From: a virus
Taxonomy: Duplodnaviria > Caudoviricetes
Strand: one strand, 5' to 3'
Virus record (IMG/VR): IMGVR_UViG_3300047160_004786
Span: 20,955 to 84,954 of that record
DNA length: 64,000 nt
Under the pieces are notes generated by a model, which saw only the letters and a list, made by a program, of their open reading frames with translations, ran no database searches and had not been told where the DNA came from. Shown one piece after another: positions 1 to 64,000 of the stretch. Both the position numbers and the translations under genes were made by a program. Numbering within the stretch: position 1 is the first letter of the stretch; every line of letters starts with the position of its first letter.

Positions 1-564
1 GCTTGCATGCAGATCCTGGCGACGACGACTGGTGGTATTCTGACCTCGACTAACACGTTCACTCAGGCTCAGCCATTTTCGATGTCAGCGGTTGCGAATC
101 GCACTGGTCAGACGACGACTGCCTCAAGTTTGATTTCCAATATTACTGGTGGTGCCGTGAGGATGGGGTATGGGGTAGGAGTGAATCTGATCGATCTATA
201 TGCGGGTGGCACTGATTTGACTACAGGGGCGGGGGACAGTGCTTATCATGCTCTGGGGTATGTGGCCAATGCGGCCTCCAGTTCGGTATTTGTGGATAGC
301 AGTCAGACGTTGGCGGGATCAACAATTGGAGCTAATGCTTACTCTGCTACGACGCTGGCGATGGGTCAGGGTGCTACGACTGGGTTGAATGCGATGTCGT
401 GCGAGCTTGGCATTCTAGGAGGGTCGTTGACGCCGAGTGATGCTGGGGCTCTTGCGTCCAATCAGCAGAATTTTTATGGGCTGTCGGTGTGTGTCGGAGC
501 CAATGGTCAGTTGAATTTCTCGATCTTCTGCAACGTCGCATATATCGCACAGGTGTTTCCATGA
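1..564 (+). CDS. 5'-truncated Thr/Gly/Ala-rich beta-structured tail/fibre-like protein
   Basis: Frame open from base 1; composition resembles a fibre/lectin-like C-terminus. Confidence 0.5.
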   Translation, partial: ACMQILATTTGGILTSTNTFTQAQPFSMSAVANRTGQTTTASSLISNITGGAVRMGYGVGVNLIDLYAGGTDLTTGAGDSAYHALGYVANAASSSVFVDSSQTLAGSTIGANAYSATTLAMGQGATTGLNAMSCELGILGGSLTPSDAGALASNQQNFYGLSVCVGANGQLNFSIFCNVAYIAQVFP

Positions 565-821
565 GGATGATCCTGGCTGCGGTGTTTTTGTTGATCAGTA
601 CGGTCTATGCGGTGGCCAGGGACGTGGCGATCATTGCGGACGATCAGCATCGGCAGGATATCATGCAAGTGCTCGATGCAGCTCTCAAGAATCAGGGAAT
701 AAACATCCTGCCCCAGGTCAATCGGGTCATCGAGATTTTGCAGAAGGCTAATACTGTGGTTGAGCAGAAAGATGACTCGACCGCACCCAAGTCAAATAAA
801 GGGATCGAGCACAAGGACTAA
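561..821 (+). CDS. small protein with Sec-type signal peptide
   Basis: ATG overlaps the upstream TGA; MRMILAAVFLLISTVYAVA is a hydrophobic leader ending A-x-A. Confidence 0.6.
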   Translation: MRMILAAVFLLISTVYAVARDVAIIADDQHRQDIMQVLDAALKNQGINILPQVNRVIEILQKANTVVEQKDDSTAPKSNKGIEHKD

Positions 822-825
822 GACG

Positions 826-1710
826 ATGCGGAAGCTGGGGTTGGCCTATGCCTTGCTGGTATCAGTGTCTACCCAGGCTCTCGCCGGGACAGGTACGATT
901 ACCGTCAAGGATTCCACTGGAGCGACGCAGACTTATACAGTGATTACCAACGGCTCGGGGTTTTTTGGGCCTATGGTGGGTGTCTGTGATGGGGCGGCAT
1001 TGGCCACGTGTGCCACGGTGGGGACGTATGGGACGGCTCCTGGTGCCGTGGCGGCACTCAACGTCAACGCAAGCGTGACCAACACGCCGGCTGTATCGCA
1101 GTCCGGCACTTGGAACGTGGGGATCACCGGGACGCCGGCAGTGACGCAGTCCGGCACCTGGACGATGCAACCTGGGAATACGGCGAATACGACACCCTGG
1201 CTGGTCAATGCCAATCAGAACGGCACGTGGTCCATGAGAACGCAGGACGGCTCCGGTAACGCCATCGGTTCGACCTCCGGTGCTCTCAATGTGAATGTCA
1301 ATAATGCGACGACGCCCGGTCCCAACACGCCGGCAAATTCTTCGCCTGTCATTCCGGCGGTCTCTACTCCTGGCAATGCGATTGCACCGGCTACTCCTGC
1401 GGGGGTCAATCTCAAGGCCAGTGCGGGACAGATCAATAGCATCGAGCTTGGGACCATTGCGTCGGGGGCTGCTTGGTTAAAGCTTTATGATTCGGCCACG
1501 GCTCCCACGTGCGGATCGGGAACGCCGGTCAAGCGGTTACTGATCCCGGTTGCATCTACGGCGGCGAACGGCGGTGGCTCGAACATTACCTTTCCATCTC
1601 CAATCAAATTTACGAACGGGATCGGCTACTGTGTTACGGGAGGGATTACGGATGCCGATACGACGGCTCTGACGGCAAACACTGTTGCTGTAAACATTGA
1701 TTGGAACTGA
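826..1710 (+). CDS. fibre-like protein with QSGTW repeats and signal peptide
   Basis: Start ATG 826 (MRKLGLAYALLVSVSTQALA); repeats AVSQSGTWNV/AVTQSGTWTM/ANQNGTWSM; C-terminal LKASAG...LKLYD.ATAP domain typical of phage structural genes. Confidence 0.6.
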   Translation: MRKLGLAYALLVSVSTQALAGTGTITVKDSTGATQTYTVITNGSGFFGPMVGVCDGAALATCATVGTYGTAPGAVAALNVNASVTNTPAVSQSGTWNVGITGTPAVTQSGTWTMQPGNTANTTPWLVNANQNGTWSMRTQDGSGNAIGSTSGALNVNVNNATTPGPNTPANSSPVIPAVSTPGNAIAPATPAGVNLKASAGQINSIELGTIASGAAWLKLYDSATAPTCGSGTPVKRLLIPVASTAANGGGSNITFPSPIKFTNGIGYCVTGGITDADTTALTANTVAVNIDWN

Positions 1711-3128
1711 CCGTGATTGTTCGTTTAGCTATAGTTGCGATCCTCCTGGGGCTCGTGCTGCTGAAGGCCGCCACGGCTCAGCTTACGATGGTTGGTATTG
1801 GTGCGGGTGGATATGGAGGAGGTGGAGGGGGTGGTGGGTCATTGACGTGGACTGCGGTTGCCAATCCGACTCCCATCACGGGAGGAGGGCTTACCAGCCC
1901 GATGGTATTTTCCGGGGTTAATTTCGGAGCGGCTGATTCGACACGGGTGCTGGTGGCATGTCTCGCCTGGGAGGGGGCTGTAGGAGATTCTCGGGCTGAT
2001 GTAAGTGCCGTCAGCATTGGTGGTGTATCGGCGTCGTTGGCGGCAGACTTATATCCGACTACGCAACGTGGAAATGCTATTTGGTATGCGAGTGTGCCTA
2101 CCGGAACGAGCGGAACAGTCTCTGTCACTGCCAGTGGGGGCACAAGCTACATTAACGAAATGGTTTTGACGTTGGGGAAGATAACCGGAAGCTCGACAAC
2201 GTCATTGGTGTCAACGATCAATAGCGTTCCTCCCGGCTATCCAAATTCTTATTCAAATAATAATTCTGGTACGGTTACGGTACCTACGAATGGAGTTGGG
2301 GTTCAATGTGGCGTTGGTGATTATTCTGGTTCTACTTCTGTATCAACGTGGACAAATGCAACGAAGGATTATGATAATCAAGATACAAGTGCTGATTCCG
2401 TTCCGGTGGTCAATTCCCTGGCACACGCAACGGCAAGTGCGACTGTTACCGAGACATTTGTTTCGACAGGTGGTTCTGGATGGGTAGGGGCGAACTTTGG
2501 CATAGCTCCCCCTCCTCCCTCGCTTACGGTTGGAACAGGCTCGATCTTCAGCAACAGCTATGCGGCAGGATATACATGGACGGGCATGAACAGCGGTGTT
2601 AACTGGCCTGCCGGGGCTCTTGTGGCTGTTTCGACGTGTAATTCCGATAATGTAGCCTTTGTTTCTCCTCAAATAGGAGGAGTTTCCGCTACGCTTGCTG
2701 CTGGAAGCCCAACGACGGGAGTGGCAGTATATTATGCGGTCATGTCTTCGTCTTCTCCAGATACGTTTTCTATCACCAATGCAAATTCATTTGCCTATCT
2801 GGGGGCTGCTGCCGTCTATATGCAAAATCTTGCATCCTCGACGCCCGACAGCACGGCAACAGAGGCATATGGCAATCAGGCTGATCCCCAAACAACATCT
2901 TCTCCTCTTACAGTGGTAAGCGGTGGGTTTGGTGTCGTCAATGCTTGCTCGCTAAGCGTGGTTACTACACCGGTATGGAACACAGGAATTGGCTTGCTCA
3001 ACTTGACATACACGTCCGTTCATCAGCTTCTCGTAGCGAAGATGACGACGACCGGAACTCCATCTGTATCTGGTTCCGGGGGTAACTATAATTTCGCAAT
3101 GGGAATGGCTGCGGCGTCATGGCACTGA
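1701..3128 (+). CDS. Gly/Ser/Thr-rich two-domain beta protein with signal peptide
   Basis: Hydrophobic leader ending AATA, poly-Gly linker, two related beta-rich domains separated by PPPPS. Confidence 0.55.
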   Translation: MELTVIVRLAIVAILLGLVLLKAATAQLTMVGIGAGGYGGGGGGGGSLTWTAVANPTPITGGGLTSPMVFSGVNFGAADSTRVLVACLAWEGAVGDSRADVSAVSIGGVSASLAADLYPTTQRGNAIWYASVPTGTSGTVSVTASGGTSYINEMVLTLGKITGSSTTSLVSTINSVPPGYPNSYSNNNSGTVTVPTNGVGVQCGVGDYSGSTSVSTWTNATKDYDNQDTSADSVPVVNSLAHATASATVTETFVSTGGSGWVGANFGIAPPPPSLTVGTGSIFSNSYAAGYTWTGMNSGVNWPAGALVAVSTCNSDNVAFVSPQIGGVSATLAAGSPTTGVAVYYAVMSSSSPDTFSITNANSFAYLGAAAVYMQNLASSTPDSTATEAYGNQADPQTTSSPLTVVSGGFGVVNACSLSVVTTPVWNTGIGLLNLTYTSVHQLLVAKMTTTGTPSVSGSGGNYNFAMGMAAASWH

Positions 3129-6100
3129 GATGGATGCTTTTGGCGATCATGGTGCTGCTGCCTGCCCTCGTGCAGGCGGGAACGTGGGCACCATTCCAGG
3201 CTAATAGCAGTTCTGTTCCCCTTAACACATGGCTTCCGCTCAAGATGGGGGGAGGTGGGTACGTCACCGGCATCGACATCAATCCCGATGGAACCAAGCT
3301 GGTTCGCACCGATACCTATGGAGCCTACCTGTGGACCGGGTCGCAGTGGCAGCAACTGGTAACCCAGTCTGCCATGCCGGCGGCTAATTTCGGCTACGCT
3401 CCTCCTTCAGGGATCAACCAGAATGGTCTCGGCAATGGAGGGGGCGTTTACGAGATATCATCGGCTCCGTCCAATTCCAGCGTCATTTATATGGCTTATG
3501 CCGGCCAAATATTCAAATCGACCAACAAGGGAAGCACTTTCACGTTGACGGCCTTTCCCTCGGCTACGATGTACAGCAACAACAGTGCCCAGCGATACAC
3601 GGGGCATAAGTTGGCTATCGATCCGGCCAATCCCAGCATCGTCTATGCCGGCAGTGACAACAATGGACTGTGGTTCACCATCAATGGAGGGACGAGTTGG
3701 ACGCAAGTGTCGTCCAGCGTCATTCCTACGGCCAGCAACGATCCCAGCGGCAATCCAACCGGATACAGGATCGCCTTTGACCCGTCGTCTGGAACGACAG
3801 GAGGGGCAACTAACCGAATTTATGTCAACAACAGTGCCGGTCTCTATGTGAGTGTCAATGCCGGTTCGTCTTGGTCCTTGGTGGCAAGCTCGCCTACCGG
3901 ATGTCAGCATATGGTCGTAGCTCCAACCGGAGGTGTGGTCTGGCTTGTCGATGGCTATGCACCGAATGACACTAATCTCTGGTCCTATACCGGTGGCACG
4001 GCCGGGACGTGGACCAACGTGGGCTCGACAGCCTCGTATCATTCCGTCGCTGTCGATCCGGCCAACGTCAATCATATCGTGGGGATCAATACCGGAGGTG
4101 CAATCAACGTCTGGAATGGCTCAACGTGGACCGGGTTCAGTACGTCATTGCGTGCCGCTACGGATGTGCCGTGGCTTGCTGTTGTAAACGAAAGTTATAT
4201 GTCGGCCGGTGACATTGCATTCGATCCTACCGGCAGCAATCTACTGTATTTCTCGCAGGGGATCGGTGTCTGGTATACCAATCCGCCGACTGTCGCTGGG
4301 AATGTCACTTGGACATCGCAAACGGCCGGGATCGAACAGCTTATTTCTAATCATTTAGTCGTTCCGAATAGCATCCCGGTTGTCGGCGTGTGGGACCGGC
4401 AGCTTGCGACATTGACCAACCCCAACGTCTATCCCAGTTCTTTGGTCGAGACGACCATGGCTCCATCCATCATGGCCGGGTGGGATCTTGACTGGGTCGT
4501 ATCCTCCCCATCGACAATCTGTGTGGCCAACGCCTGGGCGGGAGATCCCGACTTTTCCGGCTGCTCGCAGAATGGCGGCACGACGTGGATGCCGTTCAAC
4601 TCGTGGGGGTACAGGGTCTCTGCGACGGCGACGGCAAACAACGGCAGCGGGCTGATCCGGGTCACGGTGCCATCCACGACCGGATTGACGACGTGGGCGG
4701 CCGGCAGCGGCTCGATTGTGGTCTTGGTGGAGCTTACGCCTGGGGGTCCGAGTGCATACCACACTGGGGGAGGGACCATCCCTGGATTTGCCTATTACCC
4801 GGTGACGGTCGTTGACAGTACGCACATCGATTTGCAGACCTCGACCTATACTTCCGGTACGTCGGGAACCGGCGGTAATTATCTGATTTATGTGCCAACG
4901 AATGCACTGACTAGCTATGGGGCTCTCAATAACGTCGTGGGGGCGGCGAACAGCGGTGGTAACATTCAGCTATCGTTCGTTTCGCAGCAATATCAGATCA
5001 ACAATGGGGTGATGGCTTGCGTATCCGGTGTGGCGGGGACTACTGAGGCAAACGGATGCTGGATTACCAGTTCTGTGTCAGGTGGCGATAATAATAATCC
5101 TGGCACGGTCATATTGAACGGCTCAACATTCGTGCATCCCTGGACCAGCGGCGGGGTGATCAAGGTTCAAGTGCCGCAAGGGGGAGGCATTGCGACCTCG
5201 ACTGGCAGTAATATCATTCGTGTTTCATCAAATAATAATTTTCCGTATTGCACAACGGATGGCGGCCAGACGTGGACGGATATTTCGGCTGGTATAGCGA
5301 CGCCGGTCGGGGTGCGGATAACGGCTGCTTCATGGACATCGGCCAACAACGGGACTCTCAGTTATACGACGGCCAGCAATCATAATATGACGCCTGGAAG
5401 CGGGGTTGGCATTCTCGGGAATGCTCCATCAGGGTACAATGTGAGCGGTACTCTTACGACTGCTTCTGGCAACACGTTTACGTTGACGGGAACGACAAAC
5501 AGCACGACCTATGCCAATCCCGGAACCGCAACTGCATTTGGAGCATCGACAACGGACACGGGATGGGGTTTTGCCTATTATCTTCAGAAACACGTGGCAT
5601 CCCCGGATCGTGTGACGCCAAACAAGTTCTATATCTATAATTATCATACTGGTCTTTATACCGTTTCCAATTGCGGGACGCCGACGCTCGTCAATAGTAC
5701 GATATTTCCTGCTAGCGGCGATAATGATTTCCTGCGTACCGTGCCTGGGCAGGCTGGGCATTTGTTTTACGGGGCCGGTCCACTTGGAAGTGCTCTTGCT
5801 GGGCACCCGGCCAGCACGCAGTTGCAACGATCCTGTGATGGTGGAAACACGTTTTCGACCGTGGCCAACATCTGGGAGCCTATCGCCCTCGGTTTCGGGG
5901 CACCCGCACCGGGTAAGAATTATCAGGCGATCTATTACATCGGTTGGAACGGCCCGGTTCAAAGCACCTCGACGTTCGGGATCTGGCGGTCTACCGACGA
6001 TGCAAATAATGGTGTCAATGGAGCTTGTTCTGGGGGCAATACGTGGACCAAGATTGGGGACTATCCATTAGGTTGGATGAGTGGGTTCTCAGACATCCAG

Positions 6101-6172
6101 GCTGATCAAGTCAACTATGGTTGGGTCTATGTCGGAAATGGCAATGGCTTTGCGTATGGGCATTTTAACTGA
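3119..6172 (+). CDS. GH74 (xyloglucanase-like) double beta-propeller with signal peptide and inserted beta domains
   Basis: GGGGYVTGI..NPDG...RTD, LAIDPANP..VYAG, GIEQL, FGAPAPG..YQAIY, YGWVYVG..GFAYG motifs follow the GH74 pattern; Asp-box (S.DGG.TW) repeats. Confidence 0.7.
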   Translation: MALRWMLLAIMVLLPALVQAGTWAPFQANSSSVPLNTWLPLKMGGGGYVTGIDINPDGTKLVRTDTYGAYLWTGSQWQQLVTQSAMPAANFGYAPPSGINQNGLGNGGGVYEISSAPSNSSVIYMAYAGQIFKSTNKGSTFTLTAFPSATMYSNNSAQRYTGHKLAIDPANPSIVYAGSDNNGLWFTINGGTSWTQVSSSVIPTASNDPSGNPTGYRIAFDPSSGTTGGATNRIYVNNSAGLYVSVNAGSSWSLVASSPTGCQHMVVAPTGGVVWLVDGYAPNDTNLWSYTGGTAGTWTNVGSTASYHSVAVDPANVNHIVGINTGGAINVWNGSTWTGFSTSLRAATDVPWLAVVNESYMSAGDIAFDPTGSNLLYFSQGIGVWYTNPPTVAGNVTWTSQTAGIEQLISNHLVVPNSIPVVGVWDRQLATLTNPNVYPSSLVETTMAPSIMAGWDLDWVVSSPSTICVANAWAGDPDFSGCSQNGGTTWMPFNSWGYRVSATATANNGSGLIRVTVPSTTGLTTWAAGSGSIVVLVELTPGGPSAYHTGGGTIPGFAYYPVTVVDSTHIDLQTSTYTSGTSGTGGNYLIYVPTNALTSYGALNNVVGAANSGGNIQLSFVSQQYQINNGVMACVSGVAGTTEANGCWITSSVSGGDNNNPGTVILNGSTFVHPWTSGGVIKVQVPQGGGIATSTGSNIIRVSSNNNFPYCTTDGGQTWTDISAGIATPVGVRITAASWTSANNGTLSYTTASNHNMTPGSGVGILGNAPSGYNVSGTLTTASGNTFTLTGTTNSTTYANPGTATAFGASTTDTGWGFAYYLQKHVASPDRVTPNKFYIYNYHTGLYTVSNCGTPTLVNSTIFPASGDNDFLRTVPGQAGHLFYGAGPLGSALAGHPASTQLQRSCDGGNTFSTVANIWEPIALGFGAPAPGKNYQAIYYIGWNGPVQSTSTFGIWRSTDDANNGVNGACSGGNTWTKIGDYPLGWMSGFSDIQADQVNYGWVYVGNGNGFAYGHFN

Positions 6173-6174
6173 GA

Positions 6175-9087
6175 GTGACGCAGATGGCGTTCTTGGACAG
6201 CGATCAGTCCACCGACGATGCCGGTACTGACTATGGGGAACCGGGGCAAGATGAATCTCCAGGCCGGGGACCGTCTGGTATCGATCTCGATCAGCTTGCC
6301 GGCAAGGACGGTGGGGATGAATCCCGCCGGCTGGCCAAGTACTGGCTTGGGCAGATTGACAAGGTGGACGATGAGCAGAAGCGGTGGGTGAAGCGAGCCA
6401 AGGCGATTGAGAAGCGATACCGGGACGAGCGTAACCGGGTCGACGAGGAGGGGCAGAGGCGTGCGAATATTTTCTACGCCAACATTCAGATCCTTTACCC
6501 GTCCCTGTATGGACGTTGTCCGGTTCCTATTGCGGAGAGGCGGTTTCAGGACAAGGATCCTGTCGGTCGAGGGGCGGCCCAGATCATCGAGCGGGCATTG
6601 CGTAATGAGATTGAGATTAACGAATACAACGAGAGCGTTGCCAGTTGCGTTTTGGATTACCTCTTAGGAGGACGTGGGCAGTGTTGGGTCAGGTACGAAC
6701 CTGAGTTCGGCCCGGGGATTTCGATTCCCATCGAGACCCAGAACGACATAAGAGATGACGAGGGGGATATCGTTGGTGAGGATGGGGAGGGCGATGAGGA
6801 TACCGAGGAGGAAATAAAGGTCGGTGAGACCGGCAGCGTCATCCTGCGGGAGAGCGTGCCGGTCGATTACGTGCCGTGGCTCGATTTCTACATGTTTCCC
6901 TCCAAGGCTCGAAAGTGGCGGGAAGTTCGAGCGGTCGGCAAGCGGTGCTACATGAGCCGCAGTGAAATGAAGAAGCGATTTGGCGAGGAGATCGGTGAGG
7001 ACATTCCGCTCCAGACTGATGATCGCGATAAGCGGAATCAAAATGAAAATCGCCGCGTGCAGGATGAGGATGACGCGAAGGGCGAGGTCTACGAGATATG
7101 GGACTTGGACACGCGGGCCGTCTACTGGGTTGCGATTGGTTACAGTTATCTGTGTGATCGAAAAGATGATCCATACGGCTTGGAGAGATTTTTTCCATGC
7201 CCGCCGCCGCTGACGGCAAATCCCACAAACAGCACGATGATCCCGGTGCCGGACTACGTCCAGTATCAGGATCAGGCTGTGATGCTGGATGAGCTTACGC
7301 AGAGGATCAGTCAGCTAGCGAAGGCGTGCAAGATCGCCGGCACGTACAATGCGGCCTCGACCGAGATTGCGAGGTTGCTCGATGAGAGTGTCGAGAACGA
7401 ATTGATTCCGGTCGATCAATGGGCGGTCTTTGCCGAGAAGGGTGGGATTCAGGGTCAGATAAGCTTGTTGCCGTTGAAGGACATCATCGGCGTCCTCAAC
7501 GAGCTTATGCAAGTCAAGGAGCGGGTCCAGGCCGAATGCGACCGCGTTTCCGGCATTACCGATATTCTAAGGGGGACTACCGATTCCCGTGAGACGCTCG
7601 GGGCTCAGCGGATCAAGACCAATTCCACCGGGTCGAGGCTGCATCAGAAGCAGGTACGTGTCGCCAATTTTGCGAAGGAAATTATTTGTCTGATCGCGGA
7701 AATAATGTGCAAGCATTTCTCTCCGAGGTCACTGATTGAGGCCTCAGGGGCCTTGTACGAGGAGGGGCTCGGCCCCGACGACGTGAGCTTTTTGGGGTTT
7801 GGGGCCGCAGCGGAGCCGTTGCATGCTCCTCTGCCCCCGCCTGGGGCCGGCGGGCCTCCGGGGATGGGGCCACCTGGGATGCCACCTCCTGGGGGGCCTC
7901 CAGGCTTGCCGCCACCGGGCATGCCACCCGGCGGACCCGCTGGTGCTCTGCCACCCCCAGGGGCACCGCCTGGAGGGATGCCGCCTAGGCCAGGACTACC
8001 TCCCCCTGGAATGCCCCCAGGAGCCCCAGGGATGCGTCCAGGGATGCCGCCGCCCGGCATGCCGCCTGGGATGCGTCCACCAATGGGTGGGCCTCCTGGC
8101 GTGCCTGGGATGCCGCCTCCTGGTATGCCTCCAGGGATGATGCGACCCGGGATGCCACCGGGTATGCCGATGCCTGGAATGCCTCCAGGGATGCCCGGTA
8201 TGCCACCTCCGGGGATGCCGATGCCGGGGATGCCTGGAGCCCCTCCTGGCGGGCCGCCCGGGATGCTTCAACCACAAGACATGATCGGACAGAGCGATCC
8301 AGCCAAGCTGATCAGAGCCATGGTGAGGATCGCCCGGTCCATCGATCTCCTGCGGTCGGACCACATCCGAGGTTTTCGCATTGATATCGAGGTGGACTCG
8401 ACGGTCTTTGGGGATCAAGCTCAGGAAAAACAGGACCGGGTCGAATTTATCGGTGCCGTCACCAAATATCTTCAGACGGCCGGACAGATGGCCATGCAGG
8501 TGCCGCAGGCTGCACCGTTGCTTGGCAAGCTGTTGCAATTTGGGGTGAGGGGTTTCCGGGTCGGTCGAGACTTGGAGTCAGCCATCGAGCAGTTTTGCGA
8601 AGAGGCCGAGAACATGGCCAAGATGCAGGCCGCTCAGGCTCAGAGCAAGCCTAATCCTCTAGAGATGCGTGCCCAGGCTGACATGATGCGGGCTCATGTC
8701 GATATGGCTAAGGCCCAGGGTGAGGGGCAGCAATTGCAAATGAAAGCCCAGATCGCCCAGCAAGCTCACGCGGCTGATGCCCAGAAGGCCCAGGCCGACA
8801 TGGCGAAGACCCAAGCTGAGATCCAGCATGGTCAGGCCGAGAGTCAGGCCCGGGCCATGCAGTCTCAGGCAGAGGTTCAGAGGCAGCAGATCGACAGCAG
8901 AGCCGAGATGATGAACTCGCAGGCTGAGCTTGCCGGCAAGCAGATGGATATTCAGATGCGGCAGATGGAACAGCAGATACGGGCCTCGGAACTCGAGGTT
9001 CAGAAATTAAAATTGCAGTTGGAGATTGAGAAATTGAGGAATCCTCCACCTCCATCGCCCGGTCAGGTTATGTCAGGGGCGGCTTGA
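6175..9087 (+). CDS. portal protein (P22-like podovirus type) with Pro/Gly/Met-rich insertion and Gln-rich C-terminal coil
   Basis: NIFYANIQILYPSLY, RFQDKD, FFPCPPPL, VPDYVQYQDQ, GITDILRG and FRIDIEVDST motifs; lies upstream of scaffold and capsid. Confidence 0.85.
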   Translation: MTQMAFLDSDQSTDDAGTDYGEPGQDESPGRGPSGIDLDQLAGKDGGDESRRLAKYWLGQIDKVDDEQKRWVKRAKAIEKRYRDERNRVDEEGQRRANIFYANIQILYPSLYGRCPVPIAERRFQDKDPVGRGAAQIIERALRNEIEINEYNESVASCVLDYLLGGRGQCWVRYEPEFGPGISIPIETQNDIRDDEGDIVGEDGEGDEDTEEEIKVGETGSVILRESVPVDYVPWLDFYMFPSKARKWREVRAVGKRCYMSRSEMKKRFGEEIGEDIPLQTDDRDKRNQNENRRVQDEDDAKGEVYEIWDLDTRAVYWVAIGYSYLCDRKDDPYGLERFFPCPPPLTANPTNSTMIPVPDYVQYQDQAVMLDELTQRISQLAKACKIAGTYNAASTEIARLLDESVENELIPVDQWAVFAEKGGIQGQISLLPLKDIIGVLNELMQVKERVQAECDRVSGITDILRGTTDSRETLGAQRIKTNSTGSRLHQKQVRVANFAKEIICLIAEIMCKHFSPRSLIEASGALYEEGLGPDDVSFLGFGAAAEPLHAPLPPPGAGGPPGMGPPGMPPPGGPPGLPPPGMPPGGPAGALPPPGAPPGGMPPRPGLPPPGMPPGAPGMRPGMPPPGMPPGMRPPMGGPPGVPGMPPPGMPPGMMRPGMPPGMPMPGMPPGMPGMPPPGMPMPGMPGAPPGGPPGMLQPQDMIGQSDPAKLIRAMVRIARSIDLLRSDHIRGFRIDIEVDSTVFGDQAQEKQDRVEFIGAVTKYLQTAGQMAMQVPQAAPLLGKLLQFGVRGFRVGRDLESAIEQFCEEAENMAKMQAAQAQSKPNPLEMRAQADMMRAHVDMAKAQGEGQQLQMKAQIAQQAHAADAQKAQADMAKTQAEIQHGQAESQARAMQSQAEVQRQQIDSRAEMMNSQAELAGKQMDIQMRQMEQQIRASELEVQKLKLQLEIEKLRNPPPPSPGQVMSGAA

Positions 9088-9214
9088 TGTGTCGTGAAAA
9101 AGAAAAAACGTCTTGGTAAAAAAAGACGTGGGATCAAATTAACTTGGCGTGGACGCAAGCCACGTTGGGGTGATAAGGTTGAGAAAGTTGGGAGATACGG
9201 CGGACGCTGGAAAA

Positions 9215-9598
9215 ATGCGGAGGAGATTTCGGTACGACCCTGACCTTGATCGCACTGTCGAGATCGGTGACAATTATTTTGAGGAGCGTGAGACTGGCCC
9301 CTACGTGGTGGGTGACATCGAGGAATATCGAACGGTTGCGGGTGATGTCGCGAATGATGGTAAGCGGGTCAATATCAGCAGCCGGTCTCGACACCGCGAA
9401 TTTTTGAGGGACAATAACTACGTCGAGGTCGGGAATGACTACGACAAAAATCAAGTCGAGCTTGGACAACCAAGGAAGGCATCGCTGTCGGAAAAGAGAG
9501 ACGCCAAGGAACGGCGTGTCGAGGCGATAAAGCGAGCAATCGAAGATGTTCGAGCCGGACGAGGTTACAGACCGCATCCGTCTCATTTCGAGGACTGA
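9215..9598 (+). CDS. conserved phage hypothetical between portal and scaffold
   Basis: DIEEY...ISSRSRHREFLRDNNYVEVGND motif; start uncertain (9149 or 9215). Confidence 0.6.
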   Translation: MRRRFRYDPDLDRTVEIGDNYFEERETGPYVVGDIEEYRTVAGDVANDGKRVNISSRSRHREFLRDNNYVEVGNDYDKNQVELGQPRKASLSEKRDAKERRVEAIKRAIEDVRAGRGYRPHPSHFED

Positions 9599-9622
9599 GC
9601 CTATGCCTATGCCCATGCCTAT
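9599..9622 (+). repeat. tandem GCC(T/C)AT hexamers (x4)
   Basis: gcctat-gcctat-gcccat-gcctat immediately upstream of the scaffold gene. Confidence 0.6.
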
Positions 9623-9640
9623 CAACAAAGGGACACGCAT

Positions 9641-11011
9641 ATGCATAGCCTGCTTGAGGACTATCTGCCCCTGATGGCAGCGGAGGGTCTGGGCACCGGG
9701 GGTGGCGAGGAATCTGGATCGGCACCGCCGCCCCCACCGACGGACGACGATGGAGGTGGGGGCAGGGACGAGCCGGCATCCAGGGATCCTCTCGGGGCCG
9801 ACGGTGGCGACAAGGAAGTTGGCGAGCGGGCTCGACCTTCGATCCGGCGAGCACTTACCAGAACCATCGAAGATCTGAACCGTGACGCCGGCCGGGACCG
9901 TCAGGGTCGGTTTACGAGGTCTGCCCCGGAGGAGGCTGACGGAGCCGGCACCAGGGGTCAGCGGCAAGAGCAGCCGGCCCAGGCTGAGAGGCCCGCTGCG
10001 GCCCCTGCGAGCCCCGCTGGTGAGCCCAGGTCAGAGCCCCCTGCCGGGTGGGCCAGGGAAGCTAAAGACGCATGGGCGGGGCTCCCTGAGCCTGTACGGC
10101 AGGCCACGCTGCGACGTGAGCAGGAGATGGCGGCCGGCGTCGAGCAACTCAAGCAGAGGTACGGCCTGGAGATCCAAGCTCACCGGCAGCTTGGGGATGC
10201 GGTGCGACCCTACATGGAGGACATCCGGCGGGCCGGCGTGGACCCCCACATAGGGGTGCAGCGACTGCTCCAGTGGCATCGGGATCTCCAGAGTAATCCG
10301 GCCCAGAGCATGGTCCGGCTGATGGCCATGTTCGGGCTCGATCCGCGTCAGCCGCTTGTGGGTGGGGGACCGCAGCAGCCGGCTCAGCAGCAAGTGACCG
10401 GGGTGCCGGACGAGATCAAGCCGCTGGTCGAGGCGATCAATCCGTATTTCCAGCAACAGATCAATCCATTCAGCGACCAACTCAATCAGGTCAATCAGCG
10501 ATTGGCGGCCTGGGAGCAGCAGAACGCCCAGAGCAAGCAGCGGCAGACCGAAACTCAGGTCGAGAGGTGGGGTGACGACAAGCCGTATTTCGCGGCGGTG
10601 CGGCCCCTCATGCGGGAGATTCTGATCGGGGCGGATCAGAGCGGCACGGCCGGCAGGTTCCTCGACCGGTACGGTGAGGTCGATCTCGACAAGCTCTATG
10701 GGGAGGCGGTCTGGCAACACCCGGAGGTTCGGCAGAGGATTCAGCAGGAGCAGCGGGATTACGAGCATCAGCAAGCTCAGCAAGCGGCGGCTCAGCAAGC
10801 CGCCCAGCAAGCGGCCGAGGAGAAGCGGGTGCAGGATCAGCGGAGGGCTGAGGCGGATCGGGCTCGGCGGGCCTCTGCGTCTGTGAGGCCCGGGGCTCCA
10901 GGGACGACTCCTCAGCGGAGACCTGGGGAGCAGAAGGCCCCCACCAGTGTCAGGGACTCGATTGTTCAGGCTATGCAGCAAGTCAACGAGAACCGGGGAG
11001 CACGTGTTTAA
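9641..11011 (+). CDS. capsid scaffolding protein
   Basis: Position before capsid; acidic low-complexity N-terminus, PPAGWAREAKDAW motif, Gln-rich coils, C-terminal SVRDSIVQAM helix. Confidence 0.75.
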   Translation: MHSLLEDYLPLMAAEGLGTGGGEESGSAPPPPPTDDDGGGGRDEPASRDPLGADGGDKEVGERARPSIRRALTRTIEDLNRDAGRDRQGRFTRSAPEEADGAGTRGQRQEQPAQAERPAAAPASPAGEPRSEPPAGWAREAKDAWAGLPEPVRQATLRREQEMAAGVEQLKQRYGLEIQAHRQLGDAVRPYMEDIRRAGVDPHIGVQRLLQWHRDLQSNPAQSMVRLMAMFGLDPRQPLVGGGPQQPAQQQVTGVPDEIKPLVEAINPYFQQQINPFSDQLNQVNQRLAAWEQQNAQSKQRQTETQVERWGDDKPYFAAVRPLMREILIGADQSGTAGRFLDRYGEVDLDKLYGEAVWQHPEVRQRIQQEQRDYEHQQAQQAAAQQAAQQAAEEKRVQDQRRAEADRARRASASVRPGAPGTTPQRRPGEQKAPTSVRDSIVQAMQQVNENRGARV

Positions 11012-11104
11012 TCCGGGGAATTATCATGTTTATTGCCGATGATTTTAAGGCAATTAATAAGGCTCTCAGGAAATTGGAGGGTGAGGGTTGGTGGCAACCC
11101 AGAA

Positions 11105-11190
11105 AATTGGAATTTCCAATTCAAGATATTAAGCAGGTTGTTGAGCAATTGACGTTGGAATTGACACGGCCTGTTTCCAAGGCATAGTCT
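11105..11190 (+). promoter_or_regulatory. sigma70-like promoter upstream of capsid gene with TTGGAA/TTCCAA inverted repeats
   Basis: TTGACA 11161-66, 18 nt, TAGTCT 11185-90; palindrome AATTGGAA-T-TTCCAATT 11105-21; TTGGAA 11155/TTCCAA 11175 flank the -35. Confidence 0.5.
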
Positions 11191-11392
11191 GCAACCGTGC
11201 CGGCCCCACAAGGGCCGGTGGTCTATCCTGAGCTTGGAGCCGACTACAAACGGCTCGGCCAGGGGGCGACCGACCTGAGCACGGTGGGCCTGTTCGAGCG
11301 AAGCCAGGGCGGCCACAATCCGCTCATGGACGCTACCGAGACGGCGGCCGAGATCCCCAATCAATGCCTATTTGCCACGAAAGGAGATTGTC

Positions 11393-11461
11393 GTGGCGTT
11401 CCCAAATCTCAGCGAAGTCGTGACGACGACGCTGCGGTCGAGAACGGGTGAGCTTGCGGAT
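11393..11461 (+). CDS. major capsid protein, exon 1 (MAFPNLSEVVTTTLRSRTGELAD)
   Basis: AAGGAG RBS at 11381 then GTG; joins in frame to 12474 to give LADNMSRNNA, the expected capsid N-terminus. Confidence 0.85.
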
Positions 11462-12473
11462 TAAGTTTAAGTCCGCTATAAACCGGGTGAATTGCTGGGA
11501 ACTCCTTAGAGCTTCGATCACCACAGCATGGTCCGAGAGGGCGAGTGCGACGGTCGAAAAGATCGGAGATTGGACAATCAGCAGCCAAGCCAAGCTGGGG
11601 ACAAGTAGCTTGGAAGGTTCAACGACTAGGGCTGTGAGACCCCGACGATAATCGGCCCCACGAGTGCCCGGTGCCTATGCCTACAGATCACGCTGGGATC
11701 TATTCCGTAGCCAACAACGTTACTCACAAGGTATACGTTGGATCTTCAGTGAATGTGTTGAAGCGTATTCGGGAGCACATTTGGGCTCTCAAGCGTGGAG
11801 ACCATCCGAATAGGCACTTGCAGAGTGCCTGGAATAAGTACGGAGAGCATAGCTTTGAGTTTTCCGTCTTAGAGCACTGTAGCATCAGGTGGCTTGCGAA
11901 AAGGGAACAGTGGTGGATCGAAGAGTTGCAGTCTAACGGTGTGAATGGGTACAACCTTCAGCATGCCAAGAGAGGGAAGTATCCTTGTCCCAACGTTGAT
12001 GGTCACAAGATTTATTGGGACAATCTATCGGAAGACGAGAAGAGTGAGCGTGTTAAGCATCTTGTTGAACCGATAAACCGTAAGGGCAATTCTAAGCGTT
12101 TGTTATATCGATGGCGGGATCCGGAGTTCAGGGCTAAGCGAATAGCTGGCCTTAACAGGGGTAGAGAAAAAACTAACTCGAACCCTACGGATAAGATGCT
12201 GTCGGCTCTTTCTGCTGGAAGGTCCAAGGCACTAAAACGCTGGAAGACTGACCAAGAGCTAAGGGATAAGCAGCGAGCCAATAATTTGGCTCAGTGGCAA
12301 ATCCCAGAAATACGCCAAGCTAGATTAGCTGCGTTGGCTCGTGGCAGAGAGAAGACGAACGCAAAGAAAAAGGCCGATGCTGCGGCTCGTAGATTGGCTA
12401 GGCAATGATATAGTCTGGACTGGCTGGAAATCAGCCAGATGTCGGTCATAAACAGGCCGACGGTAACAGATCG
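11462..12473 (+). mobile_element. group I self-splicing intron
   Basis: Exon ends in U and intron ends in G; P1 gcggat/gtccgc with U.G; core P (gaattgctgggaac 11489), Q (aatcagcagccaag 11576), R (ggttcaacgactag 11616), S (atgatatagtctgg 12405); P9 hairpins before the 3' G. Confidence 0.9.
11677..12408 (+). CDS. intron-encoded GIY-YIG homing endonuclease
   Basis: GIYSV..N....YVGSS.N..KRIREH, HPN..LQ.AWNKYG..SFEFSVLE; basic C-terminal repeats; stop overlaps the S element. Confidence 0.9.
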   Translation: MPTDHAGIYSVANNVTHKVYVGSSVNVLKRIREHIWALKRGDHPNRHLQSAWNKYGEHSFEFSVLEHCSIRWLAKREQWWIEELQSNGVNGYNLQHAKRGKYPCPNVDGHKIYWDNLSEDEKSERVKHLVEPINRKGNSKRLLYRWRDPEFRAKRIAGLNRGREKTNSNPTDKMLSALSAGRSKALKRWKTDQELRDKQRANNLAQWQIPEIRQARLAALARGREKTNAKKKADAAARRLARQ

Positions 12474-13427
12474 AACATGAGCCGCAATAATGCTGGGCTT
12501 GTCCGAATTTCTCGTCGTGGCAATGTGAAACCAGTTTCTGGTGGAAGGACGATTGTTCAAGAGCTTAATTATGCGAACAATCAAACTTTCCAATGGTATT
12601 CGGGTTATTCGACCCTGAATATCGCACCCTCTCAGGTCTTCTCCGCTGCGGAGTTCCCGTGGCGTCAGGCGGCGGTCGCTGTCTCGATCTCGGGTCTGGA
12701 GGAACTTCAGAACTCGGGCGAGGAGGCGATCATCGATCTGCTTGAGAGCCGGGTTGCCAATGCCGAGGACACGTTCATGAACGGCCTCAGCAACGGTTTC
12801 TACGGTGATGGCAGTGTTGCCAACTCAATCGGCGGTCTTCAGTTGCTGATCTCGAACTCGCCAGCCACCGGAACGGTTGGCGGCATTTCCCGGTCGGCCT
12901 GGACGTTCTGGCAGAATCAGAGATGGTCCGCCACGACCAACGGCTCGACTGCTCTGTCCCCCTCCACGATCCAGTCGCAGATGGACGCTCTCTATGTGCT
13001 GCTGGTGCGTGGCCGGGATTATCCCGACCTGATCCTGTTCGACAACGTGCTCTACCGGTATTTCCTGCAATCGTTGCAGGCTATCCAGAGGGTGCAGTCT
13101 GACGCACCGGATTTCGTCGGGCTTGGGTATCAGACCTTGAAGTACATGAACAGTGATGTGGTACTGGACGGTGGCTTCCAGGGTCTTGCGACTGATCCTC
13201 TCCCGCCGGAAATTTCGGGCGGCAGTGCGGTCGGTGGCGTGCCTTCGACCACTGGGTTCTTCATCAATACCAAGTATCTTCACTGGCGGCCCCATAGCCG
13301 GCGGAACATGGTGCCTCTCGATCCTGATCGTTTCTCGATCAATCAGGACGCCATGATCCGGTTGCTTGGCTGGATGGGTAACCTGACGCTTTCGAACGCC
13401 TTCCTCCAGGGTCTCCTCGCGGCTTGA
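12474..13427 (+). CDS. major capsid protein, exon 2
   Basis: SGGRTIVQEL.Y, YSGY..L, SISGLEELQNSG.EAIIDLLESR, YGDG, FINTKYL motifs of podoviral capsids; spliced product 340 aa. Confidence 0.85.
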   Translation, partial: NMSRNNAGLVRISRRGNVKPVSGGRTIVQELNYANNQTFQWYSGYSTLNIAPSQVFSAAEFPWRQAAVAVSISGLEELQNSGEEAIIDLLESRVANAEDTFMNGLSNGFYGDGSVANSIGGLQLLISNSPATGTVGGISRSAWTFWQNQRWSATTNGSTALSPSTIQSQMDALYVLLVRGRDYPDLILFDNVLYRYFLQSLQAIQRVQSDAPDFVGLGYQTLKYMNSDVVLDGGFQGLATDPLPPEISGGSAVGGVPSTTGFFINTKYLHWRPHSRRNMVPLDPDRFSINQDAMIRLLGWMGNLTLSNAFLQGLLAA

Positions 13428-13494
13428 GGATTGCTCTGGGACTCCCTCTCCCTGACCATCCGCAGGGGGAGGGAGGTCGCATTGGGGGTGGTCG

Positions 13495-15084
13495 ATGGCT
13501 AGCATATCTGACGTGATTGCGGCCCTTCGTAATCGTCAGCCGGCCAATCCCGCTGATCAATCGGCATCGCCGGAAGCTCCCGACATCAGTGGAGGCAGAC
13601 CGACGGTGCTAGGTGCCGTGGGACAAGCTCTCGGCACGATTGGGGGAGAGCGGCTCGGACAACTTTACGACATGGCGACTTACCCGTTCCATCATCCGTA
13701 TCCTCCAAGCTTCTCTGATAAGGATGATCCCCGGACGCAGGCTGCTATCGGGAATGCGTTAAACATCGCTGCGACGACGGCGGGAGGCGGATTAGGGGCT
13801 TCGCCTGCGGGTACTGGAGAGATGGCACTGGGGTCTGGGCTTATGCGTATACGTCAGCCCAGAACTTTTAATTTCAATGAGCAGGGTATTCCTATTATTT
13901 CCGGTAAGAGTGAGAAGGCCGCTTACGGAAGACGTGCCGGAAAATTAGCGGATGAAATAAGTCAAATGGATCCTAATGCTGGTCCGCTGGAGATAGCAAA
14001 GTATCCAGGTCCAGCTCCGTCTGAACAATTTGCACTGAAAAGGTATACCCCAAAGAAGGGGACTTCTGACAGGATGAGAAGGGCTTTAGAAAATCCGAAT
14101 GTACTCGAAGGGGTTGATCAAAGCATTCTTGAGGGAATGAATATTGGTGCTGACAAGTGGTATCACACTGAACCTGTCAGGCAGGGGTTTTTGAAATACG
14201 GTGAAGGTTTTGGCGATGAGATGTTTCGCAACTACATGAACAATGTGGCTGCGACCAGTCCTAGATCGAATTTCCCGATGAACACCAGGAATGCATCATT
14301 CTATTATCATCTGGGTGAAACACCGGACGATATTGAATTGATGAAGCTTCCGTACCCCTATGGTCATATTGCACAGAACCTTCACAAAAGAAACGTGGCG
14401 ACGAATGTGCTCGGAGAGGGATGGAACTTGAGGCAAAATCCCAAGCCGGCATCATTCTATCAGAATTTGATAGGGAATCTTGTCCCTGGAACGATGGATA
14501 CTCATGCATTCCGCAATATTGCGATGAGAACCGGAGATCCCGATTTCCTTGAGAGGATGATCAGCGAAAAGCTGGAAAGTCCAGACGCACCGCTATCAAA
14601 CATGCAGGCAATGTACGGAGAGAGGCGAGGAGACAAATTATATTATCGTCCACAGAAGCTGTTTCTTACCAATCGAATGAGTATGGATGAAGCTCAGAAT
14701 TTTCCGATATTCTGGGCATCCAGGCCAAGGCCGAATGAATACGCCGCTGCTGAGGATTTATATACTCAACTAGCAAAGGCTCGTGGATTGCAGCCTGCTG
14801 AAGGTCAGTCGGCTGCATGGGCTGGAGCAGCGGGATTGACTGGGCTGGAAAGTCCTCCAAATCGGACTGCTACACAAGCTTTGAATAATCGGATATTGCT
14901 TGCGGCTCGTCTTCGTGGAGAAGACCCGGAAGATACATTGAAATGGTTTGTGCGACAGAGGAAACCACTTCTTAACTGGGCCGCACCGTTTGCGGCCGGT
15001 GCTGCTGCGGCTGGTGCTGGCCTGGGAGCGGCGGCAACCAGAGGCCGAGAGCAGAACCCGGCAGGCCAGGGTGGCGGAACATGA
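13495..15084 (+). CDS. putative virion cargo protein with HhH-GPD DNA-glycosylase-like domain
   Basis: ATSPRSN...NPKPASFYQNLIG...TMDTHAFRN resembles the HhH plus VDTH catalytic motif; Ala/Gly hydrophobic tail. Confidence 0.55.
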   Translation: MASISDVIAALRNRQPANPADQSASPEAPDISGGRPTVLGAVGQALGTIGGERLGQLYDMATYPFHHPYPPSFSDKDDPRTQAAIGNALNIAATTAGGGLGASPAGTGEMALGSGLMRIRQPRTFNFNEQGIPIISGKSEKAAYGRRAGKLADEISQMDPNAGPLEIAKYPGPAPSEQFALKRYTPKKGTSDRMRRALENPNVLEGVDQSILEGMNIGADKWYHTEPVRQGFLKYGEGFGDEMFRNYMNNVAATSPRSNFPMNTRNASFYYHLGETPDDIELMKLPYPYGHIAQNLHKRNVATNVLGEGWNLRQNPKPASFYQNLIGNLVPGTMDTHAFRNIAMRTGDPDFLERMISEKLESPDAPLSNMQAMYGERRGDKLYYRPQKLFLTNRMSMDEAQNFPIFWASRPRPNEYAAAEDLYTQLAKARGLQPAEGQSAAWAGAAGLTGLESPPNRTATQALNNRILLAARLRGEDPEDTLKWFVRQRKPLLNWAAPFAAGAAAAGAGLGAAATRGREQNPAGQGGGT

Positions 15085-15263
15085 TCATCAACTGGTTTTC
15101 CTGTCCTGCCGATATGGACGCACTCAACACCGAAATTCAGGCGAGGAACATCACACCAGAAATGCTCGCCTCGATACTTCTTGTCGATGAGCCAAACACC
15201 AGCGGCATTGGCGGAACTGTGGTGAAATTTCGGGTGCTCTATTGGGATCCCAAGGGGTCTTGA
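15081..15263 (+). CDS. small hypothetical protein
   Basis: ATGA overlap with the upstream gene; 60 aa. Confidence 0.55.
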   Translation: MIINWFSCPADMDALNTEIQARNITPEMLASILLVDEPNTSGIGGTVVKFRVLYWDPKGS

Positions 15264-15389
15264 TTACGTGCCTGCTATCTGACAAGCTATGAAGGTCCGT
15301 CGAAACCAATCGTCGGTCTCCGTTATGCCTAGGCCTACCAAGTTCAGCCTATGCCTACAGCAAGCCGCAATGCGGCGGGAGACGACGAC

Positions 15390-15956
15390 ATGGCTATCTA
15401 TTCAACGACCGCTCAGGCGGGCATCGACGTAAATCAAGTTTTCTATCTGGATTCGCTATTTCCCGAGTATCCGGCACCGCCTTTCCTTGTTGGCGAGCTT
15501 GCCTGGGGTACGGACGGATCGGAGTGGGTGTTCGTTACCTCGACCGTGGCCGTTCCGGCTGGTGGCGTGTGTCTGGTCAGTGCGGTCCCGGGACAGTGGT
15601 TATCCTCTCCCACGGGTGGAACGGTGGCCACGGCTCCGACCGGGCAGTTGATCGGGGTGCAGGGTGGCTCGGCTGGGACCAATACGGTCGCGGCGTTGTC
15701 CACGACCCAGACCGGGAGCTTCTACTGGCTCCAGCGGGCCGGCAACTGCCCGAATGTGAGTTGTGCGGCTGCAACGACGGCGAACACAACCCCCCTGCAT
15801 TCGGTAGCGACGGTTCCTGGTCAGGTATCGGCGGCCGGTGCTGGTGTAGGCACGACCTACCAGATCAACGGTATGGTGATCTCGCAGGCGGCCGGCAGTG
15901 TGGCCGGACCGAATACGGCTGTCCTGAATTACCCGGTTGTGGGAGCGACAAACTAA
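15390..15956 (+). CDS. head decoration / minor capsid-like protein
   Basis: GGGAG RBS; AWGTDGSEWVFV and FYWLQRAG motifs; Ala/Thr-rich; near the capsid gene. Confidence 0.6.
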   Translation: MAIYSTTAQAGIDVNQVFYLDSLFPEYPAPPFLVGELAWGTDGSEWVFVTSTVAVPAGGVCLVSAVPGQWLSSPTGGTVATAPTGQLIGVQGGSAGTNTVAALSTTQTGSFYWLQRAGNCPNVSCAAATTANTTPLHSVATVPGQVSAAGAGVGTTYQINGMVISQAAGSVAGPNTAVLNYPVVGATN

Positions 15957-16008
15957 GGATCAAGTGAGGGTGGACGTTGTCCATCCTCACTCAAATGGAG
16001 ATAGTGTA

Positions 16009-17508
16009 GTGCCGGCTCTCGAATCGACGCCAATTGATTATTTTGATTATGCACTCAAGTGCCTGCGTGAGGAAAGGAGTGCGGAGGCCGCTGCCAGCTT
16101 TGAAGGAATATTGTTTGAAGACCCTACGAACGTTGAGGCGTGGATTCATCGAGGAATCGCTTTACAAAAGATGGGAAATTTTTTCGATGCAATCGTCAAC
16201 TATGACAAAGCCATTGAATTAAATCCTTATAGACCGGAATGCTATTGCAATAAGGGTGGGGCCTTTATGGCATTCGCTCAGAATTATTTTAGATCAAATA
16301 GACATACACAGGCGAATAAGCTTTTAGATCTGGCAATGAATTGCTTTGCCAAGTCAATACATATCAACGAAACTGTGCCTGAAGCATGGCTCAACATAGG
16401 AAATCTGCATCGTATTCGAGGAGAGATTCGTCTTTCAATCGATGCATACAAAAAGGCCGCTGAATTACGCAGTAATTATGTAGACGCCCTGCTTGGCCAG
16501 TCCATATCTGAGCTTGAGTTGGGGGAGTGGGATACGGCGTGGGATCATTATGAGATACGGTGGAAGTCAGGTCAGATATTTCCTCGCAATTTCCCGTTTC
16601 CGCAATGGGAGGGTGAGGATCTCAATGGAAAGTCGATATTGATTTATGCTGAGCAGGGGTACGGGGATTCCATTAATTTTGCTTGTTTCGTCCCGGAGCT
16701 TAAACGCAGGTATCCTGAAGCAATTATAGATGTGGAAGTAAGGGCACCGTTGGTACGATTGATGGGGACCTTGGGTGGAACGAGGAAGATCGTAACCAGT
16801 GGTGACAAGGTTGGTTCCTATGATTACGGCTCTCCCATGTTATCCCTGGCGAGGGTTTTAAAGATTCGACCGGACAATGTTCCGTCTCAGCACAGTTTCC
16901 TCACGGCACACCCAGATCACGTCAAGGTCTGGAAAGACAGAATAGACGCCGACTTCAAGGGTTATGATCACAAAAATAAGCTTTTGGTTGGGATTTGCTG
17001 GTCTGGTCTGGCCAGACAGGGCAACCGTGGTGCATTGGAGATCGATGCGAGGCGTTCGACATCACTGAAACAGTGGGCTTCATTGGGTACTGTAGATAAT
17101 GTTCTTTTTGTCAGTCTTCAGAAGGATGGGCCTGTCAACGAGATCAGGACGCCTCCGTTTGGCATGATGATAAGTTATTATGCCGACGGATTGAATGACG
17201 GAATGGATGATTTTGCCGAGACTGCTGGTCTTGTGGAAAATCTTGATATGGTGATTTCTGTGGATACTGCTGTGGTTCATTTGGCTGCGGCATTAGGTAA
17301 GCCGACATGGATGCTTTCTCGGTTTGACGGTTGCTGGCGTTGGTTGGGTGATCGTGAGGATTCTGTCTGGTATCCAACGTTGAGGCAATTTAGGCAGAAA
17401 AGAATTGGTGATTGGTCTGATGTGATGGAGAGGGTTGCGACCGAGTTAAAGGGGGTAGTGGCCGGCAAGTCGCCTATACCGTGGCTGGACGCTGCCAAGG
17501 CAGCATAA
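16009..17508 (+). CDS. TPR-repeat glycosyltransferase (GT-B, GT9-like)
   Basis: N-terminal TPRs; EQGYGDSINF, ISVDTAVVHLAAALGKPTW, WRWL..REDS.WYPTLR.FRQ motifs; GGAG RBS before GTG 16009. Confidence 0.85.
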   Translation: MPALESTPIDYFDYALKCLREERSAEAAASFEGILFEDPTNVEAWIHRGIALQKMGNFFDAIVNYDKAIELNPYRPECYCNKGGAFMAFAQNYFRSNRHTQANKLLDLAMNCFAKSIHINETVPEAWLNIGNLHRIRGEIRLSIDAYKKAAELRSNYVDALLGQSISELELGEWDTAWDHYEIRWKSGQIFPRNFPFPQWEGEDLNGKSILIYAEQGYGDSINFACFVPELKRRYPEAIIDVEVRAPLVRLMGTLGGTRKIVTSGDKVGSYDYGSPMLSLARVLKIRPDNVPSQHSFLTAHPDHVKVWKDRIDADFKGYDHKNKLLVGICWSGLARQGNRGALEIDARRSTSLKQWASLGTVDNVLFVSLQKDGPVNEIRTPPFGMMISYYADGLNDGMDDFAETAGLVENLDMVISVDTAVVHLAAALGKPTWMLSRFDGCWRWLGDREDSVWYPTLRQFRQKRIGDWSDVMERVATELKGVVAGKSPIPWLDAAKAA

Positions 17509-17521
17509 TGGGAGGTTTGGA

Positions 17522-18439
17522 ATGGAAGACTTGGCACCTGATTTCTCTCGGCCGACATCGGTCAATATGGACTGGAATAGCGGCGTTGGCACCGTGGAAT
17601 ATAACCAGGGTGATCGAGGACTGCTTGTCGCCTTCCGGTGGGAGCGGGTGAAGAACGATGCTAAGTCGGCTGAGCAAGGCAGGCCGATTTGGGAGAGGGT
17701 GCCGTTCGTTCGCATTCAGCACATTGGTGACCAGACGACGATCATCGAGCGGCCTGTCAAGACCACAGGGTTTGATGACGACAGGCGTCGGTTTCCTCGG
17801 CAGTGGAATGCGTTTCTGCACAATCAGGTTGATCTGCCCAATGGAACACCTACCAGCGTTTTGTTTCCCAATCAGCCGGACATCGTCGGTAACCTTCAGT
17901 CCTGGGGTATTCACGTTGTGGAACAGTTGGCAGATGTCAATTCTCACGGCATTGCCTCGATGGGTATGGGGGCTCAGGAATGGCAGAACAAGGCGAAGCG
18001 GTACTTGGAGGATGCGAAGCGTGGGGTCGATCACCATGCCTTTGAGACCTACAAGAAGAACATGGAAAGGGAACTGAGGGTTCGGGATAATCAGATTCAG
18101 GAATTGATTTCCCAGATCAATAAGCTGACGGACGCCCTGGCCAACCAGTCGATCCATGTCCAGGGAGTGATCGGGCAGCAGGTTGTCACCGGCATTCAGC
18201 AGCCGCCTCAGACGAACCCCTTCCCGTTCTCGGCTCCGATGCATCAGCCGCCGCGTCAGCAGACGTTGGAAGAGATCCTTCGACCCGCTGAGGACGTGGT
18301 GGTCGGTCCTCTCGACCCGGAATCGATTGCTCCTCCTCCGGGTTTCTTCAGTGGGGATGTCCAGTCGGAGCAGATCGCCGCCAATCACCCAAGTGAATTG
18401 GTATTGCAGCGTCGTCCTCGCACGAGGCAGACGGTATAA
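17522..18439 (+). CDS. conserved podoviral head-module protein
   Basis: GRPIWE.VPFVRI, DRRRFPRQWNAF, GTP, GIHVVEQLA motifs then a coiled coil; GGAGG RBS. Confidence 0.6.
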   Translation: MEDLAPDFSRPTSVNMDWNSGVGTVEYNQGDRGLLVAFRWERVKNDAKSAEQGRPIWERVPFVRIQHIGDQTTIIERPVKTTGFDDDRRRFPRQWNAFLHNQVDLPNGTPTSVLFPNQPDIVGNLQSWGIHVVEQLADVNSHGIASMGMGAQEWQNKAKRYLEDAKRGVDHHAFETYKKNMERELRVRDNQIQELISQINKLTDALANQSIHVQGVIGQQVVTGIQQPPQTNPFPFSAPMHQPPRQQTLEEILRPAEDVVVGPLDPESIAPPPGFFSGDVQSEQIAANHPSELVLQRRPRTRQTV

Positions 18440-18445
18440 GGAGGC

Positions 18446-18859
18446 ATGGGAATGAGCACTGATCAGGTACTGATGGGAATGGGGTTGCCGGCAGGACTAG
18501 CCGCTCGGATAGCGAATGCGGGGACTGGTCCTGTTTTGCAGGCGGCCGGGACCGGTAATCAGGCTGCGACTACCCCGATTGGTGGCAAGCAGTTTGTGGT
18601 TTTCATCGGCTCGCCTGGAACCGGTGGAAGCTTGAGACTGCCTCAGTTCGGTGGAAGTGATTTCGCCGCAGAAATTGCGGATGATTTCACGATTCACAAT
18701 GGCGTCAATGCCAACGTCACGATCTACGCTCCGCTCAATGCCACGGTGAATATTGGCGGGACGCAGTATTCGGGCAACACCGGAATTGTGTTGGCGGCGT
18801 TCAAGACGCTGAGCTACTGGCCAATCAATGCAGTCCAAGGGTTCGGTCTTTCGGCGTGA
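18446..18859 (+). CDS. small structural protein
   Basis: AGGAGG RBS; Gly/Ala-rich 137 aa with LMGMGLPA.LA start. Confidence 0.6.
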   Translation: MGMSTDQVLMGMGLPAGLAARIANAGTGPVLQAAGTGNQAATTPIGGKQFVVFIGSPGTGGSLRLPQFGGSDFAAEIADDFTIHNGVNANVTIYAPLNATVNIGGTQYSGNTGIVLAAFKTLSYWPINAVQGFGLSA

Positions 18860-18860
18860 G

Positions 18861-20228
18861 ATGCCGAGGCCGGATGAGGTTGCTCAGGCTTTAGGTCGGA
18901 CCCAGCCTCAACCGGATCAGGCTGGTTCTGTCCAGAGGATGCTTGCGGCCTTGAAGGCTGATCCTTGGGGTGCTCCCAGTTTCATGGAGGGTGATGCCCC
19001 CAGTCAGTTCGAGGCGGTCACCAGCATTCCTCCCCTTTCGTTTGTGAAGGCTCCCATCAGGGGGATGTACAACGCCTATGGAGCCATTGCTCGTGGTGAG
19101 CAGCCTGATCCCGGTGATCTGCTTGCAGTAGCGGGCGGGGTTGGGGCTCCGGGGCTTGGCAAGGCTGCGGCTCCAGGCGAGGTGGCGTTCGGGGCTGGTC
19201 CTATCAGGGCTTGGCATGCGTCTCCGCATGATTTTGGATCAATAGGCGAGAGGCCGTTCAGCTTGTCGAAGGTCGGGACCGGCGAGGGCAATCAGGCATT
19301 TGGTCACGGGATTTATTCTGCTCAAGGCAAGCCGACAGCCGACTCGTATTTCGAGCAGTTTTCGAGGAGGCCGGTTCAAGAAGGGAACATGTTCTACAAC
19401 GGCAGGCCGATTGATGAGAGGCACCCTGAGTTACCAACCCCTGACCTACAGAGCCTTGCCAAGGTTTTGGTTAATCGTGGCGACAGGTTGCATGAGGGAG
19501 ATTTCGGTGCAGCCTGGGATGAAATGTCAAAGAGACGTACGGATCCCACTGGGGTGTTTGCTCATTTTGGAAGGAACCTAGATAAGATTGACCCAACTGG
19601 ATTGTCGATAGGACCAAAGGCCAGGATGTATGAGTTGGACATACACGAGAACCCGGAGAAATTACTTGATTGGGATGTGGGAACGACAAGGCAATCTCCG
19701 CATGTCAGAGGCGTGATGGATAGGCTAGATCTCACGAGGAAATTACCAGATGCATCTGGTCAGAATATATGGAAGTATCTCGTAGGGGTACTTGAGAGAA
19801 AATATGGTGAAGGTGCTCCAGCGGAAGCCGCAAATATTTTGGATTCAGCCGGGATACCCGGCATCAAGTATCTCGACAGAGCGTCTCGGCTTGGAGGTGG
19901 AGGGTTGATACCCAAGCCTGTCATCCAGGCGTTGAACAAGCTGGATTACCTCGGGTTCGATACCCCAGGCCAAGCCATGAGAGCGTTGCGTGAGAACCTG
20001 AAGGCCGGTCACAATCCAATGGACATATGGGACTTGAACCGGCCGGAGGATGCGGCTCACGCCAAGACCATCATGGACTATCTGCACAATCCGCCAAGTG
20101 CGACCCGCAATTATGTCTCATTTGATCCCAGCACGATTGAGATCATAGGCAAGTACGGCATTCCGGCTGTGATGGGCCTGGGTGCGGCCGGGATGGAAGC
20201 AGTGAGCGGTGTCAAGGGGAAGAAGTGA
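18861..20228 (+). CDS. ADP-ribosyltransferase-like (ART-PolyVal type) putative virion cargo protein
   Basis: AWHASPHDF...SKVGTGEGNQAFGHGIY, MYELDI, GIPGIKYLD, NYVSFDP motifs. Confidence 0.75.
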   Translation: MPRPDEVAQALGRTQPQPDQAGSVQRMLAALKADPWGAPSFMEGDAPSQFEAVTSIPPLSFVKAPIRGMYNAYGAIARGEQPDPGDLLAVAGGVGAPGLGKAAAPGEVAFGAGPIRAWHASPHDFGSIGERPFSLSKVGTGEGNQAFGHGIYSAQGKPTADSYFEQFSRRPVQEGNMFYNGRPIDERHPELPTPDLQSLAKVLVNRGDRLHEGDFGAAWDEMSKRRTDPTGVFAHFGRNLDKIDPTGLSIGPKARMYELDIHENPEKLLDWDVGTTRQSPHVRGVMDRLDLTRKLPDASGQNIWKYLVGVLERKYGEGAPAEAANILDSAGIPGIKYLDRASRLGGGGLIPKPVIQALNKLDYLGFDTPGQAMRALRENLKAGHNPMDIWDLNRPEDAAHAKTIMDYLHNPPSATRNYVSFDPSTIEIIGKYGIPAVMGLGAAGMEAVSGVKGKK

Positions 20229-21214
20229 TGCCAAAGACCCTGCTTCAGATCATCAATCAGGTCCAGGGGGAGCTTGGTATTCCCCAGACATCTCCCATCG
20301 TGGGGAACCCTGATCCATCGACGCTGCAACTCTATAATCTTCTCATTGGCCTCACGACTGAGTTGAGGAGAATGAAGTTATGGACGGTCTGCCAATGGGA
20401 GATGATTATCGAGGTGCCGCCGGCCAGTGTCTTTGTGGGGGATACGGCACAGAACAGCAACCAGATCATCAATATCTCGCCTCCGCTAGCGACCTTTCCC
20501 CAGTTGGTGCCTCAGCTATTCGTTGCGGATGTCCCATCGATCCCGACCGAGTGTCGGGTTGCTGGGGTTGATTTCGGTAATAACATCCTTACCCTCAACA
20601 TGGTGGCGACGGTCAATCAGACCCAGGTGACGTTCCAGCTTGCCCAGGACACGTTTTCATTCCCGCCAGATTTTGATTTCTTTCAGAACCGGACGATGTG
20701 GGACCGGACCAACCGATGGGAGTTGCTTGGCCCCGACAGTCCGCAGATGGACCAGTGGCACCGGTCTGGCATTGTGGTGACTGGACCCAGGCGACATTTC
20801 CGCAAGCTGGGTCCTTACAGCAATGGCCAGTTTCGGGTGTGGCCAAGCCCGCTCGAACTGGTTACCAACATGCAACTTGTGTTCGAGTACATGAGCCAGA
20901 ACTGTGTGGCGGTCGCCGGGTCGGCTAGTGAGCCAATGCCGGCGTTTGCAATGAACTTTACGACCGACACAGATACGCCTTTGCTGGATGACGACCTGTT
21001 GATCAAGGGGCTGAAATGGAAATTCTGGGAGATCAAGGGGTTCAACTTCGCGGATATGAAAAACGACTGGCTTGACTATGTGGATGAGATGTATGCCCGG
21101 GACGGATCGCGGAAGACGTTGAACCTCGTGAAGCGGGTCAACCCGATATTCCTGTCGCCGGCAAACGTCAGCGACGGCTTCTATCCTGGTCCGATTGGCC
21201 CAAACGCCATGTAA
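20225..21214 (+). CDS. head-to-tail adaptor (P22 gp4 / tail tubular A-like)
   Basis: TLLQIINQVQGELG, P.DFD...NRTMWDRTNRW.L.GP.SPQ, LDDDLLIKGLKW motifs. Confidence 0.75.
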   Translation: MMPKTLLQIINQVQGELGIPQTSPIVGNPDPSTLQLYNLLIGLTTELRRMKLWTVCQWEMIIEVPPASVFVGDTAQNSNQIINISPPLATFPQLVPQLFVADVPSIPTECRVAGVDFGNNILTLNMVATVNQTQVTFQLAQDTFSFPPDFDFFQNRTMWDRTNRWELLGPDSPQMDQWHRSGIVVTGPRRHFRKLGPYSNGQFRVWPSPLELVTNMQLVFEYMSQNCVAVAGSASEPMPAFAMNFTTDTDTPLLDDDLLIKGLKWKFWEIKGFNFADMKNDWLDYVDEMYARDGSRKTLNLVKRVNPIFLSPANVSDGFYPGPIGPNAM

Positions 21215-21227
21215 TTCGGGGGTTTTT

Positions 21228-21761
21228 ATGGGTCGCAAGCTGGGAACAAAGGCTGTCAATAAGCGTGATCCGGCCTTTACCAGGGCTGTTTTAGATACGA
21301 TGCGGCTTGACCCTAAGACTGGCAGCTTGAGGTTCGAGGGGATGTACGTATCGGCCCACCTGGATATCGGCTGGAAGGGCAGTGTGGTCTCGGTCCCGGT
21401 CTCGCATGTCGTCTGGTTGGCCGCTCACGGGAGGTGGCCGGCTGAGGGGTTGCACCTCGATCACCTCGATAATGATCCACTGAATAACAAGCTGGCGAAT
21501 CTTGCGGAGGTGACGCACACCGAGAACCAGAGAAGGCGTCGAGGCCGCACTGTCAGCCATGCTTATGGGACCGGCAAATATGGCCATGGCATAAGCGTCA
21601 ACATGGATAAGCGGGATGGTCGGTTCTATGTGTCCAGGCAGATGAGCCGTGGCCACGGGAACGGCGATCTGAAGAATGTGAGGGTCTCTTTGGGGGGATT
21701 TGCCACGCTGGCGGCTGCGGAGAGCAAGGTGAGACGGGTCATTCGGAGGCTCGACCACTGA
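21228..21761 (+). CDS. free-standing HNH endonuclease
   Basis: SHVVWL..HG.WP...LDHLDNDPLNNKLANLAEVTHTEN. Confidence 0.8.
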   Translation: MGRKLGTKAVNKRDPAFTRAVLDTMRLDPKTGSLRFEGMYVSAHLDIGWKGSVVSVPVSHVVWLAAHGRWPAEGLHLDHLDNDPLNNKLANLAEVTHTENQRRRRGRTVSHAYGTGKYGHGISVNMDKRDGRFYVSRQMSRGHGNGDLKNVRVSLGGFATLAAAESKVRRVIRRLDH

Positions 21762-21940
21762 TGCCCTTCGCCAAGGTCTGTCCCAGGTGTGGGACAGCGT
21801 TCATGGCAAAGCAGCAGAAGGTCCGCTACTGCTCGCGGGTGTGCTCGTCGCATGCCGGGGGAGATCGGAGGGTAGCCGAGATCAAGGTGGAGAGGATCCG
21901 GCGGGCCATGGCGGCGGCCAAGAAGGGGAAGGGCCAGTGA
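21761..21940 (+). CDS. 59-aa zinc-finger protein (not in ORF track)
   Basis: TGATG overlap; MPFAKVCPRCGTAF...YCSRVCS. Confidence 0.6.
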   Translation: MPFAKVCPRCGTAFMAKQQKVRYCSRVCSSHAGGDRRVAEIKVERIRRAMAAAKKGKGQ

Positions 21941-22173
21941 GGGGCGTGCCAGGGCTCCAGGAGCCTCGCTGGTGAGCCTGACTGAGTTGAGGGTACATTC
22001 TAGCCTGGAGGACACCGGGCCTCTCCAGGCCGCTCCTGGAGCGTTTAAAGGGTGCATGGGCCGGCATCCTTGGACCGCTTATGAACGGGGCACTGTGCCC
22101 CCGCCCGCCCCGGCAGGATGCCTTTCTGGGAGGGGTCGATCCCCATGCTGACCGGCCCAGAGACTGGGCGGGC

Positions 22174-23331
22174 CTACGGTGTCGGCTCGTGCTCGACCGT
22201 GTAGTCGTTCGTCACCCATCCCAGTGAGGCATCACCTCGGGGGTGGGCCTTGACGTTGATCCGCTGGCCACCGCAGTGCTTGCAGCGGAGAGCATTGCCA
22301 ATCACCTCTAGCTCGTGGCCATCGCACAATGGTGACAATGGATGCCTCCAGTCTTTACGCAAGTGTGCTCGGACCATGGTGGCACGCCGCCGGGTGATGG
22401 CGATAGCCTCCCTGGCGACCCGCCTGTACCGCTTCACCGGGATGGTGAGGTGGATGATTTTGTGGTCGACAAATCGTCGCCACCGGCCATGAGCGACGTA
22501 ACCATGATCCTGATGTATGACATCAGATACCGTGACGGGAAGACAATTGATGGTCGCCAGGAGTGCCCACAAATAACGTAAGTCTGAGACCATCTCTCGG
22601 AGGGTGTGTTGTCCCTCTTGCTTGACGTATTCTTGCATTATCACTGGATCGTAGGCGGGATTGATTGTGACCGACACCGTGTCGGTCTGGTATTCCAAGA
22701 CGCCGGTCAGGAGACCGGCGAAAGTCGGTTTTACTTTCGTTTCCTTACCTTCCACGTCACGATAGAAAGTTCCTGGAAAGTCTATATCTGGTGTGGGCCA
22801 GGGAGGGGATCCCTGATCGACACGCCAAGTCCAGGCCAATGCATTGGCGTTGGGATACTCGGTTTTGACCCGTCTGCCGTCTATCCGGCCCATTCTTTCC
22901 GGGTTCCAGGCGTGCGACGAGCACTCGATGGCCATGAAGGCGGTTTCAAGCTGGGGATGCTGGAGTAGGAGCCATCCGTTGCGGTCTGGAAGCTCGGCTG
23001 GATCGAGATCGATGCCGGCTCCGTATTCCTCGACCGCACGTCTCGCCTTGGCAGCGAAATTGTACTCGATCCAAGTCACCGGGTGAGGGAGCCTTGACAT
23101 CATTCGCATGCTATCGAGCAGCAAGCGGGCCTTTTCCGCCGTCTTGCATGTCAACAGGGAAGCGTATGCGAGGTCTGCCATGTGGGCAGACATGTCATCA
23201 CCTAGGATGAACTTGCGAGCCTGGGCAATCTTGCTTGCCATAAACATCTTCTTATCTGCTTTTCGTCCAAGTCGACTGAGGCAGTACCTCATGATCTTAT
23301 CAGCCAGGGTAGGTGTGTCGTTTTTAGACAT
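22174..23331 (-). CDS. conserved phage hypothetical (C-terminal RxHLR motif, Cys/His cluster)
   Basis: Long ORF; AGAGG RBS before ATG 23331; last gene of the leftward array. Confidence 0.7.
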   Translation of the reverse strand: MSKNDTPTLADKIMRYCLSRLGRKADKKMFMASKIAQARKFILGDDMSAHMADLAYASLLTCKTAEKARLLLDSMRMMSRLPHPVTWIEYNFAAKARRAVEEYGAGIDLDPAELPDRNGWLLLQHPQLETAFMAIECSSHAWNPERMGRIDGRRVKTEYPNANALAWTWRVDQGSPPWPTPDIDFPGTFYRDVEGKETKVKPTFAGLLTGVLEYQTDTVSVTINPAYDPVIMQEYVKQEGQHTLREMVSDLRYLWALLATINCLPVTVSDVIHQDHGYVAHGRWRRFVDHKIIHLTIPVKRYRRVAREAIAITRRRATMVRAHLRKDWRHPLSPLCDGHELEVIGNALRCKHCGGQRINVKAHPRGDASLGWVTNDYTVEHEPTP

Positions 23332-23399
23332 GTTTGGTCCTCTGTTACATCGCACGTAGAGACGGCCTCTCGCACTGAGGTCGCCTCGGCTTGCGGTGC

Positions 23400-23705
23400 T
23401 CAGTCCATCCTCGCCACCTCGAACGAACCGTCGGGTTGGACGATGGCCACCCAGGCATGCAGGAACACGAGGATCCGTTCGTCCCGCAGCTTGGTCGAGG
23501 CCAGGAGCGGTGACGGTGGATCGCCTGGATACACGAGACCGTCGTCGGTGAGTTCGTGTCCCTTGAAGGGACGCCAGCCGCCGCCGTGAGCGTAACCCTC
23601 ATCGAGTTGCTCACGAGCGGGCCGGGGGTCGTTCTCGTCCAGAAAGGACGGGATCAGACCGATATGATCGATGGTGGTCTTGGGGTGATGTTTGAACCAG
23701 ATCAT
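23400..23705 (-). CDS. conserved phage early protein
   Basis: GLIPSFL...DPRPAREQ...YAHGGGW...YPGDPP...DGSFEVARMD family motif. Confidence 0.7.
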   Translation of the reverse strand: MIWFKHHPKTTIDHIGLIPSFLDENDPRPAREQLDEGYAHGGGWRPFKGHELTDDGLVYPGDPPSPLLASTKLRDERILVFLHAWVAIVQPDGSFEVARMD

Positions 23706-23938
23706 AGTTCCTTAACCCTTTCGATTTGGAGCTTGACTACCTCATAGGGTCCGGTGCAGTTCACACCGGGTGTGCCGTAGACGGCCTTGCCGTTGGTGAG
23801 TTGTCTGAATGCGTCCTTGAGTGCCAAGTCCGGCACCAGGACGAAATCACCCTTCTTGAAGGTGTTGATGACGCCGCTTGCACTCCATGTCTGAAAGTGT
23901 GCGGCCTCGCCATCGATCTTGTAGATGTATTTGGGCAT
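23702..23938 (-). CDS. small hypothetical protein
   Basis: Coupled to both neighbours; 78 aa. Confidence 0.6.
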   Translation of the reverse strand: MPKYIYKIDGEAAHFQTWSASGVINTFKKGDFVLVPDLALKDAFRQLTNGKAVYGTPGVNCTGPYEVVKLQIERVKEL

Positions 23939-23939
23939 A

Positions 23940-24143
23940 TTACCTTCCCGGGATCATGGTCCACTGACCAATGGTGTTGCTGTTGGCGTCAACGATGCTG
24001 CCGTAGATCGAATCGCCGGCAGATGGGGCTCGATTGTCTTCGATGCGTTCCGCGATTTCCCGCAGGAGACGCACCACCTCGATCCGCCGGTCGCCATTGT
24101 CGGTGAAGGCGGCATTGTAGGTCTTGAAGCTCAACTTGAACAT
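23940..24143 (-). CDS. small phage protein (FKTYNAAF family-like)
   Basis: GAGGA RBS before ATG 24143; N-terminal NAAF and C-terminal DANSNTIGQW. Confidence 0.65.
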   Translation of the reverse strand: MFKLSFKTYNAAFTDNGDRRIEVVRLLREIAERIEDNRAPSAGDSIYGSIVDANSNTIGQWTMIPGR

Positions 24144-24214
24144 CTGGTCCTCTGTTGCTAGGGTGACGTTGATCCCGCTGGAGCATGAGGTCCATCGTGC
24201 TCGCGGGAGAGATT

Positions 24215-24255
24215 GGCCCCGGTCCAATCTGTCGCCCTGGACCGGGGCCTTTTTT
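24215..24255 (+). terminator. intrinsic terminator, + orientation
   Basis: 12-bp stem GGCCCCGGTCCA/TGGACCGGGGCC followed by T6. Confidence 0.6.
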
Positions 24256-24457
24256 ATCGTTGGTCACCTACGGTGAGACCAGCCTCGATGGCTCCGTCGA
24301 TGATGGGACCGACAAACCGGGGCTCGGCGGCGATGCCGTGCTCGCCCCAGGTCAGATCGACCTCGACGTTCTCATTGAGCCACTCTCGACCGGCCTCGGA
24401 GTTGCCGTAGATGATGACGACGCTGCCGTACCATTGGACGGTGATGTCGCTAGGCAT
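24254..24457 (-). CDS. small phage protein
   Basis: AGAGGAG RBS; GSVVII...AGREWLNENV...IAAEPRF motif. Confidence 0.65.
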   Translation of the reverse strand: MPSDITVQWYGSVVIIYGNSEAGREWLNENVEVDLTWGEHGIAAEPRFVGPIIDGAIEAGLTVGDQR

Positions 24458-24523
24458 AAGGTCTCCTCTGTTACGGGTATGGCACCCACTGATGCTGCCT
24501 CTCCAAGGCAGCATCGATTGGTG

Positions 24524-24973
24524 TCAGCCGTTACGAATGAAATCGAGTGCCTCCTTTCCTGATAGAGGCATCCGTTTGGTCTCGCCGGCCCGCTTAGCCT
24601 TGAGCTTGGCGATGCGGCCTCGGGCCTTGGCCTTGCGGCGGGCCTCGGCCTTGGCCAGGATCTCGGCCCGGGCCTTGTCGTCCTCGGCGTCACCGAGGGC
24701 ACCCTCCTGGGTCCGTTGCAGGAAGACCGGGATGTCGAGCTTGGTCACGGGAGCCGGCACTGTAACAGGCTCCGGTTCCTTGCTTGGTGCCGCCTTTGCC
24801 GCCGGCTTGGGTTTGGCCGGGGCCACCTTCTCATATCGCTTGACAAGCTTGTAGAGAGCCTGGAGCTTACCGTTAACTCTAACCAGATCGTTGATGATCT
24901 TCTCGCGTTTGAGAGCGTACTTGTTAATGTCGGCAATCGCTTGCTGGTGCCGACGTTCGATCAGGGTAGCCAT
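24524..24973 (-). CDS. coiled-coil/basic protein with FtsZ C-terminal-peptide-like motif LDIPVFLQR
   Basis: AAAGGAG RBS; motif encoded at 24713-24739. Confidence 0.65.
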   Translation of the reverse strand: MATLIERRHQQAIADINKYALKREKIINDLVRVNGKLQALYKLVKRYEKVAPAKPKPAAKAAPSKEPEPVTVPAPVTKLDIPVFLQRTQEGALGDAEDDKARAEILAKAEARRKAKARGRIAKLKAKRAGETKRMPLSGKEALDFIRNG

Positions 24974-25157
24974 CCAGTATCTCCTTTCTGACAGCACGTA
25001 CCTGTTCCAACTCTTCCTCGTCAGCCTGGATTACGAGGAGGTTGTATTTGCGTCGTCGCGGATGCTTGAAGAAATCGATCCGCTTTTCAAGCTGGTCTAT
25101 TCGATGGTTGAGGCAATCTACGATCACCTCAACCGCTTCCTGAAGCGTCGGTTTCAT
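24924..25157 (-). CDS. small hypothetical protein
   Basis: GGAGG RBS just after hairpin copy A. Confidence 0.55.
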   Translation of the reverse strand: MKPTLQEAVEVIVDCLNHRIDQLEKRIDFFKHPRRRKYNLLVIQADEEELEQVRAVRKEILDGYPDRTSAPASDCRH

Positions 25158-25243
25158 TTGGTTCCCTCCGTGATGCGGCTGGAGCCCCCCATGCTCGTGC
25201 TGAGATCAGCAGAGAGGGCTCGGGTAGCATCACCTCCTTTCAA

Positions 25244-25609
25244 TCAATCCCTTCCGAAACCGAGAGGGATGTCGGCCGCCTCGGCCTCGCTTGCGAGATC
25301 CCGAATGGTGCTGATGGCACTTTCCAGGTCGCTCTCGGCACCATCGATCTCCAGGCCGCAGATAGTTTCAAGCTTTTCGCCCAGGGCGGATGAGGCGAGG
25401 TTTTCAGGAAGATTGTCCTTCCAGTCCTCAAACTCTTCTTGAATGGAACGGAGGTCCGCCAGGGCGTCAGTCAGGCGAGAGATAGCGTCCTCGATCTCCG
25501 AGGCGATGCTGTCCACCTCAGAGGCTGCTTCACGCCAGCGGTCGCCACGGGTCTGCTTCTTGCTTTTGCGAGCGGGAGCGGCAGGCGTAGTGGGGGTCTG
25601 TTCAGACAT
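25244..25609 (-). CDS. acidic coiled-coil phage protein
   Basis: EDWKDNLPENL.SSALGEKL motif; start uncertain. Confidence 0.65.
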   Translation of the reverse strand: MSEQTPTTPAAPARKSKKQTRGDRWREAASEVDSIASEIEDAISRLTDALADLRSIQEEFEDWKDNLPENLASSALGEKLETICGLEIDGAESDLESAISTIRDLASEAEAADIPLGFGRD

Positions 25610-25710
25610 GTTCGTCGCTTTCGGTTGGTTCCCGCGATGATGCGGCTGGAGCCGTCCCCGCCTCGGTTGAGGCTGGGGAGCGGGAACGGCTCGGGTCACA
25701 TCACCTCCTT

Positions 25711-25914
25711 TCAGGTCAGATGTTTCGTTCCGGCCTGGGTCCACTCGGCCGTAACGGGATCAGACACCTCGATCACGCGGGTGTCGGTGACCAGGGTCCA
25801 ACGCCAGGACAAATCCCTGACGTAGTCCTTGGCCTCCTGCTCGGTTGCAAAACGCAGAGCGTTGCCGACCCACTTGCCGGAACGATCAGCGATCACCTCG
25901 GGCTTCCAACTCAC
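25711..25914 (-). CDS. small phage protein
   Basis: SWKPEV...GKWVGNALRFATEQEA motif; GGAGG RBS. Confidence 0.65.
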   Translation of the reverse strand: MSWKPEVIADRSGKWVGNALRFATEQEAKDYVRDLSWRWTLVTDTRVIEVSDPVTAEWTQAGTKHLT

Positions 25915-26120
25915 GGTTTTCCTCCATATGTCAGGAATGCTTGCCAGTAGTCCTCGTAGTTGGGACGGTTCCAGTCACCCTTCTCCGCGTCCCAGTCGGC
26001 CTCGCCGCAGGCAAGGATGGCGGCATCGCCTTCTGCGATTTCCTCGTCGGTTGTTCCTGGCGGATGGAGTGACCAGCCGCCGTCGCCGGTATCGGACCGG
26101 CACAGAATAAAGAGGCTCAT
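25911..26120 (-). CDS. small acidic phage protein
   Basis: GGAGGA RBS before ATG 26120; stop overlaps the next start. Confidence 0.6.
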   Translation of the reverse strand: MSLFILCRSDTGDGGWSLHPPGTTDEEIAEGDAAILACGEADWDAEKGDWNRPNYEDYWQAFLTYGGKP

Positions 26121-26134
26121 TTGATCCTCCTGGC

Positions 26135-26380
26135 TCATCGACGCTTGCCCAGGGACGGCAAGCCGCCGCTCACCGTCCAAACGCTCTTATGCTTACGTCG
26201 CTTCCAGCTTGTAATTTCAGCCCGCAGGCGTTCCCATTGCTTGCGGTCAGGGTGTTTCACGTTGGCGTTGGCACCAGCTCGGCCCAACTCAATGAAGCGG
26301 GCCTCGACCAGCTGGCGGTATTCCGCCTGGGACAACGGCGGCTCGTTGAAGAGCCACTGTTTAATGTCGTTTTTGGCCAT
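26135..26380 (-). CDS. small basic protein
   Basis: GGAGAG RBS; 81 aa. Confidence 0.55.
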   Translation of the reverse strand: MAKNDIKQWLFNEPPLSQAEYRQLVEARFIELGRAGANANVKHPDRKQWERLRAEITSWKRRKHKSVWTVSGGLPSLGKRR

Positions 26381-26399
26381 ATGTCTCTCCGATAGGCTC

Positions 26400-26780
26400 T
26401 AGGACCGCCTCAGAGGCTCACTGGTGCGGTCTGGGTGGAAGGGGTAGGGCAGAGTAGGGGTCGAGGCCCCACCGCATGGGCGGGGCTCCCAGGGTGCTTT
26501 CCGAGGGTGGGCAATGTCGGTCTACTGCCGTCTCCCCGGTTGTCAGCCGGGTGCTCTTGGTTTTTGTCGAGCAGGCCGCTAGAGGCGGCCCTGGCCGAGG
26601 CCGCAGTCTGCGGTGGCCACCTGCTCGGACCTCTTCTGAGCTACACCCCCGGGAAGCACCCCGGGCTACTTGTGACCGCAGCTATCCTAGCTTCGCTGCG
26701 GCCTCGTGAGCCGGCACTAGGGCTCACCCACCCCCAGTCCTTCATCGCCGTGAGGCTCTAGAGTAGGGGGCGTAATCCGC
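26400..26780 (-). ncRNA. candidate structured non-coding RNA
   Basis: About 380 nt with no ORF on the transcribed strand; many GC hairpins and a three-way junction. Confidence 0.35.
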
Positions 26781-26824
26781 ATGGTGCGGCTGGGTCCCGC
26801 CGCCTTAGACGGGACCGGGTCGCA

Positions 26825-27091
26825 TCACTTAGGGAAACGACCGTCGCTCGGCTCGAGCCCCTCGTAGTCGAGGGGGTAAGCCCGGTCGTAGAGACTGGAC
26901 ACCTGACTGATGTCCTCATCAGCCAGATGGTAGAAATTACGGATGTCCTCGAACCAGTGGGACAACCGTCCGTCATAGCACCAGAGGCATCCCCGGTGCT
27001 GGTTTGGATGCTCGCCCGCATGCCTAGAGTGTTCGAGGGCAGTGATGCGGGCGTCCCGCACGAGGCGGGCACAGAACAGGGGGTCAAGCAT
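26825..27091 (-). CDS. small phage protein
   Basis: AGAGGAG RBS; stop TGA begins hairpin copy C. Confidence 0.6.
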   Translation of the reverse strand: MLDPLFCARLVRDARITALEHSRHAGEHPNQHRGCLWCYDGRLSHWFEDIRNFYHLADEDISQVSSLYDRAYPLDYEGLEPSDGRFPK

Positions 27092-27137
27092 TATCAGATT
27101 CTCCTCTGTTGGTTTATGTGGTGTGCAGGGTGTCGCA

Positions 27138-27383
27138 TCAGTCACCCAGATACGGGTATCTAGCGGCGTTCTCTCGCCGCCAGTATCTCCTCTCAAGCTC
27201 GATGGCCCATTTCTCGGCCGCCTTGAGAGCGTTGAACTGTTTGAGTTTGATCACCTCGCTGTCTTCACGGCGGAAGGCTGCGTATTTACGCTCACCCTTT
27301 GAGGGGTAAGCCGGATTCAGGTCGGCGTAGAACTTGGTTACCAACCGTGCGTTTTTCAGATCGTCTCTGCTATCGATTTCCAT
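27138..27383 (-). CDS. small basic phage protein
   Basis: AGAGGAG RBS directly after hairpin copy D. Confidence 0.65.
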   Translation of the reverse strand: MEIDSRDDLKNARLVTKFYADLNPAYPSKGERKYAAFRREDSEVIKLKQFNALKAAEKWAIELERRYWRRENAARYPYLGD

Positions 27384-27443
27384 CGTACTCTCTCCTCTGT
27401 TGCGGCTGGAGGGGCACGTCGCACTCGTGTCCCTCGGGTCGCA

Positions 27444-27638
27444 TCAGTCTTTCGGGCACCGCCCGTTCCAGTGGTCGAAGAAATGAGCACGGCAGTCGAA
27501 GCACGTGCTGTCGTTGTTCCCGTCGGCAAAGAACCGGTCGTCATGAAACCGGTCTCGCCCAATCCGCCACTTGGCATTGCGGGGCATCGCTTGCAATTGA
27601 TCCGCAATGTCCTGGGCGTTCACAATCAGCAATGTCAT
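27444..27638 (-). CDS. small Cys/His protein
   Basis: GGAGG RBS; CFDCRAHF motif. Confidence 0.6.
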   Translation of the reverse strand: MTLLIVNAQDIADQLQAMPRNAKWRIGRDRFHDDRFFADGNNDSTCFDCRAHFFDHWNGRCPKD

Positions 27639-27647
27639 TCGATCCTC

Positions 27648-27863
27648 CTAGTTGATCAGCTTGCCCACAACCGCATGCAGGGTGCGGGCGTCATGGCCCC
27701 ACTGGGCGGCAGCAACCCTGTCCTGCCAGTTGCTCAGCAAGTGCTCCTGCTTCTCGAAAGAGATGTTCGAGAGGGCCTCAACTACGGCTGACAGGCAGCT
27801 ATGGTCGATCATCGCCTCAAGGGCCAGTTCCTGTTCTTTGGTCAGTGTCGTCACGTTCATCAC
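27648..27863 (-). CDS. small phage protein
   Basis: LEAMID...LSAVVEALSNI..EK.EHL..NWQD motif. Confidence 0.65.
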   Translation of the reverse strand: MMNVTTLTKEQELALEAMIDHSCLSAVVEALSNISFEKQEHLLSNWQDRVAAAQWGHDARTLHAVVGKLIN

Positions 27864-27922
27864 TCCTCTGTTTGATGATCCGGCTGGAGCCCCTCGACCG
27901 GGGCTCGGGTCGTGCCACCTCC

Positions 27923-28123
27923 TCAGTAGTTGCAGCCCCAGTCGCAGCCGACACGGTCAGCCAGATGGGCGGCATAGACCTCGGCCTCTCGACCGTTATC
28001 GAACTCAACCTCGAACAGTTGGTAGTGGTCCTCGCCGGCCTGCTCCCAGCACGACCAGACCTGATAGAGGTCGTTGGCTTCCTTGGAGACCTTCACGTAT
28101 TCCACCTTCTTAAAAACTACCAT
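27923..28123 (-). CDS. small acidic phage protein
   Basis: AAGGAG RBS after hairpin copy F. Confidence 0.6.
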   Translation of the reverse strand: MVVFKKVEYVKVSKEANDLYQVWSCWEQAGEDHYQLFEVEFDNGREAEVYAAHLADRVGCDWGCNY

Positions 28124-28188
28124 CGTCGTCGCTCCTTGCTTGGTGATCCGGCTGGGCCTCGCCATCCAAACGAGGCCGGGTCGGAGCA

Positions 28189-28680
28189 TCAGGACTTGGA
28201 CTTGGTTTTAGCTACGGCCGGAACGAGGCCGAGGTAAATGAGACCGTAAGAGGTCTCGGCCGCCCTGGCCGCCTTCGCGGCATTAACAAGAGACTGCGAC
28301 CAGCCGTGGACGAAGGGCTCGTAGCCGCCCTTAGCCAACAAGGCTTCGAAGCGGTTGATCTTCTGCTGACGTTCACGAGCCGCAAACCCCTCCCACCCGC
28401 CTTCGATGTGCTTTTTAGCTTCCTCGATCTGCCCTGCGTCGTAAGACGTATCGAAATTCCAGCCTTTCGGCCGTAACGAAACGCCGGGAGTAGCAGTCGC
28501 TATCTGGACATAGTAGTCGAAGCTACCCTTATTGGCAGGAACGAACTCATAAGCATACTTGCGATCAGCCTCCTGGTCCCGCTGGACGATGATCGCATAT
28601 TTGTAGGGTCGCGGGGACTTTCTGGTCCCGACGATCTTGCCTTCCCACGTTGCGGTGTAGGTGATTGGCTTGTTTGCCAT
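28189..28680 (-). CDS. hypothetical phage protein
   Basis: AAGGAG RBS after hairpin copy G; TRKS.R.YKYA motif. Confidence 0.65.
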   Translation of the reverse strand: MANKPITYTATWEGKIVGTRKSPRPYKYAIIVQRDQEADRKYAYEFVPANKGSFDYYVQIATATPGVSLRPKGWNFDTSYDAGQIEEAKKHIEGGWEGFAARERQQKINRFEALLAKGGYEPFVHGWSQSLVNAAKAARAAETSYGLIYLGLVPAVAKTKSKS

Positions 28681-28744
28681 TGTCGTCGCTCCTTCTGGGT
28701 GATTAGGCTGGGTGCCACCCTCCAGATGGCACCGGGTCTAACCG

Positions 28745-29044
28745 TCAGACCTTGACGCCCAACAAGCGGGCCAAACGCCGCCGGCTAGCCGGGGTGACGT
28801 TCTCGGGGATGTGGAGCGAACGCTGCTCCGTCTCTCCTGTGAAGGGGTTGGCGTCGAAGGCGTAGTTGGTGAACCAACGAGGCGACCTCACCGGCCATTC
28901 GTTGGCTTCGTCAACCCGGCCGCCGACATCCTCGATGGCGTCCCGCAAGCTGACGTGCTCAGAGACGAAGCCCCGGTCGTCAGTCTCGCCGGCCTCGATA
29001 GCCTCGACCGACCAAATTTCGTAAGTGACGCTGAAGAATGCCAT
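28745..29044 (-). CDS. conserved phage protein
   Basis: FSVTYEIWS.EAIEAGETDDRGF...RSLHIPENVTPASRRRLARL motif. Confidence 0.7.
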   Translation of the reverse strand: MAFFSVTYEIWSVEAIEAGETDDRGFVSEHVSLRDAIEDVGGRVDEANEWPVRSPRWFTNYAFDANPFTGETEQRSLHIPENVTPASRRRLARLLGVKV

Positions 29045-29102
29045 GTTAGTCTCTCCTCTGTGATGTGATTGAGGTGCCCCGCTCTGTGGGCACCCTGTCG
29101 CA

Positions 29103-29333
29103 TCACTCGGCCGTCGTAGCATTGACCTCCAGAAGGAACACGTCGTGGGCGTCCTTCAGGATCGTCGGGATTGAAGCGGCACCGTAGCCCTTCTGTTTGA
29201 GGAGCTTCACGGCATGCTTGTAAGCGGCGATGCGGGTCCGGTTGAACCGGTCGCCTTTGGTGCGGGGCGTGATCTTGCCGTGGGCCGCCAGGAGGCGGTC
29301 GATGTATTCCTGTTGGATTTCGGTAAGGGTCAT
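29103..29333 (-). CDS. small phage protein
   Basis: AGAGGAG RBS after hairpin copy H. Confidence 0.6.
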   Translation of the reverse strand: MTLTEIQQEYIDRLLAAHGKITPRTKGDRFNRTRIAAYKHAVKLLKQKGYGAASIPTILKDAHDVFLLEVNATTAE

Positions 29334-29404
29334 CGTAGGCTCCTCTGTGATCTGGCTGGGTCCCGCCATCCAGACGGGACCGGGTCAAATCCTCAGACCT
29401 TTGG

Positions 29405-29644
29405 TCAAACGAGTTCGTAAGTGCGGACACACCAGATGTCTCGACCTCCATTTCGGAGACAGTCTTGCCCGCTGAATGTCTCGACCCAGCGAAGCTTGCC
29501 GGCTTCGACCAGGGCAAGGGCTGCTTCGAGATCACGCTTGCCGTAACCACGATCACGGCGAGTAGTGATATGTCCGGTGAAGACGCACACTCGGTTGGTG
29601 ACGGTGCTGACTTGTTCCAGCAACTTGATTTGGGTCTTGGTCAT
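29405..29644 (-). CDS. small phage protein
   Basis: AGAGGA RBS after hairpin copy I. Confidence 0.6.
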   Translation of the reverse strand: MTKTQIKLLEQVSTVTNRVCVFTGHITTRRDRGYGKRDLEAALALVEAGKLRWVETFSGQDCLRNGGRDIWCVRTYELV

Positions 29645-29703
29645 TGGTTGTTCCTCTGTGATCCGGCTGGGCCTCACCACTCGGATGAGGCCGGGTCGAA
29701 CCA

Positions 29704-30045
29704 TCAGTGGTTGATAACCGGAGCGGAGTTGATCCGCTTCAACACGTCGGCCGCACCGTGGCGGCGGATGGTCTCGGCAATCAGCCCCTTGGCACCCTCG
29801 TGAGCCGTGGCTCGGCGTTTGAAAGGGCTCAGTCCCTGATTGGTCAGAAACAAGGTCTTGCCTCGGTTCAGGTCGCCAAACACGAGGCCGGAAGCAAAGT
29901 GCGTCAACGACACCGGCTTGCCGTCCCTGCCATGCTGAAGGATGAACTTGACCCGCTGGCCGGCGACATCGAAGAAGGCAATCGAGCCGCTGCGAACGTC
30001 CGGCAAGCTGTCACGGCGAGCGATATTGAAGGTGATGGTAGGCAT
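29704..30045 (-). CDS. hypothetical phage protein
   Basis: AGAGGAG RBS after hairpin copy J. Confidence 0.65.
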   Translation of the reverse strand: MPTITFNIARRDSLPDVRSGSIAFFDVAGQRVKFILQHGRDGKPVSLTHFASGLVFGDLNRGKTLFLTNQGLSPFKRRATAHEGAKGLIAETIRRHGAADVLKRINSAPVINH

Positions 30046-30102
30046 TGTCGTTCTCCTCTGTGTTTCGGCTGAGGTCCACCGAGATGGACCTGGGTCGAAG
30101 CA

Positions 30103-30357
30103 TCAGGCATCGATAGCCAGAGCAATCTGCTCAAGCTCATCCCGAATGGTGTAGAGAGCTTGCAGCCGTTTCTCGTGCTGGCTGCGAGCCAAGGGGAAGG
30201 CTTCGTTTCCCTGCACGTAGTAGTCACGAGCGTTAGGCGAGCATTTCTGCACCGCATCGGTAGCGTCGGTCAGGGCTTCAAGAGCCTTGATGAGGTCTTG
30301 AAGCAAGCTCTCACGAGACGTGCCGTTCAGGTGGATGGTCGGGATAGCCAAGGTCAT
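30103..30357 (-). CDS. first gene of the leftward array, conserved phage protein
   Basis: PTIHLNGTS...PNARDYY.QG motif; GGAGGAG RBS. Confidence 0.7.
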   Translation of the reverse strand: MTLAIPTIHLNGTSRESLLQDLIKALEALTDATDAVQKCSPNARDYYVQGNEAFPLARSQHEKRLQALYTIRDELEQIALAIDA

Positions 30358-30373
30358 TTCGGTTCTCCTCCGT

Positions 30374-30477
30374 GTGCTGATCGAGGACGCCCGTTCGAGC
30401 TAGCCTGATGGACAGCCCCTTGCCGGCTAGGTCAGTGTGGCTCCGTATCAGTGCCCGGTAGCGTCCTCGATCAGCAC
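30374..30477. repeat. perfect 17-bp inverted repeat enclosing inner hairpins
   Basis: gtgctgatcgaggacgc 30374-90 and gcgtcctcgatcagcac 30461-77. Confidence 0.8.
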
Positions 30478-30508
30478 AAATGAGAAAGGCCGGGGAACCG
30501 CCCCGGCC
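30478..30508 (-). terminator. terminator-like hairpin in the early leader
   Basis: GGCCGGGG/CCCCGGCC stem followed on the minus strand by TTTCTCATTT. Confidence 0.45.
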
Positions 30509-30919
30509 ACCTTCAGATCAGATGCCCTACTGCAACAGCGGTCGTAACGGGGTCTGATGTCCCCTGCCGCACTACGTCGTCGCTTATTCCCGCCGTCGGG
30601 ATACGCCCGATATTCGCTCCTGATTTCCACGGTCCTCTTGGGCCACAGTCTTACGCCGTAGGGCAAAATTCATTCTCAACTCAGTCAGGACTTTCATCCC
30701 TCACTGGCCCCATGAGCCCCTTCCGGGAACCAAGGTTTAGACCGGTGTGACGCGGCCTTGGCTGGACCTCAGACGAGGACCCCGTCGTGTACACCCGGGC
30801 GGTTTTCCGCTTCACGGGGACCCATATAGGGGGCTCGCCACGTGGGACCCTAGTCCCTTCTGCTACCGCAGGTTCAGATGCTGGGCTGGAAAAAGTCCTG
30901 TTCGTCCGTCGTTGAATAA

Positions 30920-30948
30920 CTTGTAGGCGATATTCGGGGGGCCGTCAA
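30920..30948 (-). promoter_or_regulatory. leftward sigma70-like promoter
   Basis: TTGACG-N17-TACAAG on the minus strand. Confidence 0.55.
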
Positions 30949-30952
30949 ACCC

Positions 30953-30980
30953 TATTTCGGTATTTTCCGGTATTTTTCCG
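30953..30980 (+). promoter_or_regulatory. three imperfect direct repeats between divergent promoters (candidate operator)
   Basis: tatttcgg / tattttccgg / tatttttccg. Confidence 0.45.
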
Positions 30981-30983
30981 CAT

Positions 30984-31013
30984 TTGACTACACAGAAGCG
31001 TGAGTGGTAGGCT
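30984..31013 (+). promoter_or_regulatory. rightward sigma70-like promoter
   Basis: TTGACT-N18-TAGGCT upstream of the RHH gene. Confidence 0.5.
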
Positions 31014-31033
31014 GGGGGTCCGAAAGGAGTGTC

Positions 31034-31274
31034 AATGGACCAGCAAATCGCGATGAAACGGCCACAAGTGGTGCCTGTGAAGCGGCCTCGGGGGCGTCCG
31101 CCGGGGGATTCGACCCAGGTCAACGTCTCGATCCCCCGGGCTCAGCTCGACGACCTCGATGCCTGGATCAGGAAGCAGGAGCGGCCTATCGGGCATCCAG
31201 AGGCGATACGAAGGCTGATCGCCCAGACGTGCGGAGGACTGAGCAAGCGAAGGAGAAGGCGGCGTGAGCTTTAA
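31034..31274 (+). CDS. ribbon-helix-helix (Arc/CopG-like) transcriptional regulator
   Basis: RGRPP..STQVNVSIP..QLDDLDAW......HPEAIRRLI; AAGGAG RBS. Confidence 0.7.
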
Positions 31275-31554
31275 GCCGGGAGACAAGGTGGTGTGTGTGG
31301 ATGCCTCCCCGACGACGTGCCTGGGCCAACGGGAGCTTGTCGAGGGCACCGTCTACACGGTTGAAGCGACCGGCTGTCGGTTTCTGTGCAGTGTCGAGTA
31401 TCCCAGAGCGGCCCCACTCCCCAGGCCCCTGCCGTGTGTAATCCTGCGGGAAGTTGGCGGAGTGTGCTGCGAGTATTTTCCGGCCAGGAGGTTCAAGCCG
31501 GCGACCGACATTTCGATGTTCCATAAAATGCTGAGTGAGAGGGAGAGGGTGTGA
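31264..31554 (+). CDS. SH3-like small phage protein
   Basis: FKPGDKVVCVD...L.EG.VYTV...PARRFKP motif. Confidence 0.6.
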   Translation: MSFKPGDKVVCVDASPTTCLGQRELVEGTVYTVEATGCRFLCSVEYPRAAPLPRPLPCVILREVGGVCCEYFPARRFKPATDISMFHKMLSERERV

Positions 31555-31973
31555 TGCTTCAGAGGACTGATATGTTCATGCCGGCCAAGGTGCTCGGCGT
31601 GACGAAAAAGCAGCGGACCGCCCTGGTCGCCGTCCTGGGGATATTGGAGCGGGGCGAGATCGAGCACAGCGGCCCAGTCAAATTTAATTCCTGGAACCTC
31701 CCCGTGATTGATAAGGGTCCAGGAAAGTATTTCAATATGCAGTTTTGGAAAGAGATGGGGATCTGGAAGAAGAATTATCGCGAGTGTAACACGATCTTCT
31801 GCATTGGCGGGCTGGCAGAGGATATTGCCGGGGTCAAGTTCAATAAGAGGCTTCACGATCTATTCTACCCCGACTTTTATCTTCAGACCATCACCGTCAA
31901 GCAGGCCGCCCAGGCTCTTCGTAATTACCTCACGCATGGAAATGCGGGGTGGGCTGGGATCTTGGGGTTCTGA
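31551..31973 (+). CDS. hypothetical phage protein
   Basis: FCIGGLAE...LHDLFYP...ITVKQAAQALRNYL motif; coupled. Confidence 0.65.
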   Translation: MMLQRTDMFMPAKVLGVTKKQRTALVAVLGILERGEIEHSGPVKFNSWNLPVIDKGPGKYFNMQFWKEMGIWKKNYRECNTIFCIGGLAEDIAGVKFNKRLHDLFYPDFYLQTITVKQAAQALRNYLTHGNAGWAGILGF

Positions 31974-32188
31974 TGAAACCCTCGACCTACGTCGCTTGCG
32001 GAGCTTGCGGAAAGCAAAGAGGCGTAGCCGCAGCGGAGTGTCCCAGGTATGATTGTCCCTGGCTTTCGAATCAGAGGTATCGAGAGTTCTCGGCTTGTAA
32101 GCTCGGTGAAATGGCTGACAGGTTGTTCCTCAAGTACGTGAGAGGCGTGGACGAGGCATACGCAAGGGCACATGAGTTCATCCCATGA
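31973..32188 (+). CDS. small Cys-rich protein
   Basis: TGATG overlap; CGACG...CPRYDC. Confidence 0.5.
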   Translation: MKPSTYVACGACGKQRGVAAAECPRYDCPWLSNQRYREFSACKLGEMADRLFLKYVRGVDEAYARAHEFIP

Positions 32189-32246
32189 GTTGTGGGATAA
32201 TTTCTGTGCAACTTGAAAATCAATGCTGATAGCGAGGGGTATCAAC

Positions 32247-32732
32247 ATGCCATTTAAAAAGGGTTTCTCAGGCAACCCAGCGGGTCGTCCCAAGAAATGG
32301 ATTGGGGAAGCTCGATTGAGAATACTGGCTCAGGGAGAGGCTGAGGAATCACTGGCTGCCTTGGTCAGAATCAGAGACGATCCCAAGTCTCCCCCCGCAG
32401 CAGTAATCGCTGCATCACAAGCCCTTCTGGATAGAGGGTTTGGGAAGGTGCCTGTCGTGGCAAGAGACGCTAACCCTATGGACCCAGCCGTGCCGACGGG
32501 TGTGATCGAAGCCCCAAGACAGTGCGAGACCGGGGAGGAATGGCAGGGGTATGCGGATAGGTGGGTGAGGGAGCAGGGGAGGGTTGAGGGGGGTGAAAAG
32601 GCGGCCGAGCCACCGGCCTTGCCGGCCTCGCCCAAGGCCGCCCAGGTTGTATCGGTCGGCTGGTCTCCGCAGGAGCGGATGGAGGCTGCGGAGCGGCTCT
32701 TGAGGGGCGGGGACGGGTCGAAGCGGCATTGA
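32247..32732 (+). CDS. DUF5681-type, terminase small subunit-like protein
   Basis: MPFKKGFSGNPAGRPK and ALLDRGFGK motifs. Confidence 0.55.
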   Translation: MPFKKGFSGNPAGRPKKWIGEARLRILAQGEAEESLAALVRIRDDPKSPPAAVIAASQALLDRGFGKVPVVARDANPMDPAVPTGVIEAPRQCETGEEWQGYADRWVREQGRVEGGEKAAEPPALPASPKAAQVVSVGWSPQERMEAAERLLRGGDGSKRH

Positions 32733-32935
32733 GGCCGTTTTCTCGTAGCCGAAAATCCTGATGAGCCAGTACCTTGAAGAGGGCTCTGCTTGACGGCCTC
32801 AGAAACCGCGTAGGATCGTCGCTGGTGCGTAAAAAGAGGGTGACCCTGGCCCCCCAGTACCTGAAAACGGCTCGACGCATCCACGGGGCTCCTAGAGCGT
32901 TCTAGATGGGTGTCGTATCTAATGGGGAATAACGG

Positions 32936-33247
32936 ATGCAGGCGGACCCTATCTACCGACGGTTCAGGCAGCAGAGGACGCAAGCGAAAGTACGAGGGAT
33001 CGAGTGGGAGCTACCATACTGGGAATGGCTGCAAATCTGGCAGGACAGCGGACACCTCGATGAGCGAGGGAGGCGGAAAGGTCAGTGGGTGATGGCTCGC
33101 AACGGTGATATTGGTCCCTACGCGGCTTGGAATGTGAAGATTGTCTACAGTGATACTAACAACGAGCAGAACGCCAGGGGGCGTCATTATCGAGATGCAG
33201 CGAAGGCAACCGAGGAGGCGAGCGATGGCCAGCAAGCACGATCATGA
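32936..33247 (+). CDS. His-Me finger/HNH-like endonuclease
   Basis: RGIEWEL...W..IW..SG....RG....VMAR.GD.GPY...NV.I....N motif. Confidence 0.65.
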   Translation: MQADPIYRRFRQQRTQAKVRGIEWELPYWEWLQIWQDSGHLDERGRRKGQWVMARNGDIGPYAAWNVKIVYSDTNNEQNARGRHYRDAAKATEEASDGQQARS

Positions 33248-33482
33248 GCAGAAGCAGGAGATCAACCCGGGCAACCCGCCGGCACCGGAAACGAGCCTGC
33301 AAGAGCTTGCCATTGCGGCCAATGCTGCGGCTCTCATGCTCTCCAGGCTGGGCGGCATCCACGCGGATCAGGACCAGATCAGGACTGCTGTAACGACGGC
33401 TGCGAACCTCATCCGCGAGTGCAAGCGGCAGCTTGATGAGAGGCCGCCGGCTGTCGACGACAAACCGGTCACGGCGGCGTGA
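33225..33482 (+). CDS. small hypothetical protein
   Basis: GAGGAGG RBS before ATG 33225. Confidence 0.55.
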   Translation: MASKHDHEQKQEINPGNPPAPETSLQELAIAANAAALMLSRLGGIHADQDQIRTAVTTAANLIRECKRQLDERPPAVDDKPVTAA

Positions 33483-33673
33483 CGGCGACAAAAACGCAAC
33501 ATGCGGACGAATAGCTCAGCAATATCAATGTTCCGCATCATTCTTCATATTTGAGGCTAGGCGAAAATGCCTTGCTGAGGATTAGCGGGGCATTAGTTGA
33601 CGATGCAGGCGACGGCATACTTATGCCTGCGAGACAGAGACATCTCGAGCCTGTTGACAGTAAGGGGTAGTTA

Positions 33674-34090
33674 ATGGCGATCCAGCGAGACATCTGCCCC
33701 CAGTGCGGCAAGAACGTCGGCATGGTCCGAATACACAAGTGCGTGCCGGTCGAGCCGGTGACAGAGTCATGGCTGATGCCCGCAACGAAGGCCGTTGCAG
33801 CGGGGCTTAGCGTTACGCCGGCCGTAACGAAACGGAGGGCCGCCGTTACGAAGGCCGTAACGCCTGTTACGAAGGCCGTAACGCCTGTTACGAAGGCTGT
33901 AACGCGAGCCAAGTCCGTTACGCCGGCCGTAACGCAGTGTGCCGAGTGTGAACGGCTTAAGGCTGAGATCGGCACGCTTAAGGCCCAGCTTGTCGAAGCC
34001 CTCAAGGGGATGCCCAAGCCGATGACGGCAGCGGAGCGGATGCGGCGGATGCGGGCCGCCAGAGCAAAGGAGAGCGACGATGCAAGCTGA
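33674..34090 (+). CDS. Zn-ribbon/basic-helix protein with VTKAVTP repeats
   Basis: CPQC...HKC, CAEC coil, C-terminal TAAERMRRMR. Confidence 0.6.
   Translation: MAIQRDICPQCGKNVGMVRIHKCVPVEPVTESWLMPATKAVAAGLSVTPAVTKRRAAVTKAVTPVTKAVTPVTKAVTRAKSVTPAVTQCAECERLKAEIGTLKAQLVEALKGMPKPMTAAERMRRMRAARAKESDDAS
33811..33934. repeat. five inverted-repeat units GTTACG-N5-(C/T)GTAAC
   Basis: Units start at 33811, 33844, 33865, 33886, 33916; 21-bp period in the centre. Confidence 0.8.
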
Positions 34091-34292
34091 CCGGGCGGCG
34101 TTCGAGCGGTGGTTCGAGGAGCGGTTCGGCAGGCCTTCGACCTCCGAGGCGGCGGCTGTCCGGCCTCACCGTGACTTGCTCTGGGCGGCCTGGGTCGCCG
34201 GGTTCGATAACGGCTACACCCACGCCTCGGTCTTCGCCAAGCTCCGCGAGATGGGCCTGCGTTCGTCCAGGGAGGACGCCGATGCCTCGTGA
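34080..34292 (+). CDS. small phage protein
   Basis: DRAAFERWF...LWAAWVAG motif. Confidence 0.55.
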   Translation: MQADRAAFERWFEERFGRPSTSEAAAVRPHRDLLWAAWVAGFDNGYTHASVFAKLREMGLRSSREDADAS

Positions 34293-34506
34293 CGTGATCG
34301 ACGTGGCCAGCGATCCCGACGTGCAGAGCCTCCAGGCGTTCGAGCGGTGGTTCCTGGCTCAGTCCCAGATCGAGCATGGGGGACAGTCGCCCATCGACAT
34401 GCTGACGCACTACGAGGCATGCTGGAGGGCTTGGCGGGCCTCCGAGGCCCGGTCCATGGGCCACGCGGTCTGCACCCGCTGCGGCGGGACCGGCCTGGAG
34501 CCGTGA
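34282..34506 (+). CDS. small phage protein with C-terminal CxxCxGxG
   Basis: GGAGG RBS; AFERWF...ACWRAWRA, CTRCGGTG. Confidence 0.55.
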   Translation: MPRDVIDVASDPDVQSLQAFERWFLAQSQIEHGGQSPIDMLTHYEACWRAWRASEARSMGHAVCTRCGGTGLEP

Positions 34507-34653
34507 ACGCCGTTCGTGCAGAGGGGGACCGGGGCCTGCCGCCGGCCGGGGCCTGGGCCGAGGCCTCGGGGGCCGGGTGGCCTCGCGGAAAAGTGCCCAG
34601 GCGGCGGAGTCCCATGGTGCAGCACACCGACAAAATTTCCCTCCCCCAAAATC

Positions 34654-34682
34654 TTGCAATTTCGTGACGGCCATGCTTATTT
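34654..34682 (+). promoter_or_regulatory. sigma70-like promoter of small peptide gene
   Basis: TTGCAA-N17-TTATTT. Confidence 0.4.
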
Positions 34683-34706
34683 GTGACTTCTAGAGAGGGA
34701 GAAAAC

Positions 34707-34841
34707 ATGAAAACACTACTTGTGGCGACGATCCTGACTGTGGTTGCGATCATGACCATGGTTGAGGTCAAGGCCGGGAACTGCCGGACCACTTGTGAGA
34801 GGCAGGGCAATCAGGTGGTTTGCAACCAGTATTGCTATTGA
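34707..34841 (+). CDS. 44-aa secreted Cys-rich peptide (not in ORF track)
   Basis: GAGGGAG RBS; MKTLLVATILTVVAIMTMVEVKA then GNCRTTCERQGNQVVCNQYCY. Confidence 0.7.
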   Translation: MKTLLVATILTVVAIMTMVEVKAGNCRTTCERQGNQVVCNQYCY

Positions 34842-34849
34842 GGGGTGGG

Positions 34850-34879
34850 CGGCGGGGCTGTGGGGCCTCGCCGTTTTTT
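34850..34879 (+). terminator. intrinsic terminator
   Basis: cggcggggc/gcctcgccg stem followed by T6. Confidence 0.7.
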
Positions 34880-34894
34880 CCTTGAGGCCCAGCC

Positions 34895-35185
34895 ATGAGG
34901 AAGCCTGATCCTGCGACCTGGGTATTCGACAGGGGTCTCAGTCCTGTTACGGGACGGAGGACGACGTTACTGGGCGATGAGTTGGGGCCTGTCATCAGTG
35001 AGTTCATTGCGATGCTTGACAGGCATGAGCCTCTTGTTCAACAGCAGATCATCGAGCTTCTTCTGGCGGCCCATGCGTTCAGGATGCCTGATCATGAGTG
35101 GGCGAACCTTGTGATAGACGGGATACACAAGCATGCGAGGCAGATAGTGGCTCAGTGGGCGGATGAGAGTTGGGCGGATGAATGA
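34895..35185 (+). CDS. hypothetical protein
   Basis: ORF in a coupled rightward run. Confidence 0.55.
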   Translation: MRKPDPATWVFDRGLSPVTGRRTTLLGDELGPVISEFIAMLDRHEPLVQQQIIELLLAAHAFRMPDHEWANLVIDGIHKHARQIVAQWADESWADE

Positions 35186-35435
35186 GAACCTGCAATTTGC
35201 TCGTGAGTTGGCGGATTTTCGGGATCGGGTATCTCGGTCTCATCTTGTGATGAGGGATGCGGTCAGGCAGTATGTGGCGATGATGGATGCAATTGGGGTT
35301 GGGTTTGCCCTTTATTATGAGGACATGACGCATGGGGAGAGGGCTGAGATGAGGATTGCGTTTGAGAAGTTGAGGGAGGCGGTGAAAGTTTTTGCTGAGG
35401 ACAATGTTGTTCCGTTGAGGACCGGACGTGAGTGA
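35178..35435 (+). CDS. hypothetical protein
   Basis: Overlaps the upstream stop; 85 aa. Confidence 0.55.
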   Translation: MNENLQFARELADFRDRVSRSHLVMRDAVRQYVAMMDAIGVGFALYYEDMTHGERAEMRIAFEKLREAVKVFAEDNVVPLRTGRE

Positions 35436-35637
35436 GGATGAGCGTCGTCGGTTCGAGGCTTGGTGGGTCAACGCCCATCACATTGGGTGGCCTCACTGGG
35501 TTCGGTCAGACGGCTCGATCTGGATGGACCACAGGTGGATGATACCGGAGAGGCTTGTTCGTAATGGTGAGGGTTACAGGAACCTTGCGGCCCAGGCGGC
35601 CTGGGTGATGTGGAGGGAGAGGCATGGGTTGCAGTAG
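35428..35637 (+). CDS. Trp-rich small phage protein
   Basis: ERRRFEAWW...YRNLAAQAAW.MW motif. Confidence 0.55.
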   Translation: MSEDERRRFEAWWVNAHHIGWPHWVRSDGSIWMDHRWMIPERLVRNGEGYRNLAAQAAWVMWRERHGLQ

Positions 35638-35674
35638 GGTTTATCCGGGTGTGGAATTTTTTCAAGGACGGAAC

Positions 35675-35845
35675 ATGCTCAATCACACCGGGTTTCTGCA
35701 ACTGTCACAGCAGCAGATGTCTCAGGCTCTTGAGCCGCCCATGGCGGTAAATATGGCTAATCCTGACCCGCCTCGGGTTGAAGACATGCTTCCGGCCGGC
35801 TGGGCTGATTGGTTCGATGCAGCATTTGAGGGTTGGTGGCTGTGA
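35675..35845 (+). CDS. small hypothetical protein
   Basis: AAGGA RBS before ATG 35675. Confidence 0.4.
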   Translation: MLNHTGFLQLSQQQMSQALEPPMAVNMANPDPPRVEDMLPAGWADWFDAAFEGWWL

Positions 35846-35866
35846 GGTCGTCTCGATTGGCGAAGA

Positions 35867-36079
35867 ATGGAGAGGGTGATGACGAAGGTGAGTGATCTGC
35901 GTCCCGGGCGGCGGGCACCGACTGTGGATGATGCAAAGAAGGTTCAGAAGCTGGAGGATCATTTGAAGGCTCTGAGGCATGAAATGAAATTTTTCAGCAG
36001 GGAAGTGTTATTGAAGGAGATAGCGGACACCGAGGCGGCGATTGTCGAGTTGGGGTTTGCGTTCTCGAAGGACAAGTGA
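35867..36079 (+). CDS. small coiled-coil protein
   Basis: ORF track; start may be 35879. Confidence 0.5.
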   Translation: MERVMTKVSDLRPGRRAPTVDDAKKVQKLEDHLKALRHEMKFFSREVLLKEIADTEAAIVELGFAFSKDK

Positions 36080-36124
36080 TGGGAAAGGAGCCGGTCTCGC
36101 CCTTTCTGGAGAGAGGAGTGGATC

Positions 36125-36529
36125 ATGAAGATAGAGTATGTTCCCGCATGGTTGACTATAAATGATATCAAGGATCATCGAAAGGTTATTATCAGGTGTT
36201 TGGATGATTTGTTTTTGGATCGTCAGGAATCGATGGGCAAGGACCGGCCTGTCGGGGAGCTTATGGCGATCACTGGGGAGATAGCGTCTGTTGAGAGGGC
36301 TTTGGTTGATCTCATGAGGTGGGAGGAGCAACTGAGTGGGGCTGTTACTGTCACGCCGGCTGTTCCTGTTGGAGGCACCTTGGTTGCGACTGGGGTGACG
36401 TTGACGCATTTGAGGTACGCCTGTCGGGGGATGACCCTCTTCGATGTCAACGGGCATGACCGGAACGTGGTGGTAAGCATGTCGCCGTCGAACTGGGATG
36501 TCATTTGCAGGTTCATCGAGGGGAAGTGA
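36125..36529 (+). CDS. hypothetical protein
   Basis: GAGGAG RBS; 134 aa. Confidence 0.6.
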   Translation: MKIEYVPAWLTINDIKDHRKVIIRCLDDLFLDRQESMGKDRPVGELMAITGEIASVERALVDLMRWEEQLSGAVTVTPAVPVGGTLVATGVTLTHLRYACRGMTLFDVNGHDRNVVVSMSPSNWDVICRFIEGK

Positions 36530-37011
36530 TGGGGTGAATGATGGGTTGCTCCGTCTGCGGTTCCGGTTGGCACACGTCGGATGAGCATGGAGGTCGGCCG
36601 ATGTCTCGTGATATCGTTGATCGAGGCGTCTGAGGAGATCAGGAGGTTGAGGCTTATGATACGTGAGGGCACGGTCTCGGTGCTGTTTGACCCGGTGATT
36701 GTGGTTCCGCCGGGAACGGTGGTTCCGCCGGGTGGAGGGTCTGGGTGATGTGGCATCGATTGGAGCCGGTCTATTATTCCTGGCTGTATCCCAGGATGCG
36801 GAGGGCCAGGGCATTTACCGTGCGGATGTGCATGGTGATGGCTGGCCGTGAGAGACCGTGGAACCGACCTTGGAGGCCGGTCTATCGCAACAGGCTCTGA
36901 GGGGCCTCCCGGTGCCTCGCCAGTGTGGAGGGTTGTCGGGGTAGCCTTTCCCCCGGAGACCCCGCCGCAACGCACTGGCGAGGCTCCTGGGGGCCTTTTG
37001 GGAGGGCTGGG

Positions 37012-37260
37012 ATGGGTGACAAGGATGTGGCGGCGGCGATTGATGCGGCGGCGGTAGCTGTATTCATGGAGATGGACAGGCTGACGGACAGGGAGCTTTG
37101 CCTGCGTGTGGCCAGGGCTGCGGTCGAGGCTTACAAGGAGGCTTTGTATCAGGCGTATAGTCGGGAGATGGACCTGGGGAATGAAGAGCGGGCGATTGAG
37201 ATCGTGCGTCATGCGTTCGATCCGCCTCGAATACGAATAAATCCCACACCGATATCGTGA
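37012..37260 (+). CDS. small helical protein
   Basis: GGGAGGG RBS before ATG 37012. Confidence 0.55.
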   Translation: MGDKDVAAAIDAAAVAVFMEMDRLTDRELCLRVARAAVEAYKEALYQAYSREMDLGNEERAIEIVRHAFDPPRIRINPTPIS

Positions 37261-37331
37261 CACCGCCGTAGAATATGCTAGGCTTATGGTCCCCGACCAC
37301 CGGGCCAAGGTGGCACCATAGGAGACCAGCC

Positions 37332-37811
37332 ATGTTCAGTGAAGAGAAGAGCGAAGGCGAGCCGTTGCCTGAGAAGAAGCCGGTCGAATTGAAACATCGG
37401 ACGATCACCCTGACCAATCGAGCCCCAATAGATATTGTGGAGGATGAGTGGCCTGTCGTTGCGGACGGGACGGACGGTTATGAGCATCCCGGCGGGGCCG
37501 ACCTTGAGAGTTGGCGGATGAACATCCGGGTCAGGAGGGAGACGAAGGTATTCGATGAGTTGGAATATGGCCACCGCTATATCATTCATGCCGGGTATGA
37601 ATACTACATGGATAATCGTCTGGACCTGTGTCAGAAGGTTCGGGTTGGCCGTGTTTTGAACCATCCTGACACTGCCAATGATGTTTGGAATGCCATCTTG
37701 GGTGTTGGCGAGGAGTTACGGTCTCGGATTGAGATCGAGAGTTTGCGTGCAAAGGTGACCGGGATTGTGGACCGGTGCTTTGCCAAGCTGAAGCCTATCA
37801 GCAATTGGTAG
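37332..37811 (+). CDS. hypothetical phage protein
   Basis: AGGAG RBS; RTITLTNRAPI.I.EDEWPV.A motif. Confidence 0.65.
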   Translation: MFSEEKSEGEPLPEKKPVELKHRTITLTNRAPIDIVEDEWPVVADGTDGYEHPGGADLESWRMNIRVRRETKVFDELEYGHRYIIHAGYEYYMDNRLDLCQKVRVGRVLNHPDTANDVWNAILGVGEELRSRIEIESLRAKVTGIVDRCFAKLKPISNW

Positions 37812-37849
37812 GATTGATAGGGCGAGGTCCAGTAGCCTCGCTCTTTTCC

Positions 37850-38074
37850 ATGAGGGCAGTTATGGGATGGAACGATCACGTCGAGTATCTCGAAACCGAG
37901 TGCCTTGACTGCGGTCAGGTCGATGACTGGGAGTACTGGGACGAGGTTGGCAAGCAGCGTTATGTTGGTGGGGTTGGTGCCCTTCTAGGTCAGGACGCCA
38001 CCAAGTCCAATAAGTGTCCTCACTGCGGTTCAACGAAAGGTCGGATCGTAGAAGAAGACGAGAATTATTACTGA
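37850..38074 (+). CDS. small Zn-ribbon protein
   Basis: CLDC...CPHC motifs. Confidence 0.55.
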   Translation: MRAVMGWNDHVEYLETECLDCGQVDDWEYWDEVGKQRYVGGVGALLGQDATKSNKCPHCGSTKGRIVEEDENYY

Positions 38075-38086
38075 AGGGAGGCGATC

Positions 38087-38311
38087 ATGGGCTACATGGA
38101 CATCATGGACCCGACGGGTCACACCAAGCACATCTGGGATGCGAACAACGAGGACGAGGTTGAGGCGGCCAGGACGATCTACGATGCTCTGAAGGACAAG
38201 GGATACCGGGCCTTTCATGTCAAGAAGGACGGAAAGGAGGGTCACTTGATGGACGAGTTCGACCCGGATGCGGAGAAGATGATCCTCACGCCGCAGTTGA
38301 AGGGCGGGTGA
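38087..38311 (+). CDS. 74-aa protein ending in C-terminal Gly-Gly
   Basis: GGGAGG RBS; MD.TGHTK..WD..N.DEVEAAR...KGY.AF...FDP.AEKMIL.PQLKGG. Confidence 0.75.
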   Translation: MGYMDIMDPTGHTKHIWDANNEDEVEAARTIYDALKDKGYRAFHVKKDGKEGHLMDEFDPDAEKMILTPQLKGG

Positions 38312-38312
38312 C

Positions 38313-38963
38313 ATGGCAATGGCCTATGTTAGCAGCAACACCAGCGGGAATGTCATCTGGCCTATCTGGTGCAGCAACCTCAACAACACCAACCAGACAG
38401 CCATATTCTCCAATTCGGCCTGGACAATTTGGAACCAAGCTCCAATCCAGGCTCCGACCGTTGTCAAGTCGGATACCGGCGAAACGTGGATCATTTGGAG
38501 TGGCATGTCGAACCAGACGGGTTCGACTATCCCGCTTGCGATGGCGGTGCCGCAGGCGAGCATTCAGCCGGCAAGAGTATTGTCTGAGCACGTTGCTGTG
38601 GCGAATGCGGACTGGGAGCGGAGACAAGTAGAGCAGCGGGTCTATGCGGAGGCCCGCAAGGCGGCGAACGACAAGGCTCATGGGTTGCTTCTGGAGCACC
38701 TCGACAACCGGCAGCGACGTTCGCTCTCTAAGCGTGGGTGGTTCCAGGCTAGGGGCGGGCTGACCGGACGGCAGTACAAAATCCATGGTGACCGCTGTGC
38801 CGGGAACATCATCGAGCTTGAAGGGCGTAAGGAGGTTGCCCAACTGTGCGTCCACGCCGACCATTCGATCCCGTTGGGGGATCAGTTGCTGGCCCAGTTG
38901 CTGCACATCCAGCATGATGAGGAGTTTCTGTTGAGGAGGGCGAACCGGACGGTGCTGCATTGA
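38313..38963 (+). CDS. partner protein with LCVH / GDQLLAQ...DEE motif
   Basis: Starts 1 nt after the GG-protein stop; low-complexity N-terminus, conserved-looking C-terminal domain. Confidence 0.7.
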   Translation: MAMAYVSSNTSGNVIWPIWCSNLNNTNQTAIFSNSAWTIWNQAPIQAPTVVKSDTGETWIIWSGMSNQTGSTIPLAMAVPQASIQPARVLSEHVAVANADWERRQVEQRVYAEARKAANDKAHGLLLEHLDNRQRRSLSKRGWFQARGGLTGRQYKIHGDRCAGNIIELEGRKEVAQLCVHADHSIPLGDQLLAQLLHIQHDEEFLLRRANRTVLH

Positions 38964-39151
38964 AAACGAGGGTCCCGTTCCGGCTGATTGAGATGCCGTG
39001 CTGTCACATGTTGGTTTGCTGGGTGAACCCACGCATACCAAATTATTGTCTTGAGTGTGGAACGCACGTGTTCCTCAAACTGAAGTTCGAGGGGATGCTT
39101 CCTGACGCACAGGAGGCTTGGTTGACGATCAAAGAGAGGGTAGAGACTTGA
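38960..39151 (+). CDS. small Cys-rich protein
   Basis: PCCHML.CWVNPR.PNYC.ECG motif. Confidence 0.55.
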   Translation: MKTRVPFRLIEMPCCHMLVCWVNPRIPNYCLECGTHVFLKLKFEGMLPDAQEAWLTIKERVET

Positions 39152-39265
39152 GAACTGTGCGGTTTACTTATCGAACCGGAAAACCTGCATGCGGTGAGCC
39201 GGATGAATATGGATGGTCGTGTTGCGGTCATCCTGACAATTGTGTGAGAACAAGAGAGGCAACAG

Positions 39266-39448
39266 ATGGACCGGATCGAAGCGGCGAGCAAGGCGGCGTG
39301 CAGGCATCAGGGGGCGGACTGGGAGACGGTCAGCCCTGAGATCAAGGACATGTATCGAGGACTGGTGAGTAAAATCCTCGATGCCTGGAAGGCCGAGAAG
39401 AAGAACGGCAAGGGCAAGAAAAAGAAGAAGGACAAGAAACGTGAGTGA
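39266..39448 (+). CDS. small protein with Lys-rich tail
   Basis: AGAGG RBS. Confidence 0.5.
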   Translation: MDRIEAASKAACRHQGADWETVSPEIKDMYRGLVSKILDAWKAEKKNGKGKKKKKDKKRE

Positions 39449-39647
39449 GATCACTGGACGCAAGGATGAGGCTGAGAGCCTTGTGAAATTTACGAGGCAC
39501 TATTTCGGCTTGTCTCCACCGGAAGCTGTCACGGCACTCGTGCGTGCGACTAACATCATCATCGATGAGTTGGATGACGAGGCCCGCGACAGAATCATCG
39601 CCGTCATCATCCATATGCTGGGCACACGCGAGAGGGATAGGAATTAG
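39441..39647 (+). CDS. small hypothetical protein
   Basis: GTG start overlapping the upstream gene. Confidence 0.5.
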   Translation: MSEITGRKDEAESLVKFTRHYFGLSPPEAVTALVRATNIIIDELDDEARDRIIAVIIHMLGTRERDRN

Positions 39648-39675
39648 GTGAGGGGCTCCCGTAGGAGCCCACTCG

Positions 39676-39924
39676 TTATCGATAGGCGTCTAGCCACAAG
39701 TCAGCGAGCGGCAACTCGCTGTCCCTGACCAAGCGGAGGAACCGCTCAGCCTTATCTATGGCCTCGAACGTCTCGGAGCCGGTTTCAAGGTCGCCGGTTT
39801 GCAGGACGGTCGTCCACCGTTCCGGGTTGCGAGGATCCCGGTAGACGACCTTGACCTTGACCTTTCGCTCTTGGTTGACCCAGGAGCCCTCCAGTTCGAT
39901 TTCGAACCGGTTTCGGTCGAGCAT
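39676..39924 (-). CDS. lone antisense small gene
   Basis: AAAGGAGG RBS; converges on hairpin GGGCTCC/GGAGCCC (39653-39670). Confidence 0.65.
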   Translation of the reverse strand: MLDRNRFEIELEGSWVNQERKVKVKVVYRDPRNPERWTTVLQTGDLETGSETFEAIDKAERFLRLVRDSELPLADLWLDAYR

Positions 39925-40122
39925 TCTTTTTCACCTCCTTTCCGTTGGAGCTTGCCAACGGGAATAAGTTGTAGCCTAATTCGTGACGCGGCGGGCGGGC
40001 CGCAAGCTTGCGAGAAGGAGGAGGCGGCAGTGAGGGCTACACATTGGGATAACAACGAGGAGGGGCTGGCTGGGTCTCGTGCGGCCCCCAGGGGGACCAT
40101 AGGGTCGCCTTTGGAGGCACCC

Positions 40123-40512
40123 ATGCCTCCGACCAGACCGGCCAGGAAAACGCCCCAGTGGGGCTCCCAGGCGGTCTGGATAGGAGCTGTGGCCTTCCTG
40201 GGCCTGGGGCTGGTGAGCATGGCGGTCTATTCGTCTCGCCAGGACCGCGAGATTAACCGCCTGGAGGTGGATGTGTTCGACCTCCAGAAGCAGACCGTCA
40301 CCCTCAACCGGCTGGTGATCGACCTGTCCGGCCGGCTGGAGGCCATCGAGCGGGGACCGAGGGTTGTCCCCACCCAGGTGGTGCAGCCCGCCAAGCCGGA
40401 CGAGACGACCCGGCGGGAGGTCGCGGAGGTGAAGGCGGCTGTCCAAGAACAAGGGCAAAAGCTGGACGCTGTGCTGGATGGGCTTAGGAACGTGCGAGGG
40501 AGGCGACGATAA
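40123..40512 (+). CDS. single-pass membrane coiled-coil protein
   Basis: GGAGG RBS; TM VWIGAVAFLGLGLVSMAVY. Confidence 0.6.
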   Translation: MPPTRPARKTPQWGSQAVWIGAVAFLGLGLVSMAVYSSRQDREINRLEVDVFDLQKQTVTLNRLVIDLSGRLEAIERGPRVVPTQVVQPAKPDETTRREVAEVKAAVQEQGQKLDAVLDGLRNVRGRRR

Positions 40513-40703
40513 TGAGGGAGATCTACGTGCTGGCCTATAACGGTGGATACGAAGGCTGGTCTGGGCCAGTACAAGCATTTCTGGATGAGGCGGAAGCATT
40601 TGGTTTTGCCAAGCAGGCTGGATTGGAAGTTTTCAAGGTTCCGGTTTGGCCCGCTGTAAATGACAAGCTGCATTGGGAGGTTGGGCCTGTGGAGAGACAA
40701 TGA
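40512..40703 (+). CDS. small phage protein
   Basis: TAATG overlap. Confidence 0.55.
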   Translation: MREIYVLAYNGGYEGWSGPVQAFLDEAEAFGFAKQAGLEVFKVPVWPAVNDKLHWEVGPVERQ

Positions 40704-40912
40704 TGAAGAAGGCTGAGATCAACGCTCTTGGGCGAGTGTTTGCGGCTGAGGTTAACGGTCGTCTGCCGTACCAGTCAAAGTCCAGGATCTTCACCGAGTT
40801 ACAGGCTGCTGGCTTGGTTGCCCCAGTGGAATACATTTTTCCTGGGAGGTTTTTGGTGAAGGGGTGGCAGTTAACGCATGCGGGACGGTACTTTTATTGC
40901 AGTCAGTGTTGA
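40700..40912 (+). CDS. small winged-helix-like protein
   Basis: ATGA overlap; ELQAAGLVAP...WQLTHAGR. Confidence 0.5.
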   Translation: MMKKAEINALGRVFAAEVNGRLPYQSKSRIFTELQAAGLVAPVEYIFPGRFLVKGWQLTHAGRYFYCSQC

Positions 40913-40919
40913 GGATGCG

Positions 40920-41567
40920 ATGATGAGTGATTGGCGAGAGAAGATGCCGGATCGGATCAAGCGGTTGCCGCAGGACGAACGCGGATTTCCAGTGCCGTGG
41001 TTTGTAGCCTGGATTGATGACGTACCGGATTTCCGGGTCGTTGACACGCCCAAGATCGGCATAGCGGTCAAGCAGCATCGCTGTTTTATCTGTGGCGAGC
41101 GGCTTGGGCAGCATCTGGCGTTCGTGGTGGGACCGATGTGTACGATCAGCCGGACGGTCCCGGAGCCGCCGTCGCATCGTGGGTGTGCGGAGTTTTCAGC
41201 GAAGGTCTGTCCGTTCCTGTCAAAGCCGAGGATGCGAAGGAACGAGAAGGATCTCCCGGAAAATAAGAAGGCCCCGGCCGGGATTATGATCCCCAGAAAT
41301 CCTGGCGTTGTGTGCCTTTGGGTGACGAGGCATTTTCGACCGTACAAGGCCCAGCATGGGGTCCACGGGGTGTTGTTTGAGATCGGGCTTCCTGAAGAGG
41401 TCGAATGGTATGCGGAGGGGAGGAAGGCGACCAGAGACGAGATCATGCATTCCATTGACACCGGCCTTCCGATTCTGCGGGGGATGGCTGAGCAGGATGG
41501 GCCGGACGGACTTGCGGCGTTCGATAAACTGAGGCTGGAAGCGTTGAAGTTGGTGCCAGCGACCTAA
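40920..41567 (+). CDS. conserved Cys/His (Zn-binding) phage protein
   Basis: RGFPVPWF...PDFR...CFICG...GPMC...EPPSH..CA.FS..VCPFL motif. Confidence 0.7.
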   Translation: MMSDWREKMPDRIKRLPQDERGFPVPWFVAWIDDVPDFRVVDTPKIGIAVKQHRCFICGERLGQHLAFVVGPMCTISRTVPEPPSHRGCAEFSAKVCPFLSKPRMRRNEKDLPENKKAPAGIMIPRNPGVVCLWVTRHFRPYKAQHGVHGVLFEIGLPEEVEWYAEGRKATRDEIMHSIDTGLPILRGMAEQDGPDGLAAFDKLRLEALKLVPAT

Positions 41568-41572
41568 AGGAA

Positions 41573-41830
41573 ATGACGGACCCCCGCGTGCCAAGAGGGG
41601 GTCCGGTCCTGATGCTAATGGACCGCGTAGGATTTCTTCCCGTCATTGGGCTATCAGGACTGATCGATAATGCCGAGTTAATTGGACAAACACAAGAGTT
41701 TTCGCCCGGGTTCAGGACGTTCCGGGGCGGAAAGGGCGGTACACGCCGCCGACAGGATGAGCTAGGGAGTTCCGACGGAGCAATACGAGCCCTGCTTGTC
41801 TATAACGGGGGCTGGACATGGCAAGCCTGA
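41573..41830 (+). CDS. small hypothetical protein
   Basis: AAAGGA RBS. Confidence 0.5.
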   Translation: MTDPRVPRGGPVLMLMDRVGFLPVIGLSGLIDNAELIGQTQEFSPGFRTFRGGKGGTRRRQDELGSSDGAIRALLVYNGGWTWQA

Positions 41831-41870
41831 CTGGCCCCAGCCCCCGACGTGTTTGTGCTATGATCGATTC

Positions 41871-42239
41871 ATGAAGGCCGAGATCCTTGCTCTAACTCTA
41901 ATGGTGGCCCCGGTTCAGTGGCAACCGTCTCAACCGTATCAGCCACCTTGTTATTACGATTGGCAGTGCGGCACCCAGGGAATTGCCCCCAAGAAATCCA
42001 AGGCGATGCCGCGTGAGTTGAAGACGCAGGAGAGAGAGAGGAAGGCCAAACCCAAGCGGGTCGAGAAGAAGAGGAAGCACCTGGGCCGGGATGAGTGGCG
42101 GCGACGGATCGGAGATGACATAGCGAATTTCTGTGGGATGTGGCCGGAAGACCCGGCGTGCAAGAGGACTGATCCGCTCGCTAATCCTCAGACTGGCCCA
42201 GAGGAGAAACCGGGGGAGTCGCATGATAACGGTCACTGA
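41871..42239 (+). CDS. small protein with hydrophobic N-terminus
   Basis: MKAEILALTLMVAPVQW; Cys pairs; basic middle. Confidence 0.45.
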   Translation: MKAEILALTLMVAPVQWQPSQPYQPPCYYDWQCGTQGIAPKKSKAMPRELKTQERERKAKPKRVEKKRKHLGRDEWRRRIGDDIANFCGMWPEDPACKRTDPLANPQTGPEEKPGESHDNGH

Positions 42240-42492
42240 GGACGATATTGCTCGTATGCATGCGGACAACGAGAACACTCAGGCTCGTGGCCTTGAGGAA
42301 CGTCAGGCTACACTTTGGTGGCAGCACGAGTGGTTCTGGCGGCCGGATCGCTGGTATGAGATCGGGACTGACCAGTATGCAAAGTGTCTGCGGTGGAATG
42401 CGTTCTGGTCTCGTGTGAGCCAGATGCAGGCGGTTGGCCAGTACGATCAGGCTGTGGCATTTCTGCGGGAGAATCGGGGAGTCACGCCATGA
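42223..42492 (+). CDS. Trp-rich small protein
   Basis: GGGGAG RBS. Confidence 0.5.
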   Translation: MITVTEDDIARMHADNENTQARGLEERQATLWWQHEWFWRPDRWYEIGTDQYAKCLRWNAFWSRVSQMQAVGQYDQAVAFLRENRGVTP

Positions 42493-42926
42493 CGACATTT
42501 ATTATGATTGTTTTCGAGCTTTTCATTTTTGGCTTTGATTTGGATGAGCCGGAATACAATCGTGTCTATGGAGCCTTCCAGGGTGTGGCTCGGCAGATCC
42601 TTATCAAGGAATGGGCACGTGCGTGAGCATGTCTTTTGTGCGATTTTCGTTTTGATTCTTCTGGTCAGTGTGGCTGTCTGGTTGGATTATTACGTTGTTG
42701 AGAAGATTTTTAAGGACAAGCGTGAGAGGATTGAGGCTGAGAGGCGGAAGAGTGGGGATGGCGTTGATGGTGGTGGTTGTATATGATGGGTGTGCCACTC
42801 GTCGTGGTGACGCGGAGTCGGTTGGCCCCCAGCCCCAATTCCCCCCGGCTGACTTCGCGTCTGATTTTGGAATGAAATGAGGTGGCGGTGCCTTTCAATG
42901 CCTTCAGAGCCTACCTCGGCTGATAC

Positions 42927-44615
42927 TTGAGAAAAGTAAAGACGCTTGCGAAGGCTCCCTTCAGCCAACCGGACGTAGTAACTAAGCCGGTCCCAGTCCC
43001 GACGGACGGCTGGGATGCTATCTCTCCCCTTGCCGACATGGACCCCAAAAGGGCTCCTATCCTCATCAACTGGGTTCCCCGCCCAGGCTGGGTCGAGTTA
43101 CGGCAAGGTAACACGATCTGGTCGCAGAATATCACCAGCTCTCCTGTCGAGACCTTGATTGTCAGGCGTGGCCCTCTTGGGGAGAGCATGTATGCGATCT
43201 CCAATGGTGGAATTTACAACGTCTCCACGCAGGGTCCGAATCCACCGCTGATGGTTAGTGGATTTACGAGCAGCCGGTGGCAGTACGTCAATTTTGCGGT
43301 TCCTGGCGGCCTGCATTACATCGTGATGGGCAATGGGATCGATGCGGCCCAGATATTTAATGGGACGACGTGGTCTGCTCTCAGCATCAGCGGGTTGCCG
43401 TCTGGGTTTTCGACGGCGTCTATTGTCAATGTAGCCGCAGCGAAGCAGAGGTTGTGGTTTACTCTGATCAATTCCTCCGTTGTGGCCTACATGCCGACGG
43501 ATGCGATTACGGGACCGATTGCCGGCACCCAGGATTTTGGCGATCTGTGGGACAAGGGTGGCGTTCTTGTCAATGTCATGGAGTGGACGATTGATGGAGG
43601 CGAGGGTCCGAATAGCTATGTCGGGTTTATCTCCTCGCACGGTCAGGTGACGGTCTATCAGGGTACGGACCCGACGAATGCGAATGCGTGGGGGTTGGTT
43701 GGGACGTTTACGTTGACGCCTCCCATTGGGTATCGGTGTGCAACGAGGATCGGGTCGGACATTGCGTTGATTACTTATCAAGGGTTGGTTCCGCTGTCCC
43801 AGGCGTTGCCGTATGACCCTTCTGCGGACAGGTCTGCGTCGATAACGAGCCGCATTCAGAACGCGATGAATCAGGCGGTGCAGCAATATGCTCAGAATTT
43901 CGGATGGCAGTATATTACATTTCCTCAGCAGACACTTGGACTTTTGAATGTTCCTGTAAACGAAAATTCTCAACAGGAACAGTATGTGATGAACACCCTA
44001 ACCGGAGCTTGGTGCAGGTTCCAGGGATGGAATGCCAACGTTTTCGAGATTTACAATAATAATTTGTTCTTTGGTGACAATCTAGGAAACGTGGTCTGGG
44101 CTTATAACGGAGCCTGGGACGCCACGAACCCCACTATTCCAAATATTCCCGGATCTCCAATTCCCCCTAATCAATACAGCTTCACTGCCGATATGCAGTG
44201 TGCTCCAAACTGGTTTGACGATCCCGGTCGGAACAAGCGGATGACGATGATTCAGCCGCTTATTCTGACCGATGGCACCACACAGGCATTGTTATCTGTA
44301 AACGTCGATTTTGCCACCAACGCCGTCGGCAGTCCCATTCAGGCGAGTGTCACAGGCGGCCTTTGGGATAAAGCACTATGGGATAGGTCTTTCTGGAGTC
44401 TGGGAAACCAGAATGTTACGACATTTGCCTCGGTGACGGCGGATGAGGGAAAGGCTCTGGCGATCAGGATGCAGGCCAACATCGTCAGTCCCGTACCCGG
44501 TGAATTTGATCTTGGTACATTTGATAATGCCACGTTTGACAATACCGGAGGCGGTACAATTACTCTTCAGGTGAACGCCTTCAACGCCATTCTTGAGTTG
44601 GGAGGGTTCCTGTGA
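42927..44615 (+). CDS. tail tubular / packaged-DNA stabilisation protein (P22 gp10-like)
   Basis: P.P.DGWDAISPLADM, RLWF, VYQGTDP, W.LVG.F, YVMNTLTGAWCRF.GW motifs. Confidence 0.8.
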   Translation: MRKVKTLAKAPFSQPDVVTKPVPVPTDGWDAISPLADMDPKRAPILINWVPRPGWVELRQGNTIWSQNITSSPVETLIVRRGPLGESMYAISNGGIYNVSTQGPNPPLMVSGFTSSRWQYVNFAVPGGLHYIVMGNGIDAAQIFNGTTWSALSISGLPSGFSTASIVNVAAAKQRLWFTLINSSVVAYMPTDAITGPIAGTQDFGDLWDKGGVLVNVMEWTIDGGEGPNSYVGFISSHGQVTVYQGTDPTNANAWGLVGTFTLTPPIGYRCATRIGSDIALITYQGLVPLSQALPYDPSADRSASITSRIQNAMNQAVQQYAQNFGWQYITFPQQTLGLLNVPVNENSQQEQYVMNTLTGAWCRFQGWNANVFEIYNNNLFFGDNLGNVVWAYNGAWDATNPTIPNIPGSPIPPNQYSFTADMQCAPNWFDDPGRNKRMTMIQPLILTDGTTQALLSVNVDFATNAVGSPIQASVTGGLWDKALWDRSFWSLGNQNVTTFASVTADEGKALAIRMQANIVSPVPGEFDLGTFDNATFDNTGGGTITLQVNAFNAILELGGFL

Positions 44616-45028
44616 GGACGGCTCCAACCAGGGAGGGGTACATCAAGAGGTTTTGGTCCTATGTGGATATTCAGGGGCCGGACGATTGCTGGAAATATAT
44701 TGGAACGATTGCGAGTAGGGGGTATGGCCAGTTCTATGCGAATGGCAAGAGTGGGTATGCTCATCGCTTTGCCTACGAAATCGAGAATGGTGAGGGCAGC
44801 ACTAAAGGGATGTTTGTCGGTCATACGTGTCATAACCATTCTTGCTGCAATCCTCATCATCTGCTTCTTGTGGCTGATCGTTCTTGTAAATTATCTAGAG
44901 ACGATGTGATAAAGATAAGGGAACTGTTGGAAGCCGGTGTCATGCAGAGAAATTTAGCCAGACAGTATGGGGTTGCTGAGAGCACGATCTATGGCATAAG
45001 GAAAAAATTCTATTGGAGGGATGTCTGA
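44612..45028 (+). CDS. HNH endonuclease with C-terminal HTH (possibly degenerate)
   Basis: RFWSYV...DCW...GYGQF...AHRFAY...HTCHN.SCCNP.HL. Confidence 0.75.
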   Translation: MRTAPTREGYIKRFWSYVDIQGPDDCWKYIGTIASRGYGQFYANGKSGYAHRFAYEIENGEGSTKGMFVGHTCHNHSCCNPHHLLLVADRSCKLSRDDVIKIRELLEAGVMQRNLARQYGVAESTIYGIRKKFYWRDV

Positions 45029-46575
45029 TGGCTGACATCCAGAGCATCATTCGAGCCTTGCAGACCGGCAGTTCGACGCCACCCTGGCGGATGCCGACTG
45101 ACCAGACTGACCCTGAGACCGGGCAGACCTTGGTGAGGACGGGTGAACCTGGGGCTGGAGGTGGGGTGAACGAGCAGACTGCCAGGATAGCTCGGGCTCT
45201 GGGCGGGGCGGCATTGGCTCCGGTGACCGGACCGGCCCAAGAGCTTGCGGATTGGTGGTCTCAGCAGCATGGTCCGACCCCTCCAGGGTTGGGGGGAGCC
45301 CTTGCCCCGGCTGCGGAATTGGGAATGGCCACGTTCATTCCTGAGTTGAGGGGATTGCGGGCTGCTGGTACACTCGGAGAGGCTGCTGGAGCGGCTGTCA
45401 GAGGAGCACTGGGGAATGTCGGACGAGGAGCGGAAACCGCACCAGCGGGTCTTGCCGGGGCGGCACGAGGCATCAGGGAAGCTCCCGGAGGAGCCGTTGC
45501 CGGTTCACCGGCAGGAGGCGGTGCAGCGGCGGAGAGTGGAGGATCATCCGCTCTACGACCAGGGGGAGGAGTGGGATTTGGCAGCGTGGAGGAAGCACAG
45601 AGAGCGGCAGCGGCGGCCATGGGTTCCCGCAAGCCCCTCGCCGGCCTCCCGGTCAAGCCAATCCAGTTCCCCGACGGCAGCTACTACGCCCCCGGTCCCA
45701 TCGACAAGCTCCACAGAGCCGCCGAGGACTATGCCAGAAATTCCGGGATCCCCTACAACCCGGTAAGAACTTACGTCCAGGCTGAGCCTGAGCGTGCGAA
45801 GCGGATAGCGGCAGCGTTTGATGCGATGCCGCACGACCCGGAGGACCCCCGGGTTAGAGCTTCCTATCAGGCTCTGGCGGACGAGACCCTCGGGCAATAC
45901 CGGGCTCTGAAGGACGCCGGCTACAAGTTCGATTTTATCCCGCCTGGGGCGGAAGACCCGTATGCGGCCTCTCCGCGTATGGGCGGGGCTGATTTAGCTA
46001 AAAATAATCATCTGTGGGTGTTCCCGACCGACACCGGGTTTGGGACATCGACGGCGGATATTGCCAAGCAGCATCCTCTACTCGCTCTCACCAATGAGTA
46101 TGTGAACGGCAAGCAGTTGCGGGTGAACGACATATTCCGCATCGTGCATGACATGTTTGGTCACTACAAGGAGGGGACTGGGTTCAGGGCCACTGGCGAA
46201 GAGAACGCCTGGAGGTCTCACGCCGGGATGTATTCCGACCTTGCGAGGCCGGCTATGACCTCGGAAACCCGTGGACAGAACAGCTGGGTGAATTTCGGTC
46301 CACACGCAGAAGCAAACAAGGGTGCCAGTGGGGCTGACACGATCTATGCTGAGAACAAGGCTGGATTGCTTCCTGAGTGGGCTTGGGAGAATGGCAGGCT
46401 CGATCCCGTACAGGAGGCTGCTGATAAAATAAAGGGTGGAACTGAGCCGACTCCGAAAGAGGGATTTAATCCTGCCCCATTGATGCAGAGCCAGGGGAGC
46501 CGGACGCTTAGCCGGGAGACGGGTGCTGGTGGAGGGGCTCCTGATCTGGAAGCGATAAGAGTGAGAGGGCGATAG
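45028..46575 (+). CDS. putative virion cargo protein with zincin-like HDxxGH domain
   Basis: GGAGGG RBS; FRIVHDMFGH...GEENAW..H...SETRGQNSWVNFGP motif. Confidence 0.6.
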   Translation: MADIQSIIRALQTGSSTPPWRMPTDQTDPETGQTLVRTGEPGAGGGVNEQTARIARALGGAALAPVTGPAQELADWWSQQHGPTPPGLGGALAPAAELGMATFIPELRGLRAAGTLGEAAGAAVRGALGNVGRGAETAPAGLAGAARGIREAPGGAVAGSPAGGGAAAESGGSSALRPGGGVGFGSVEEAQRAAAAAMGSRKPLAGLPVKPIQFPDGSYYAPGPIDKLHRAAEDYARNSGIPYNPVRTYVQAEPERAKRIAAAFDAMPHDPEDPRVRASYQALADETLGQYRALKDAGYKFDFIPPGAEDPYAASPRMGGADLAKNNHLWVFPTDTGFGTSTADIAKQHPLLALTNEYVNGKQLRVNDIFRIVHDMFGHYKEGTGFRATGEENAWRSHAGMYSDLARPAMTSETRGQNSWVNFGPHAEANKGASGADTIYAENKAGLLPEWAWENGRLDPVQEAADKIKGGTEPTPKEGFNPAPLMQSQGSRTLSRETGAGGGAPDLEAIRVRGR

Positions 46576-46577
46576 CC

Positions 46578-46991
46578 ATGCCTGAATTGACACCTGACGA
46601 GGTAATGCCTGGATACAGTCCATGGGCTATTTCCCGACAATCGACACCGTTTTTGAATACGCCTGGAGTTCAGGGGCTGACAGAAGGTGTCGAGGGCGGA
46701 CAGGGCATTGCGAAGACGCCGACGGAGCAGTTGTTTGGGCTGTCGGGGTCCGGTGGGACGGCGGCACCGTCGAGCATGCCCGACCCTGGTCGCATGTGGG
46801 AGGTGTTCGGTGGGTCTGGTGGGGCTCAATCCTCCCTCGCTACGCAGCCTTCGCATGGGGCTATGTCGGTGCCTGCGGTGATCGATGCCTTGCAGGATCC
46901 CAGTCAGCAAGCTGGACAGCAAAATCCCTACGGTACACGTCAACAGCCGTACGGACAGGATAAGCAGCCGTATGGCCCCTATGTGAGCTAG
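46578..46991 (+). CDS. low-complexity internal virion protein candidate
   Basis: Gly/Ser/Gln/Pro-rich; lies within the ejection module. Confidence 0.55.
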   Translation: MPELTPDEVMPGYSPWAISRQSTPFLNTPGVQGLTEGVEGGQGIAKTPTEQLFGLSGSGGTAAPSSMPDPGRMWEVFGGSGGAQSSLATQPSHGAMSVPAVIDALQDPSQQAGQQNPYGTRQQPYGQDKQPYGPYVS

Positions 46992-46995
46992 GAAG

Positions 46996-47439
46996 ATGCC
47001 AATCCAATATGTCCCTAATTCAAATGCTGCTCACTGGGCGTGGCGTGCATATAATCTGAGGCCGATGGCGGTCGATGCGGCGATTGGGGTGCTTAAGGAT
47101 AATCACGTCATAGGGGTTGCGGTTTTTCAAAATTTCAATGGACACAATATTGAGTTTTCCTACTACGGCACAAACACGTTGACGCTTGGGTCGGTCAGGT
47201 GGTTTGCTAGGTTCGGGTTGAATGTTTTTAATCCGATGAGATGCACGATAACGACATCGCAAGCTAATAAACGTATTTTGCAATTTCTTTCTGCGATGGG
47301 TGCCTCGTATGAGGGGTTGATGAAAGACTATTACGGATCTGACGGGACCAAGGCTTCGACTGCGGTTCGGTTCTGCATATCGAGACCTCTGATCGAGAAG
47401 CTTGCTCGCGTTGAGGGGAGGACCGTCGCATGGGTATGA
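46996..47439 (+). CDS. GNAT-family acetyltransferase-like protein
   Basis: IGVAVFQNFNG.NIE...N...LQFL..MGA.YEG.M..YYG; usual position after gp10. Confidence 0.7.
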   Translation: MPIQYVPNSNAAHWAWRAYNLRPMAVDAAIGVLKDNHVIGVAVFQNFNGHNIEFSYYGTNTLTLGSVRWFARFGLNVFNPMRCTITTSQANKRILQFLSAMGASYEGLMKDYYGSDGTKASTAVRFCISRPLIEKLARVEGRTVAWV

Positions 47440-50141
47440 GTTCTGCTCCATCCGTAACAACCTACGACCCGTATCAGGTTGCTCAGCAGCAAGCTCAGTA
47501 CAATGCGGGGGCTGGGGCTGTCTCGCAGCAGATGAGCGAGGTCGGTCAGCAGACGCCCTTCGGGAGTCTTTCGTATCAGCAGACCGGGACGTACACGGAC
47601 CCTTCGACCGGAAAGCAGATGCCGTTGACGACGGCGACGACCCAGTTGAGCCCGGTCGAGCAGAACCTCCTCAACACCGGAATTGGAACGCAACAGCTTG
47701 CAGCCTATGGCGGACAGAACCTGATCGGCCAGTTTGCCGGCCAGCAATCCCCGGCGGTGCCGTGGACCGGCAATGTGGCTCAGATGGGCCAGGGTTGGAC
47801 CGGTAATATCCTGGCGGGAACCAACTACGGAGCGGGAACCACACCCAGGATCGATCAGTCTGGGACCAATGCGAACCTTGGGACCGACTACGCCACCAGC
47901 ATCATGGGGGCGTATGGAGGGATGCCGATCCCGACGGCTCAGAACACTCCTGCATCGGCCTGGGGAACGGCGGCTCAGGGTGGGTTGCTGGCAGGCCAGT
48001 ATGGGCCTGGAACGAGCCCGCAGGCGTATGGAGCGGCTCCCAACGTCGCCCAGGCTGGTCAGCAACTCTATGGGGCGGTTGGCCAGTTCAACCCCTGGGC
48101 GGCCCCGACGGCTTACGGCACGCCGCAGATCATGGCGGGGGCTGCGACTGGGGCTGGGCAGGCACTGGGGCAATTTGGTGGGATGAATGCCCCTACTGCC
48201 TATGGGGCTGGACAGGGGATCCAGGGTGCGGCCAATTTTGCCCAGGGAATGATGGGCCAGTATGGGGGGATGGCCAACCCGTACATCAGTCAGGCGGCTC
48301 CTGCGGCCGGCATGGCTGGCCAGCAAATCATGAACACGTTGGCTCAGGGTGGGCCGCAGGACTACGGAGCTTTAAATACCGTCAATCAGACCCAGGGACA
48401 GGTCGGCGGGATGCTGGCGGGGCAATACGGCCCCGGGTCTGCCCCCACTGTTGCGGGAGCCGGTCAAACAGCTAATCTTGGCCAGGGGCAGGTTGGCGGT
48501 CTCCTTGGCCAGGGTGGTTATGGGGCCGGAAACGCTCCGACTTTGGGTGGAGCGGCCGGCACGGCCAATCTGGCGACCAATCAGGCTGCGGGGGCCTTGG
48601 CTAATTCAGGGTATGGCGGTGCGGCTCCCAATTTGATGAATATGGCCGGCGGCATGACTGGCCAGATGCTCGGCCAGGAGACCTCGTACCTACAGCCGTT
48701 CTTTACAAATCAAACAAATCAACTTGACACTCAGTTACGAAACCAGGGCCTGACACCTGAGACGCCCGCCTATCAACAGGCGATGATGAACCTTCAGCAG
48801 AACCAGAACCAGTCGGTCTCCGGGTTCCTGGCACAGGCTGCTCCGCAAGCCTTCCAGATGGCTCAGCAGCAGTACCAGTTGCCGATGCAGACGGCTCAGG
48901 GATTGGCTGGCCTCGGGGCTCAAGAGTATCAAGCTGCGGTTGGGGCGTATCAGACGCCAGAGCAGACTGCGGCCCAGATCCAGCAAGGAATCGTGTCGCC
49001 GGCCTATCAGCAAGCGGTTCAGGGATATGGGTTGCCGGCGAATATCGCCTCTCAATTGCAGCAAGGGGTGATCAGTCCGGCCTACGCAACGGCGGCTCAA
49101 GGGTATCAATTGCCGTCTCAGGTTGCCTCGACCCTGGCGGGTGGGGTTATGGCTCCGTCATATCAGACGGCGGCGGCTGGGTATCAGTTGCCTGAGCAAA
49201 TGGCGACTGGGGCCATCGGTGGAATTTACAATCCGATGTTGCAGGGCCAGGAATCGGCCTATCTGGCTCCGACGACGGCGGCCTCGAACATCATGGGTGG
49301 TGCCTACAGTCCCGCGATGCAGGCGGCCATGCAAGGCTACACGGCTCCGCTTGGTGCGGCTGGTCAGTTGCAGAACATCTACGGCGGGATGCTCGGCTCG
49401 CAGATGGCGGCCTATGGTCAGCCGGCGAGCATTGCGGAGGGATTGCAGAGCGGGATGATCTCGCCGGCACTGGCGAGTGCGGCTGGATTGTATGGGTTAC
49501 CGGCTCAGACGGCTGGGGCCATTGAGAGCGGGTATGTCCAGCCTTCGTTCGGGCAGGCGGTGCAGGGCTATCAGCTTCCCATGCAGACGGCTGAAAGCAT
49601 GCTCTCGGGGATCACGGCACCGGAGTATCAATTGCAGACGGCCGGTTACGAGCTTCCGTTGCAGGCTGGAACGTCACTGTATCAGATGGGGGCACCGGCC
49701 TCTATTGCCGGCAACCTGATCAACACGCCGACGGCGAACGTGTCTCCGACGAACCTCACGGGTGCGGTTTCTACAGCCCAGCAAGCTCAGAATGCTCAGG
49801 CTCAATTGGCTCAACAGCAATATGGATCGATGATGAGCGGGATCGGGAATATTGGAGCGGCTGGCATTACGGCATTTGCCCCAATGTTGATGTCGGACGT
49901 GAGGGCGAAGGAAAACGTCAAACGGGTTGGCACCTTGTTTGATGACTCGCCAGTCTACTCATTCCGGTATAGGGATGATCCGACGATGGCGACCCATGTC
50001 GGCCTGATGGCTCAGGAGGTTGAGAGGAAGCATCCTGAAGCGGTTCATCAGGACAGGACTGGGTACAAGTATGTAGACTACGCGAAGGCGACGGCACCGT
50101 CGAGCAGGGTGGCCGACATGGCCCGGGCCTTGGCGGCATAG
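47430..50141 (+). CDS. ejection/pilot protein with two repeat arrays and C-terminal peptidase S74 domain
   Basis: QQTPFGSLSY, QLRNQGL.P.TPAYQQAM core; SDVRAKENV...GLMAQEV...VDY S74 motif at 49893-50090. Confidence 0.75.
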   Translation: MGMSSAPSVTTYDPYQVAQQQAQYNAGAGAVSQQMSEVGQQTPFGSLSYQQTGTYTDPSTGKQMPLTTATTQLSPVEQNLLNTGIGTQQLAAYGGQNLIGQFAGQQSPAVPWTGNVAQMGQGWTGNILAGTNYGAGTTPRIDQSGTNANLGTDYATSIMGAYGGMPIPTAQNTPASAWGTAAQGGLLAGQYGPGTSPQAYGAAPNVAQAGQQLYGAVGQFNPWAAPTAYGTPQIMAGAATGAGQALGQFGGMNAPTAYGAGQGIQGAANFAQGMMGQYGGMANPYISQAAPAAGMAGQQIMNTLAQGGPQDYGALNTVNQTQGQVGGMLAGQYGPGSAPTVAGAGQTANLGQGQVGGLLGQGGYGAGNAPTLGGAAGTANLATNQAAGALANSGYGGAAPNLMNMAGGMTGQMLGQETSYLQPFFTNQTNQLDTQLRNQGLTPETPAYQQAMMNLQQNQNQSVSGFLAQAAPQAFQMAQQQYQLPMQTAQGLAGLGAQEYQAAVGAYQTPEQTAAQIQQGIVSPAYQQAVQGYGLPANIASQLQQGVISPAYATAAQGYQLPSQVASTLAGGVMAPSYQTAAAGYQLPEQMATGAIGGIYNPMLQGQESAYLAPTTAASNIMGGAYSPAMQAAMQGYTAPLGAAGQLQNIYGGMLGSQMAAYGQPASIAEGLQSGMISPALASAAGLYGLPAQTAGAIESGYVQPSFGQAVQGYQLPMQTAESMLSGITAPEYQLQTAGYELPLQAGTSLYQMGAPASIAGNLINTPTANVSPTNLTGAVSTAQQAQNAQAQLAQQQYGSMMSGIGNIGAAGITAFAPMLMSDVRAKENVKRVGTLFDDSPVYSFRYRDDPTMATHVGLMAQEVERKHPEAVHQDRTGYKYVDYAKATAPSSRVADMARALAA

Positions 50142-50150
50142 GAGGGTTCG

Positions 50151-50558
50151 ATGGTTATGACGATGATGGGTGACACTCCAACCGGGATGGGTGCGGTCGG
50201 TGGAGGTGCGGCGGGAAGTGGAGGGGGTGCTTCGACTACCACTCAGGCTGACAATGCGAAGATTGCTGCGATGATTCTAGCTCTGAGTCAGCAGCAAAAT
50301 AATCCTACTTCCAGTCAGCCAAATCCTCAATCTCCAACCAGCGGCAATAACCCTAATGCACCGCAATATTCTGCGTTTGGAGCATTAGGTCAGATGGCTC
50401 CGTCCGCTCTCAAGGCTTGGCAAAACTATCAGCAGAATCAGCAGATAAATCCTGATTGGGTTGCAGCTGGCGGGGATGTTAATTCGGGACTTACGCCTAT
50501 TCAGACTGCTCAATATAACGCCGTGCCGGATGCGATGTGGGGCGGTTCATTGGATTGA
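50151..50558 (+). CDS. low-complexity internal virion protein candidate
   Basis: GGAGG RBS; Gly/Gln/Asn-rich. Confidence 0.55.
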   Translation: MVMTMMGDTPTGMGAVGGGAAGSGGGASTTTQADNAKIAAMILALSQQQNNPTSSQPNPQSPTSGNNPNAPQYSAFGALGQMAPSALKAWQNYQQNQQINPDWVAAGGDVNSGLTPIQTAQYNAVPDAMWGGSLD

Positions 50559-50568
50559 GGGATGAGAG

Positions 50569-51048
50569 ATGGCCAAATATGATCCTCCTATCGAGGAATC
50601 GAACGAGCCGGCATTATCGCCTGAGAAGAAGGAAAACCTTCAGAGGGTGATCGATGCCTTGCAGGGATCATCGCCTCCGTTGGTTGGTCCGCACGGCTTG
50701 GAGGGAGTGAACGACCCTGAAACGTTGCGAGGTCTTCTGCCGGATTACATGTTGAAGGGACCAAGCGATTACATGCCGGGTCGTCAGCAGCCCATACCTC
50801 AGAGACCCATTCAGCCTTCTGCACCGGGACCGATGATGCAGAGGCCGCTTCCTCAGTCTAACGTTCCGACGGGCGGCGTTCCTCCAGTCAATCTCGGCAC
50901 ACAGCGTCCTATGCAGGGCATCCCGGGTATGCCGTCTGGTCTGGCCCCTGGAGGCATTCCGCCGGCCAGGATCCCGCCGGGTCAACCTCCGATGCCGCAG
51001 AGACCTCAGCAGCCGGTTCCCCAGCCTATGCCTCGGCCCCAATTTTGA
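50569..51048 (+). CDS. Pro/Gln-rich internal virion protein candidate
   Basis: C-terminal half is nearly all Pro/Gln/Gly/Met. Confidence 0.55.
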   Translation: MAKYDPPIEESNEPALSPEKKENLQRVIDALQGSSPPLVGPHGLEGVNDPETLRGLLPDYMLKGPSDYMPGRQQPIPQRPIQPSAPGPMMQRPLPQSNVPTGGVPPVNLGTQRPMQGIPGMPSGLAPGGIPPARIPPGQPPMPQRPQQPVPQPMPRPQF

Positions 51049-51059
51049 GAGTGACTTAG

Positions 51060-54000
51060 ATGGCTGACGGGATTGGGTCTAATCCGTTTTCTGGACTTGC
51101 GGGTGGATTGGGGAATCTGCTTGGTCCGCTGAATCCGGTTCCTCAGCAAACGCAGCAGCGTCAGATTGCATCGGCTCAGGAATACCAGAATGCTCTCGAT
51201 CTTGCGAAGCAGATGCGGGAGGAGTCGTTTTCAGACAAGCCGATTTATTCTCCTTGGGGTGTGGTGGGCAAGTGGGCTGCTGCATTAGGAGGAAATATCG
51301 AACGTCAGCGTGCTGTCGATATGCAGAGGCAGAGTTTGGAGGGATATGGGCCGGGGGTAGAGGATTATATAAGGGCTCAGGCTGGCTATCCTCCGCTTAG
51401 TGGCGGGGATGGAGCTGGTGCAGGCTCCACTGGTGCAGGTTCGTACCGTGCGGATGCTGATACCGACACCTCACCGAGAGCAGCATCCTTTCGTCCTGGC
51501 GGATACAAATATACAGCAGAAGACGCCGATGCCGTTGTCGATATGTCAAACAGGCTCGGGATTAATCCTCGCAATGTAGCGATGATGTTGGCCTATGAGA
51601 CCAATTTTAATCCAAATGATGTCACCCCCACTAAACAGGGATACAACGTTCGCGGAATCATCGGATTCGATCCTGAAAATATCAGAAAGTATGGACCACT
51701 ACCGCCGACGATTGCCGGCCAAGTTCCGATGATGGAAAAGTATTTGTTAGATCGTGGTTGGAAACCCGGTGTTCACGATCCCAACGATCTTGCTCGGCTT
51801 TATTCTATCATCAATACCGGATCACTGGACAGGGCCGGAAACCCTCGATGGGCTGCGGCTGATGATGCAGCCGGTCAACACACCTTGGCGTGGCACGTCA
51901 ATCGCATGCCGTCCCAGAGGGGTGCTCAGGCCGATGCATTTTTGGGTTTGGCAAACAAGGACACTGGAGAGCCGCCGCCTAGCGTGAGCGGAACACTGTC
52001 TGGAGGTGCCAGTGCGGCTCCTGGCTCGGTAGCTGCACCGGCTCCTGGTCTATCTGCTCCCATGGCGACTCCTCCTGCATCGAGTGTCATTCCATCAGAC
52101 ATTATGGGCAGGCGTCCAGACATTACCGGGAAAACATCGGACGCATCTGGACCATCCTATGCACCTATTCGAGGTGGAAGAGATGACGGCGTTGCATCGA
52201 TGATATCTGCTCTAGCTGGCACTGGAAGCTTGCCGCAGAGTGCCTTACCGATAGCCGGGCTTGCCTCGGATATGGCTCAGGCTCCGGTTGCATCGAGGCC
52301 CATGGGCGGGTTGGCGGGGGCAACCGCGAGCTTGAATCCGCCTCCTATGGGCAGCGTGGCTGGCCTACCGCCGGCCAATGCTCCTGCGGGGGCCGCTCCT
52401 CGACCGGCTCCTGCGGGAGCACCCTGGCCTACTCCCGGGACGACAGCGATTCCGCCCTCGATCTCCGGTGTTCCTCCCCAGATTCCACCGACTGCTCCGG
52501 GGCCGGCTCCTGGCGGACCTGGAGGCCCACCTGCGGCCCCGGCCCCTCCCTCTGGGGCCGCAGGCTCTCCTCGACCGGCTCCCCCACCTCCTCCTATGCC
52601 GGCTCCGAGGCCGCCTGGGATGCCTGGACCGGAGGCTAGCTCGGTTCCCGGTCCGGTGGCGACACCTCCTCCCACACCCCCTCCAGGGACGCCTGGGAGA
52701 CCCACGAGTGCGACGGCGGCCTTGACCCCTCCTGGGACACCCACCCCCGGCCCGACCGCACCAGCGACGACGCCTGGGCCGGCTGGAACCGTATCGGGAG
52801 GGGCTGGTGCTCCGGTGCCGCGTCCGGCTGCACCCCCTCCGTCTCCTACCTCACCTCAAGGGGGTGGAACCATCGATACCCTTCCAGAGGGGGTGCCGCA
52901 TCCGATTTTGCCGAATATTTCGCAGATCAGTCCTCAATTGATCCATCAGTTGGTGTTTAACCAGCTAATGCCGCAGGACATCAAGGAGGCCATGCTCAAG
53001 CAACTTCAGACACGCACTGAGGTGCAGGAGATGCCGGTCACTGGAGGGGTGGTTCGATACAATGCGGCCGGGAAGGCGATCTATGTTCCTAAGCCGGTCA
53101 TGTCCAAGATGAAAATAGGGGACATGGAGTTCGATACCGCCAACACGTTCAATCACAAGACCCAGCAATGGGAAACCAGCATCTTAACGCCTGGAGAGGC
53201 TGCTGCGGCTGGCGTTAAGGAACCATCCGCTGGTGCAGGTGCTAATGCTGGTGTTATTCCAATGCCATTGGATCGCAGTCCAGCCTCGATCAAAGCTTGG
53301 TCTGATCAAATGGCAGCTAGAAGGAAGGGGCTTGAAGCTGGTGAAGAAGAGCGTGCAAAACTGGCTTATGGACCGATTAAGGAAGCTATGGATAGAGGTG
53401 GCACTGCGGAAAAAGAAAAGCAGATGCTAAACAATATGTTGACTTTGAGTAAGATGGTTGAGGATGGTGGTGGTCTTCAAGCTTTGACGAGGGGTGGTCC
53501 TCTTGCTGAGCAAGCCTTGTCGGTAATGAAGGGGATAGATCAGGTCTACGCATCATTCCATGATGGGCAACCATACTTTGGTAACATGGCCCCACAAGAG
53601 GGTATCAAGAAGCTTCAAATGGGGCTGGCTGGTTTGACAACCCGTGAGATAACTCCTCGTCCGGCTGTTCAGGAGTTTAAGGCAAACATCAACGCCAACC
53701 CCGGTCTTGAGACAACTCCTGAAGGCCGGGAGATGATGGCTGATATGATCAGACAGACTGCTGATCAGGATATCCTCCTGGCACAACGAGCCGGAAGATA
53801 TCTTAAGAAAGGCGGCGGACTCGATGCTGGTGACTGGGCTGACGACAGGGATAGGATTTACAAAGAGAACCCCATTATCATTCACTACAAGGGTCATGCA
53901 TTTGATACGACTGATCCTGATGCGGTGAAGACTTGGAAGGAGCAAATTAAGAAGGATAGTGAGGCTATTAGAGCTAAGGGAACAACAGGAACCGCAGGAA

Positions 54001-54146
54001 CTACAGGAGGATATCCGGTTCCTCCACAAAGGCATATAGACATTCTTACAAAGGATCATAGCCCAGAAACCATAGAGTTCTTCAATAGCCGTTATGGTTC
54101 CGGTGCCGCTGAAGCCATACTGAAAGAGAAAGGTCTTACAAAGTAA
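51060..54146 (+). CDS. large ejection protein with lysozyme/lytic-transglycosylase-like domain and Pro-rich linker
   Basis: MSNRLGINP...MLAYETNFNP...RGIIGF...QVPMMEKYL; Pro-rich 52330-52870. Confidence 0.7.
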   Translation: MADGIGSNPFSGLAGGLGNLLGPLNPVPQQTQQRQIASAQEYQNALDLAKQMREESFSDKPIYSPWGVVGKWAAALGGNIERQRAVDMQRQSLEGYGPGVEDYIRAQAGYPPLSGGDGAGAGSTGAGSYRADADTDTSPRAASFRPGGYKYTAEDADAVVDMSNRLGINPRNVAMMLAYETNFNPNDVTPTKQGYNVRGIIGFDPENIRKYGPLPPTIAGQVPMMEKYLLDRGWKPGVHDPNDLARLYSIINTGSLDRAGNPRWAAADDAAGQHTLAWHVNRMPSQRGAQADAFLGLANKDTGEPPPSVSGTLSGGASAAPGSVAAPAPGLSAPMATPPASSVIPSDIMGRRPDITGKTSDASGPSYAPIRGGRDDGVASMISALAGTGSLPQSALPIAGLASDMAQAPVASRPMGGLAGATASLNPPPMGSVAGLPPANAPAGAAPRPAPAGAPWPTPGTTAIPPSISGVPPQIPPTAPGPAPGGPGGPPAAPAPPSGAAGSPRPAPPPPPMPAPRPPGMPGPEASSVPGPVATPPPTPPPGTPGRPTSATAALTPPGTPTPGPTAPATTPGPAGTVSGGAGAPVPRPAAPPPSPTSPQGGGTIDTLPEGVPHPILPNISQISPQLIHQLVFNQLMPQDIKEAMLKQLQTRTEVQEMPVTGGVVRYNAAGKAIYVPKPVMSKMKIGDMEFDTANTFNHKTQQWETSILTPGEAAAAGVKEPSAGAGANAGVIPMPLDRSPASIKAWSDQMAARRKGLEAGEEERAKLAYGPIKEAMDRGGTAEKEKQMLNNMLTLSKMVEDGGGLQALTRGGPLAEQALSVMKGIDQVYASFHDGQPYFGNMAPQEGIKKLQMGLAGLTTREITPRPAVQEFKANINANPGLETTPEGREMMADMIRQTADQDILLAQRAGRYLKKGGGLDAGDWADDRDRIYKENPIIIHYKGHAFDTTDPDAVKTWKEQIKKDSEAIRAKGTTGTAGTTGGYPVPPQRHIDILTKDHSPETIEFFNSRYGSGAAEAILKEKGLTK

Positions 54147-54156
54147 GGCATATAAA

Positions 54157-56175
54157 ATGGCCAAGAAAGATCCGTTCGCAGACGATGAGCCTCAAACCAC
54201 TGATCCGTTCGCCGGAAAGGTGGATCCTTTTGCAGACGAACACCCAGGATTTTTGCGACGGATTTTCGGCAGTTCTCCTAAGCAATTATCTCCAGAACAG
54301 GAGCAGGCTATCAATGCTCTGGCACCTGAGAGTCTCATGGGTTCACCAGAAGCATCCAAGGGCTTTGGTACTGCTGTAGGGGAGATGGCCAAGGGAGTGC
54401 CGATTGCGGGGGCTTGGGCTCCACAGACTGAAGGGATGACAGAGCTTGAGAAGCAGTCGCCTGGATTAGCTAGGATTGCTCAGGGAACCGGAGGAGCCTT
54501 AGCGACGGCACCGCTTACCATGATGGCTCCATGGGCATTTGGTTTAGGAGAAGGTGGAGGTCTTGCTGGTGCTGCCACTAGGGCAGCGACCGGGGCTACT
54601 AGTGGTGCAATAATAAATGCGACTGACACTGCTGTCAGAGGTGGCGGTCTTAAGGACATTGCTCATTCAGCCGAGATCGGAGCAGCCGGTGGAGGCGGTA
54701 TCCCACTTGCCGGAAGTGCAATTTCCGGCTCGGTTAATGCCATCAAGAACATGCTGTCGCCGGCAACCAAAACTATTCTCGACAATTATCATCCGCTTGC
54801 GGTCGAATGGGCAGTAAAGGCGGCACAGGAATCCGGCCTCAGTCCGCAGAACATTGCACAGAAGATGGAGGAGGCTGGACCAGAGGGATTTCTCGGGGAG
54901 TTCTCGGCTAATCTGCGTGCTCAAATGTCGGCCGCTCACGCTCTTCCTGGCGAAAGCAAGGATGTCATCAGCGGGGCCTTTGCCCAGAGGCAGGCCGGGG
55001 CTCGACAGCGGATCGAGGACGCCGTCACCGATACGCTAGGTCCCAGAGTGAACATCATGGACCGCACCGCTGAAAACATGGCTCAGAGAAGCACGGCAGC
55101 GAAGCAACTGTATGATCAGTGGAGGACCGAGATAATTCCGCCGACAGCAGAGATCGAGGCGTTGATGCCGAGATTGAAGTCCGTCAATGCCTTTGGCGAG
55201 GCTCAAGCCAAGGCCGAGGCCGAGGGGGTGCCCTGGCAAGACCCGTTCATGATGCTTTCGGGTAAGCCAAATCCAAACATTAAGATGTATCCAACGTCGC
55301 AGACTTGGGATTATGTCAAGCGGGCGTTGGATAGCAAAATAGAGGCATCAAAGAACCAGTTCGGAGAGAATACGGACTGGACCAGAATATATACCGGTCT
55401 CAAGAAGGAGTTGATGACTGCCATCGAAAACTCGAACAGCCCTGGTGCCCAGATTTACAAGCAGGCGAGACAGGCTTGGGCTGATCCAAGTGCTTTGATG
55501 GCAGCCAGACGTGAAGGGCAGAAGGCTTTCCTTAATTCCACCCGTCGGGATGCAATGCAGGATTTGTTTCAGGGATACAGCGAACCGGAGATGCATGCCT
55601 ATCGAGAGGGTGCCAGGGACAGTCTTGCCGAAACCATGGACGACACCATGCGAGGTAACGAGATCGCCACCAGGGGGCAGTTCTTGACCCCAAAGAACGG
55701 CGACAAGCTGCGTATGTTGGCACAGCCTGGATCGGATGCCGACGAGTTCGTCAGTCGCATGTTCAACGAGAAACAATATAGGGATTTCGAAAGTAAGATC
55801 ATCCACAATTCCGAGACTGCTCAGAGGATAGCTGCAATGGGGGAACAAACCCCAGATCCTGAGCATACTATGATTGCAAGATGGTTGAAGCGGTTTGAGT
55901 ATCTGCCGACTGTCTCGGCTACGCCGTACATCCCTCTTGCCCAAGCCGCTAAGAAGGCGGCCGGTATGTCTCAGCAGCAGCGTTATGAAGCTGCACGACA
56001 ATCGTTGGGTCCAATGTTGGTTTCAAGAGGACAGCAAGCCAAGGATATAGCAAATGCCCTAGCAACCAGGGCTTCACCATATTCATACGATCCTACTAAT
56101 ATCGGTGTGATGCTGCGAACATTAGGACAACCAGTCATGCAGCGTGCTGGCGAGCCCCAACCCTCCCAACAATAG
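54157..56175 (+). CDS. internal virion / ejection protein
   Basis: N-terminal DPFA repeats, Gly/Ala hydrophobic segment, WDYVKR.LD, Y..AR..W motifs. Confidence 0.7.
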   Translation: MAKKDPFADDEPQTTDPFAGKVDPFADEHPGFLRRIFGSSPKQLSPEQEQAINALAPESLMGSPEASKGFGTAVGEMAKGVPIAGAWAPQTEGMTELEKQSPGLARIAQGTGGALATAPLTMMAPWAFGLGEGGGLAGAATRAATGATSGAIINATDTAVRGGGLKDIAHSAEIGAAGGGGIPLAGSAISGSVNAIKNMLSPATKTILDNYHPLAVEWAVKAAQESGLSPQNIAQKMEEAGPEGFLGEFSANLRAQMSAAHALPGESKDVISGAFAQRQAGARQRIEDAVTDTLGPRVNIMDRTAENMAQRSTAAKQLYDQWRTEIIPPTAEIEALMPRLKSVNAFGEAQAKAEAEGVPWQDPFMMLSGKPNPNIKMYPTSQTWDYVKRALDSKIEASKNQFGENTDWTRIYTGLKKELMTAIENSNSPGAQIYKQARQAWADPSALMAARREGQKAFLNSTRRDAMQDLFQGYSEPEMHAYREGARDSLAETMDDTMRGNEIATRGQFLTPKNGDKLRMLAQPGSDADEFVSRMFNEKQYRDFESKIIHNSETAQRIAAMGEQTPDPEHTMIARWLKRFEYLPTVSATPYIPLAQAAKKAAGMSQQQRYEAARQSLGPMLVSRGQQAKDIANALATRASPYSYDPTNIGVMLRTLGQPVMQRAGEPQPSQQ

Positions 56176-56415
56176 AGCAAGAAGCAAAACTCTACACATA
56201 GTATTCCAATCAAATATGATACGCCAACCATCGATCATAAGACCAATGATGAAGAGCCCTGGAAAGATCGTGACACCGGCAAGCAAGGGGGAGTAGTCTA
56301 TGAAAATGTGAACACCCCAAAGGTAAAGGGGAACGATTATAATAAAAAGTATCCACTTAACTATGCCGCAGATAAGGTCTACTCTCTGTTCTTGAGTCAT
56401 CGTCGCCTCGCTCAT
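56122..56415 (-). CDS. small antisense multi-pass membrane protein (superinfection-exclusion candidate)
   Basis: Three hydrophobic segments; AT-rich; directly after the last ejection gene. Confidence 0.6.
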   Translation of the reverse strand: MSEATMTQEQRVDLICGIVKWILFIIIVPLYLWGVHIFIDYSPLLAGVTIFPGLFIIGLMIDGWRIIFDWNTMCRVLLLALLLGGLGLASTLHDWLS

Positions 56416-56484
56416 GCCTAGCCCGGTCCATGCCTAAGCCTATGCATAGAATCACTGCATCAAGCCTATGGCAAGAGGGCCAAC

Positions 56485-57717
56485 ATGCCTCGTGGTCTCA
56501 ACGGCACCTACACACTCCCTAAGGCTCCGTTTAAGGCTGGAGACCTTATCAGCTCCAACGATGTCAATTCCAATTTTAGCGATATCGCCCAGGCTCTGAC
56601 CCAGTCCATTGCGACGACCGGCGTCAGCCCGGTCAACCAGCCGGTCCCGTTTGCGGCTGGGAACGCGACTGGCCCAGGGATTACCTTCACATCGGAGGGC
56701 ACGACCGGGTTCTACTGGCCAGGGGCTGGCAGGATTGGGGTGGCTCTGGGGGGTGTTACCGAGTTCACCTTCACGGCTCCATCGGCCAGCACTGGGTCCG
56801 GGCTACTGGGTTTCAATGGAGCGGTGATCAGACCGGTGGGCGAGGTCATAGCGGTTGCGGCTGTTGCGGGCGGCGTGGCCTCGACGCCTCCTACCGGGTG
56901 GAAATTCTGCGATGGATCAATGTGGCCACAATCGCAGTATCCAGAATTATTTGCGGTTATCGGGACGACCTACGGGTCTGGCACTGGTCCGAGTGGACCT
57001 ACATTCGGAGTTCCCGACACGAGGGGTCGGGTGATTGCATCGGTTGATGGCATTGGGCGTCTTGCGGGAGCTACTGGGAGTCCAGGGGCATTGGCATCTG
57101 TCGGAGGAGAGGCGGTACATCAACTTTCTACTAACGAGCTTGCACAGCACAATCACACAGCTACCCCTTCAGATATCGGTAGTGGTCATTTACACGCAAT
57201 GACCGTTAATGAAGGAAGTCATTCACACACGGTTTCTGATACCGGACACCAGCATGGATTTTCTGGGTTCAATCATAGTCATGGAATAAATCAAGATTCA
57301 CATACACATACGTGGATAGCCTATGATCAGCATGATCATCAATATTCCGCACCTACTATAATGGTAAATGCTACAATAGTTCAATCTGGTGGTGTTTTAG
57401 TAGCAGTTCCGGCCCCAGTGACATCACAAACCACTGGTTTTAACGCTGTTTCTGTAAACGCTACTTTATCAATAGCTACATCAGGTATTTCAACGCAAAT
57501 TACAACTGGTCTGCACACAGTGGATAGCGGGACTGCTTCGTTTGCCTCAGGAATCACTGGATCGACAGGAACAGGATTTACTGCTCAAAACACAAACCTT
57601 ACCGGTGTTGCATCCTCGCTTACGGTAGGAATAGGTAATACAGGTATATCTGCATCGCATAACAACGTTCAGCCAACCATGGTGCTGCAACACATGATCT
57701 TCCTGGGGAGGGCTTGA
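56485..57717 (+). CDS. tail fibre with collar domain and His-repeat tip
   Basis: PVGEVIA...GWKFCDG...YPELFAVIG.TYG...F.VPD.RGR; HSH/HQH repeats; HNNVQP.MVL..MI. Confidence 0.8.
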   Translation: MPRGLNGTYTLPKAPFKAGDLISSNDVNSNFSDIAQALTQSIATTGVSPVNQPVPFAAGNATGPGITFTSEGTTGFYWPGAGRIGVALGGVTEFTFTAPSASTGSGLLGFNGAVIRPVGEVIAVAAVAGGVASTPPTGWKFCDGSMWPQSQYPELFAVIGTTYGSGTGPSGPTFGVPDTRGRVIASVDGIGRLAGATGSPGALASVGGEAVHQLSTNELAQHNHTATPSDIGSGHLHAMTVNEGSHSHTVSDTGHQHGFSGFNHSHGINQDSHTHTWIAYDQHDHQYSAPTIMVNATIVQSGGVLVAVPAPVTSQTTGFNAVSVNATLSIATSGISTQITTGLHTVDSGTASFASGITGSTGTGFTAQNTNLTGVASSLTVGIGNTGISASHNNVQPTMVLQHMIFLGRA

Positions 57718-58226
57718 TGACCGCAAGGTTTCTCAAGTCTGAGATCGATGCCCTTGATTTTCGGTTTGCCGCCGCTGTTGATGAATATATCGCAGCAATG
57801 GATGCCCATAAATTTACGGTGGGGGTTGCGGCTCCAATTCATCACCAGATGGTCCAAGCAGCAGTCAGGCGTGTTCAGTACGAAGATCGAAGGCCAGATG
57901 ATTTCGTTGCTGATTACGAGATCATCGACGATACGCCGCCATTGTGGATGAGAAAGAGGAACCTCGTTGAACTAGTGGAGAGAAACGAGGAAGAGGTTGC
58001 TAACAAGATCTGGCCGATTGCGTTGAGGCGATTGGAAAACATGGAATACGAGGATATGGTCAGCCAGGACAACCTGACCAAGAACGACAGAAAGCGGCTT
58101 GATGTTATCGTAGCCAAGCAAAAGAAAATACAGGAACTCAATCGCAAGACTGCTCACGTCCTGGCGACCATTGATATCCTAGACGAGAGCAACATCGGCT
58201 CGTGGACTTTCGATCTGGAGGCTTAA
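57714..58226 (+). CDS. tail fibre assembly/chaperone-like protein
   Basis: Coupled downstream of the fibre; FVADYEIIDD motif. Confidence 0.55.
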   Translation: MMTARFLKSEIDALDFRFAAAVDEYIAAMDAHKFTVGVAAPIHHQMVQAAVRRVQYEDRRPDDFVADYEIIDDTPPLWMRKRNLVELVERNEEEVANKIWPIALRRLENMEYEDMVSQDNLTKNDRKRLDVIVAKQKKIQELNRKTAHVLATIDILDESNIGSWTFDLEA

Positions 58227-59786
58227 GTGCCGTTCAATTTTCCGACCACTCCGACCTACACACCACCCGCCGGGGCCACGGTAGCCGCTCCTGGTGTGGT
58301 CATCGCCAGTGCAACGTGGAACACGATCCACGCGGACCTGTCGGCCGCATTGACCACGGTAGGTCAGAACATCTGGCAGTCCCGAAACGTCTCAGGGAAC
58401 TTTACGGTCCAACCATACGACCGCATGGTTCTGGTTACCGGGTCCGCTCCTCAGATCACCCTTCCTCCGTCATCGACCAAGGTTGGTCCAGTTCAGTTCA
58501 TTGGAGGTACATCGGGTATCTTTGGTACTAGTCCATCTACAGTTTTCCTGTCGCCTGGGGACAGCTTCAACGGCTCGACGGTCAGTCCTGCGATGACGTT
58601 GAGTGCCAATTTCCAGGCACAGACGATGTATCCATTGCCGTCAGGCGGCTATGTGAATGCGGTAGGTTCGGTCCTATCCTTTAATGGGCGAGGTGGTGCC
58701 GTCACTCTTCAAACGTCCGATCTTCTTCCATTGGGAGGAATCTCGTTTCAGAGAAAAGCCTTAAGCGGCACTTACTCTGTCTTGACAACCGATATTGGCC
58801 TCAATCTGGCATCTGGAACTTCTACATTCTTTCAAATATCATTTGGAACAGCCTCAGCGTTTCCAGCCAACTTTGCAGTGATGGTAACCAATGAGGATGG
58901 CTTTGGGGGTGGTGGGAGGGCAAGGTTCATTAATGGGGTTACTGTGGATGGTTACGGAGGTTTTTTTCTGTGGCCTGGACAGTCTGTCATTGTGTACAAC
59001 TCGAACAATCAATGGATTGCCCATGGAAGAAAGAGGTTCAGGCCAGCTGCAAGCAACATAAATTTCTGGGTCAACACCGTGAGCGGTACTGATACTTATG
59101 GAAGCACTGATGGATTAGGTACCGGTGCATCCGCCTTTGCAAGCTTAGGCAACGCCTTGAATCTTTACATACTGCCTGAGATAGACTTCGGCAATGCCAC
59201 AGTTACGTTGAATTTTTCCGGTAACAGCAGTGCTGGTTTCAATTTAGGAACCAGTGCTCTTCCGGTTGGGAGCAATGCACCAAATATTATCATTGATGGA
59301 TCCAGCACTGGTGTGATATCTGCCCAAATAAGCGTTTATTACGGCATGGCCGTACAATTCCAGAATTTGATATTCAATACGACTGGACTATTGACCGCTC
59401 AAAATGGCGGAACAATTTTTATAGGATCCGGTAATGTGTTTGGTGCAATGAATACAGGTTACGGACATCTGTACGCCTTATACGGTGGTAAAATATTTGT
59501 AAACGCAAATTATACCATCAATGGTGGAGGAGCGTGGCATGTTGTATGTGGCTTTGCTGGAACGATAATATATGCCGGCACGACGGTAACCGTCAGTGGC
59601 TCTCCGACATTTGCATCAGCTGTTTTTCAGGTTCAATCTGGCTATTGTAATGGACCGACTACATGGTCTGGAGGAACTCCGACTGGTCAAAGGTATAACG
59701 TCAGTTACAATGGCGTTGGGTTCAATGCGTCTTTAGTTCCAGGAACCATTGCCGGTTCGACCCAAAACGGTGGCCAGATTACCTGA
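58227..59786 (+). CDS. tail fibre/tailspike protein
   Basis: SFNGRGGAVTL trimer motif, WVNTVSGTD motif, Gly/Asn-rich beta-helix-like C-terminus. Confidence 0.65.
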   Translation: MPFNFPTTPTYTPPAGATVAAPGVVIASATWNTIHADLSAALTTVGQNIWQSRNVSGNFTVQPYDRMVLVTGSAPQITLPPSSTKVGPVQFIGGTSGIFGTSPSTVFLSPGDSFNGSTVSPAMTLSANFQAQTMYPLPSGGYVNAVGSVLSFNGRGGAVTLQTSDLLPLGGISFQRKALSGTYSVLTTDIGLNLASGTSTFFQISFGTASAFPANFAVMVTNEDGFGGGGRARFINGVTVDGYGGFFLWPGQSVIVYNSNNQWIAHGRKRFRPAASNINFWVNTVSGTDTYGSTDGLGTGASAFASLGNALNLYILPEIDFGNATVTLNFSGNSSAGFNLGTSALPVGSNAPNIIIDGSSTGVISAQISVYYGMAVQFQNLIFNTTGLLTAQNGGTIFIGSGNVFGAMNTGYGHLYALYGGKIFVNANYTINGGGAWHVVCGFAGTIIYAGTTVTVSGSPTFASAVFQVQSGYCNGPTTWSGGTPTGQRYNVSYNGVGFNASLVPGTIAGSTQNGGQIT

Positions 59787-59788
59787 TC

Positions 59789-62437
59789 ATGTCGCACGAC
59801 GTTCGCAAGCCACCCGCCAGCTTTCAGGTCTTTGGACCTGTGGGCCCGAATCATTCCCCTGGTCTGGTCAATGATCCTGGGGCCTCTGGTGGGCTGGCTG
59901 TTCTCGGTAACGATGGGGTCTGGCATCCGTTCGGGTCATCTGGCCCCCCAGCATCGTTCTTCGCCAATCCTTCTGCGACCGTCACCCTGAGCCCAGTGAA
60001 TGGGACCGCTGTCACAGCGATGCGGTCGGATGCGGCCCCTCCCCTGTCCCAGGCGATTGTGCCGACCTGGACCGGGCTGCACACCTTCAATGTCGGCCTA
60101 CAAAGCAATAATGCAATCAACGCTACTGGAACCATTCGATCCACGGCTCAGACCGTTCCGGCCTCCGGGCAGGGAACGGAACTGATTTTCACGGGAACGC
60201 AGGGATACGTCCTTGCCTTTGATAGGACCGGTAATGCTTGGCTACCGATGAACGTGGGTGGAAGTTCTGTCACCATTTCAGCCAATGGCCCCTCGCCGGC
60301 CATCAATCTCAATGGAGGTCTGGTAAACGTCAATACGGGACTGGTGCTGGGTCCCGGTGCGGTTCTCAACGCTACAGACCCGGCGAGCAATGTGACCGGT
60401 ATCCTTTCGATGGACACCGGTAATCCTGCTATCCTCCATATGAGAAACAACCAGCGGGGTGTTGGCGGGCCGATATATTTCGAAACCCGTGGCGGCACCA
60501 ATTATGGTATGGTGCTCGACGCCTCTGGCAGGCTCAGCATCGGAGGAGGAGCGGTCTCTCAAGGCGTTACCTTGATGATCAACAGCGTAAATCAGGCAAG
60601 TCCAACGGCAACTCAGGTCTGGTTGACCAATGGAACGTACAGCGGATATATAACATGCGGAACCGGTCAGGAAGGCATAGCTTTAGGAGGTGGGACGTAT
60701 TTCAATGGAACTAACTGGATCGCCACAGCTACATCTGGCGGTTTGGCTGGACAGTTCGCAAACCTGTACTCAGTCCAAACATTCTCGGGGGCTACAGTTG
60801 GAAATGTGATATCAGCTTTTTTTACACGTTTATTTATAAGCACGACTACAGGGAATGTTTCCATAGGGTCCAATACATCTCCTGGATATCAATGCGTCAT
60901 TACCAGTGTATCCAATGCACAACCAAACGCATCTCAGGTTCAGATAACCAACGGTACGGTTTCTGGGTATATTACCGCCGTCAATCAAGATGGAATGTTT
61001 ATTTCAGGAGGTGCTTACTATAATGGCTCAAGCTGGATTGCTTCCCAATCATCTTCAACTCTAATTGCACTTACTTATCCTAATATGATGTTTTATACAG
61101 CGACAGGGTTGACTGTCGGAAGTGGGTTTTCCTATACCGCTCGTGCCACTCTCGTAGCTAGTACCGGATACTTTGGAATTGGGACAACAGCCCCCCAATC
61201 TCCTCTTCATGTTAATGGGTTGATCACAAACGGCAACATCCCCAATCCGCCGTCGGTTGGAGGAGGAGTTCTGTTCTATGGGATAGTTAGCGGTGGTCCA
61301 TACACCATGCTTCTCGATTCCTATGGGACGCCCAATGCCGCCTATCCGGGGATTACGTTCAGGGCTGCGGGTGGAGCATATGGGTCTCCCACCGGATTGC
61401 CTGGGGGAGGCATAGCCCTAGGTAACATCTACTTTCAGGGATACACCTCTGGAGGCAGCTATAGCGGCAATGCCGGCGGCATAGAGTGTTCGACCTACAA
61501 TGCTCTTTCTTCAACCGACTGGAGCACGCAGTTTTATTTTTATCTATGTCCTCCTGCACAAGCCACCTCCACCAATCTGATTGCCTATCTGCAAGGAAAT
61601 GGAACGTTAAATCTAGGAAATTCCAGTTACTCCGGTCAGTTCAAGATATTCTCAGGCACGAACGGCACGGCTGGGATATATACCGATACAGCCGCCGTCA
61701 TTTATACAAAGTACGGCACCAACTACACAGCTATATGCGATGGTGCCGGAACCATATGTGTGCAGCTTTATTCCGTACAAAATTTTTATCGATCAGGAAC
61801 CCATACCATTCAAAACTCAGCGGGAACTTTGAGTTATTGCCAGTTTGCCAACACTCAAAATACTTTTTATCAATATACAAATATCTCCTTTGCAGCCAGC
61901 AACACGGTGTGGTTGGCCAGCTTCACTAACACGACGGGAACGGCAGGTAACCTCGGCATCTATGTTGCGGCTGGAGGTGTAGCGAGTGGCTCTGATAACT
62001 CTACAGTTTTGGTTGGATTTTATGATTCAGGAGCCTCGGCTCGTGTTGGCTTCATAGCTCGTGCCGGTGCCAATACGATTGTCTATACGACGACATCCGA
62101 TGCCAGATTAAAAACGACAATAAAGGATGTCAGTGACCGAGGTCTTGATGACCTGATGAAAATCCCAATACGTGATTTCAGATGGAACGAGGACGAAAGC
62201 GGCAATGTCGCTCAGGGTATCTACGCTCAAGAGCTTCAGCCAATCTATCCTGAAGCAGTCAGCACGGTTCCTGATATCATGAATGATACGGCATTTTGGA
62301 GCATAGACTATGGCAGGCTGATCCCGCTTTCCATCAGGGCTATCCAACAATTAGCTGATAAGGTAGAAGACTTGGAGACAAGGGTTCGCAGGCTTGAGTT
62401 AAGCCAAAGTCCGCAGATAGAGGCTAGATCGTCATGA
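59789..62437 (+). CDS. tail fibre with C-terminal peptidase S74 chaperone
   Basis: Repeated IGIGT..P/VSIGSN fibre units; SDARLK...GIYAQE...IDYGRL...AIQQL coil. Confidence 0.8.
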   Translation: MSHDVRKPPASFQVFGPVGPNHSPGLVNDPGASGGLAVLGNDGVWHPFGSSGPPASFFANPSATVTLSPVNGTAVTAMRSDAAPPLSQAIVPTWTGLHTFNVGLQSNNAINATGTIRSTAQTVPASGQGTELIFTGTQGYVLAFDRTGNAWLPMNVGGSSVTISANGPSPAINLNGGLVNVNTGLVLGPGAVLNATDPASNVTGILSMDTGNPAILHMRNNQRGVGGPIYFETRGGTNYGMVLDASGRLSIGGGAVSQGVTLMINSVNQASPTATQVWLTNGTYSGYITCGTGQEGIALGGGTYFNGTNWIATATSGGLAGQFANLYSVQTFSGATVGNVISAFFTRLFISTTTGNVSIGSNTSPGYQCVITSVSNAQPNASQVQITNGTVSGYITAVNQDGMFISGGAYYNGSSWIASQSSSTLIALTYPNMMFYTATGLTVGSGFSYTARATLVASTGYFGIGTTAPQSPLHVNGLITNGNIPNPPSVGGGVLFYGIVSGGPYTMLLDSYGTPNAAYPGITFRAAGGAYGSPTGLPGGGIALGNIYFQGYTSGGSYSGNAGGIECSTYNALSSTDWSTQFYFYLCPPAQATSTNLIAYLQGNGTLNLGNSSYSGQFKIFSGTNGTAGIYTDTAAVIYTKYGTNYTAICDGAGTICVQLYSVQNFYRSGTHTIQNSAGTLSYCQFANTQNTFYQYTNISFAASNTVWLASFTNTTGTAGNLGIYVAAGGVASGSDNSTVLVGFYDSGASARVGFIARAGANTIVYTTTSDARLKTTIKDVSDRGLDDLMKIPIRDFRWNEDESGNVAQGIYAQELQPIYPEAVSTVPDIMNDTAFWSIDYGRLIPLSIRAIQQLADKVEDLETRVRRLELSQSPQIEARSS

Positions 62438-62745
62438 AGGTGGATTTTTCGGCAAAGATTCTCGGTCTCGATGGTTCTCCGCTTCGCGAGCCTGGGGCCT
62501 CTGAAGACCTGACGCTGGCCAGTATCGTTTGCAGCACACTCATTAACCTGAGCGATAAGGACAAGGATATGTCGGCTGCGGACAAGGTGGCCATGTTCAA
62601 GCTGGCGGTAAAGATCACAGCGAACGGAAAGGACGTGACCCTGGACGCCGATGAGATCGTCCGCCTCAAGAATAGGGTTGGGGTGATGTGTACTCCGCTG
62701 ATTGTCGGAAGGGCATACGAGTTACTCGATCCAGGGTCCGTTTAG
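62434..62745 (+). CDS. small protein downstream of the fibre (chaperone-like)
   Basis: ATGA overlap; DKVAMFKLA.KI...LD.DEI..LK.RV motif. Confidence 0.55.
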   Translation: MKVDFSAKILGLDGSPLREPGASEDLTLASIVCSTLINLSDKDKDMSAADKVAMFKLAVKITANGKDVTLDADEIVRLKNRVGVMCTPLIVGRAYELLDPGSV

Positions 62746-62754
62746 GAGGATGCA

Positions 62755-63402
62755 ATGGCACATGAATCGAAAATCGGAACCGTGATGCACGAATACGCTC
62801 ACGGTAAGCTCCACAGTGGCTCTGATGAGGGTCCAAAGGTCAAGTCACGAGCACAGGCAATCGCCATCGGTCTCTCGGAAGCCCGCAAGCATGGCGAGCA
62901 TGTTTCACCGGCACCCAAGGAGGGTAATGTGAAAGGACACGGCACGTCGCATCATGGAATCCCGCACGATCCCAAGCATCACTCGCTGGGCTACTCGCAC
63001 CTCCGCTTGAAGGGCGGGGCCGAGGGGCCGGTGAAGCAGGATCCGGTCACCTCGATGGAGGCGTCACAGCGGTCGGACGCCCACGAGAATGAGTTTTCGA
63101 ATCTCCGCTTGAAGGGTAATTTTGAGGCTGGCACCAAGGCCGAGGCTGAGCACCATGTCGGGGATAACCGTAAAGGGCATCCAGGACACGCAGGGAAGGC
63201 CGCCCATACGGGTTTGGAGGCTCACCATCACTCGGATGGGGTGCGAGCGGAGCACCATCCACCGACCTCGGGAGAGCCGCACAAGATCGCTCGGCCGCCG
63301 GCAGGCCCGACCAGCGGGTTCGGCCACGCGGCTCACCAGCGGTCAGGCCACCTCCGTCTGAGCGGCTCCCATGGGGCTCACCGGATCGGGGCCGGCAAGT
63401 GA
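62755..63402 (+). CDS. DUF6496-like N-terminus with His-rich extension
   Basis: VMHEY..GKLHSGS..GPKVKSR.QAIAIGLSEAR; AGGAGG RBS. Confidence 0.65.
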   Translation: MAHESKIGTVMHEYAHGKLHSGSDEGPKVKSRAQAIAIGLSEARKHGEHVSPAPKEGNVKGHGTSHHGIPHDPKHHSLGYSHLRLKGGAEGPVKQDPVTSMEASQRSDAHENEFSNLRLKGNFEAGTKAEAEHHVGDNRKGHPGHAGKAAHTGLEAHHHSDGVRAEHHPPTSGEPHKIARPPAGPTSGFGHAAHQRSGHLRLSGSHGAHRIGAGK

Positions 63403-63593
63403 GCGAGACGCCTAAGACCAGCAAGCAGCCGATGATCGGGCAGCGGTTCGAGTACCAGCCGTCCCGCTGCCCTCATCCTGGGTTCTACGACGACGGCACC
63501 AACCTTCGCCGGGTCGAGACGACCCAGTCCAGGGACGAACGCCTTGCCTATGAACGCAAGCACGGGAAGATGCGAGATGAGTACGGGACATGA
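63399..63593 (+). CDS. small hypothetical protein
   Basis: GTGA overlap; 64 aa. Confidence 0.45.
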   Translation: MSETPKTSKQPMIGQRFEYQPSRCPHPGFYDDGTNLRRVETTQSRDERLAYERKHGKMRDEYGT

Positions 63594-64000
63594 TCACCCA
63601 GACTGGCATTCGGTCGATACCCAGAAACTCAAGCGGATAATGGAGAACAAGCAGATCGAGAAATACCGTCACGGTCGCTGGCGGCAGATCAACCGTGAAC
63701 ACGATCTCCCATACCTCGCCGGCTACAGCCAGGACGGCAATACGATCTACATTGACCGGCACCTTCCTGAGCAGATCGAGTGCGAGTACGACGGAAACAA
63801 ATACTGCTTCTGTCCAGATCGATTTCTCCAGACCCACGAGGAGATGGAAAAGGCGTTGATCGATGTGCTCGGCTGGACCTATGGATCGGCCCATGCTGCC
63901 GCCAATGCGGCTGAGAGGCGTGATGTGCTCCAGGCTGGGATTCCCTGGCTGGTCTACAACAATGCCCTCGACCCCTACGTGAAGGCGGATGAGCACGAGA
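63577..64000 (+). CDS. 3'-truncated putative metalloprotease-like protein (not in ORF track)
   Basis: Open to the window end: PYLAGYSQDG.TIYIDRHLP...THEEMEKAL...AH...A...E. Confidence 0.55.
   Translation, partial: MSTGHDHPDWHSVDTQKLKRIMENKQIEKYRHGRWRQINREHDLPYLAGYSQDGNTIYIDRHLPEQIECEYDGNKYCFCPDRFLQTHEEMEKALIDVLGWTYGSAHAAANAAERRDVLQAGIPWLVYNNALDPYVKADEHE

Follow-up and report, generated by a model that had tools for sequence, protein, structure and literature searches.

What do three genes set apart in the structural operons of one uncultured phage have in common, and what might their products do? They begin at positions 13495, 18861 and 45028 of a 64,000-nucleotide stretch (the window) of the genome of a short-tailed phage of 85 kb, whose record is 92% complete. 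The first-pass annotation had seen in each a [VI]xxAL start, a Pro/Gly-rich linker and a different enzyme-like domain, and had read the three as a polymorphic packaged-effector system with one constant delivery frame and swappable payloads. All three are plus-strand open reading frames, tightly packed and co-oriented with the genes for portal, capsid, adaptor, tubeB and internal proteins (Table 1). Gene 1 starts 68 nt after the end of the major capsid gene; gene 2, for which starts at 18828, 18861 and 18939 (the public gene call) are all conceivable, follows the preceding stop by 2 nt and overlaps the start of the next gene; gene 3 has a GGAGG-type ribosome-binding site and is directly adjoined by an HNH gene. 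The tubeB call also rests on synteny, phiGT1 having tubeB and then a GNAT gene. The phage is best explained as a P22/Mx8-type podovirus lacking a recognisable prohead protease: the S78, S77 and ClpP protease families gave no match in the 92%-complete record, the S77 search being weak in that its control gave no match anywhere.

Table 1. Coordinates of the three genes, their parts and neighbouring genes in the window (aa, amino acids).
Feature	Position	Strand	Basis or remark
Portal (context)	6175..9087	+	phrog_12082, E 2e-165
Major capsid protein (context)	12477..13427	+	phrog_9953, E 3e-94
Gene 1, 529 aa: leader, DUF7178 payload, Gly/Ala tail	13495..15084	+	ORF and translation
Gene 1 N-terminal tag, aa 4-12, contains VIAAL	13504..13530	+	Pattern match; conserved in P0125, P0126, P0128
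Gene 1 leader module A, aa 27-114	13573..13836	+	62% identity to P0004 of L004, E 3e-34
Gene 1 junction motif G-E-M-A-L-G-S-G, leader/payload border	13816..13839	+	
DUF7178 payload, predicted HhH-GPD glycosylase-like fold	13921..14976	+	AlphaFold2 model
Invariant Lys317 and Asp335 (D-T-H-x-F-R)	14443..14514	+	Invariant columns K192, D210 of alignment A2
Gene 1 Gly/Ala-rich hydrophobic tail	14977..15039	+	After conserved P-L-L
Gene 2, 455 aa from 18861: leader, ART-PolyVal-like payload, Gly/Ala tail	18861..20228	+	
Gene 2 double N-terminal tag	18873..18956	+	VAQAL 18873-18908, MLAAL 18930-18956
Gene 2 junction motif G-E-V-A-F-G-A-G	19176..19199	+	
ART-PolyVal-like payload; His130, Tyr163, Asp283 (18828 numbering)	19203..20147	+	PF18760 on homologues
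Gene 2 K-Y-G-I... Gly/Ala hydrophobic tail	20148..20201	+	Conserved
Tail/adaptor-like protein, directly 3' of gene 2 (context)	20225..21214	+	phrog_6013; 78% identity to SU10_adaptor-marked gene of L010
Tubular-tail-B-like (tubeB) protein (context)	42927..44615	+	phrog_5107, PHROG name "amidase"; 66% identity to L010
Gene 3, 515 aa: leader, phrog_3170 payload, no Gly/Ala tail	45028..46575	+	
Gene 3 N-terminal tag, contains IIRAL	45037..45063	+	
Gene 3 leader module C, aa 66-118 from 45028	45223..45381	+	42% identity to P0370 of L010, E 8e-9
phrog_3170 payload, conserved enzyme-like domain	45565..46422	+	>675 homologues, 50-60% identity
Invariant H-D-x-x-G-H (H-x4-H)	46147..46164	+	Columns H195, D196, G199, H200 of alignment A1
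Small virion-module protein, 137 aa	46578..46991	+	Tag near C-terminus (46869-46895)
GNAT "head assembly protein", internal-virion-protein cluster (context)	46996..47439	+	phrog_4470; annotation of phiGT1 gp16
Small virion-module protein, 159 aa	50569..51048	+	Tag at aa 24-32 (50638-50664)

The common plan is present in all three: a Gly/Ala/Pro-rich leader of about 100-180 residues, different in each gene, opens with [VI]xxAL (with a second copy in gene 2) and leads into a different conserved enzyme domain, Gly, Ala and Pro together making up 38-49% of the leaders as against 26-33% of the payloads. A broader pattern for this tag of about 10 residues, defined after the data had been seen, matches six times in the 31 virion-module proteins, where 0.27 matches are expected (0 of 2000 shuffles), and four times within the first 45 residues, where 0.024 are expected. 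Its carriers in this phage are five proteins, the products of genes 1-3 and of two small virion-module ORFs; orthologues of the 137-residue one in L010 and L007 have the same kind of motif at their end. The double tag of gene 2 has a similar counterpart in its homologue P0096, and near-identical copies of the gene 2 tag stand on P0133 and on L011 7040-8569. L010, a true relative judging by its tubeB and adaptor genes, shows that the tag is genuinely shared: residues 3-49 of P0125 and P0370, the counterparts of genes 1 and 3, form a 47-residue tag that is 81% identical, and past residue 49 the first protein continues into module A and the second into module C.

This tag is all that the three proteins share. 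Genes 1 and 2 add a motif immediately before the domain, G-E-[MV]-A-[LF]-G-[AS]-G, and a hydrophobic Gly/Ala tail, both of which had been pointed out at first reading and prove to be more than local resemblances: the junction motif also marks the leader/payload border of homologues from both families (P0062, P0337, P0361), and the tail is a family feature, found in 94 of 121 ART-family and 58 of 119 DUF7178-family proteins, the K-Y-G-I form recurring on phiGT1 gp5 and P0128. The central domains of genes 1 and 2 are likewise poorer in GC than their flanks (0.46 vs 0.59 and 0.52 vs 0.62, respectively); since GC3 is nearly equal, the difference comes from the amino-acid make-up and does not speak for a foreign origin.

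The constant delivery frame did not survive comparison. The first-pass annotation had itself named a lack of homology between the N-terminal regions as the result that would count against it, and this is what leader-against-leader profile comparison gave, with no homology among the three (probability <1%, E about 0.1); one shared receptor is therefore not required. Together with the marginal BLASTP scores between the three (best E 0.017), the same result could be taken to mean that the likeness is a chance product of low-complexity, Gly/Ala/Pro-rich sequence in three genes unrelated in organisation. We consider this very improbable and largely refuted by the tag identity within L010, by a junction motif kept at the same border in two families, by the retention of the tails, and by the leader pairs across families described below; the enrichment of the motif also speaks against it.

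Swapping, the other half of the original proposal, is borne out. Leaders and payloads recombine between phages, one leader being found in front of different payloads and one payload behind many leaders. Among 1.84 billion representatives, module A has only four true relatives, each of which carries another payload: an ART (P0004, P0128), an H-E-x-x-H domain (P0126) or a small domain (P0125); payloads thus do vary behind the 13495-type leader, with at least four others found elsewhere. The module C protein P0370 also carries a payload other than phrog_3170. Leader modules stay 62-66% identical while the payload changes, and there are 77 leader pairs across payload families at E<1e-6, among them an ART protein and a DUF7178 protein with 75% identity over 111 residues. 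In L011 the tag heads non-enzymatic proteins as well, between the adaptor and tubeB genes. The payloads are spread through the operons here, one per gene, as had been proposed; in other genomes 12 homologues fuse two of the three, phrog_3170 being joined to DUF7178 or to ART. Since these parts are exchanged or fused in related phages, the three products are probably enzymes that the virion takes up and brings to the host, although loading has been shown for one relative only.

The three domain labels first assigned (HhH-glycosylase-like, ART and zincin-like) fared unequally. Gene 1 scores 28.7 bits (E 1.5e-6) against PF23802 (DUF7178; cut-off 27), a family that most of its homologues carry. 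At sequence level the payload matched none of the solved glycosylases, and Foldseek by itself gave little (1xqp, probability 0.41); its AlphaFold2 model (pLDDT 92.3, pTM 0.90), however, has HhH-GPD enzymes at all of structural ranks 1-22, led by 3n0u_A (Z 10.3, rmsd 3.7, 179 aligned residues), the next unrelated entry having Z 3.5. The predicted fold resembles endonuclease III, OGG, MutY and AlkA, and the queuine salvage protein DUF2419, with Z of 5-10, and differs from these glycosylases in about 140 extra residues and in its attachment to a virion leader. The 18 residues between the invariant Lys317 and Asp335 equal the spacing of Lys120 and Asp138 in endonuclease III (numbering checked on 2abk); Asp138 sits in the same D-T-H-x-F-R, and a Gly/Pro-rich loop, G-N-x-x-P-G-x-x-D-T-H, runs into Asp335 as is usual in the superfamily. 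Upstream of Lys317 no hairpin of the L-P-G-V-G type (h-P-G-h-G) is visible by eye. We predict an HhH-GPD-fold enzyme, with Lys and Asp placed as in endonuclease III and a putative glycosylase activity.

For gene 2, the label ART rests on homologues: PF18760 matches 27 of 40 aligned family members at E<=0.01 (best 1.6e-7), each of the relatives scored singly reaching 20-28 bits over profile positions 6-47 only, below the gathering score of 31.2 bits, and gene 2 itself (P0002) having no Pfam match at E<=1. In alignment A3, Y41 and D161 are invariant and H8 nearly so, which fits the active site that PMC5512222 gives for ART-PolyVal and Tox-ART-HYD2, namely His in strand 1, Tyr in strand 2 and Asp in strand 5. 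The alignments thus support a divergent ART-PolyVal-type ADP-ribosyltransferase.

Gene 3 does not bear out its label. The H-E-x-x-H of zincins is replaced by H-D-x-x-G-H, which has no Glu, and the model, although of high confidence (pLDDT 92.5, pTM 0.91), matched no solved structure in the PDB (Foldseek best E 0.2; VIA best Z 2.6). What phrog_3170 represents is a very conserved domain and not a demonstrable zincin. Like ART domains, it occurs in MuF/head-morphogenesis and polyvalent proteins, including a 2772-aa "large polyvalent protein", and one relative lies within a "head morphogenesis domain" protein.

The company that these genes keep invites another explanation: the products would be internal virion proteins with a structural part in ejection, and their enzyme domains would work on the cell envelope as DNA is delivered, much as the T7 gp16 transglycosylase domain does, instead of serving as takeover or anti-defence effectors in the cytoplasm. 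The genes lie in or beside the internal-protein cluster, their Gly/Ala hydrophobic tails look like membrane-active segments, and the L011 tag heads non-enzymatic internal proteins with similar stretches. Some DUF7178 homologues, moreover, are fused to the cell-wall hydrolases SLT and SleB, which could indicate an envelope role for this payload, away from a cytoplasmic one. We nevertheless hold this to be unlikely, since an HhH-GPD fold with Lys and Asp, and an ART, point to nucleic-acid, protein or NAD substrates and not to peptidoglycan, and since payloads so sporadic among relatives are not essential for ejection. Of 82 loci with a tubeB-related gene, only 2 have any of the three payloads nearby; this ties the payloads only loosely to the virion type and tells against the cargo reading too.

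That cargo of this kind enters virions is suggested by Sulfitobacter phage phiGT1, whose gp5, a "head module" protein to which the authors gave no function, yielded 12 spectra in mass spectrometry of purified virions (PMC10386132 Table S3). The signal is modest, with an SC/MW of 0.29 against 0.2 for the authors' contamination level and 0.15 for tubeB (PMC10386132). This protein has the architecture of gene 2, with a leader, an ART-PolyVal-like domain (33% identical) and the K-Y-G-I tail; its leader is a different one and lacks the [VI]xxAL tag, and DUF7178 and phrog_3170 genes are both absent from the region of phiGT1 examined. Its presence in virions argues against late-expressed, unpackaged enzymes that modify phage DNA, virion proteins or host functions in the producing cell behind leaders that are mere disordered linkers. 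So do the recurrence of the payloads in MuF fusions and polyvalent proteins, and leaders that are better conserved than disordered linkers when payloads change. Such a reading, which we rate as quite improbable, would draw on the part that HhH-GPD-fold proteins play in the hypermodification of phage DNA (the structural matches of the DUF7178 model include PaMx11 gp46, Z 3.9) and on sugar-modifying genes that share the operons, here as in L010.

The closest parallels share parts of this organisation. MuF (SPP1 gp7/Mu F) toxin and effector fusions likewise combine a constant virion-incorporation part with variable enzymatic domains; no MuF domain was found here, and the front ends are short, of low complexity and of several unrelated types. 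In T4 a capsid-targeting sequence forms a short N-terminal tag on the internal proteins IPI-III, comparable to one short N-terminal tag on several otherwise unrelated proteins of this phage, and T4 Alt is an ADP-ribosyltransferase that is packaged and injected with the DNA, as may be the case for gene 2. Unlike T4, a myovirus whose prohead protease removes the tag, this podovirus has no prohead protease that we could find and no protease-type cutting motif after the tag, which also stands at the C-termini of small proteins, and its predicted ART fits the H-Y-D and not the R-S-E type. Encapsulin cargo-loading peptides, short and terminal, address diverse enzymes into an HK97-fold shell without proteolysis; the likeness is one of analogy only, with no resemblance in sequence to the tag.

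Polyvalent proteins, as described by Iyer, Burroughs, Anand, de Souza, Aravind 2017 (PMC5512222), carry 2-15 effector domains per polypeptide. They agree with the present genes in a repertoire that includes ART-PolyVal, in LPD-associated domains (here among the fusion partners), in a setting among the virion and packaging genes of a portal-terminase phage, and in the proposed delivery with the DNA. The present proteins differ in having one payload per polypeptide, each with its own leader, at three separate sites of the structural operons. The concept comes without leader modules, a within-phage tag, a junction motif or a Gly/Ala tail, and in the part of the paper examined we found no description of DUF7178 or phrog_3170.

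We thus favour, with reasonable confidence, the reading of the three genes as accessory virion cargo of modular tag/leader/payload build that is delivered to the host. Each protein would consist of up to five parts: the tag, common to several internal proteins within the phage; a leader module that differs among the three; the junction motif, in two; the enzyme payload; and the Gly/Ala tail, again in two. Tag and leader would dock the protein onto an internal component of the procapsid, for which portal, scaffold, coat interior and the ejection-protein core are candidates, so that a few copies become enclosed with the leader left on and unclipped. The enzymes may then leave with the DNA and act early in infection on host DNA, proteins or signalling molecules. 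Overall, we judge the arrangement to be a dispersed form of the packaged-effector systems already known, one that is independent of a protease.

The plus strand of the window carries a structural module of podovirus type, whose two parts are separated by about 21 kb without a family match. The source record, of which the window forms the final 64 kb, is 84,954 bp long with a CheckV completeness of 92%, and no protease of the HK97, T4 or ClpP type was found in it. At only about 30% identity, the nearest cultured portals are those of Bradyrhizobium, Rhizobium, Brucella and Myxococcus Mx9 phages. Three genes of the module, 1 to 3, have a modular anatomy: a short N-terminal tag, [VI]xxAL, at the start of each protein (two copies in gene 2), a leader composed to 38–49% of Gly, Ala and Pro, and a payload domain different in each. 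All the sequence features listed for them in the first-pass annotation are present.

Features of the window in order of position
Feature	Position	Strand	Remarks
Three consecutive proteins (316, 475, 1017 aa)	760-6172		upstream of portal
Portal, 970 aa	6175-9087	+	structural module
Scaffold candidate	9641-11011	+
Homing endonuclease, GIY-YIG	11671-12408		structural operon
Major capsid protein	12477-13427	+
Gene 1	13495-15084	+	DUF7178 payload; directly after major capsid protein in gene order
Small genes	between genes 1 and 2	+
TPR-glycosyltransferase: TPR-repeat protein with family-9 glycosyltransferase (GT9) motif	15937-17508		between head and tail genes
Gene 2	18861-20228	+	ART-PolyVal-like payload
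Adaptor-like tail gene	after gene 2	+
HNH gene	21195-21761	+	immediately 3' of adaptor-like gene
Stretch without family match	21800-42900		short or odd ORFs only, both strands
Tubular-tail-B-like gene (tubeB)	42927-44615	+
HNH gene	44612-45028	+	immediately 5' of gene 3
Gene 3	45028-46575	+	followed by 137-aa gene, GNAT 'head assembly' gene and large internal-virion-type proteins
phrog_3170 domain of gene 3	45565-46422
Small protein of internal-protein cluster	46578-46991		tag pattern
Small protein of internal-protein cluster	50569-51048		tag pattern
Internal-type protein, 672 aa	54157-56175		three D-P-F-A repeats at N-terminus

The payload of gene 1 matches Pfam DUF7178, barely over threshold; no paper mentioning this family was found in the literature searched. 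Its model is confident (pLDDT 92.3, 40-sequence alignment), and in an exhaustive structural comparison the top 22 matches are all HhH-GPD enzymes, led by a Thermotoga 8-oxoguanine glycosylase (Z 10.3) and including a queuine salvage enzyme, endonuclease III, NTHL1, MutY, OGG1, MagIII and AlkA, with the first unrelated row at Z 3.5. The predicted fold bears out the HhH-glycosylase-like label first given to this gene. Invariant Lys317 and Asp335, the latter in D-T-H-x-F-R, are candidate glycosylase/lyase-like catalytic residues and lie 18 residues apart; in E. coli endonuclease III, as checked on 2abk, Lys120 is equally far from Asp138, which stands in D-T-H-I-F-R. A DUF7178 homologue of Microcystis phage MJing1 (WKV16971) likewise lies in the head module.

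For gene 2 the ART label was also upheld, through its family: homologues of the payload carry ART-PolyVal, whose profile matches 27 of 40 aligned family members at E ≤ 0.01, though with scores short of the gathering threshold; for gene 2 itself it gives no match. The His, Tyr and Asp conserved in the family agree with the H-Y-D configuration that PMC5512222 gives for the ARTs of polyvalent proteins. No close relatives of the gene were found in viral contigs.

The third payload, phrog_3170, has more than 675 homologues at 50–60% identity and no Pfam family. Its model is confident (pLDDT 92.5, pTM 0.91); neither Foldseek nor an exhaustive VIA-align comparison returned a solved relative (best Z 2.6), and against the Atlas only unnamed viral clusters matched. 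Aromatic amino-acid hydroxylases and ACE, seen in weak and non-significant rows only, were rejected as relatives, and searching the proteins of genes 1–3 and their family profiles against the sequences of solved structures gave nothing useful. The zincin-like label is not supported: the motif is H-D-x-x-G-H (H-x4-H) and not the zincin H-E-x-x-H. Among predicted viral structures the domain occurs within proteins of 1000–1500 residues whose labels name an LPD, ART-PolyVal, acetyltransferase or head-morphogenesis domain, and also within the “large polyvalent protein” (2772 aa) of Planktothrix phage Pag-Yong1; it is present in hundreds of phages, genes of mycobacteriophage cluster C1 included, and Synechococcus phage MinM2 is, like Pag-Yong1, a cultured carrier. 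It is a candidate new fold and, because it is widespread, strongly conserved and confidently modelled without a solved relative, a good target for structural and functional work.

The leaders had been expected to be homologous, as one constant delivery frame. Profile–profile comparison gives a probability below 1% for this, so a single homologous delivery domain of 120 residues was dropped: three leaders without homology leave no constant one. Even so, each of the three is a real, transferable module. Searching with residues 1–130 of gene 1, whose leader is module A, gave four true relatives among 1.84 billion representatives, and a fifth came from a scan of viral contigs. Module A is joined to an ART payload in the homologous proteins P0004 and P0128, the latter with the same tail as gene 2, to an H-E-x-x-H domain in P0126, and to a small unknown domain in P0125, so that payloads do vary among its homologues, as had been predicted. 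The leader of gene 3 (module C) recurs at 42% identity, with a different payload, in P0370 of L010, a genuinely related phage locus (tubeB 66%, adaptor 78% identical). Among about 360 homologues collected, 77 leader pairs joining different payload families were found at E < 1e-6, the best, between a member of the ART family and one of the DUF7178 family, at 75% identity over 111 residues, in agreement with the idea of swappable payloads. Further leader classes, P-R-D-x-x-G-K-W, P-V-D-H-D-P-F, M-A-G-W-D-D and one starting M-A-E-L-R-P-Y, occur on all three payloads. In this phage the effectors are indeed dispersed and unfused, one payload per gene; two of the three share a chain in 12 homologues (phrog_3170 then DUF7178 in seven, phrog_3170 then ART in five). 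The sequences show that leader and payload parts have recombined between phages and have been fused. Roseobacter phages CRP-901 and CRP-212 are among the cultured carriers of these modules. A survey of 82 loci that have a tubeB relative found the ART payload in only 2 and DUF7178 or phrog_3170 in none, so the payloads are accessory rather than bound to this tail type.

The tag extends beyond the three genes. A broader pattern, set post hoc, matches 6 times in 31 virion-module proteins, where 0.27 matches are expected, and 4 times within the first 45 residues, where the expectation is 0.024 (0/2000 shuffles in each case); it also picks out two small proteins, both from the internal-protein cluster. 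In L010, P0125 and P0370 share 81% identity over their first 47 residues and then split into modules A and C, which marks the N-terminal tag as the element common within one phage; in the present phage it has shrunk to about 10 residues. The small protein encoded at 46578–46991 (137 aa) has orthologues in L010 and in a further phage locus, L007, that end in a motif of this kind, and in L011 (tubeB 53% identical) several proteins encoded from adaptor to tubeB begin with the tag, one of them a non-enzymatic protein of 509 aa. Gene 2 has three possible ATG starts (18828, 18861 and 18939), the last being the public gene call; starting there, it loses the first tag copy and the second falls at the very N-terminus.

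Pairwise BLASTP detects the junction motif G-E-[MV]-A-[LF]-G-[AS]-G only marginally (E 0.017); in further ART and DUF7178 proteins it stands precisely where leader meets payload. The Gly/Ala hydrophobic tail, which may act on membranes or bind to the core, is the conserved end of both families (94/121 ART, 58/119 DUF7178). The D-P-F-A repeats of the 672-aa protein resemble the P-V-D-H-D-P-F leader class, which occurs on many homologues of all three payloads and at both ends of P0004 (9947–11419 of its locus, L004); they give the impression of a second type of short terminal motif in this phage. The lower GC content noted for the payloads is real, but GC3 is nearly flat, so low GC as a mark of acquired cassettes was rejected; the difference comes from the Gly/Ala/Pro codons of the flanks.

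Several features of the surroundings deserve mention. The portal profile spans only residues 47–526, and the roughly 440 unexplained C-terminal residues could project into the capsid. The three proteins upstream have hydrophobic, signal-peptide-like N-termini, the largest with a weak Sortilin-Vps10 (beta-propeller) match. Between the adaptor-like and HNH genes on one side and tubeB on the other, the structural operon is interrupted by the 21-kb stretch, whose eight longest ORFs have no Pfam match; L010 has in this slot roughly 10 kb of genes of the sugar-nucleotide, glycosyltransferase and methyltransferase kinds, and its structural region likewise has a GT9 gene. Of the three homing-endonuclease genes in the structural operons, the HNH gene at the adaptor has counterparts at that position in L010 and L011. 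L010 also encodes, after its GNAT gene within the internal-protein cluster (13327–14145), a protein of 272 aa that aligns with the major capsid protein of the window over 311 positions at 29% identity; the window itself showed no counterpart at this location.

Evidence from virions comes from Sulfitobacter phage phiGT1, whose gp5, encoded between the portal and scaffold genes, has the leader, ART and tail architecture of gene 2. It was detected in purified virions with 12 spectra and an SC/MW of 0.29, above both the authors' stated contamination level and tubeB (PMC10386132 Table S3). Tag and leader probably dock the cargo onto an internal component of the procapsid; a few copies would be enclosed, the leader unclipped, and would leave the particle together with the DNA, the enzymes then acting early in infection. 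The gene 2 payload would likely ADP-ribosylate host targets, that of gene 1 likely cleave N-glycosidic bonds or incise strands in DNA or a nucleotide, and that of gene 3 likely perform a putative metal-dependent reaction.

Polyvalent proteins (PMC5512222) and MuF–effector fusions share this world of domains, and the T4 capsid-targeting sequence follows a similar logic. In contrast to all three, the effectors here are dispersed with single payloads, two of them undescribed, the address parts are short and of several exchangeable types, and no protease appears to be involved. A tentative and, to our mind, rather improbable reading is that, in podoviruses lacking a head protease, enzyme cargo is addressed by a plug-and-play code of two tiers, working much as encapsulin cargo-loading peptides do: a short phage-wide terminal tag on all internal proteins and an exchangeable leader matched to the particle type would be followed by any payload from a pool, among them a DNA glycosylase/lyase-like enzyme delivered by the virion and an H-x4-H enzyme of new fold, and injected effectors would be traded as cassettes.

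DUF7178, until now of unknown function, gains a fold and candidate catalytic residues. If tag and leader do load protease-less podovirus capsids, they would supply a testable rule for telling in advance which proteins of a phage are carried into the host along with its DNA, explain how effectors move as cassettes between unrelated phages, and offer a handle to load chosen proteins into phage particles.

Follow-up and report, generated by a model that had tools for sequence, protein, structure and literature searches.

A covarying hairpin family with a conserved internal loop punctuates a small-gene array in a phage from soil metagenomes

The early RNase III sites of phage T7 (R0.3, R0.5, R1, R1.1 and R1.3) are, like the elements described here, intercistronic hairpins, and they belong to a polycistronic early transcript. 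In integrons, the attC sites carry core sites of the form RYYYAAC/GTTRRRY, and a stop codon often lies within the 5' end of the site. The promoter-early stem-loop (PeSL) of T4-type phages consists of a strong sigma70-like promoter and a stem-loop that serves as terminator (PMC2839356, PMC4122927). In Cluster M mycobacteriophages, short conserved repeats (CR3/CR4) with stem-loops upstream of them lie between many small genes of one genome arm, and gene insertions arrive together with a CR copy (summarized in PMC7953290).

The hairpins reported here were found in a window of 64,000 nucleotides, the whole stretch of DNA that was analysed, from an 84,954-bp phage genome (IMGVR_UViG_3300047160_004786); all coordinates below are counted from the first letter of the window. 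A preliminary description of this DNA had announced a ten-copy hairpin array, and ten copies were indeed recovered where it had placed them, all on the minus strand between 25169 and 30104, when both the motif and a hairpin were required. The same scan found no canonical copy elsewhere in the genome. The features are as follows.

22174..30357, minus strand: small-gene array g1–g22, 22 leftward genes of no assigned function, punctuated by hairpins
30374..30477, minus strand: leader stem, a perfect inverted repeat of 17–19 bp (GUGCUGAUCGAGGACGC and its complement) that ends just before the ribosome-binding site (RBS) of g1
30059..30104, minus strand: copy 1, g1 to g2; covariance model R1, 57 bits; UGA stop of g1 (30103–30105) at its 5' foot
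29657..29705, minus strand: copy 2, g2 to g3; covariance model, 62.4 bits
29346..29394, minus strand: copy 3, g3 to g4; stop codon 19 nt upstream of the loop
29042..29105, minus strand: divergent eleventh copy, g4 to g5; weak model match (E 0.09), fold z-score -3.9
28698..28746, minus strand: hairpin copy, g5 to g6; covariance model and fold
28142..28190, minus strand: hairpin copy, g6 to g7; covariance model, 63.2 bits
27874..27919, minus strand: hairpin copy, g7 to g8; covariance model and fold
27396..27448, minus strand: hairpin copy, g9 to g10; upper stem of 10 bp, z-score -4.8
27089..27140, minus strand: remnant, g10 to g11; 5' flank UGAUGCGAC(A)CCC alone kept, without a hairpin
26780..26829, minus strand: hairpin copy after g11; covariance model, 57.7 bits
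25636..25705, minus strand: long-stem copy, g14 to g15; upper stem of 13 bp, branched at the top, z-score -5.4
25169..25234, minus strand: long-stem copy, g15 to g16; covariance model and fold

Hairpins thus occupy 10 of the 21 junctions of the co-oriented array, and the junctions that lack one are those at which the genes overlap or are tightly coupled. No Pfam match was obtained among g1–g10, the ten genes scanned. The layout suggests that a polycistronic transcript probably spans the array and that its genes are probably early. A search of the minus strand between 21000 and 33000 with a sigma70-like consensus, which may not be that of the host, found no promoter, and no U-tract or T-run follows any hairpin copy. 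The leader stem immediately upstream of g1 is a possible candidate for the first processing site.

Each copy is a hairpin of ~45–70 nt in the sense orientation with respect to the array, with a stop codon upstream (10/10 copies), and the RBS of the next gene usually follows within ~20–40 nt; the copy at 26780..26829 is followed instead by a 413-nt structured non-coding stretch. The lower stem, first taken to be 2–5 bp long, in fact comprises some 7 or 8 imperfectly paired bp (UGAUGCG/CGCAUCA-like), usually including the upstream UGA; 6 of the 10 copies here, and most copies of relatives, have the stop codon within this stem or at its foot. Above it is the ACCC/CAGC internal loop with the conserved pairs A·C, C-G, C·A and Y·Y, so that the 4x4 loop has a C-G pair at its centre. 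The assertion that this loop never changes holds within this phage but not among relatives, where ACCU/UAGC, ACCU/CAGC, ACACU/CAGC and AUCU/UAAC occur. Upper stems differ in sequence and run from 7 bp to over 14 bp; together, lower stem, loop and upper stem amount to 18–25 bp-equivalents, or about two helical turns.

A chance origin is excluded: the window holds 13 occurrences of GACCCR..YCAGCC, counted as a motif without the hairpin, where 2.1 would be expected, and none of 100 shuffles reached that count. All ten copies fold alike (z-scores -1.35 to -5.4). Covariation in the upper stem, a further claim of the preliminary description, was borne out by the covariance-model check: in alignments of 10, 23 and 40 copies, compensatory changes are present at all seven modelled upper-stem pairs, 98.6–98.9% of upper-stem cells are paired, and the observed covariation score was reached by 0 of 500 shuffles. 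In the lower stem ~15% of cells are mismatched, and the loop itself shows a compensatory change from C-G to U-A. Four degenerate slots had also been proposed. One of them (29042..29105) is a divergent copy with a UGAUG/CAUCA lower stem, an 8-bp upper stem and a different internal loop, and another (27089..27140) retains the 5' flank only; near 24461 and 23341 the junctions contain hairpins of other kinds, which go unrecognized by the model.

The variable stems contain 27 G·U pairs but only 3 A·C mismatches when read on the sense strand. This asymmetry points to selection acting on the transcribed sense strand, that is, on mRNA, and agrees with the earlier proposal of a cis-acting RNA element. 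The antisense strand folds more stably (-657 versus -519 kcal/mol, summed) because the A·C and C·A of the loop turn into G·U; it was considered as the functional strand and set aside given the 27:3 ratio. An antisense-stable pattern is also expected from transition mutations that open a sense-strand helix.

No hairpin match was found in Rfam, either at the gathering threshold or at E<=5, and the sole gathering-threshold match in the window, a group I intron, lies elsewhere; the motif is thus undescribed there, as had been supposed, and its status as a structured RNA family new to Rfam is well supported. Covariance-model and pattern scans extended the family to 40 copies, spread over 18 records of viral or metagenome origin, with at least 17 phage or metagenome contigs carrying it besides this phage; one carrier, G002, is a provirus. 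Among the sequencing runs listed, the phage stretch itself is present in soil-metagenome DNA runs only, and contigs from four runs compared with 21500–31500 gave short identical pieces, with no joints at hairpins. In cultured phages (INPHARED), BLASTN with the array returned no match and single elements gave chance matches only, and g22 has no relatives in IMG/VR. A pattern scan of 185,579 bacterial species genomes returned at least 120 stretches, with no true hairpin member among the matches listed. Terminase relatives of this phage are confined to fragments of 5–25 kb and are too distant to give a clue to the host; the terminase of the group of G001, one of the carriers, leans loosely toward Rauchvirus-like phages of Proteobacteria. 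The element is absent from BPP-1 and Caulobacter RapA.

No protein cluster is common to all carrier phages (BLASTP, 1e-6), none of them encodes an RNase III domain, and a tyrosine recombinase (PF00589) is absent from this phage (92% complete) and from two complete carriers, G004 and G005. These absences point to a trans factor supplied by the host, or to an RNA that acts by itself. An N4-type hairpin promoter was ruled out, with neither a giant virion RNA polymerase nor any other protein in common among the carriers. A SECIS or read-through signal was rejected because the downstream genes lie in varying frames (spacers of 57, 59, 71, 64 and 65 nt, for example). Mimicry of the 3' end of 16S rRNA (GGAUCAC) is confined to the copies of this phage and was judged coincidental.

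Relatives also provide the evidence for gene exchange. Where one contig (L300) has the order [A]-junction-[B], G001 has [A']-junction-[X]-junction-[B'], an insertion of one gene plus one junction between conserved genes with its breakpoints in the repeated junction sequence; the case comes from relatives and not from close kin of this phage. Genes flanking the hairpins are unrelated among otherwise related phages. The suggestion that each small gene is an exchangeable cassette is consistent with this single-gene indel, whereas an integron-like site-specific system is unlikely because no tyrosine recombinase is encoded here or in the two complete carriers.

The 3' arm of the hairpin (CGCAUCA plus GCGG) can also refold into a small hairpin adjoining the RBS. 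When a cut is simulated, most relatives and two of the ten copies here yield a 4–5-bp hairpin at the resulting 5' end (-6 to -8 kcal/mol), a third copy yields a weaker one of 3 bp, and the remaining seven lack it. In G001 the small hairpin and RBS are also present at sites without a canonical copy, at least two of which follow a second, GGGCGGG-type hairpin. One G001 junction that was first read as a 5'-truncated copy has its loop in common with a neighbouring copy, though it may instead belong to this second hairpin type.

The reading that we favour, with a confidence just short of even, is that the hairpins serve as intercistronic processing or stabilizer signals in the sense mRNA and secondarily as cassette junctions. 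By analogy with known processing sites, an RNase III-type endoribonuclease of the host, specific for double strands, would cut in or close to the internal loop; left as the 3' end of the upstream cistron, the upper hairpin would block exonucleases, the freed 3' arm would refold as the small hairpin at the new 5' end before the RBS, and separately stable mono- or oligocistronic messages would result. Because the same 30–50 nt junction recurs, it could in addition be a substrate for homologous recombination, through which single gene cassettes may be inserted or deleted. For E. coli RNase III, the shortest copies (7-bp upper and imperfect 7-bp lower stem) are near the accepted minimum. Against this reading stand the lower-stem mismatches, T7 sites that the model does not match, the more stable antisense fold and the lack of the small alternative hairpin in most copies of this phage. 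Termination of translation at the UGA within the lower stem would also compete with cleavage, since the ribosome would melt that stem.

The same positioning of the stop codon, together with a lower stem that seems deliberately imperfect and two conserved pairings of the 3' arm, each of which precludes the other, would suit punctuation of the RNA without any cut, a reading that we regard as somewhat unlikely. The hairpins would then be passive insulators or barriers to 3' exonucleases and/or ribosome-gated two-state junctions, in which termination at the UGA melts the lower stem and the 3' arm refolds beside the RBS, coupling the translation or stability of the next cistron to the previous one. 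The G001 sites that keep the small hairpin and RBS without a canonical element accord with it. However, a simple barrier needs neither a conserved internal loop nor a conserved lower-stem sequence, tightly coupled genes of the array simply overlap without a hairpin, and an occlusion switch is not obvious because the RBS lies outside both structures. Conservation of the loop would fit a predicted site at which loop and lower stem are recognized by a trans-acting protein, for example an RNA-binding regulator from the host or a fast-evolving small protein of the phage (antiterminator or translational regulator): the asymmetric loop sequence is kept across unrelated phages while the stems vary, with letters fixed where purely structural pairs would drift; the conserved letters of relatives are partly a product of the patterns with which those relatives were searched for. 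We nevertheless consider such a site improbable. The carriers have no protein cluster in common, and the phage-encoded binding or antitermination protein of the preliminary description found no candidate; nut and put antitermination sites are not known to come ten to an operon as these do; and CsrA-like GGA motifs, seen in several apical loops of this phage, are not conserved in relatives, so that a CsrA-type site was discarded.

An element that is primarily a DNA-level recombination site for mobile cassettes, either an attC-like folded single strand or a PeSL-like homology patch, would fit several observations: the small ORFans of the array lack promoters, and each precedes an imperfect palindrome whose ends are conserved and whose centre varies; relatives show cassette insertion at junctions; flanking genes are unrelated among otherwise related phages; and the apparently truncated G001 copy, which perhaps belongs to a second hairpin type instead, has its neighbour's loop. 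Yet the lack of a tyrosine recombinase in this phage and two complete carriers, the missing attC core sites, the G·U versus A·C asymmetry that points to RNA, and a fixed register with stop codon and RBS, which is a feature of the translation level, make this quite doubtful, and homologous recombination at any repeated junction would yield the same indels as a by-product. Attenuators or terminators of the U-tract-less ('I-shaped') kind, or RNA polymerase pause hairpins, could account for stable GC-rich hairpins directly past stop codons; they are very improbable here, given that a T-run accompanies no copy, that ten in series would silence the distal genes, and that termination requires neither a conserved loop nor a lower stem.

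A more speculative and unlikely elaboration treats the junction as a self-contained ribosome-gated RNA switch and a portable cassette boundary at once. Since the upstream UGA sits in the lower stem, each terminating ribosome might flip the 3' arm from the long hairpin to the small one beside the RBS and so govern the next gene through its processing, stability or translation, and unrelated soil phages might swap single genes through junction homology without an integrase. Were this so, phages would have in the junction their own equivalent of the integron, one that operates on RNA as well as on DNA.

The fixed register is unusual in that the stem includes a stop codon while a small hairpin adjoining the RBS competes with it. 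Should the hairpins be processing sites, messages would be punctuated in the manner of T7 in unrelated soil phages too, and operon design would gain a compact insulator of natural origin. If they have a ribosome-gated or cassette role, they bear on how phages keep expression even across large, rapidly shuffled sets of small early genes for host takeover or anti-defence. The covariance model built from these copies provides a means of finding similar arrays elsewhere.

An intrinsic terminator combines a GC-rich stem with a U-run, and the copies have no U-run. Like PeSLs, the hairpins are a repeated intergenic motif that flanks ORFans in a plastic region, with crossover for gene gain and loss, which here was observed in relatives only (L300 versus G001); they differ in having neither a sigma70-like promoter on the array strand nor a U-tract. 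The CR3/CR4 elements appear to be set apart by sequence, host clade and architecture. The attC sites share the form of an imperfect palindrome, in which the paired ends are conserved, the central spacer is unpaired and the top varies, and they too follow promoter-less cassettes, but their cores are absent here, where the hairpin ends read UGAUGCG/CGCAUCA, neither this phage nor two complete carriers encode an IntI-type recombinase, and the strand asymmetry fits RNA. With the T7 early sites the relation is one of analogy without homology, because the family model (R2) does not match T7 (at most 9 bits, E at least 0.5, on T7 400–8000). Cleavage is proven in T7, whereas the new family is likened to it by predicted fold and layout; the loop letters differ, the upper stem here ranges from 7 to more than 14 bp, and the family spans unrelated phages rather than one lineage and has an extra conserved alternative hairpin. 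Folded in the same way, the T7 sites show a 6-bp lower stem, an internal loop (in R0.5, as read here, with a few unpaired bases on each side), an upper stem of ~10 bp and a small apical loop, and in R0.5 and R1 the lower stem starts with the UGA of the upstream gene; an RBS follows within tens of nucleotides. The hairpins described here similarly lie between cistrons, on a predicted transcript, and consist of about two helix turns broken by an internal loop.

The intercistronic hairpin is directly visible on the minus strand; it is real, strongly covarying and uncatalogued. A strict genome-wide scan placed its copies solely in the small-gene array, and the bare flanking motif was six-fold over-represented (13 matches versus 2.1 expected; 0 of 100 shuffles reached 13). 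A full copy occupies 10 of the 21 junctions between the array genes g1–g22, with a divergent hairpin at g4→g5 and only the 5′ flank remaining at g10→g11. Junctions without a hairpin are those of overlapping or tightly spaced genes, so the hairpins bound units of one to three genes. The lower stem, made too short in the preliminary description, comprises 7–8 imperfect pairs between a 5′ arm, UGAUGCG or similar, and a 3′ arm, CGCAUCA(C). In 6 of the 10 copies of the present phage, and likewise in most copies of other phages, the stop codon of the upstream gene is the TGA within the 5′ arm, or one lying 3 nt further out. The internal loop sets ACCC opposite CAGC (A·C, C–G, C·A and C·C), mostly unpaired with one central pair; above it stand an upper stem of 7–14 bp and an apical loop of 4–10 nt or a branched top. 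The RBS comes next, the start codon lying 20–39 nt past the beginning of the 3′ arm.

Stem covariation, also noted beforehand, held up: changes on both sides were found at all seven modelled upper-stem pairs in alignments of 10, 23 and 40 copies, upper-stem cells were paired in 98.6–98.9% of cases versus 30–45% with the partner column slid, and the observed score was reached by 0 of 500 shuffles. The lower helix is 85% paired, with compensatory changes at three pairs. Within the internal loop the central C–G becomes U–A in two copies (AUCU/UAAC), and the last position is always a pyrimidine–pyrimidine mismatch (C·C, U·U or U·C).

Two IMG/VR pattern scans and one JGI metagenome scan, filtered with two covariance models of the element (R1 and R2), gave a family of 40 copies, 39 of them distinct, spread over 18 records whose G+C is 56–66%. 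Other records hold one to four copies each, ten being the maximum seen. The relatives' conserved letters were partly imposed by the search patterns, a bias that touches neither the additional copies picked up by the models in those contigs nor any of the stem covariation. The element matched nothing in cultured phages, and nothing in Rfam whether gathering thresholds or E ≤ 5 applied.

Across 22 candidates collected by regex, of which three were chance matches that do not belong to the family, the summed folding energy is lower for the antisense strand (−657 versus −519 kcal/mol) because the A·C and C·A of the loop turn into G·U there. To open a sense-strand helix by one transition, A·C is also the sole mismatch available, so the loop pattern is no argument for antisense. 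The freely evolving upper stems contain 361 Watson–Crick pairs, 27 sense-strand G·U and 3 A·C (two-sided binomial probability ~1e-5 for 27 versus 3, on a count inflated by shared ancestry, loop-closing pairs and mutation bias); this asymmetry is characteristic of selection for pairing in the transcribed strand. Given the asymmetry and the fixed register to stop codon and RBS, the element very probably works in mRNA.

The window spans bases 20955–84954 of an IMG/VR virus record of 84,954 bp, 92% complete and lacking end repeats. The genome is that of a tailed phage encoding a large terminase, ERF annealase, YqaJ exonuclease, SNF2 helicase, MT-A70 methylase and tail fibres, with a weak portal-like match; its DNA occurs in many soil metagenomes at low depth. 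A group I intron (Rfam RF00028, 55.3 bits, E 2.6e-11) at 11380–12438 on the plus strand, holding a 245-aa ORF (11671–12408), sits between ORFs 9641–11011 and 12477–13427, and thus probably interrupts a phage gene. The array itself comprises 22 small minus-strand genes, from 30357 down to 22174, with no Pfam family in the ten scanned (g1–g10), and is ‘early’ only by analogy. Within the array, hairpin copy 10 is directly followed by a 413-nt non-coding stretch (26378–26790, minus strand), a candidate structured RNA: its fold is much more stable than those of shuffled sequences (−199.8 kcal/mol, z −4.8), and it matched neither Rfam nor tRNAs. The g18→g19 spacer contains a strong plus-strand GC hairpin (24234–24248), antisense to the array, with TTTTTT after it (T-run to about 24258); read on the sense strand, the hairpin has an A-run before it. 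It may terminate antisense transcription. Upstream of the array lies a non-coding leader of ~640 nt, from which plus-strand genes diverge, with these features:

30948–30920, minus strand: promoter-like site TTGACG-17-TACAAG, seen by eye and not called by the promoter scan
30508–30478, minus strand: terminator-like hairpin with a U-run
30477–30461 with 30390–30374, minus strand: perfect stem of 17–19 bp, ending just before the first RBS

Taken together (30374–30960), they may represent an attenuator; alternatively, a small RNA of its own may precede a processing stem.

In the relatives the 3′ arm, CGCAUCA, hardly varies and has (N)GCGG after it, so that it can pair with the 5′ arm or, alternatively, fold back on itself (CCGC-loop-GCGG). 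Both pairings are possible in 30 of the 40 copies, 13 of these 30 being subject to ascertainment bias; only two or three copies of the present phage have the small hairpin. The long hairpin usually wins in full-length folds; when the 3′ strand of the loop is cut in silico, the small one forms (−6 to −8 kcal/mol) two bases away from the 5′ end thus created. This suggests either that processing creates a 5′-end protector or that a terminating ribosome throws a switch. G001, another carrier of the element, also has the small hairpin and RBS at two junctions that lack a canonical copy; there they appear to follow a second, GGGCGGG-type hairpin instead. This type (GGGCGGG..loop..CCCGCCCCGA(G/C)GA, its loop often being GUUUAAAC) takes up further junctions in these same arrays of the G001 group, and has the UGA foot and a small CCGCAUCAG(U)GCGG hairpin in common with the element:

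L134 (G001), about 3700–3760, 4140–4190 and 4740–4790, minus strand: second hairpin type
L300 (a metagenome contig), 350–395: second hairpin type

The best reading of the element, by analogy and at somewhat less than an even chance, is as a set of RNase III-type processing and stabiliser signals, such processing being one of the functions first proposed for it. Related to it are two rivals: an uncleaved, ribosome-gated junction, which is possible and clearly less probable, and a binding site for some protein, which is doubtful. All-against-all comparison of nine carrier records found no protein common to all; by protein comparison G001, G005, G008 and L152 are related phages, and the present phage, G003 and G004 share only the SNF2 helicase. 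No carrier encodes an RNase III domain or a giant N4-type polymerase, and a tyrosine recombinase is absent from the present phage and two complete carriers. Most likely, therefore, the element is read by a host factor or the RNA acts alone. The apical loops of several copies in the present phage are UCUGGAUGG, UCUGGAGGG or UUUGGAUGG (29346–29394, 28698–28746 and 28142–28190, minus strand), placing a GGA motif ~30 nt upstream of the RBS GGAG, the geometry that CsrA/RsmA dimers use; this motif is not conserved in other phages.

A purely DNA-level recombination site is unlikely, and a termination signal more unlikely still. Support for cassette exchange at these junctions comes from relatives: four phages with homologous structural genes carry entirely different small genes around their copies. 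In the one clean indel case, L300 reads gene A, junction, gene B, and G001 reads A′, junction, a ~190-codon gene X, junction, B′, homology stopping at the X start codon and resuming in the repeated leader, a pattern expected from unequal homologous exchange between repeated junctions. The PeSLs of T4-type phages (PMC2839356, PMC4122927) and the CR3 repeats of cluster M mycobacteriophages (PMC7953290) offer parallels. We regard such exchange as a consequence of the repeats and not as their primary function.

For comparison with RNase III-type sites, the five T7 early intergenic regions were folded, and site positions were checked against annotated gene ends. The T7 sites have no sequence relationship to the element. 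Their layout is that of the element: the lower stem has 6 bp (UGAUAG/UUAUCA), an internal loop separates it from an upper stem of ~10 bp, and an RBS lies downstream. At both R0.5 and R1 the lower stem starts with the bases of the upstream gene's UGA stop, exactly as in the present element, and the perfect leader stem before the first RBS of the array is placed much like R0.3, which lies ahead of the first T7 gene.
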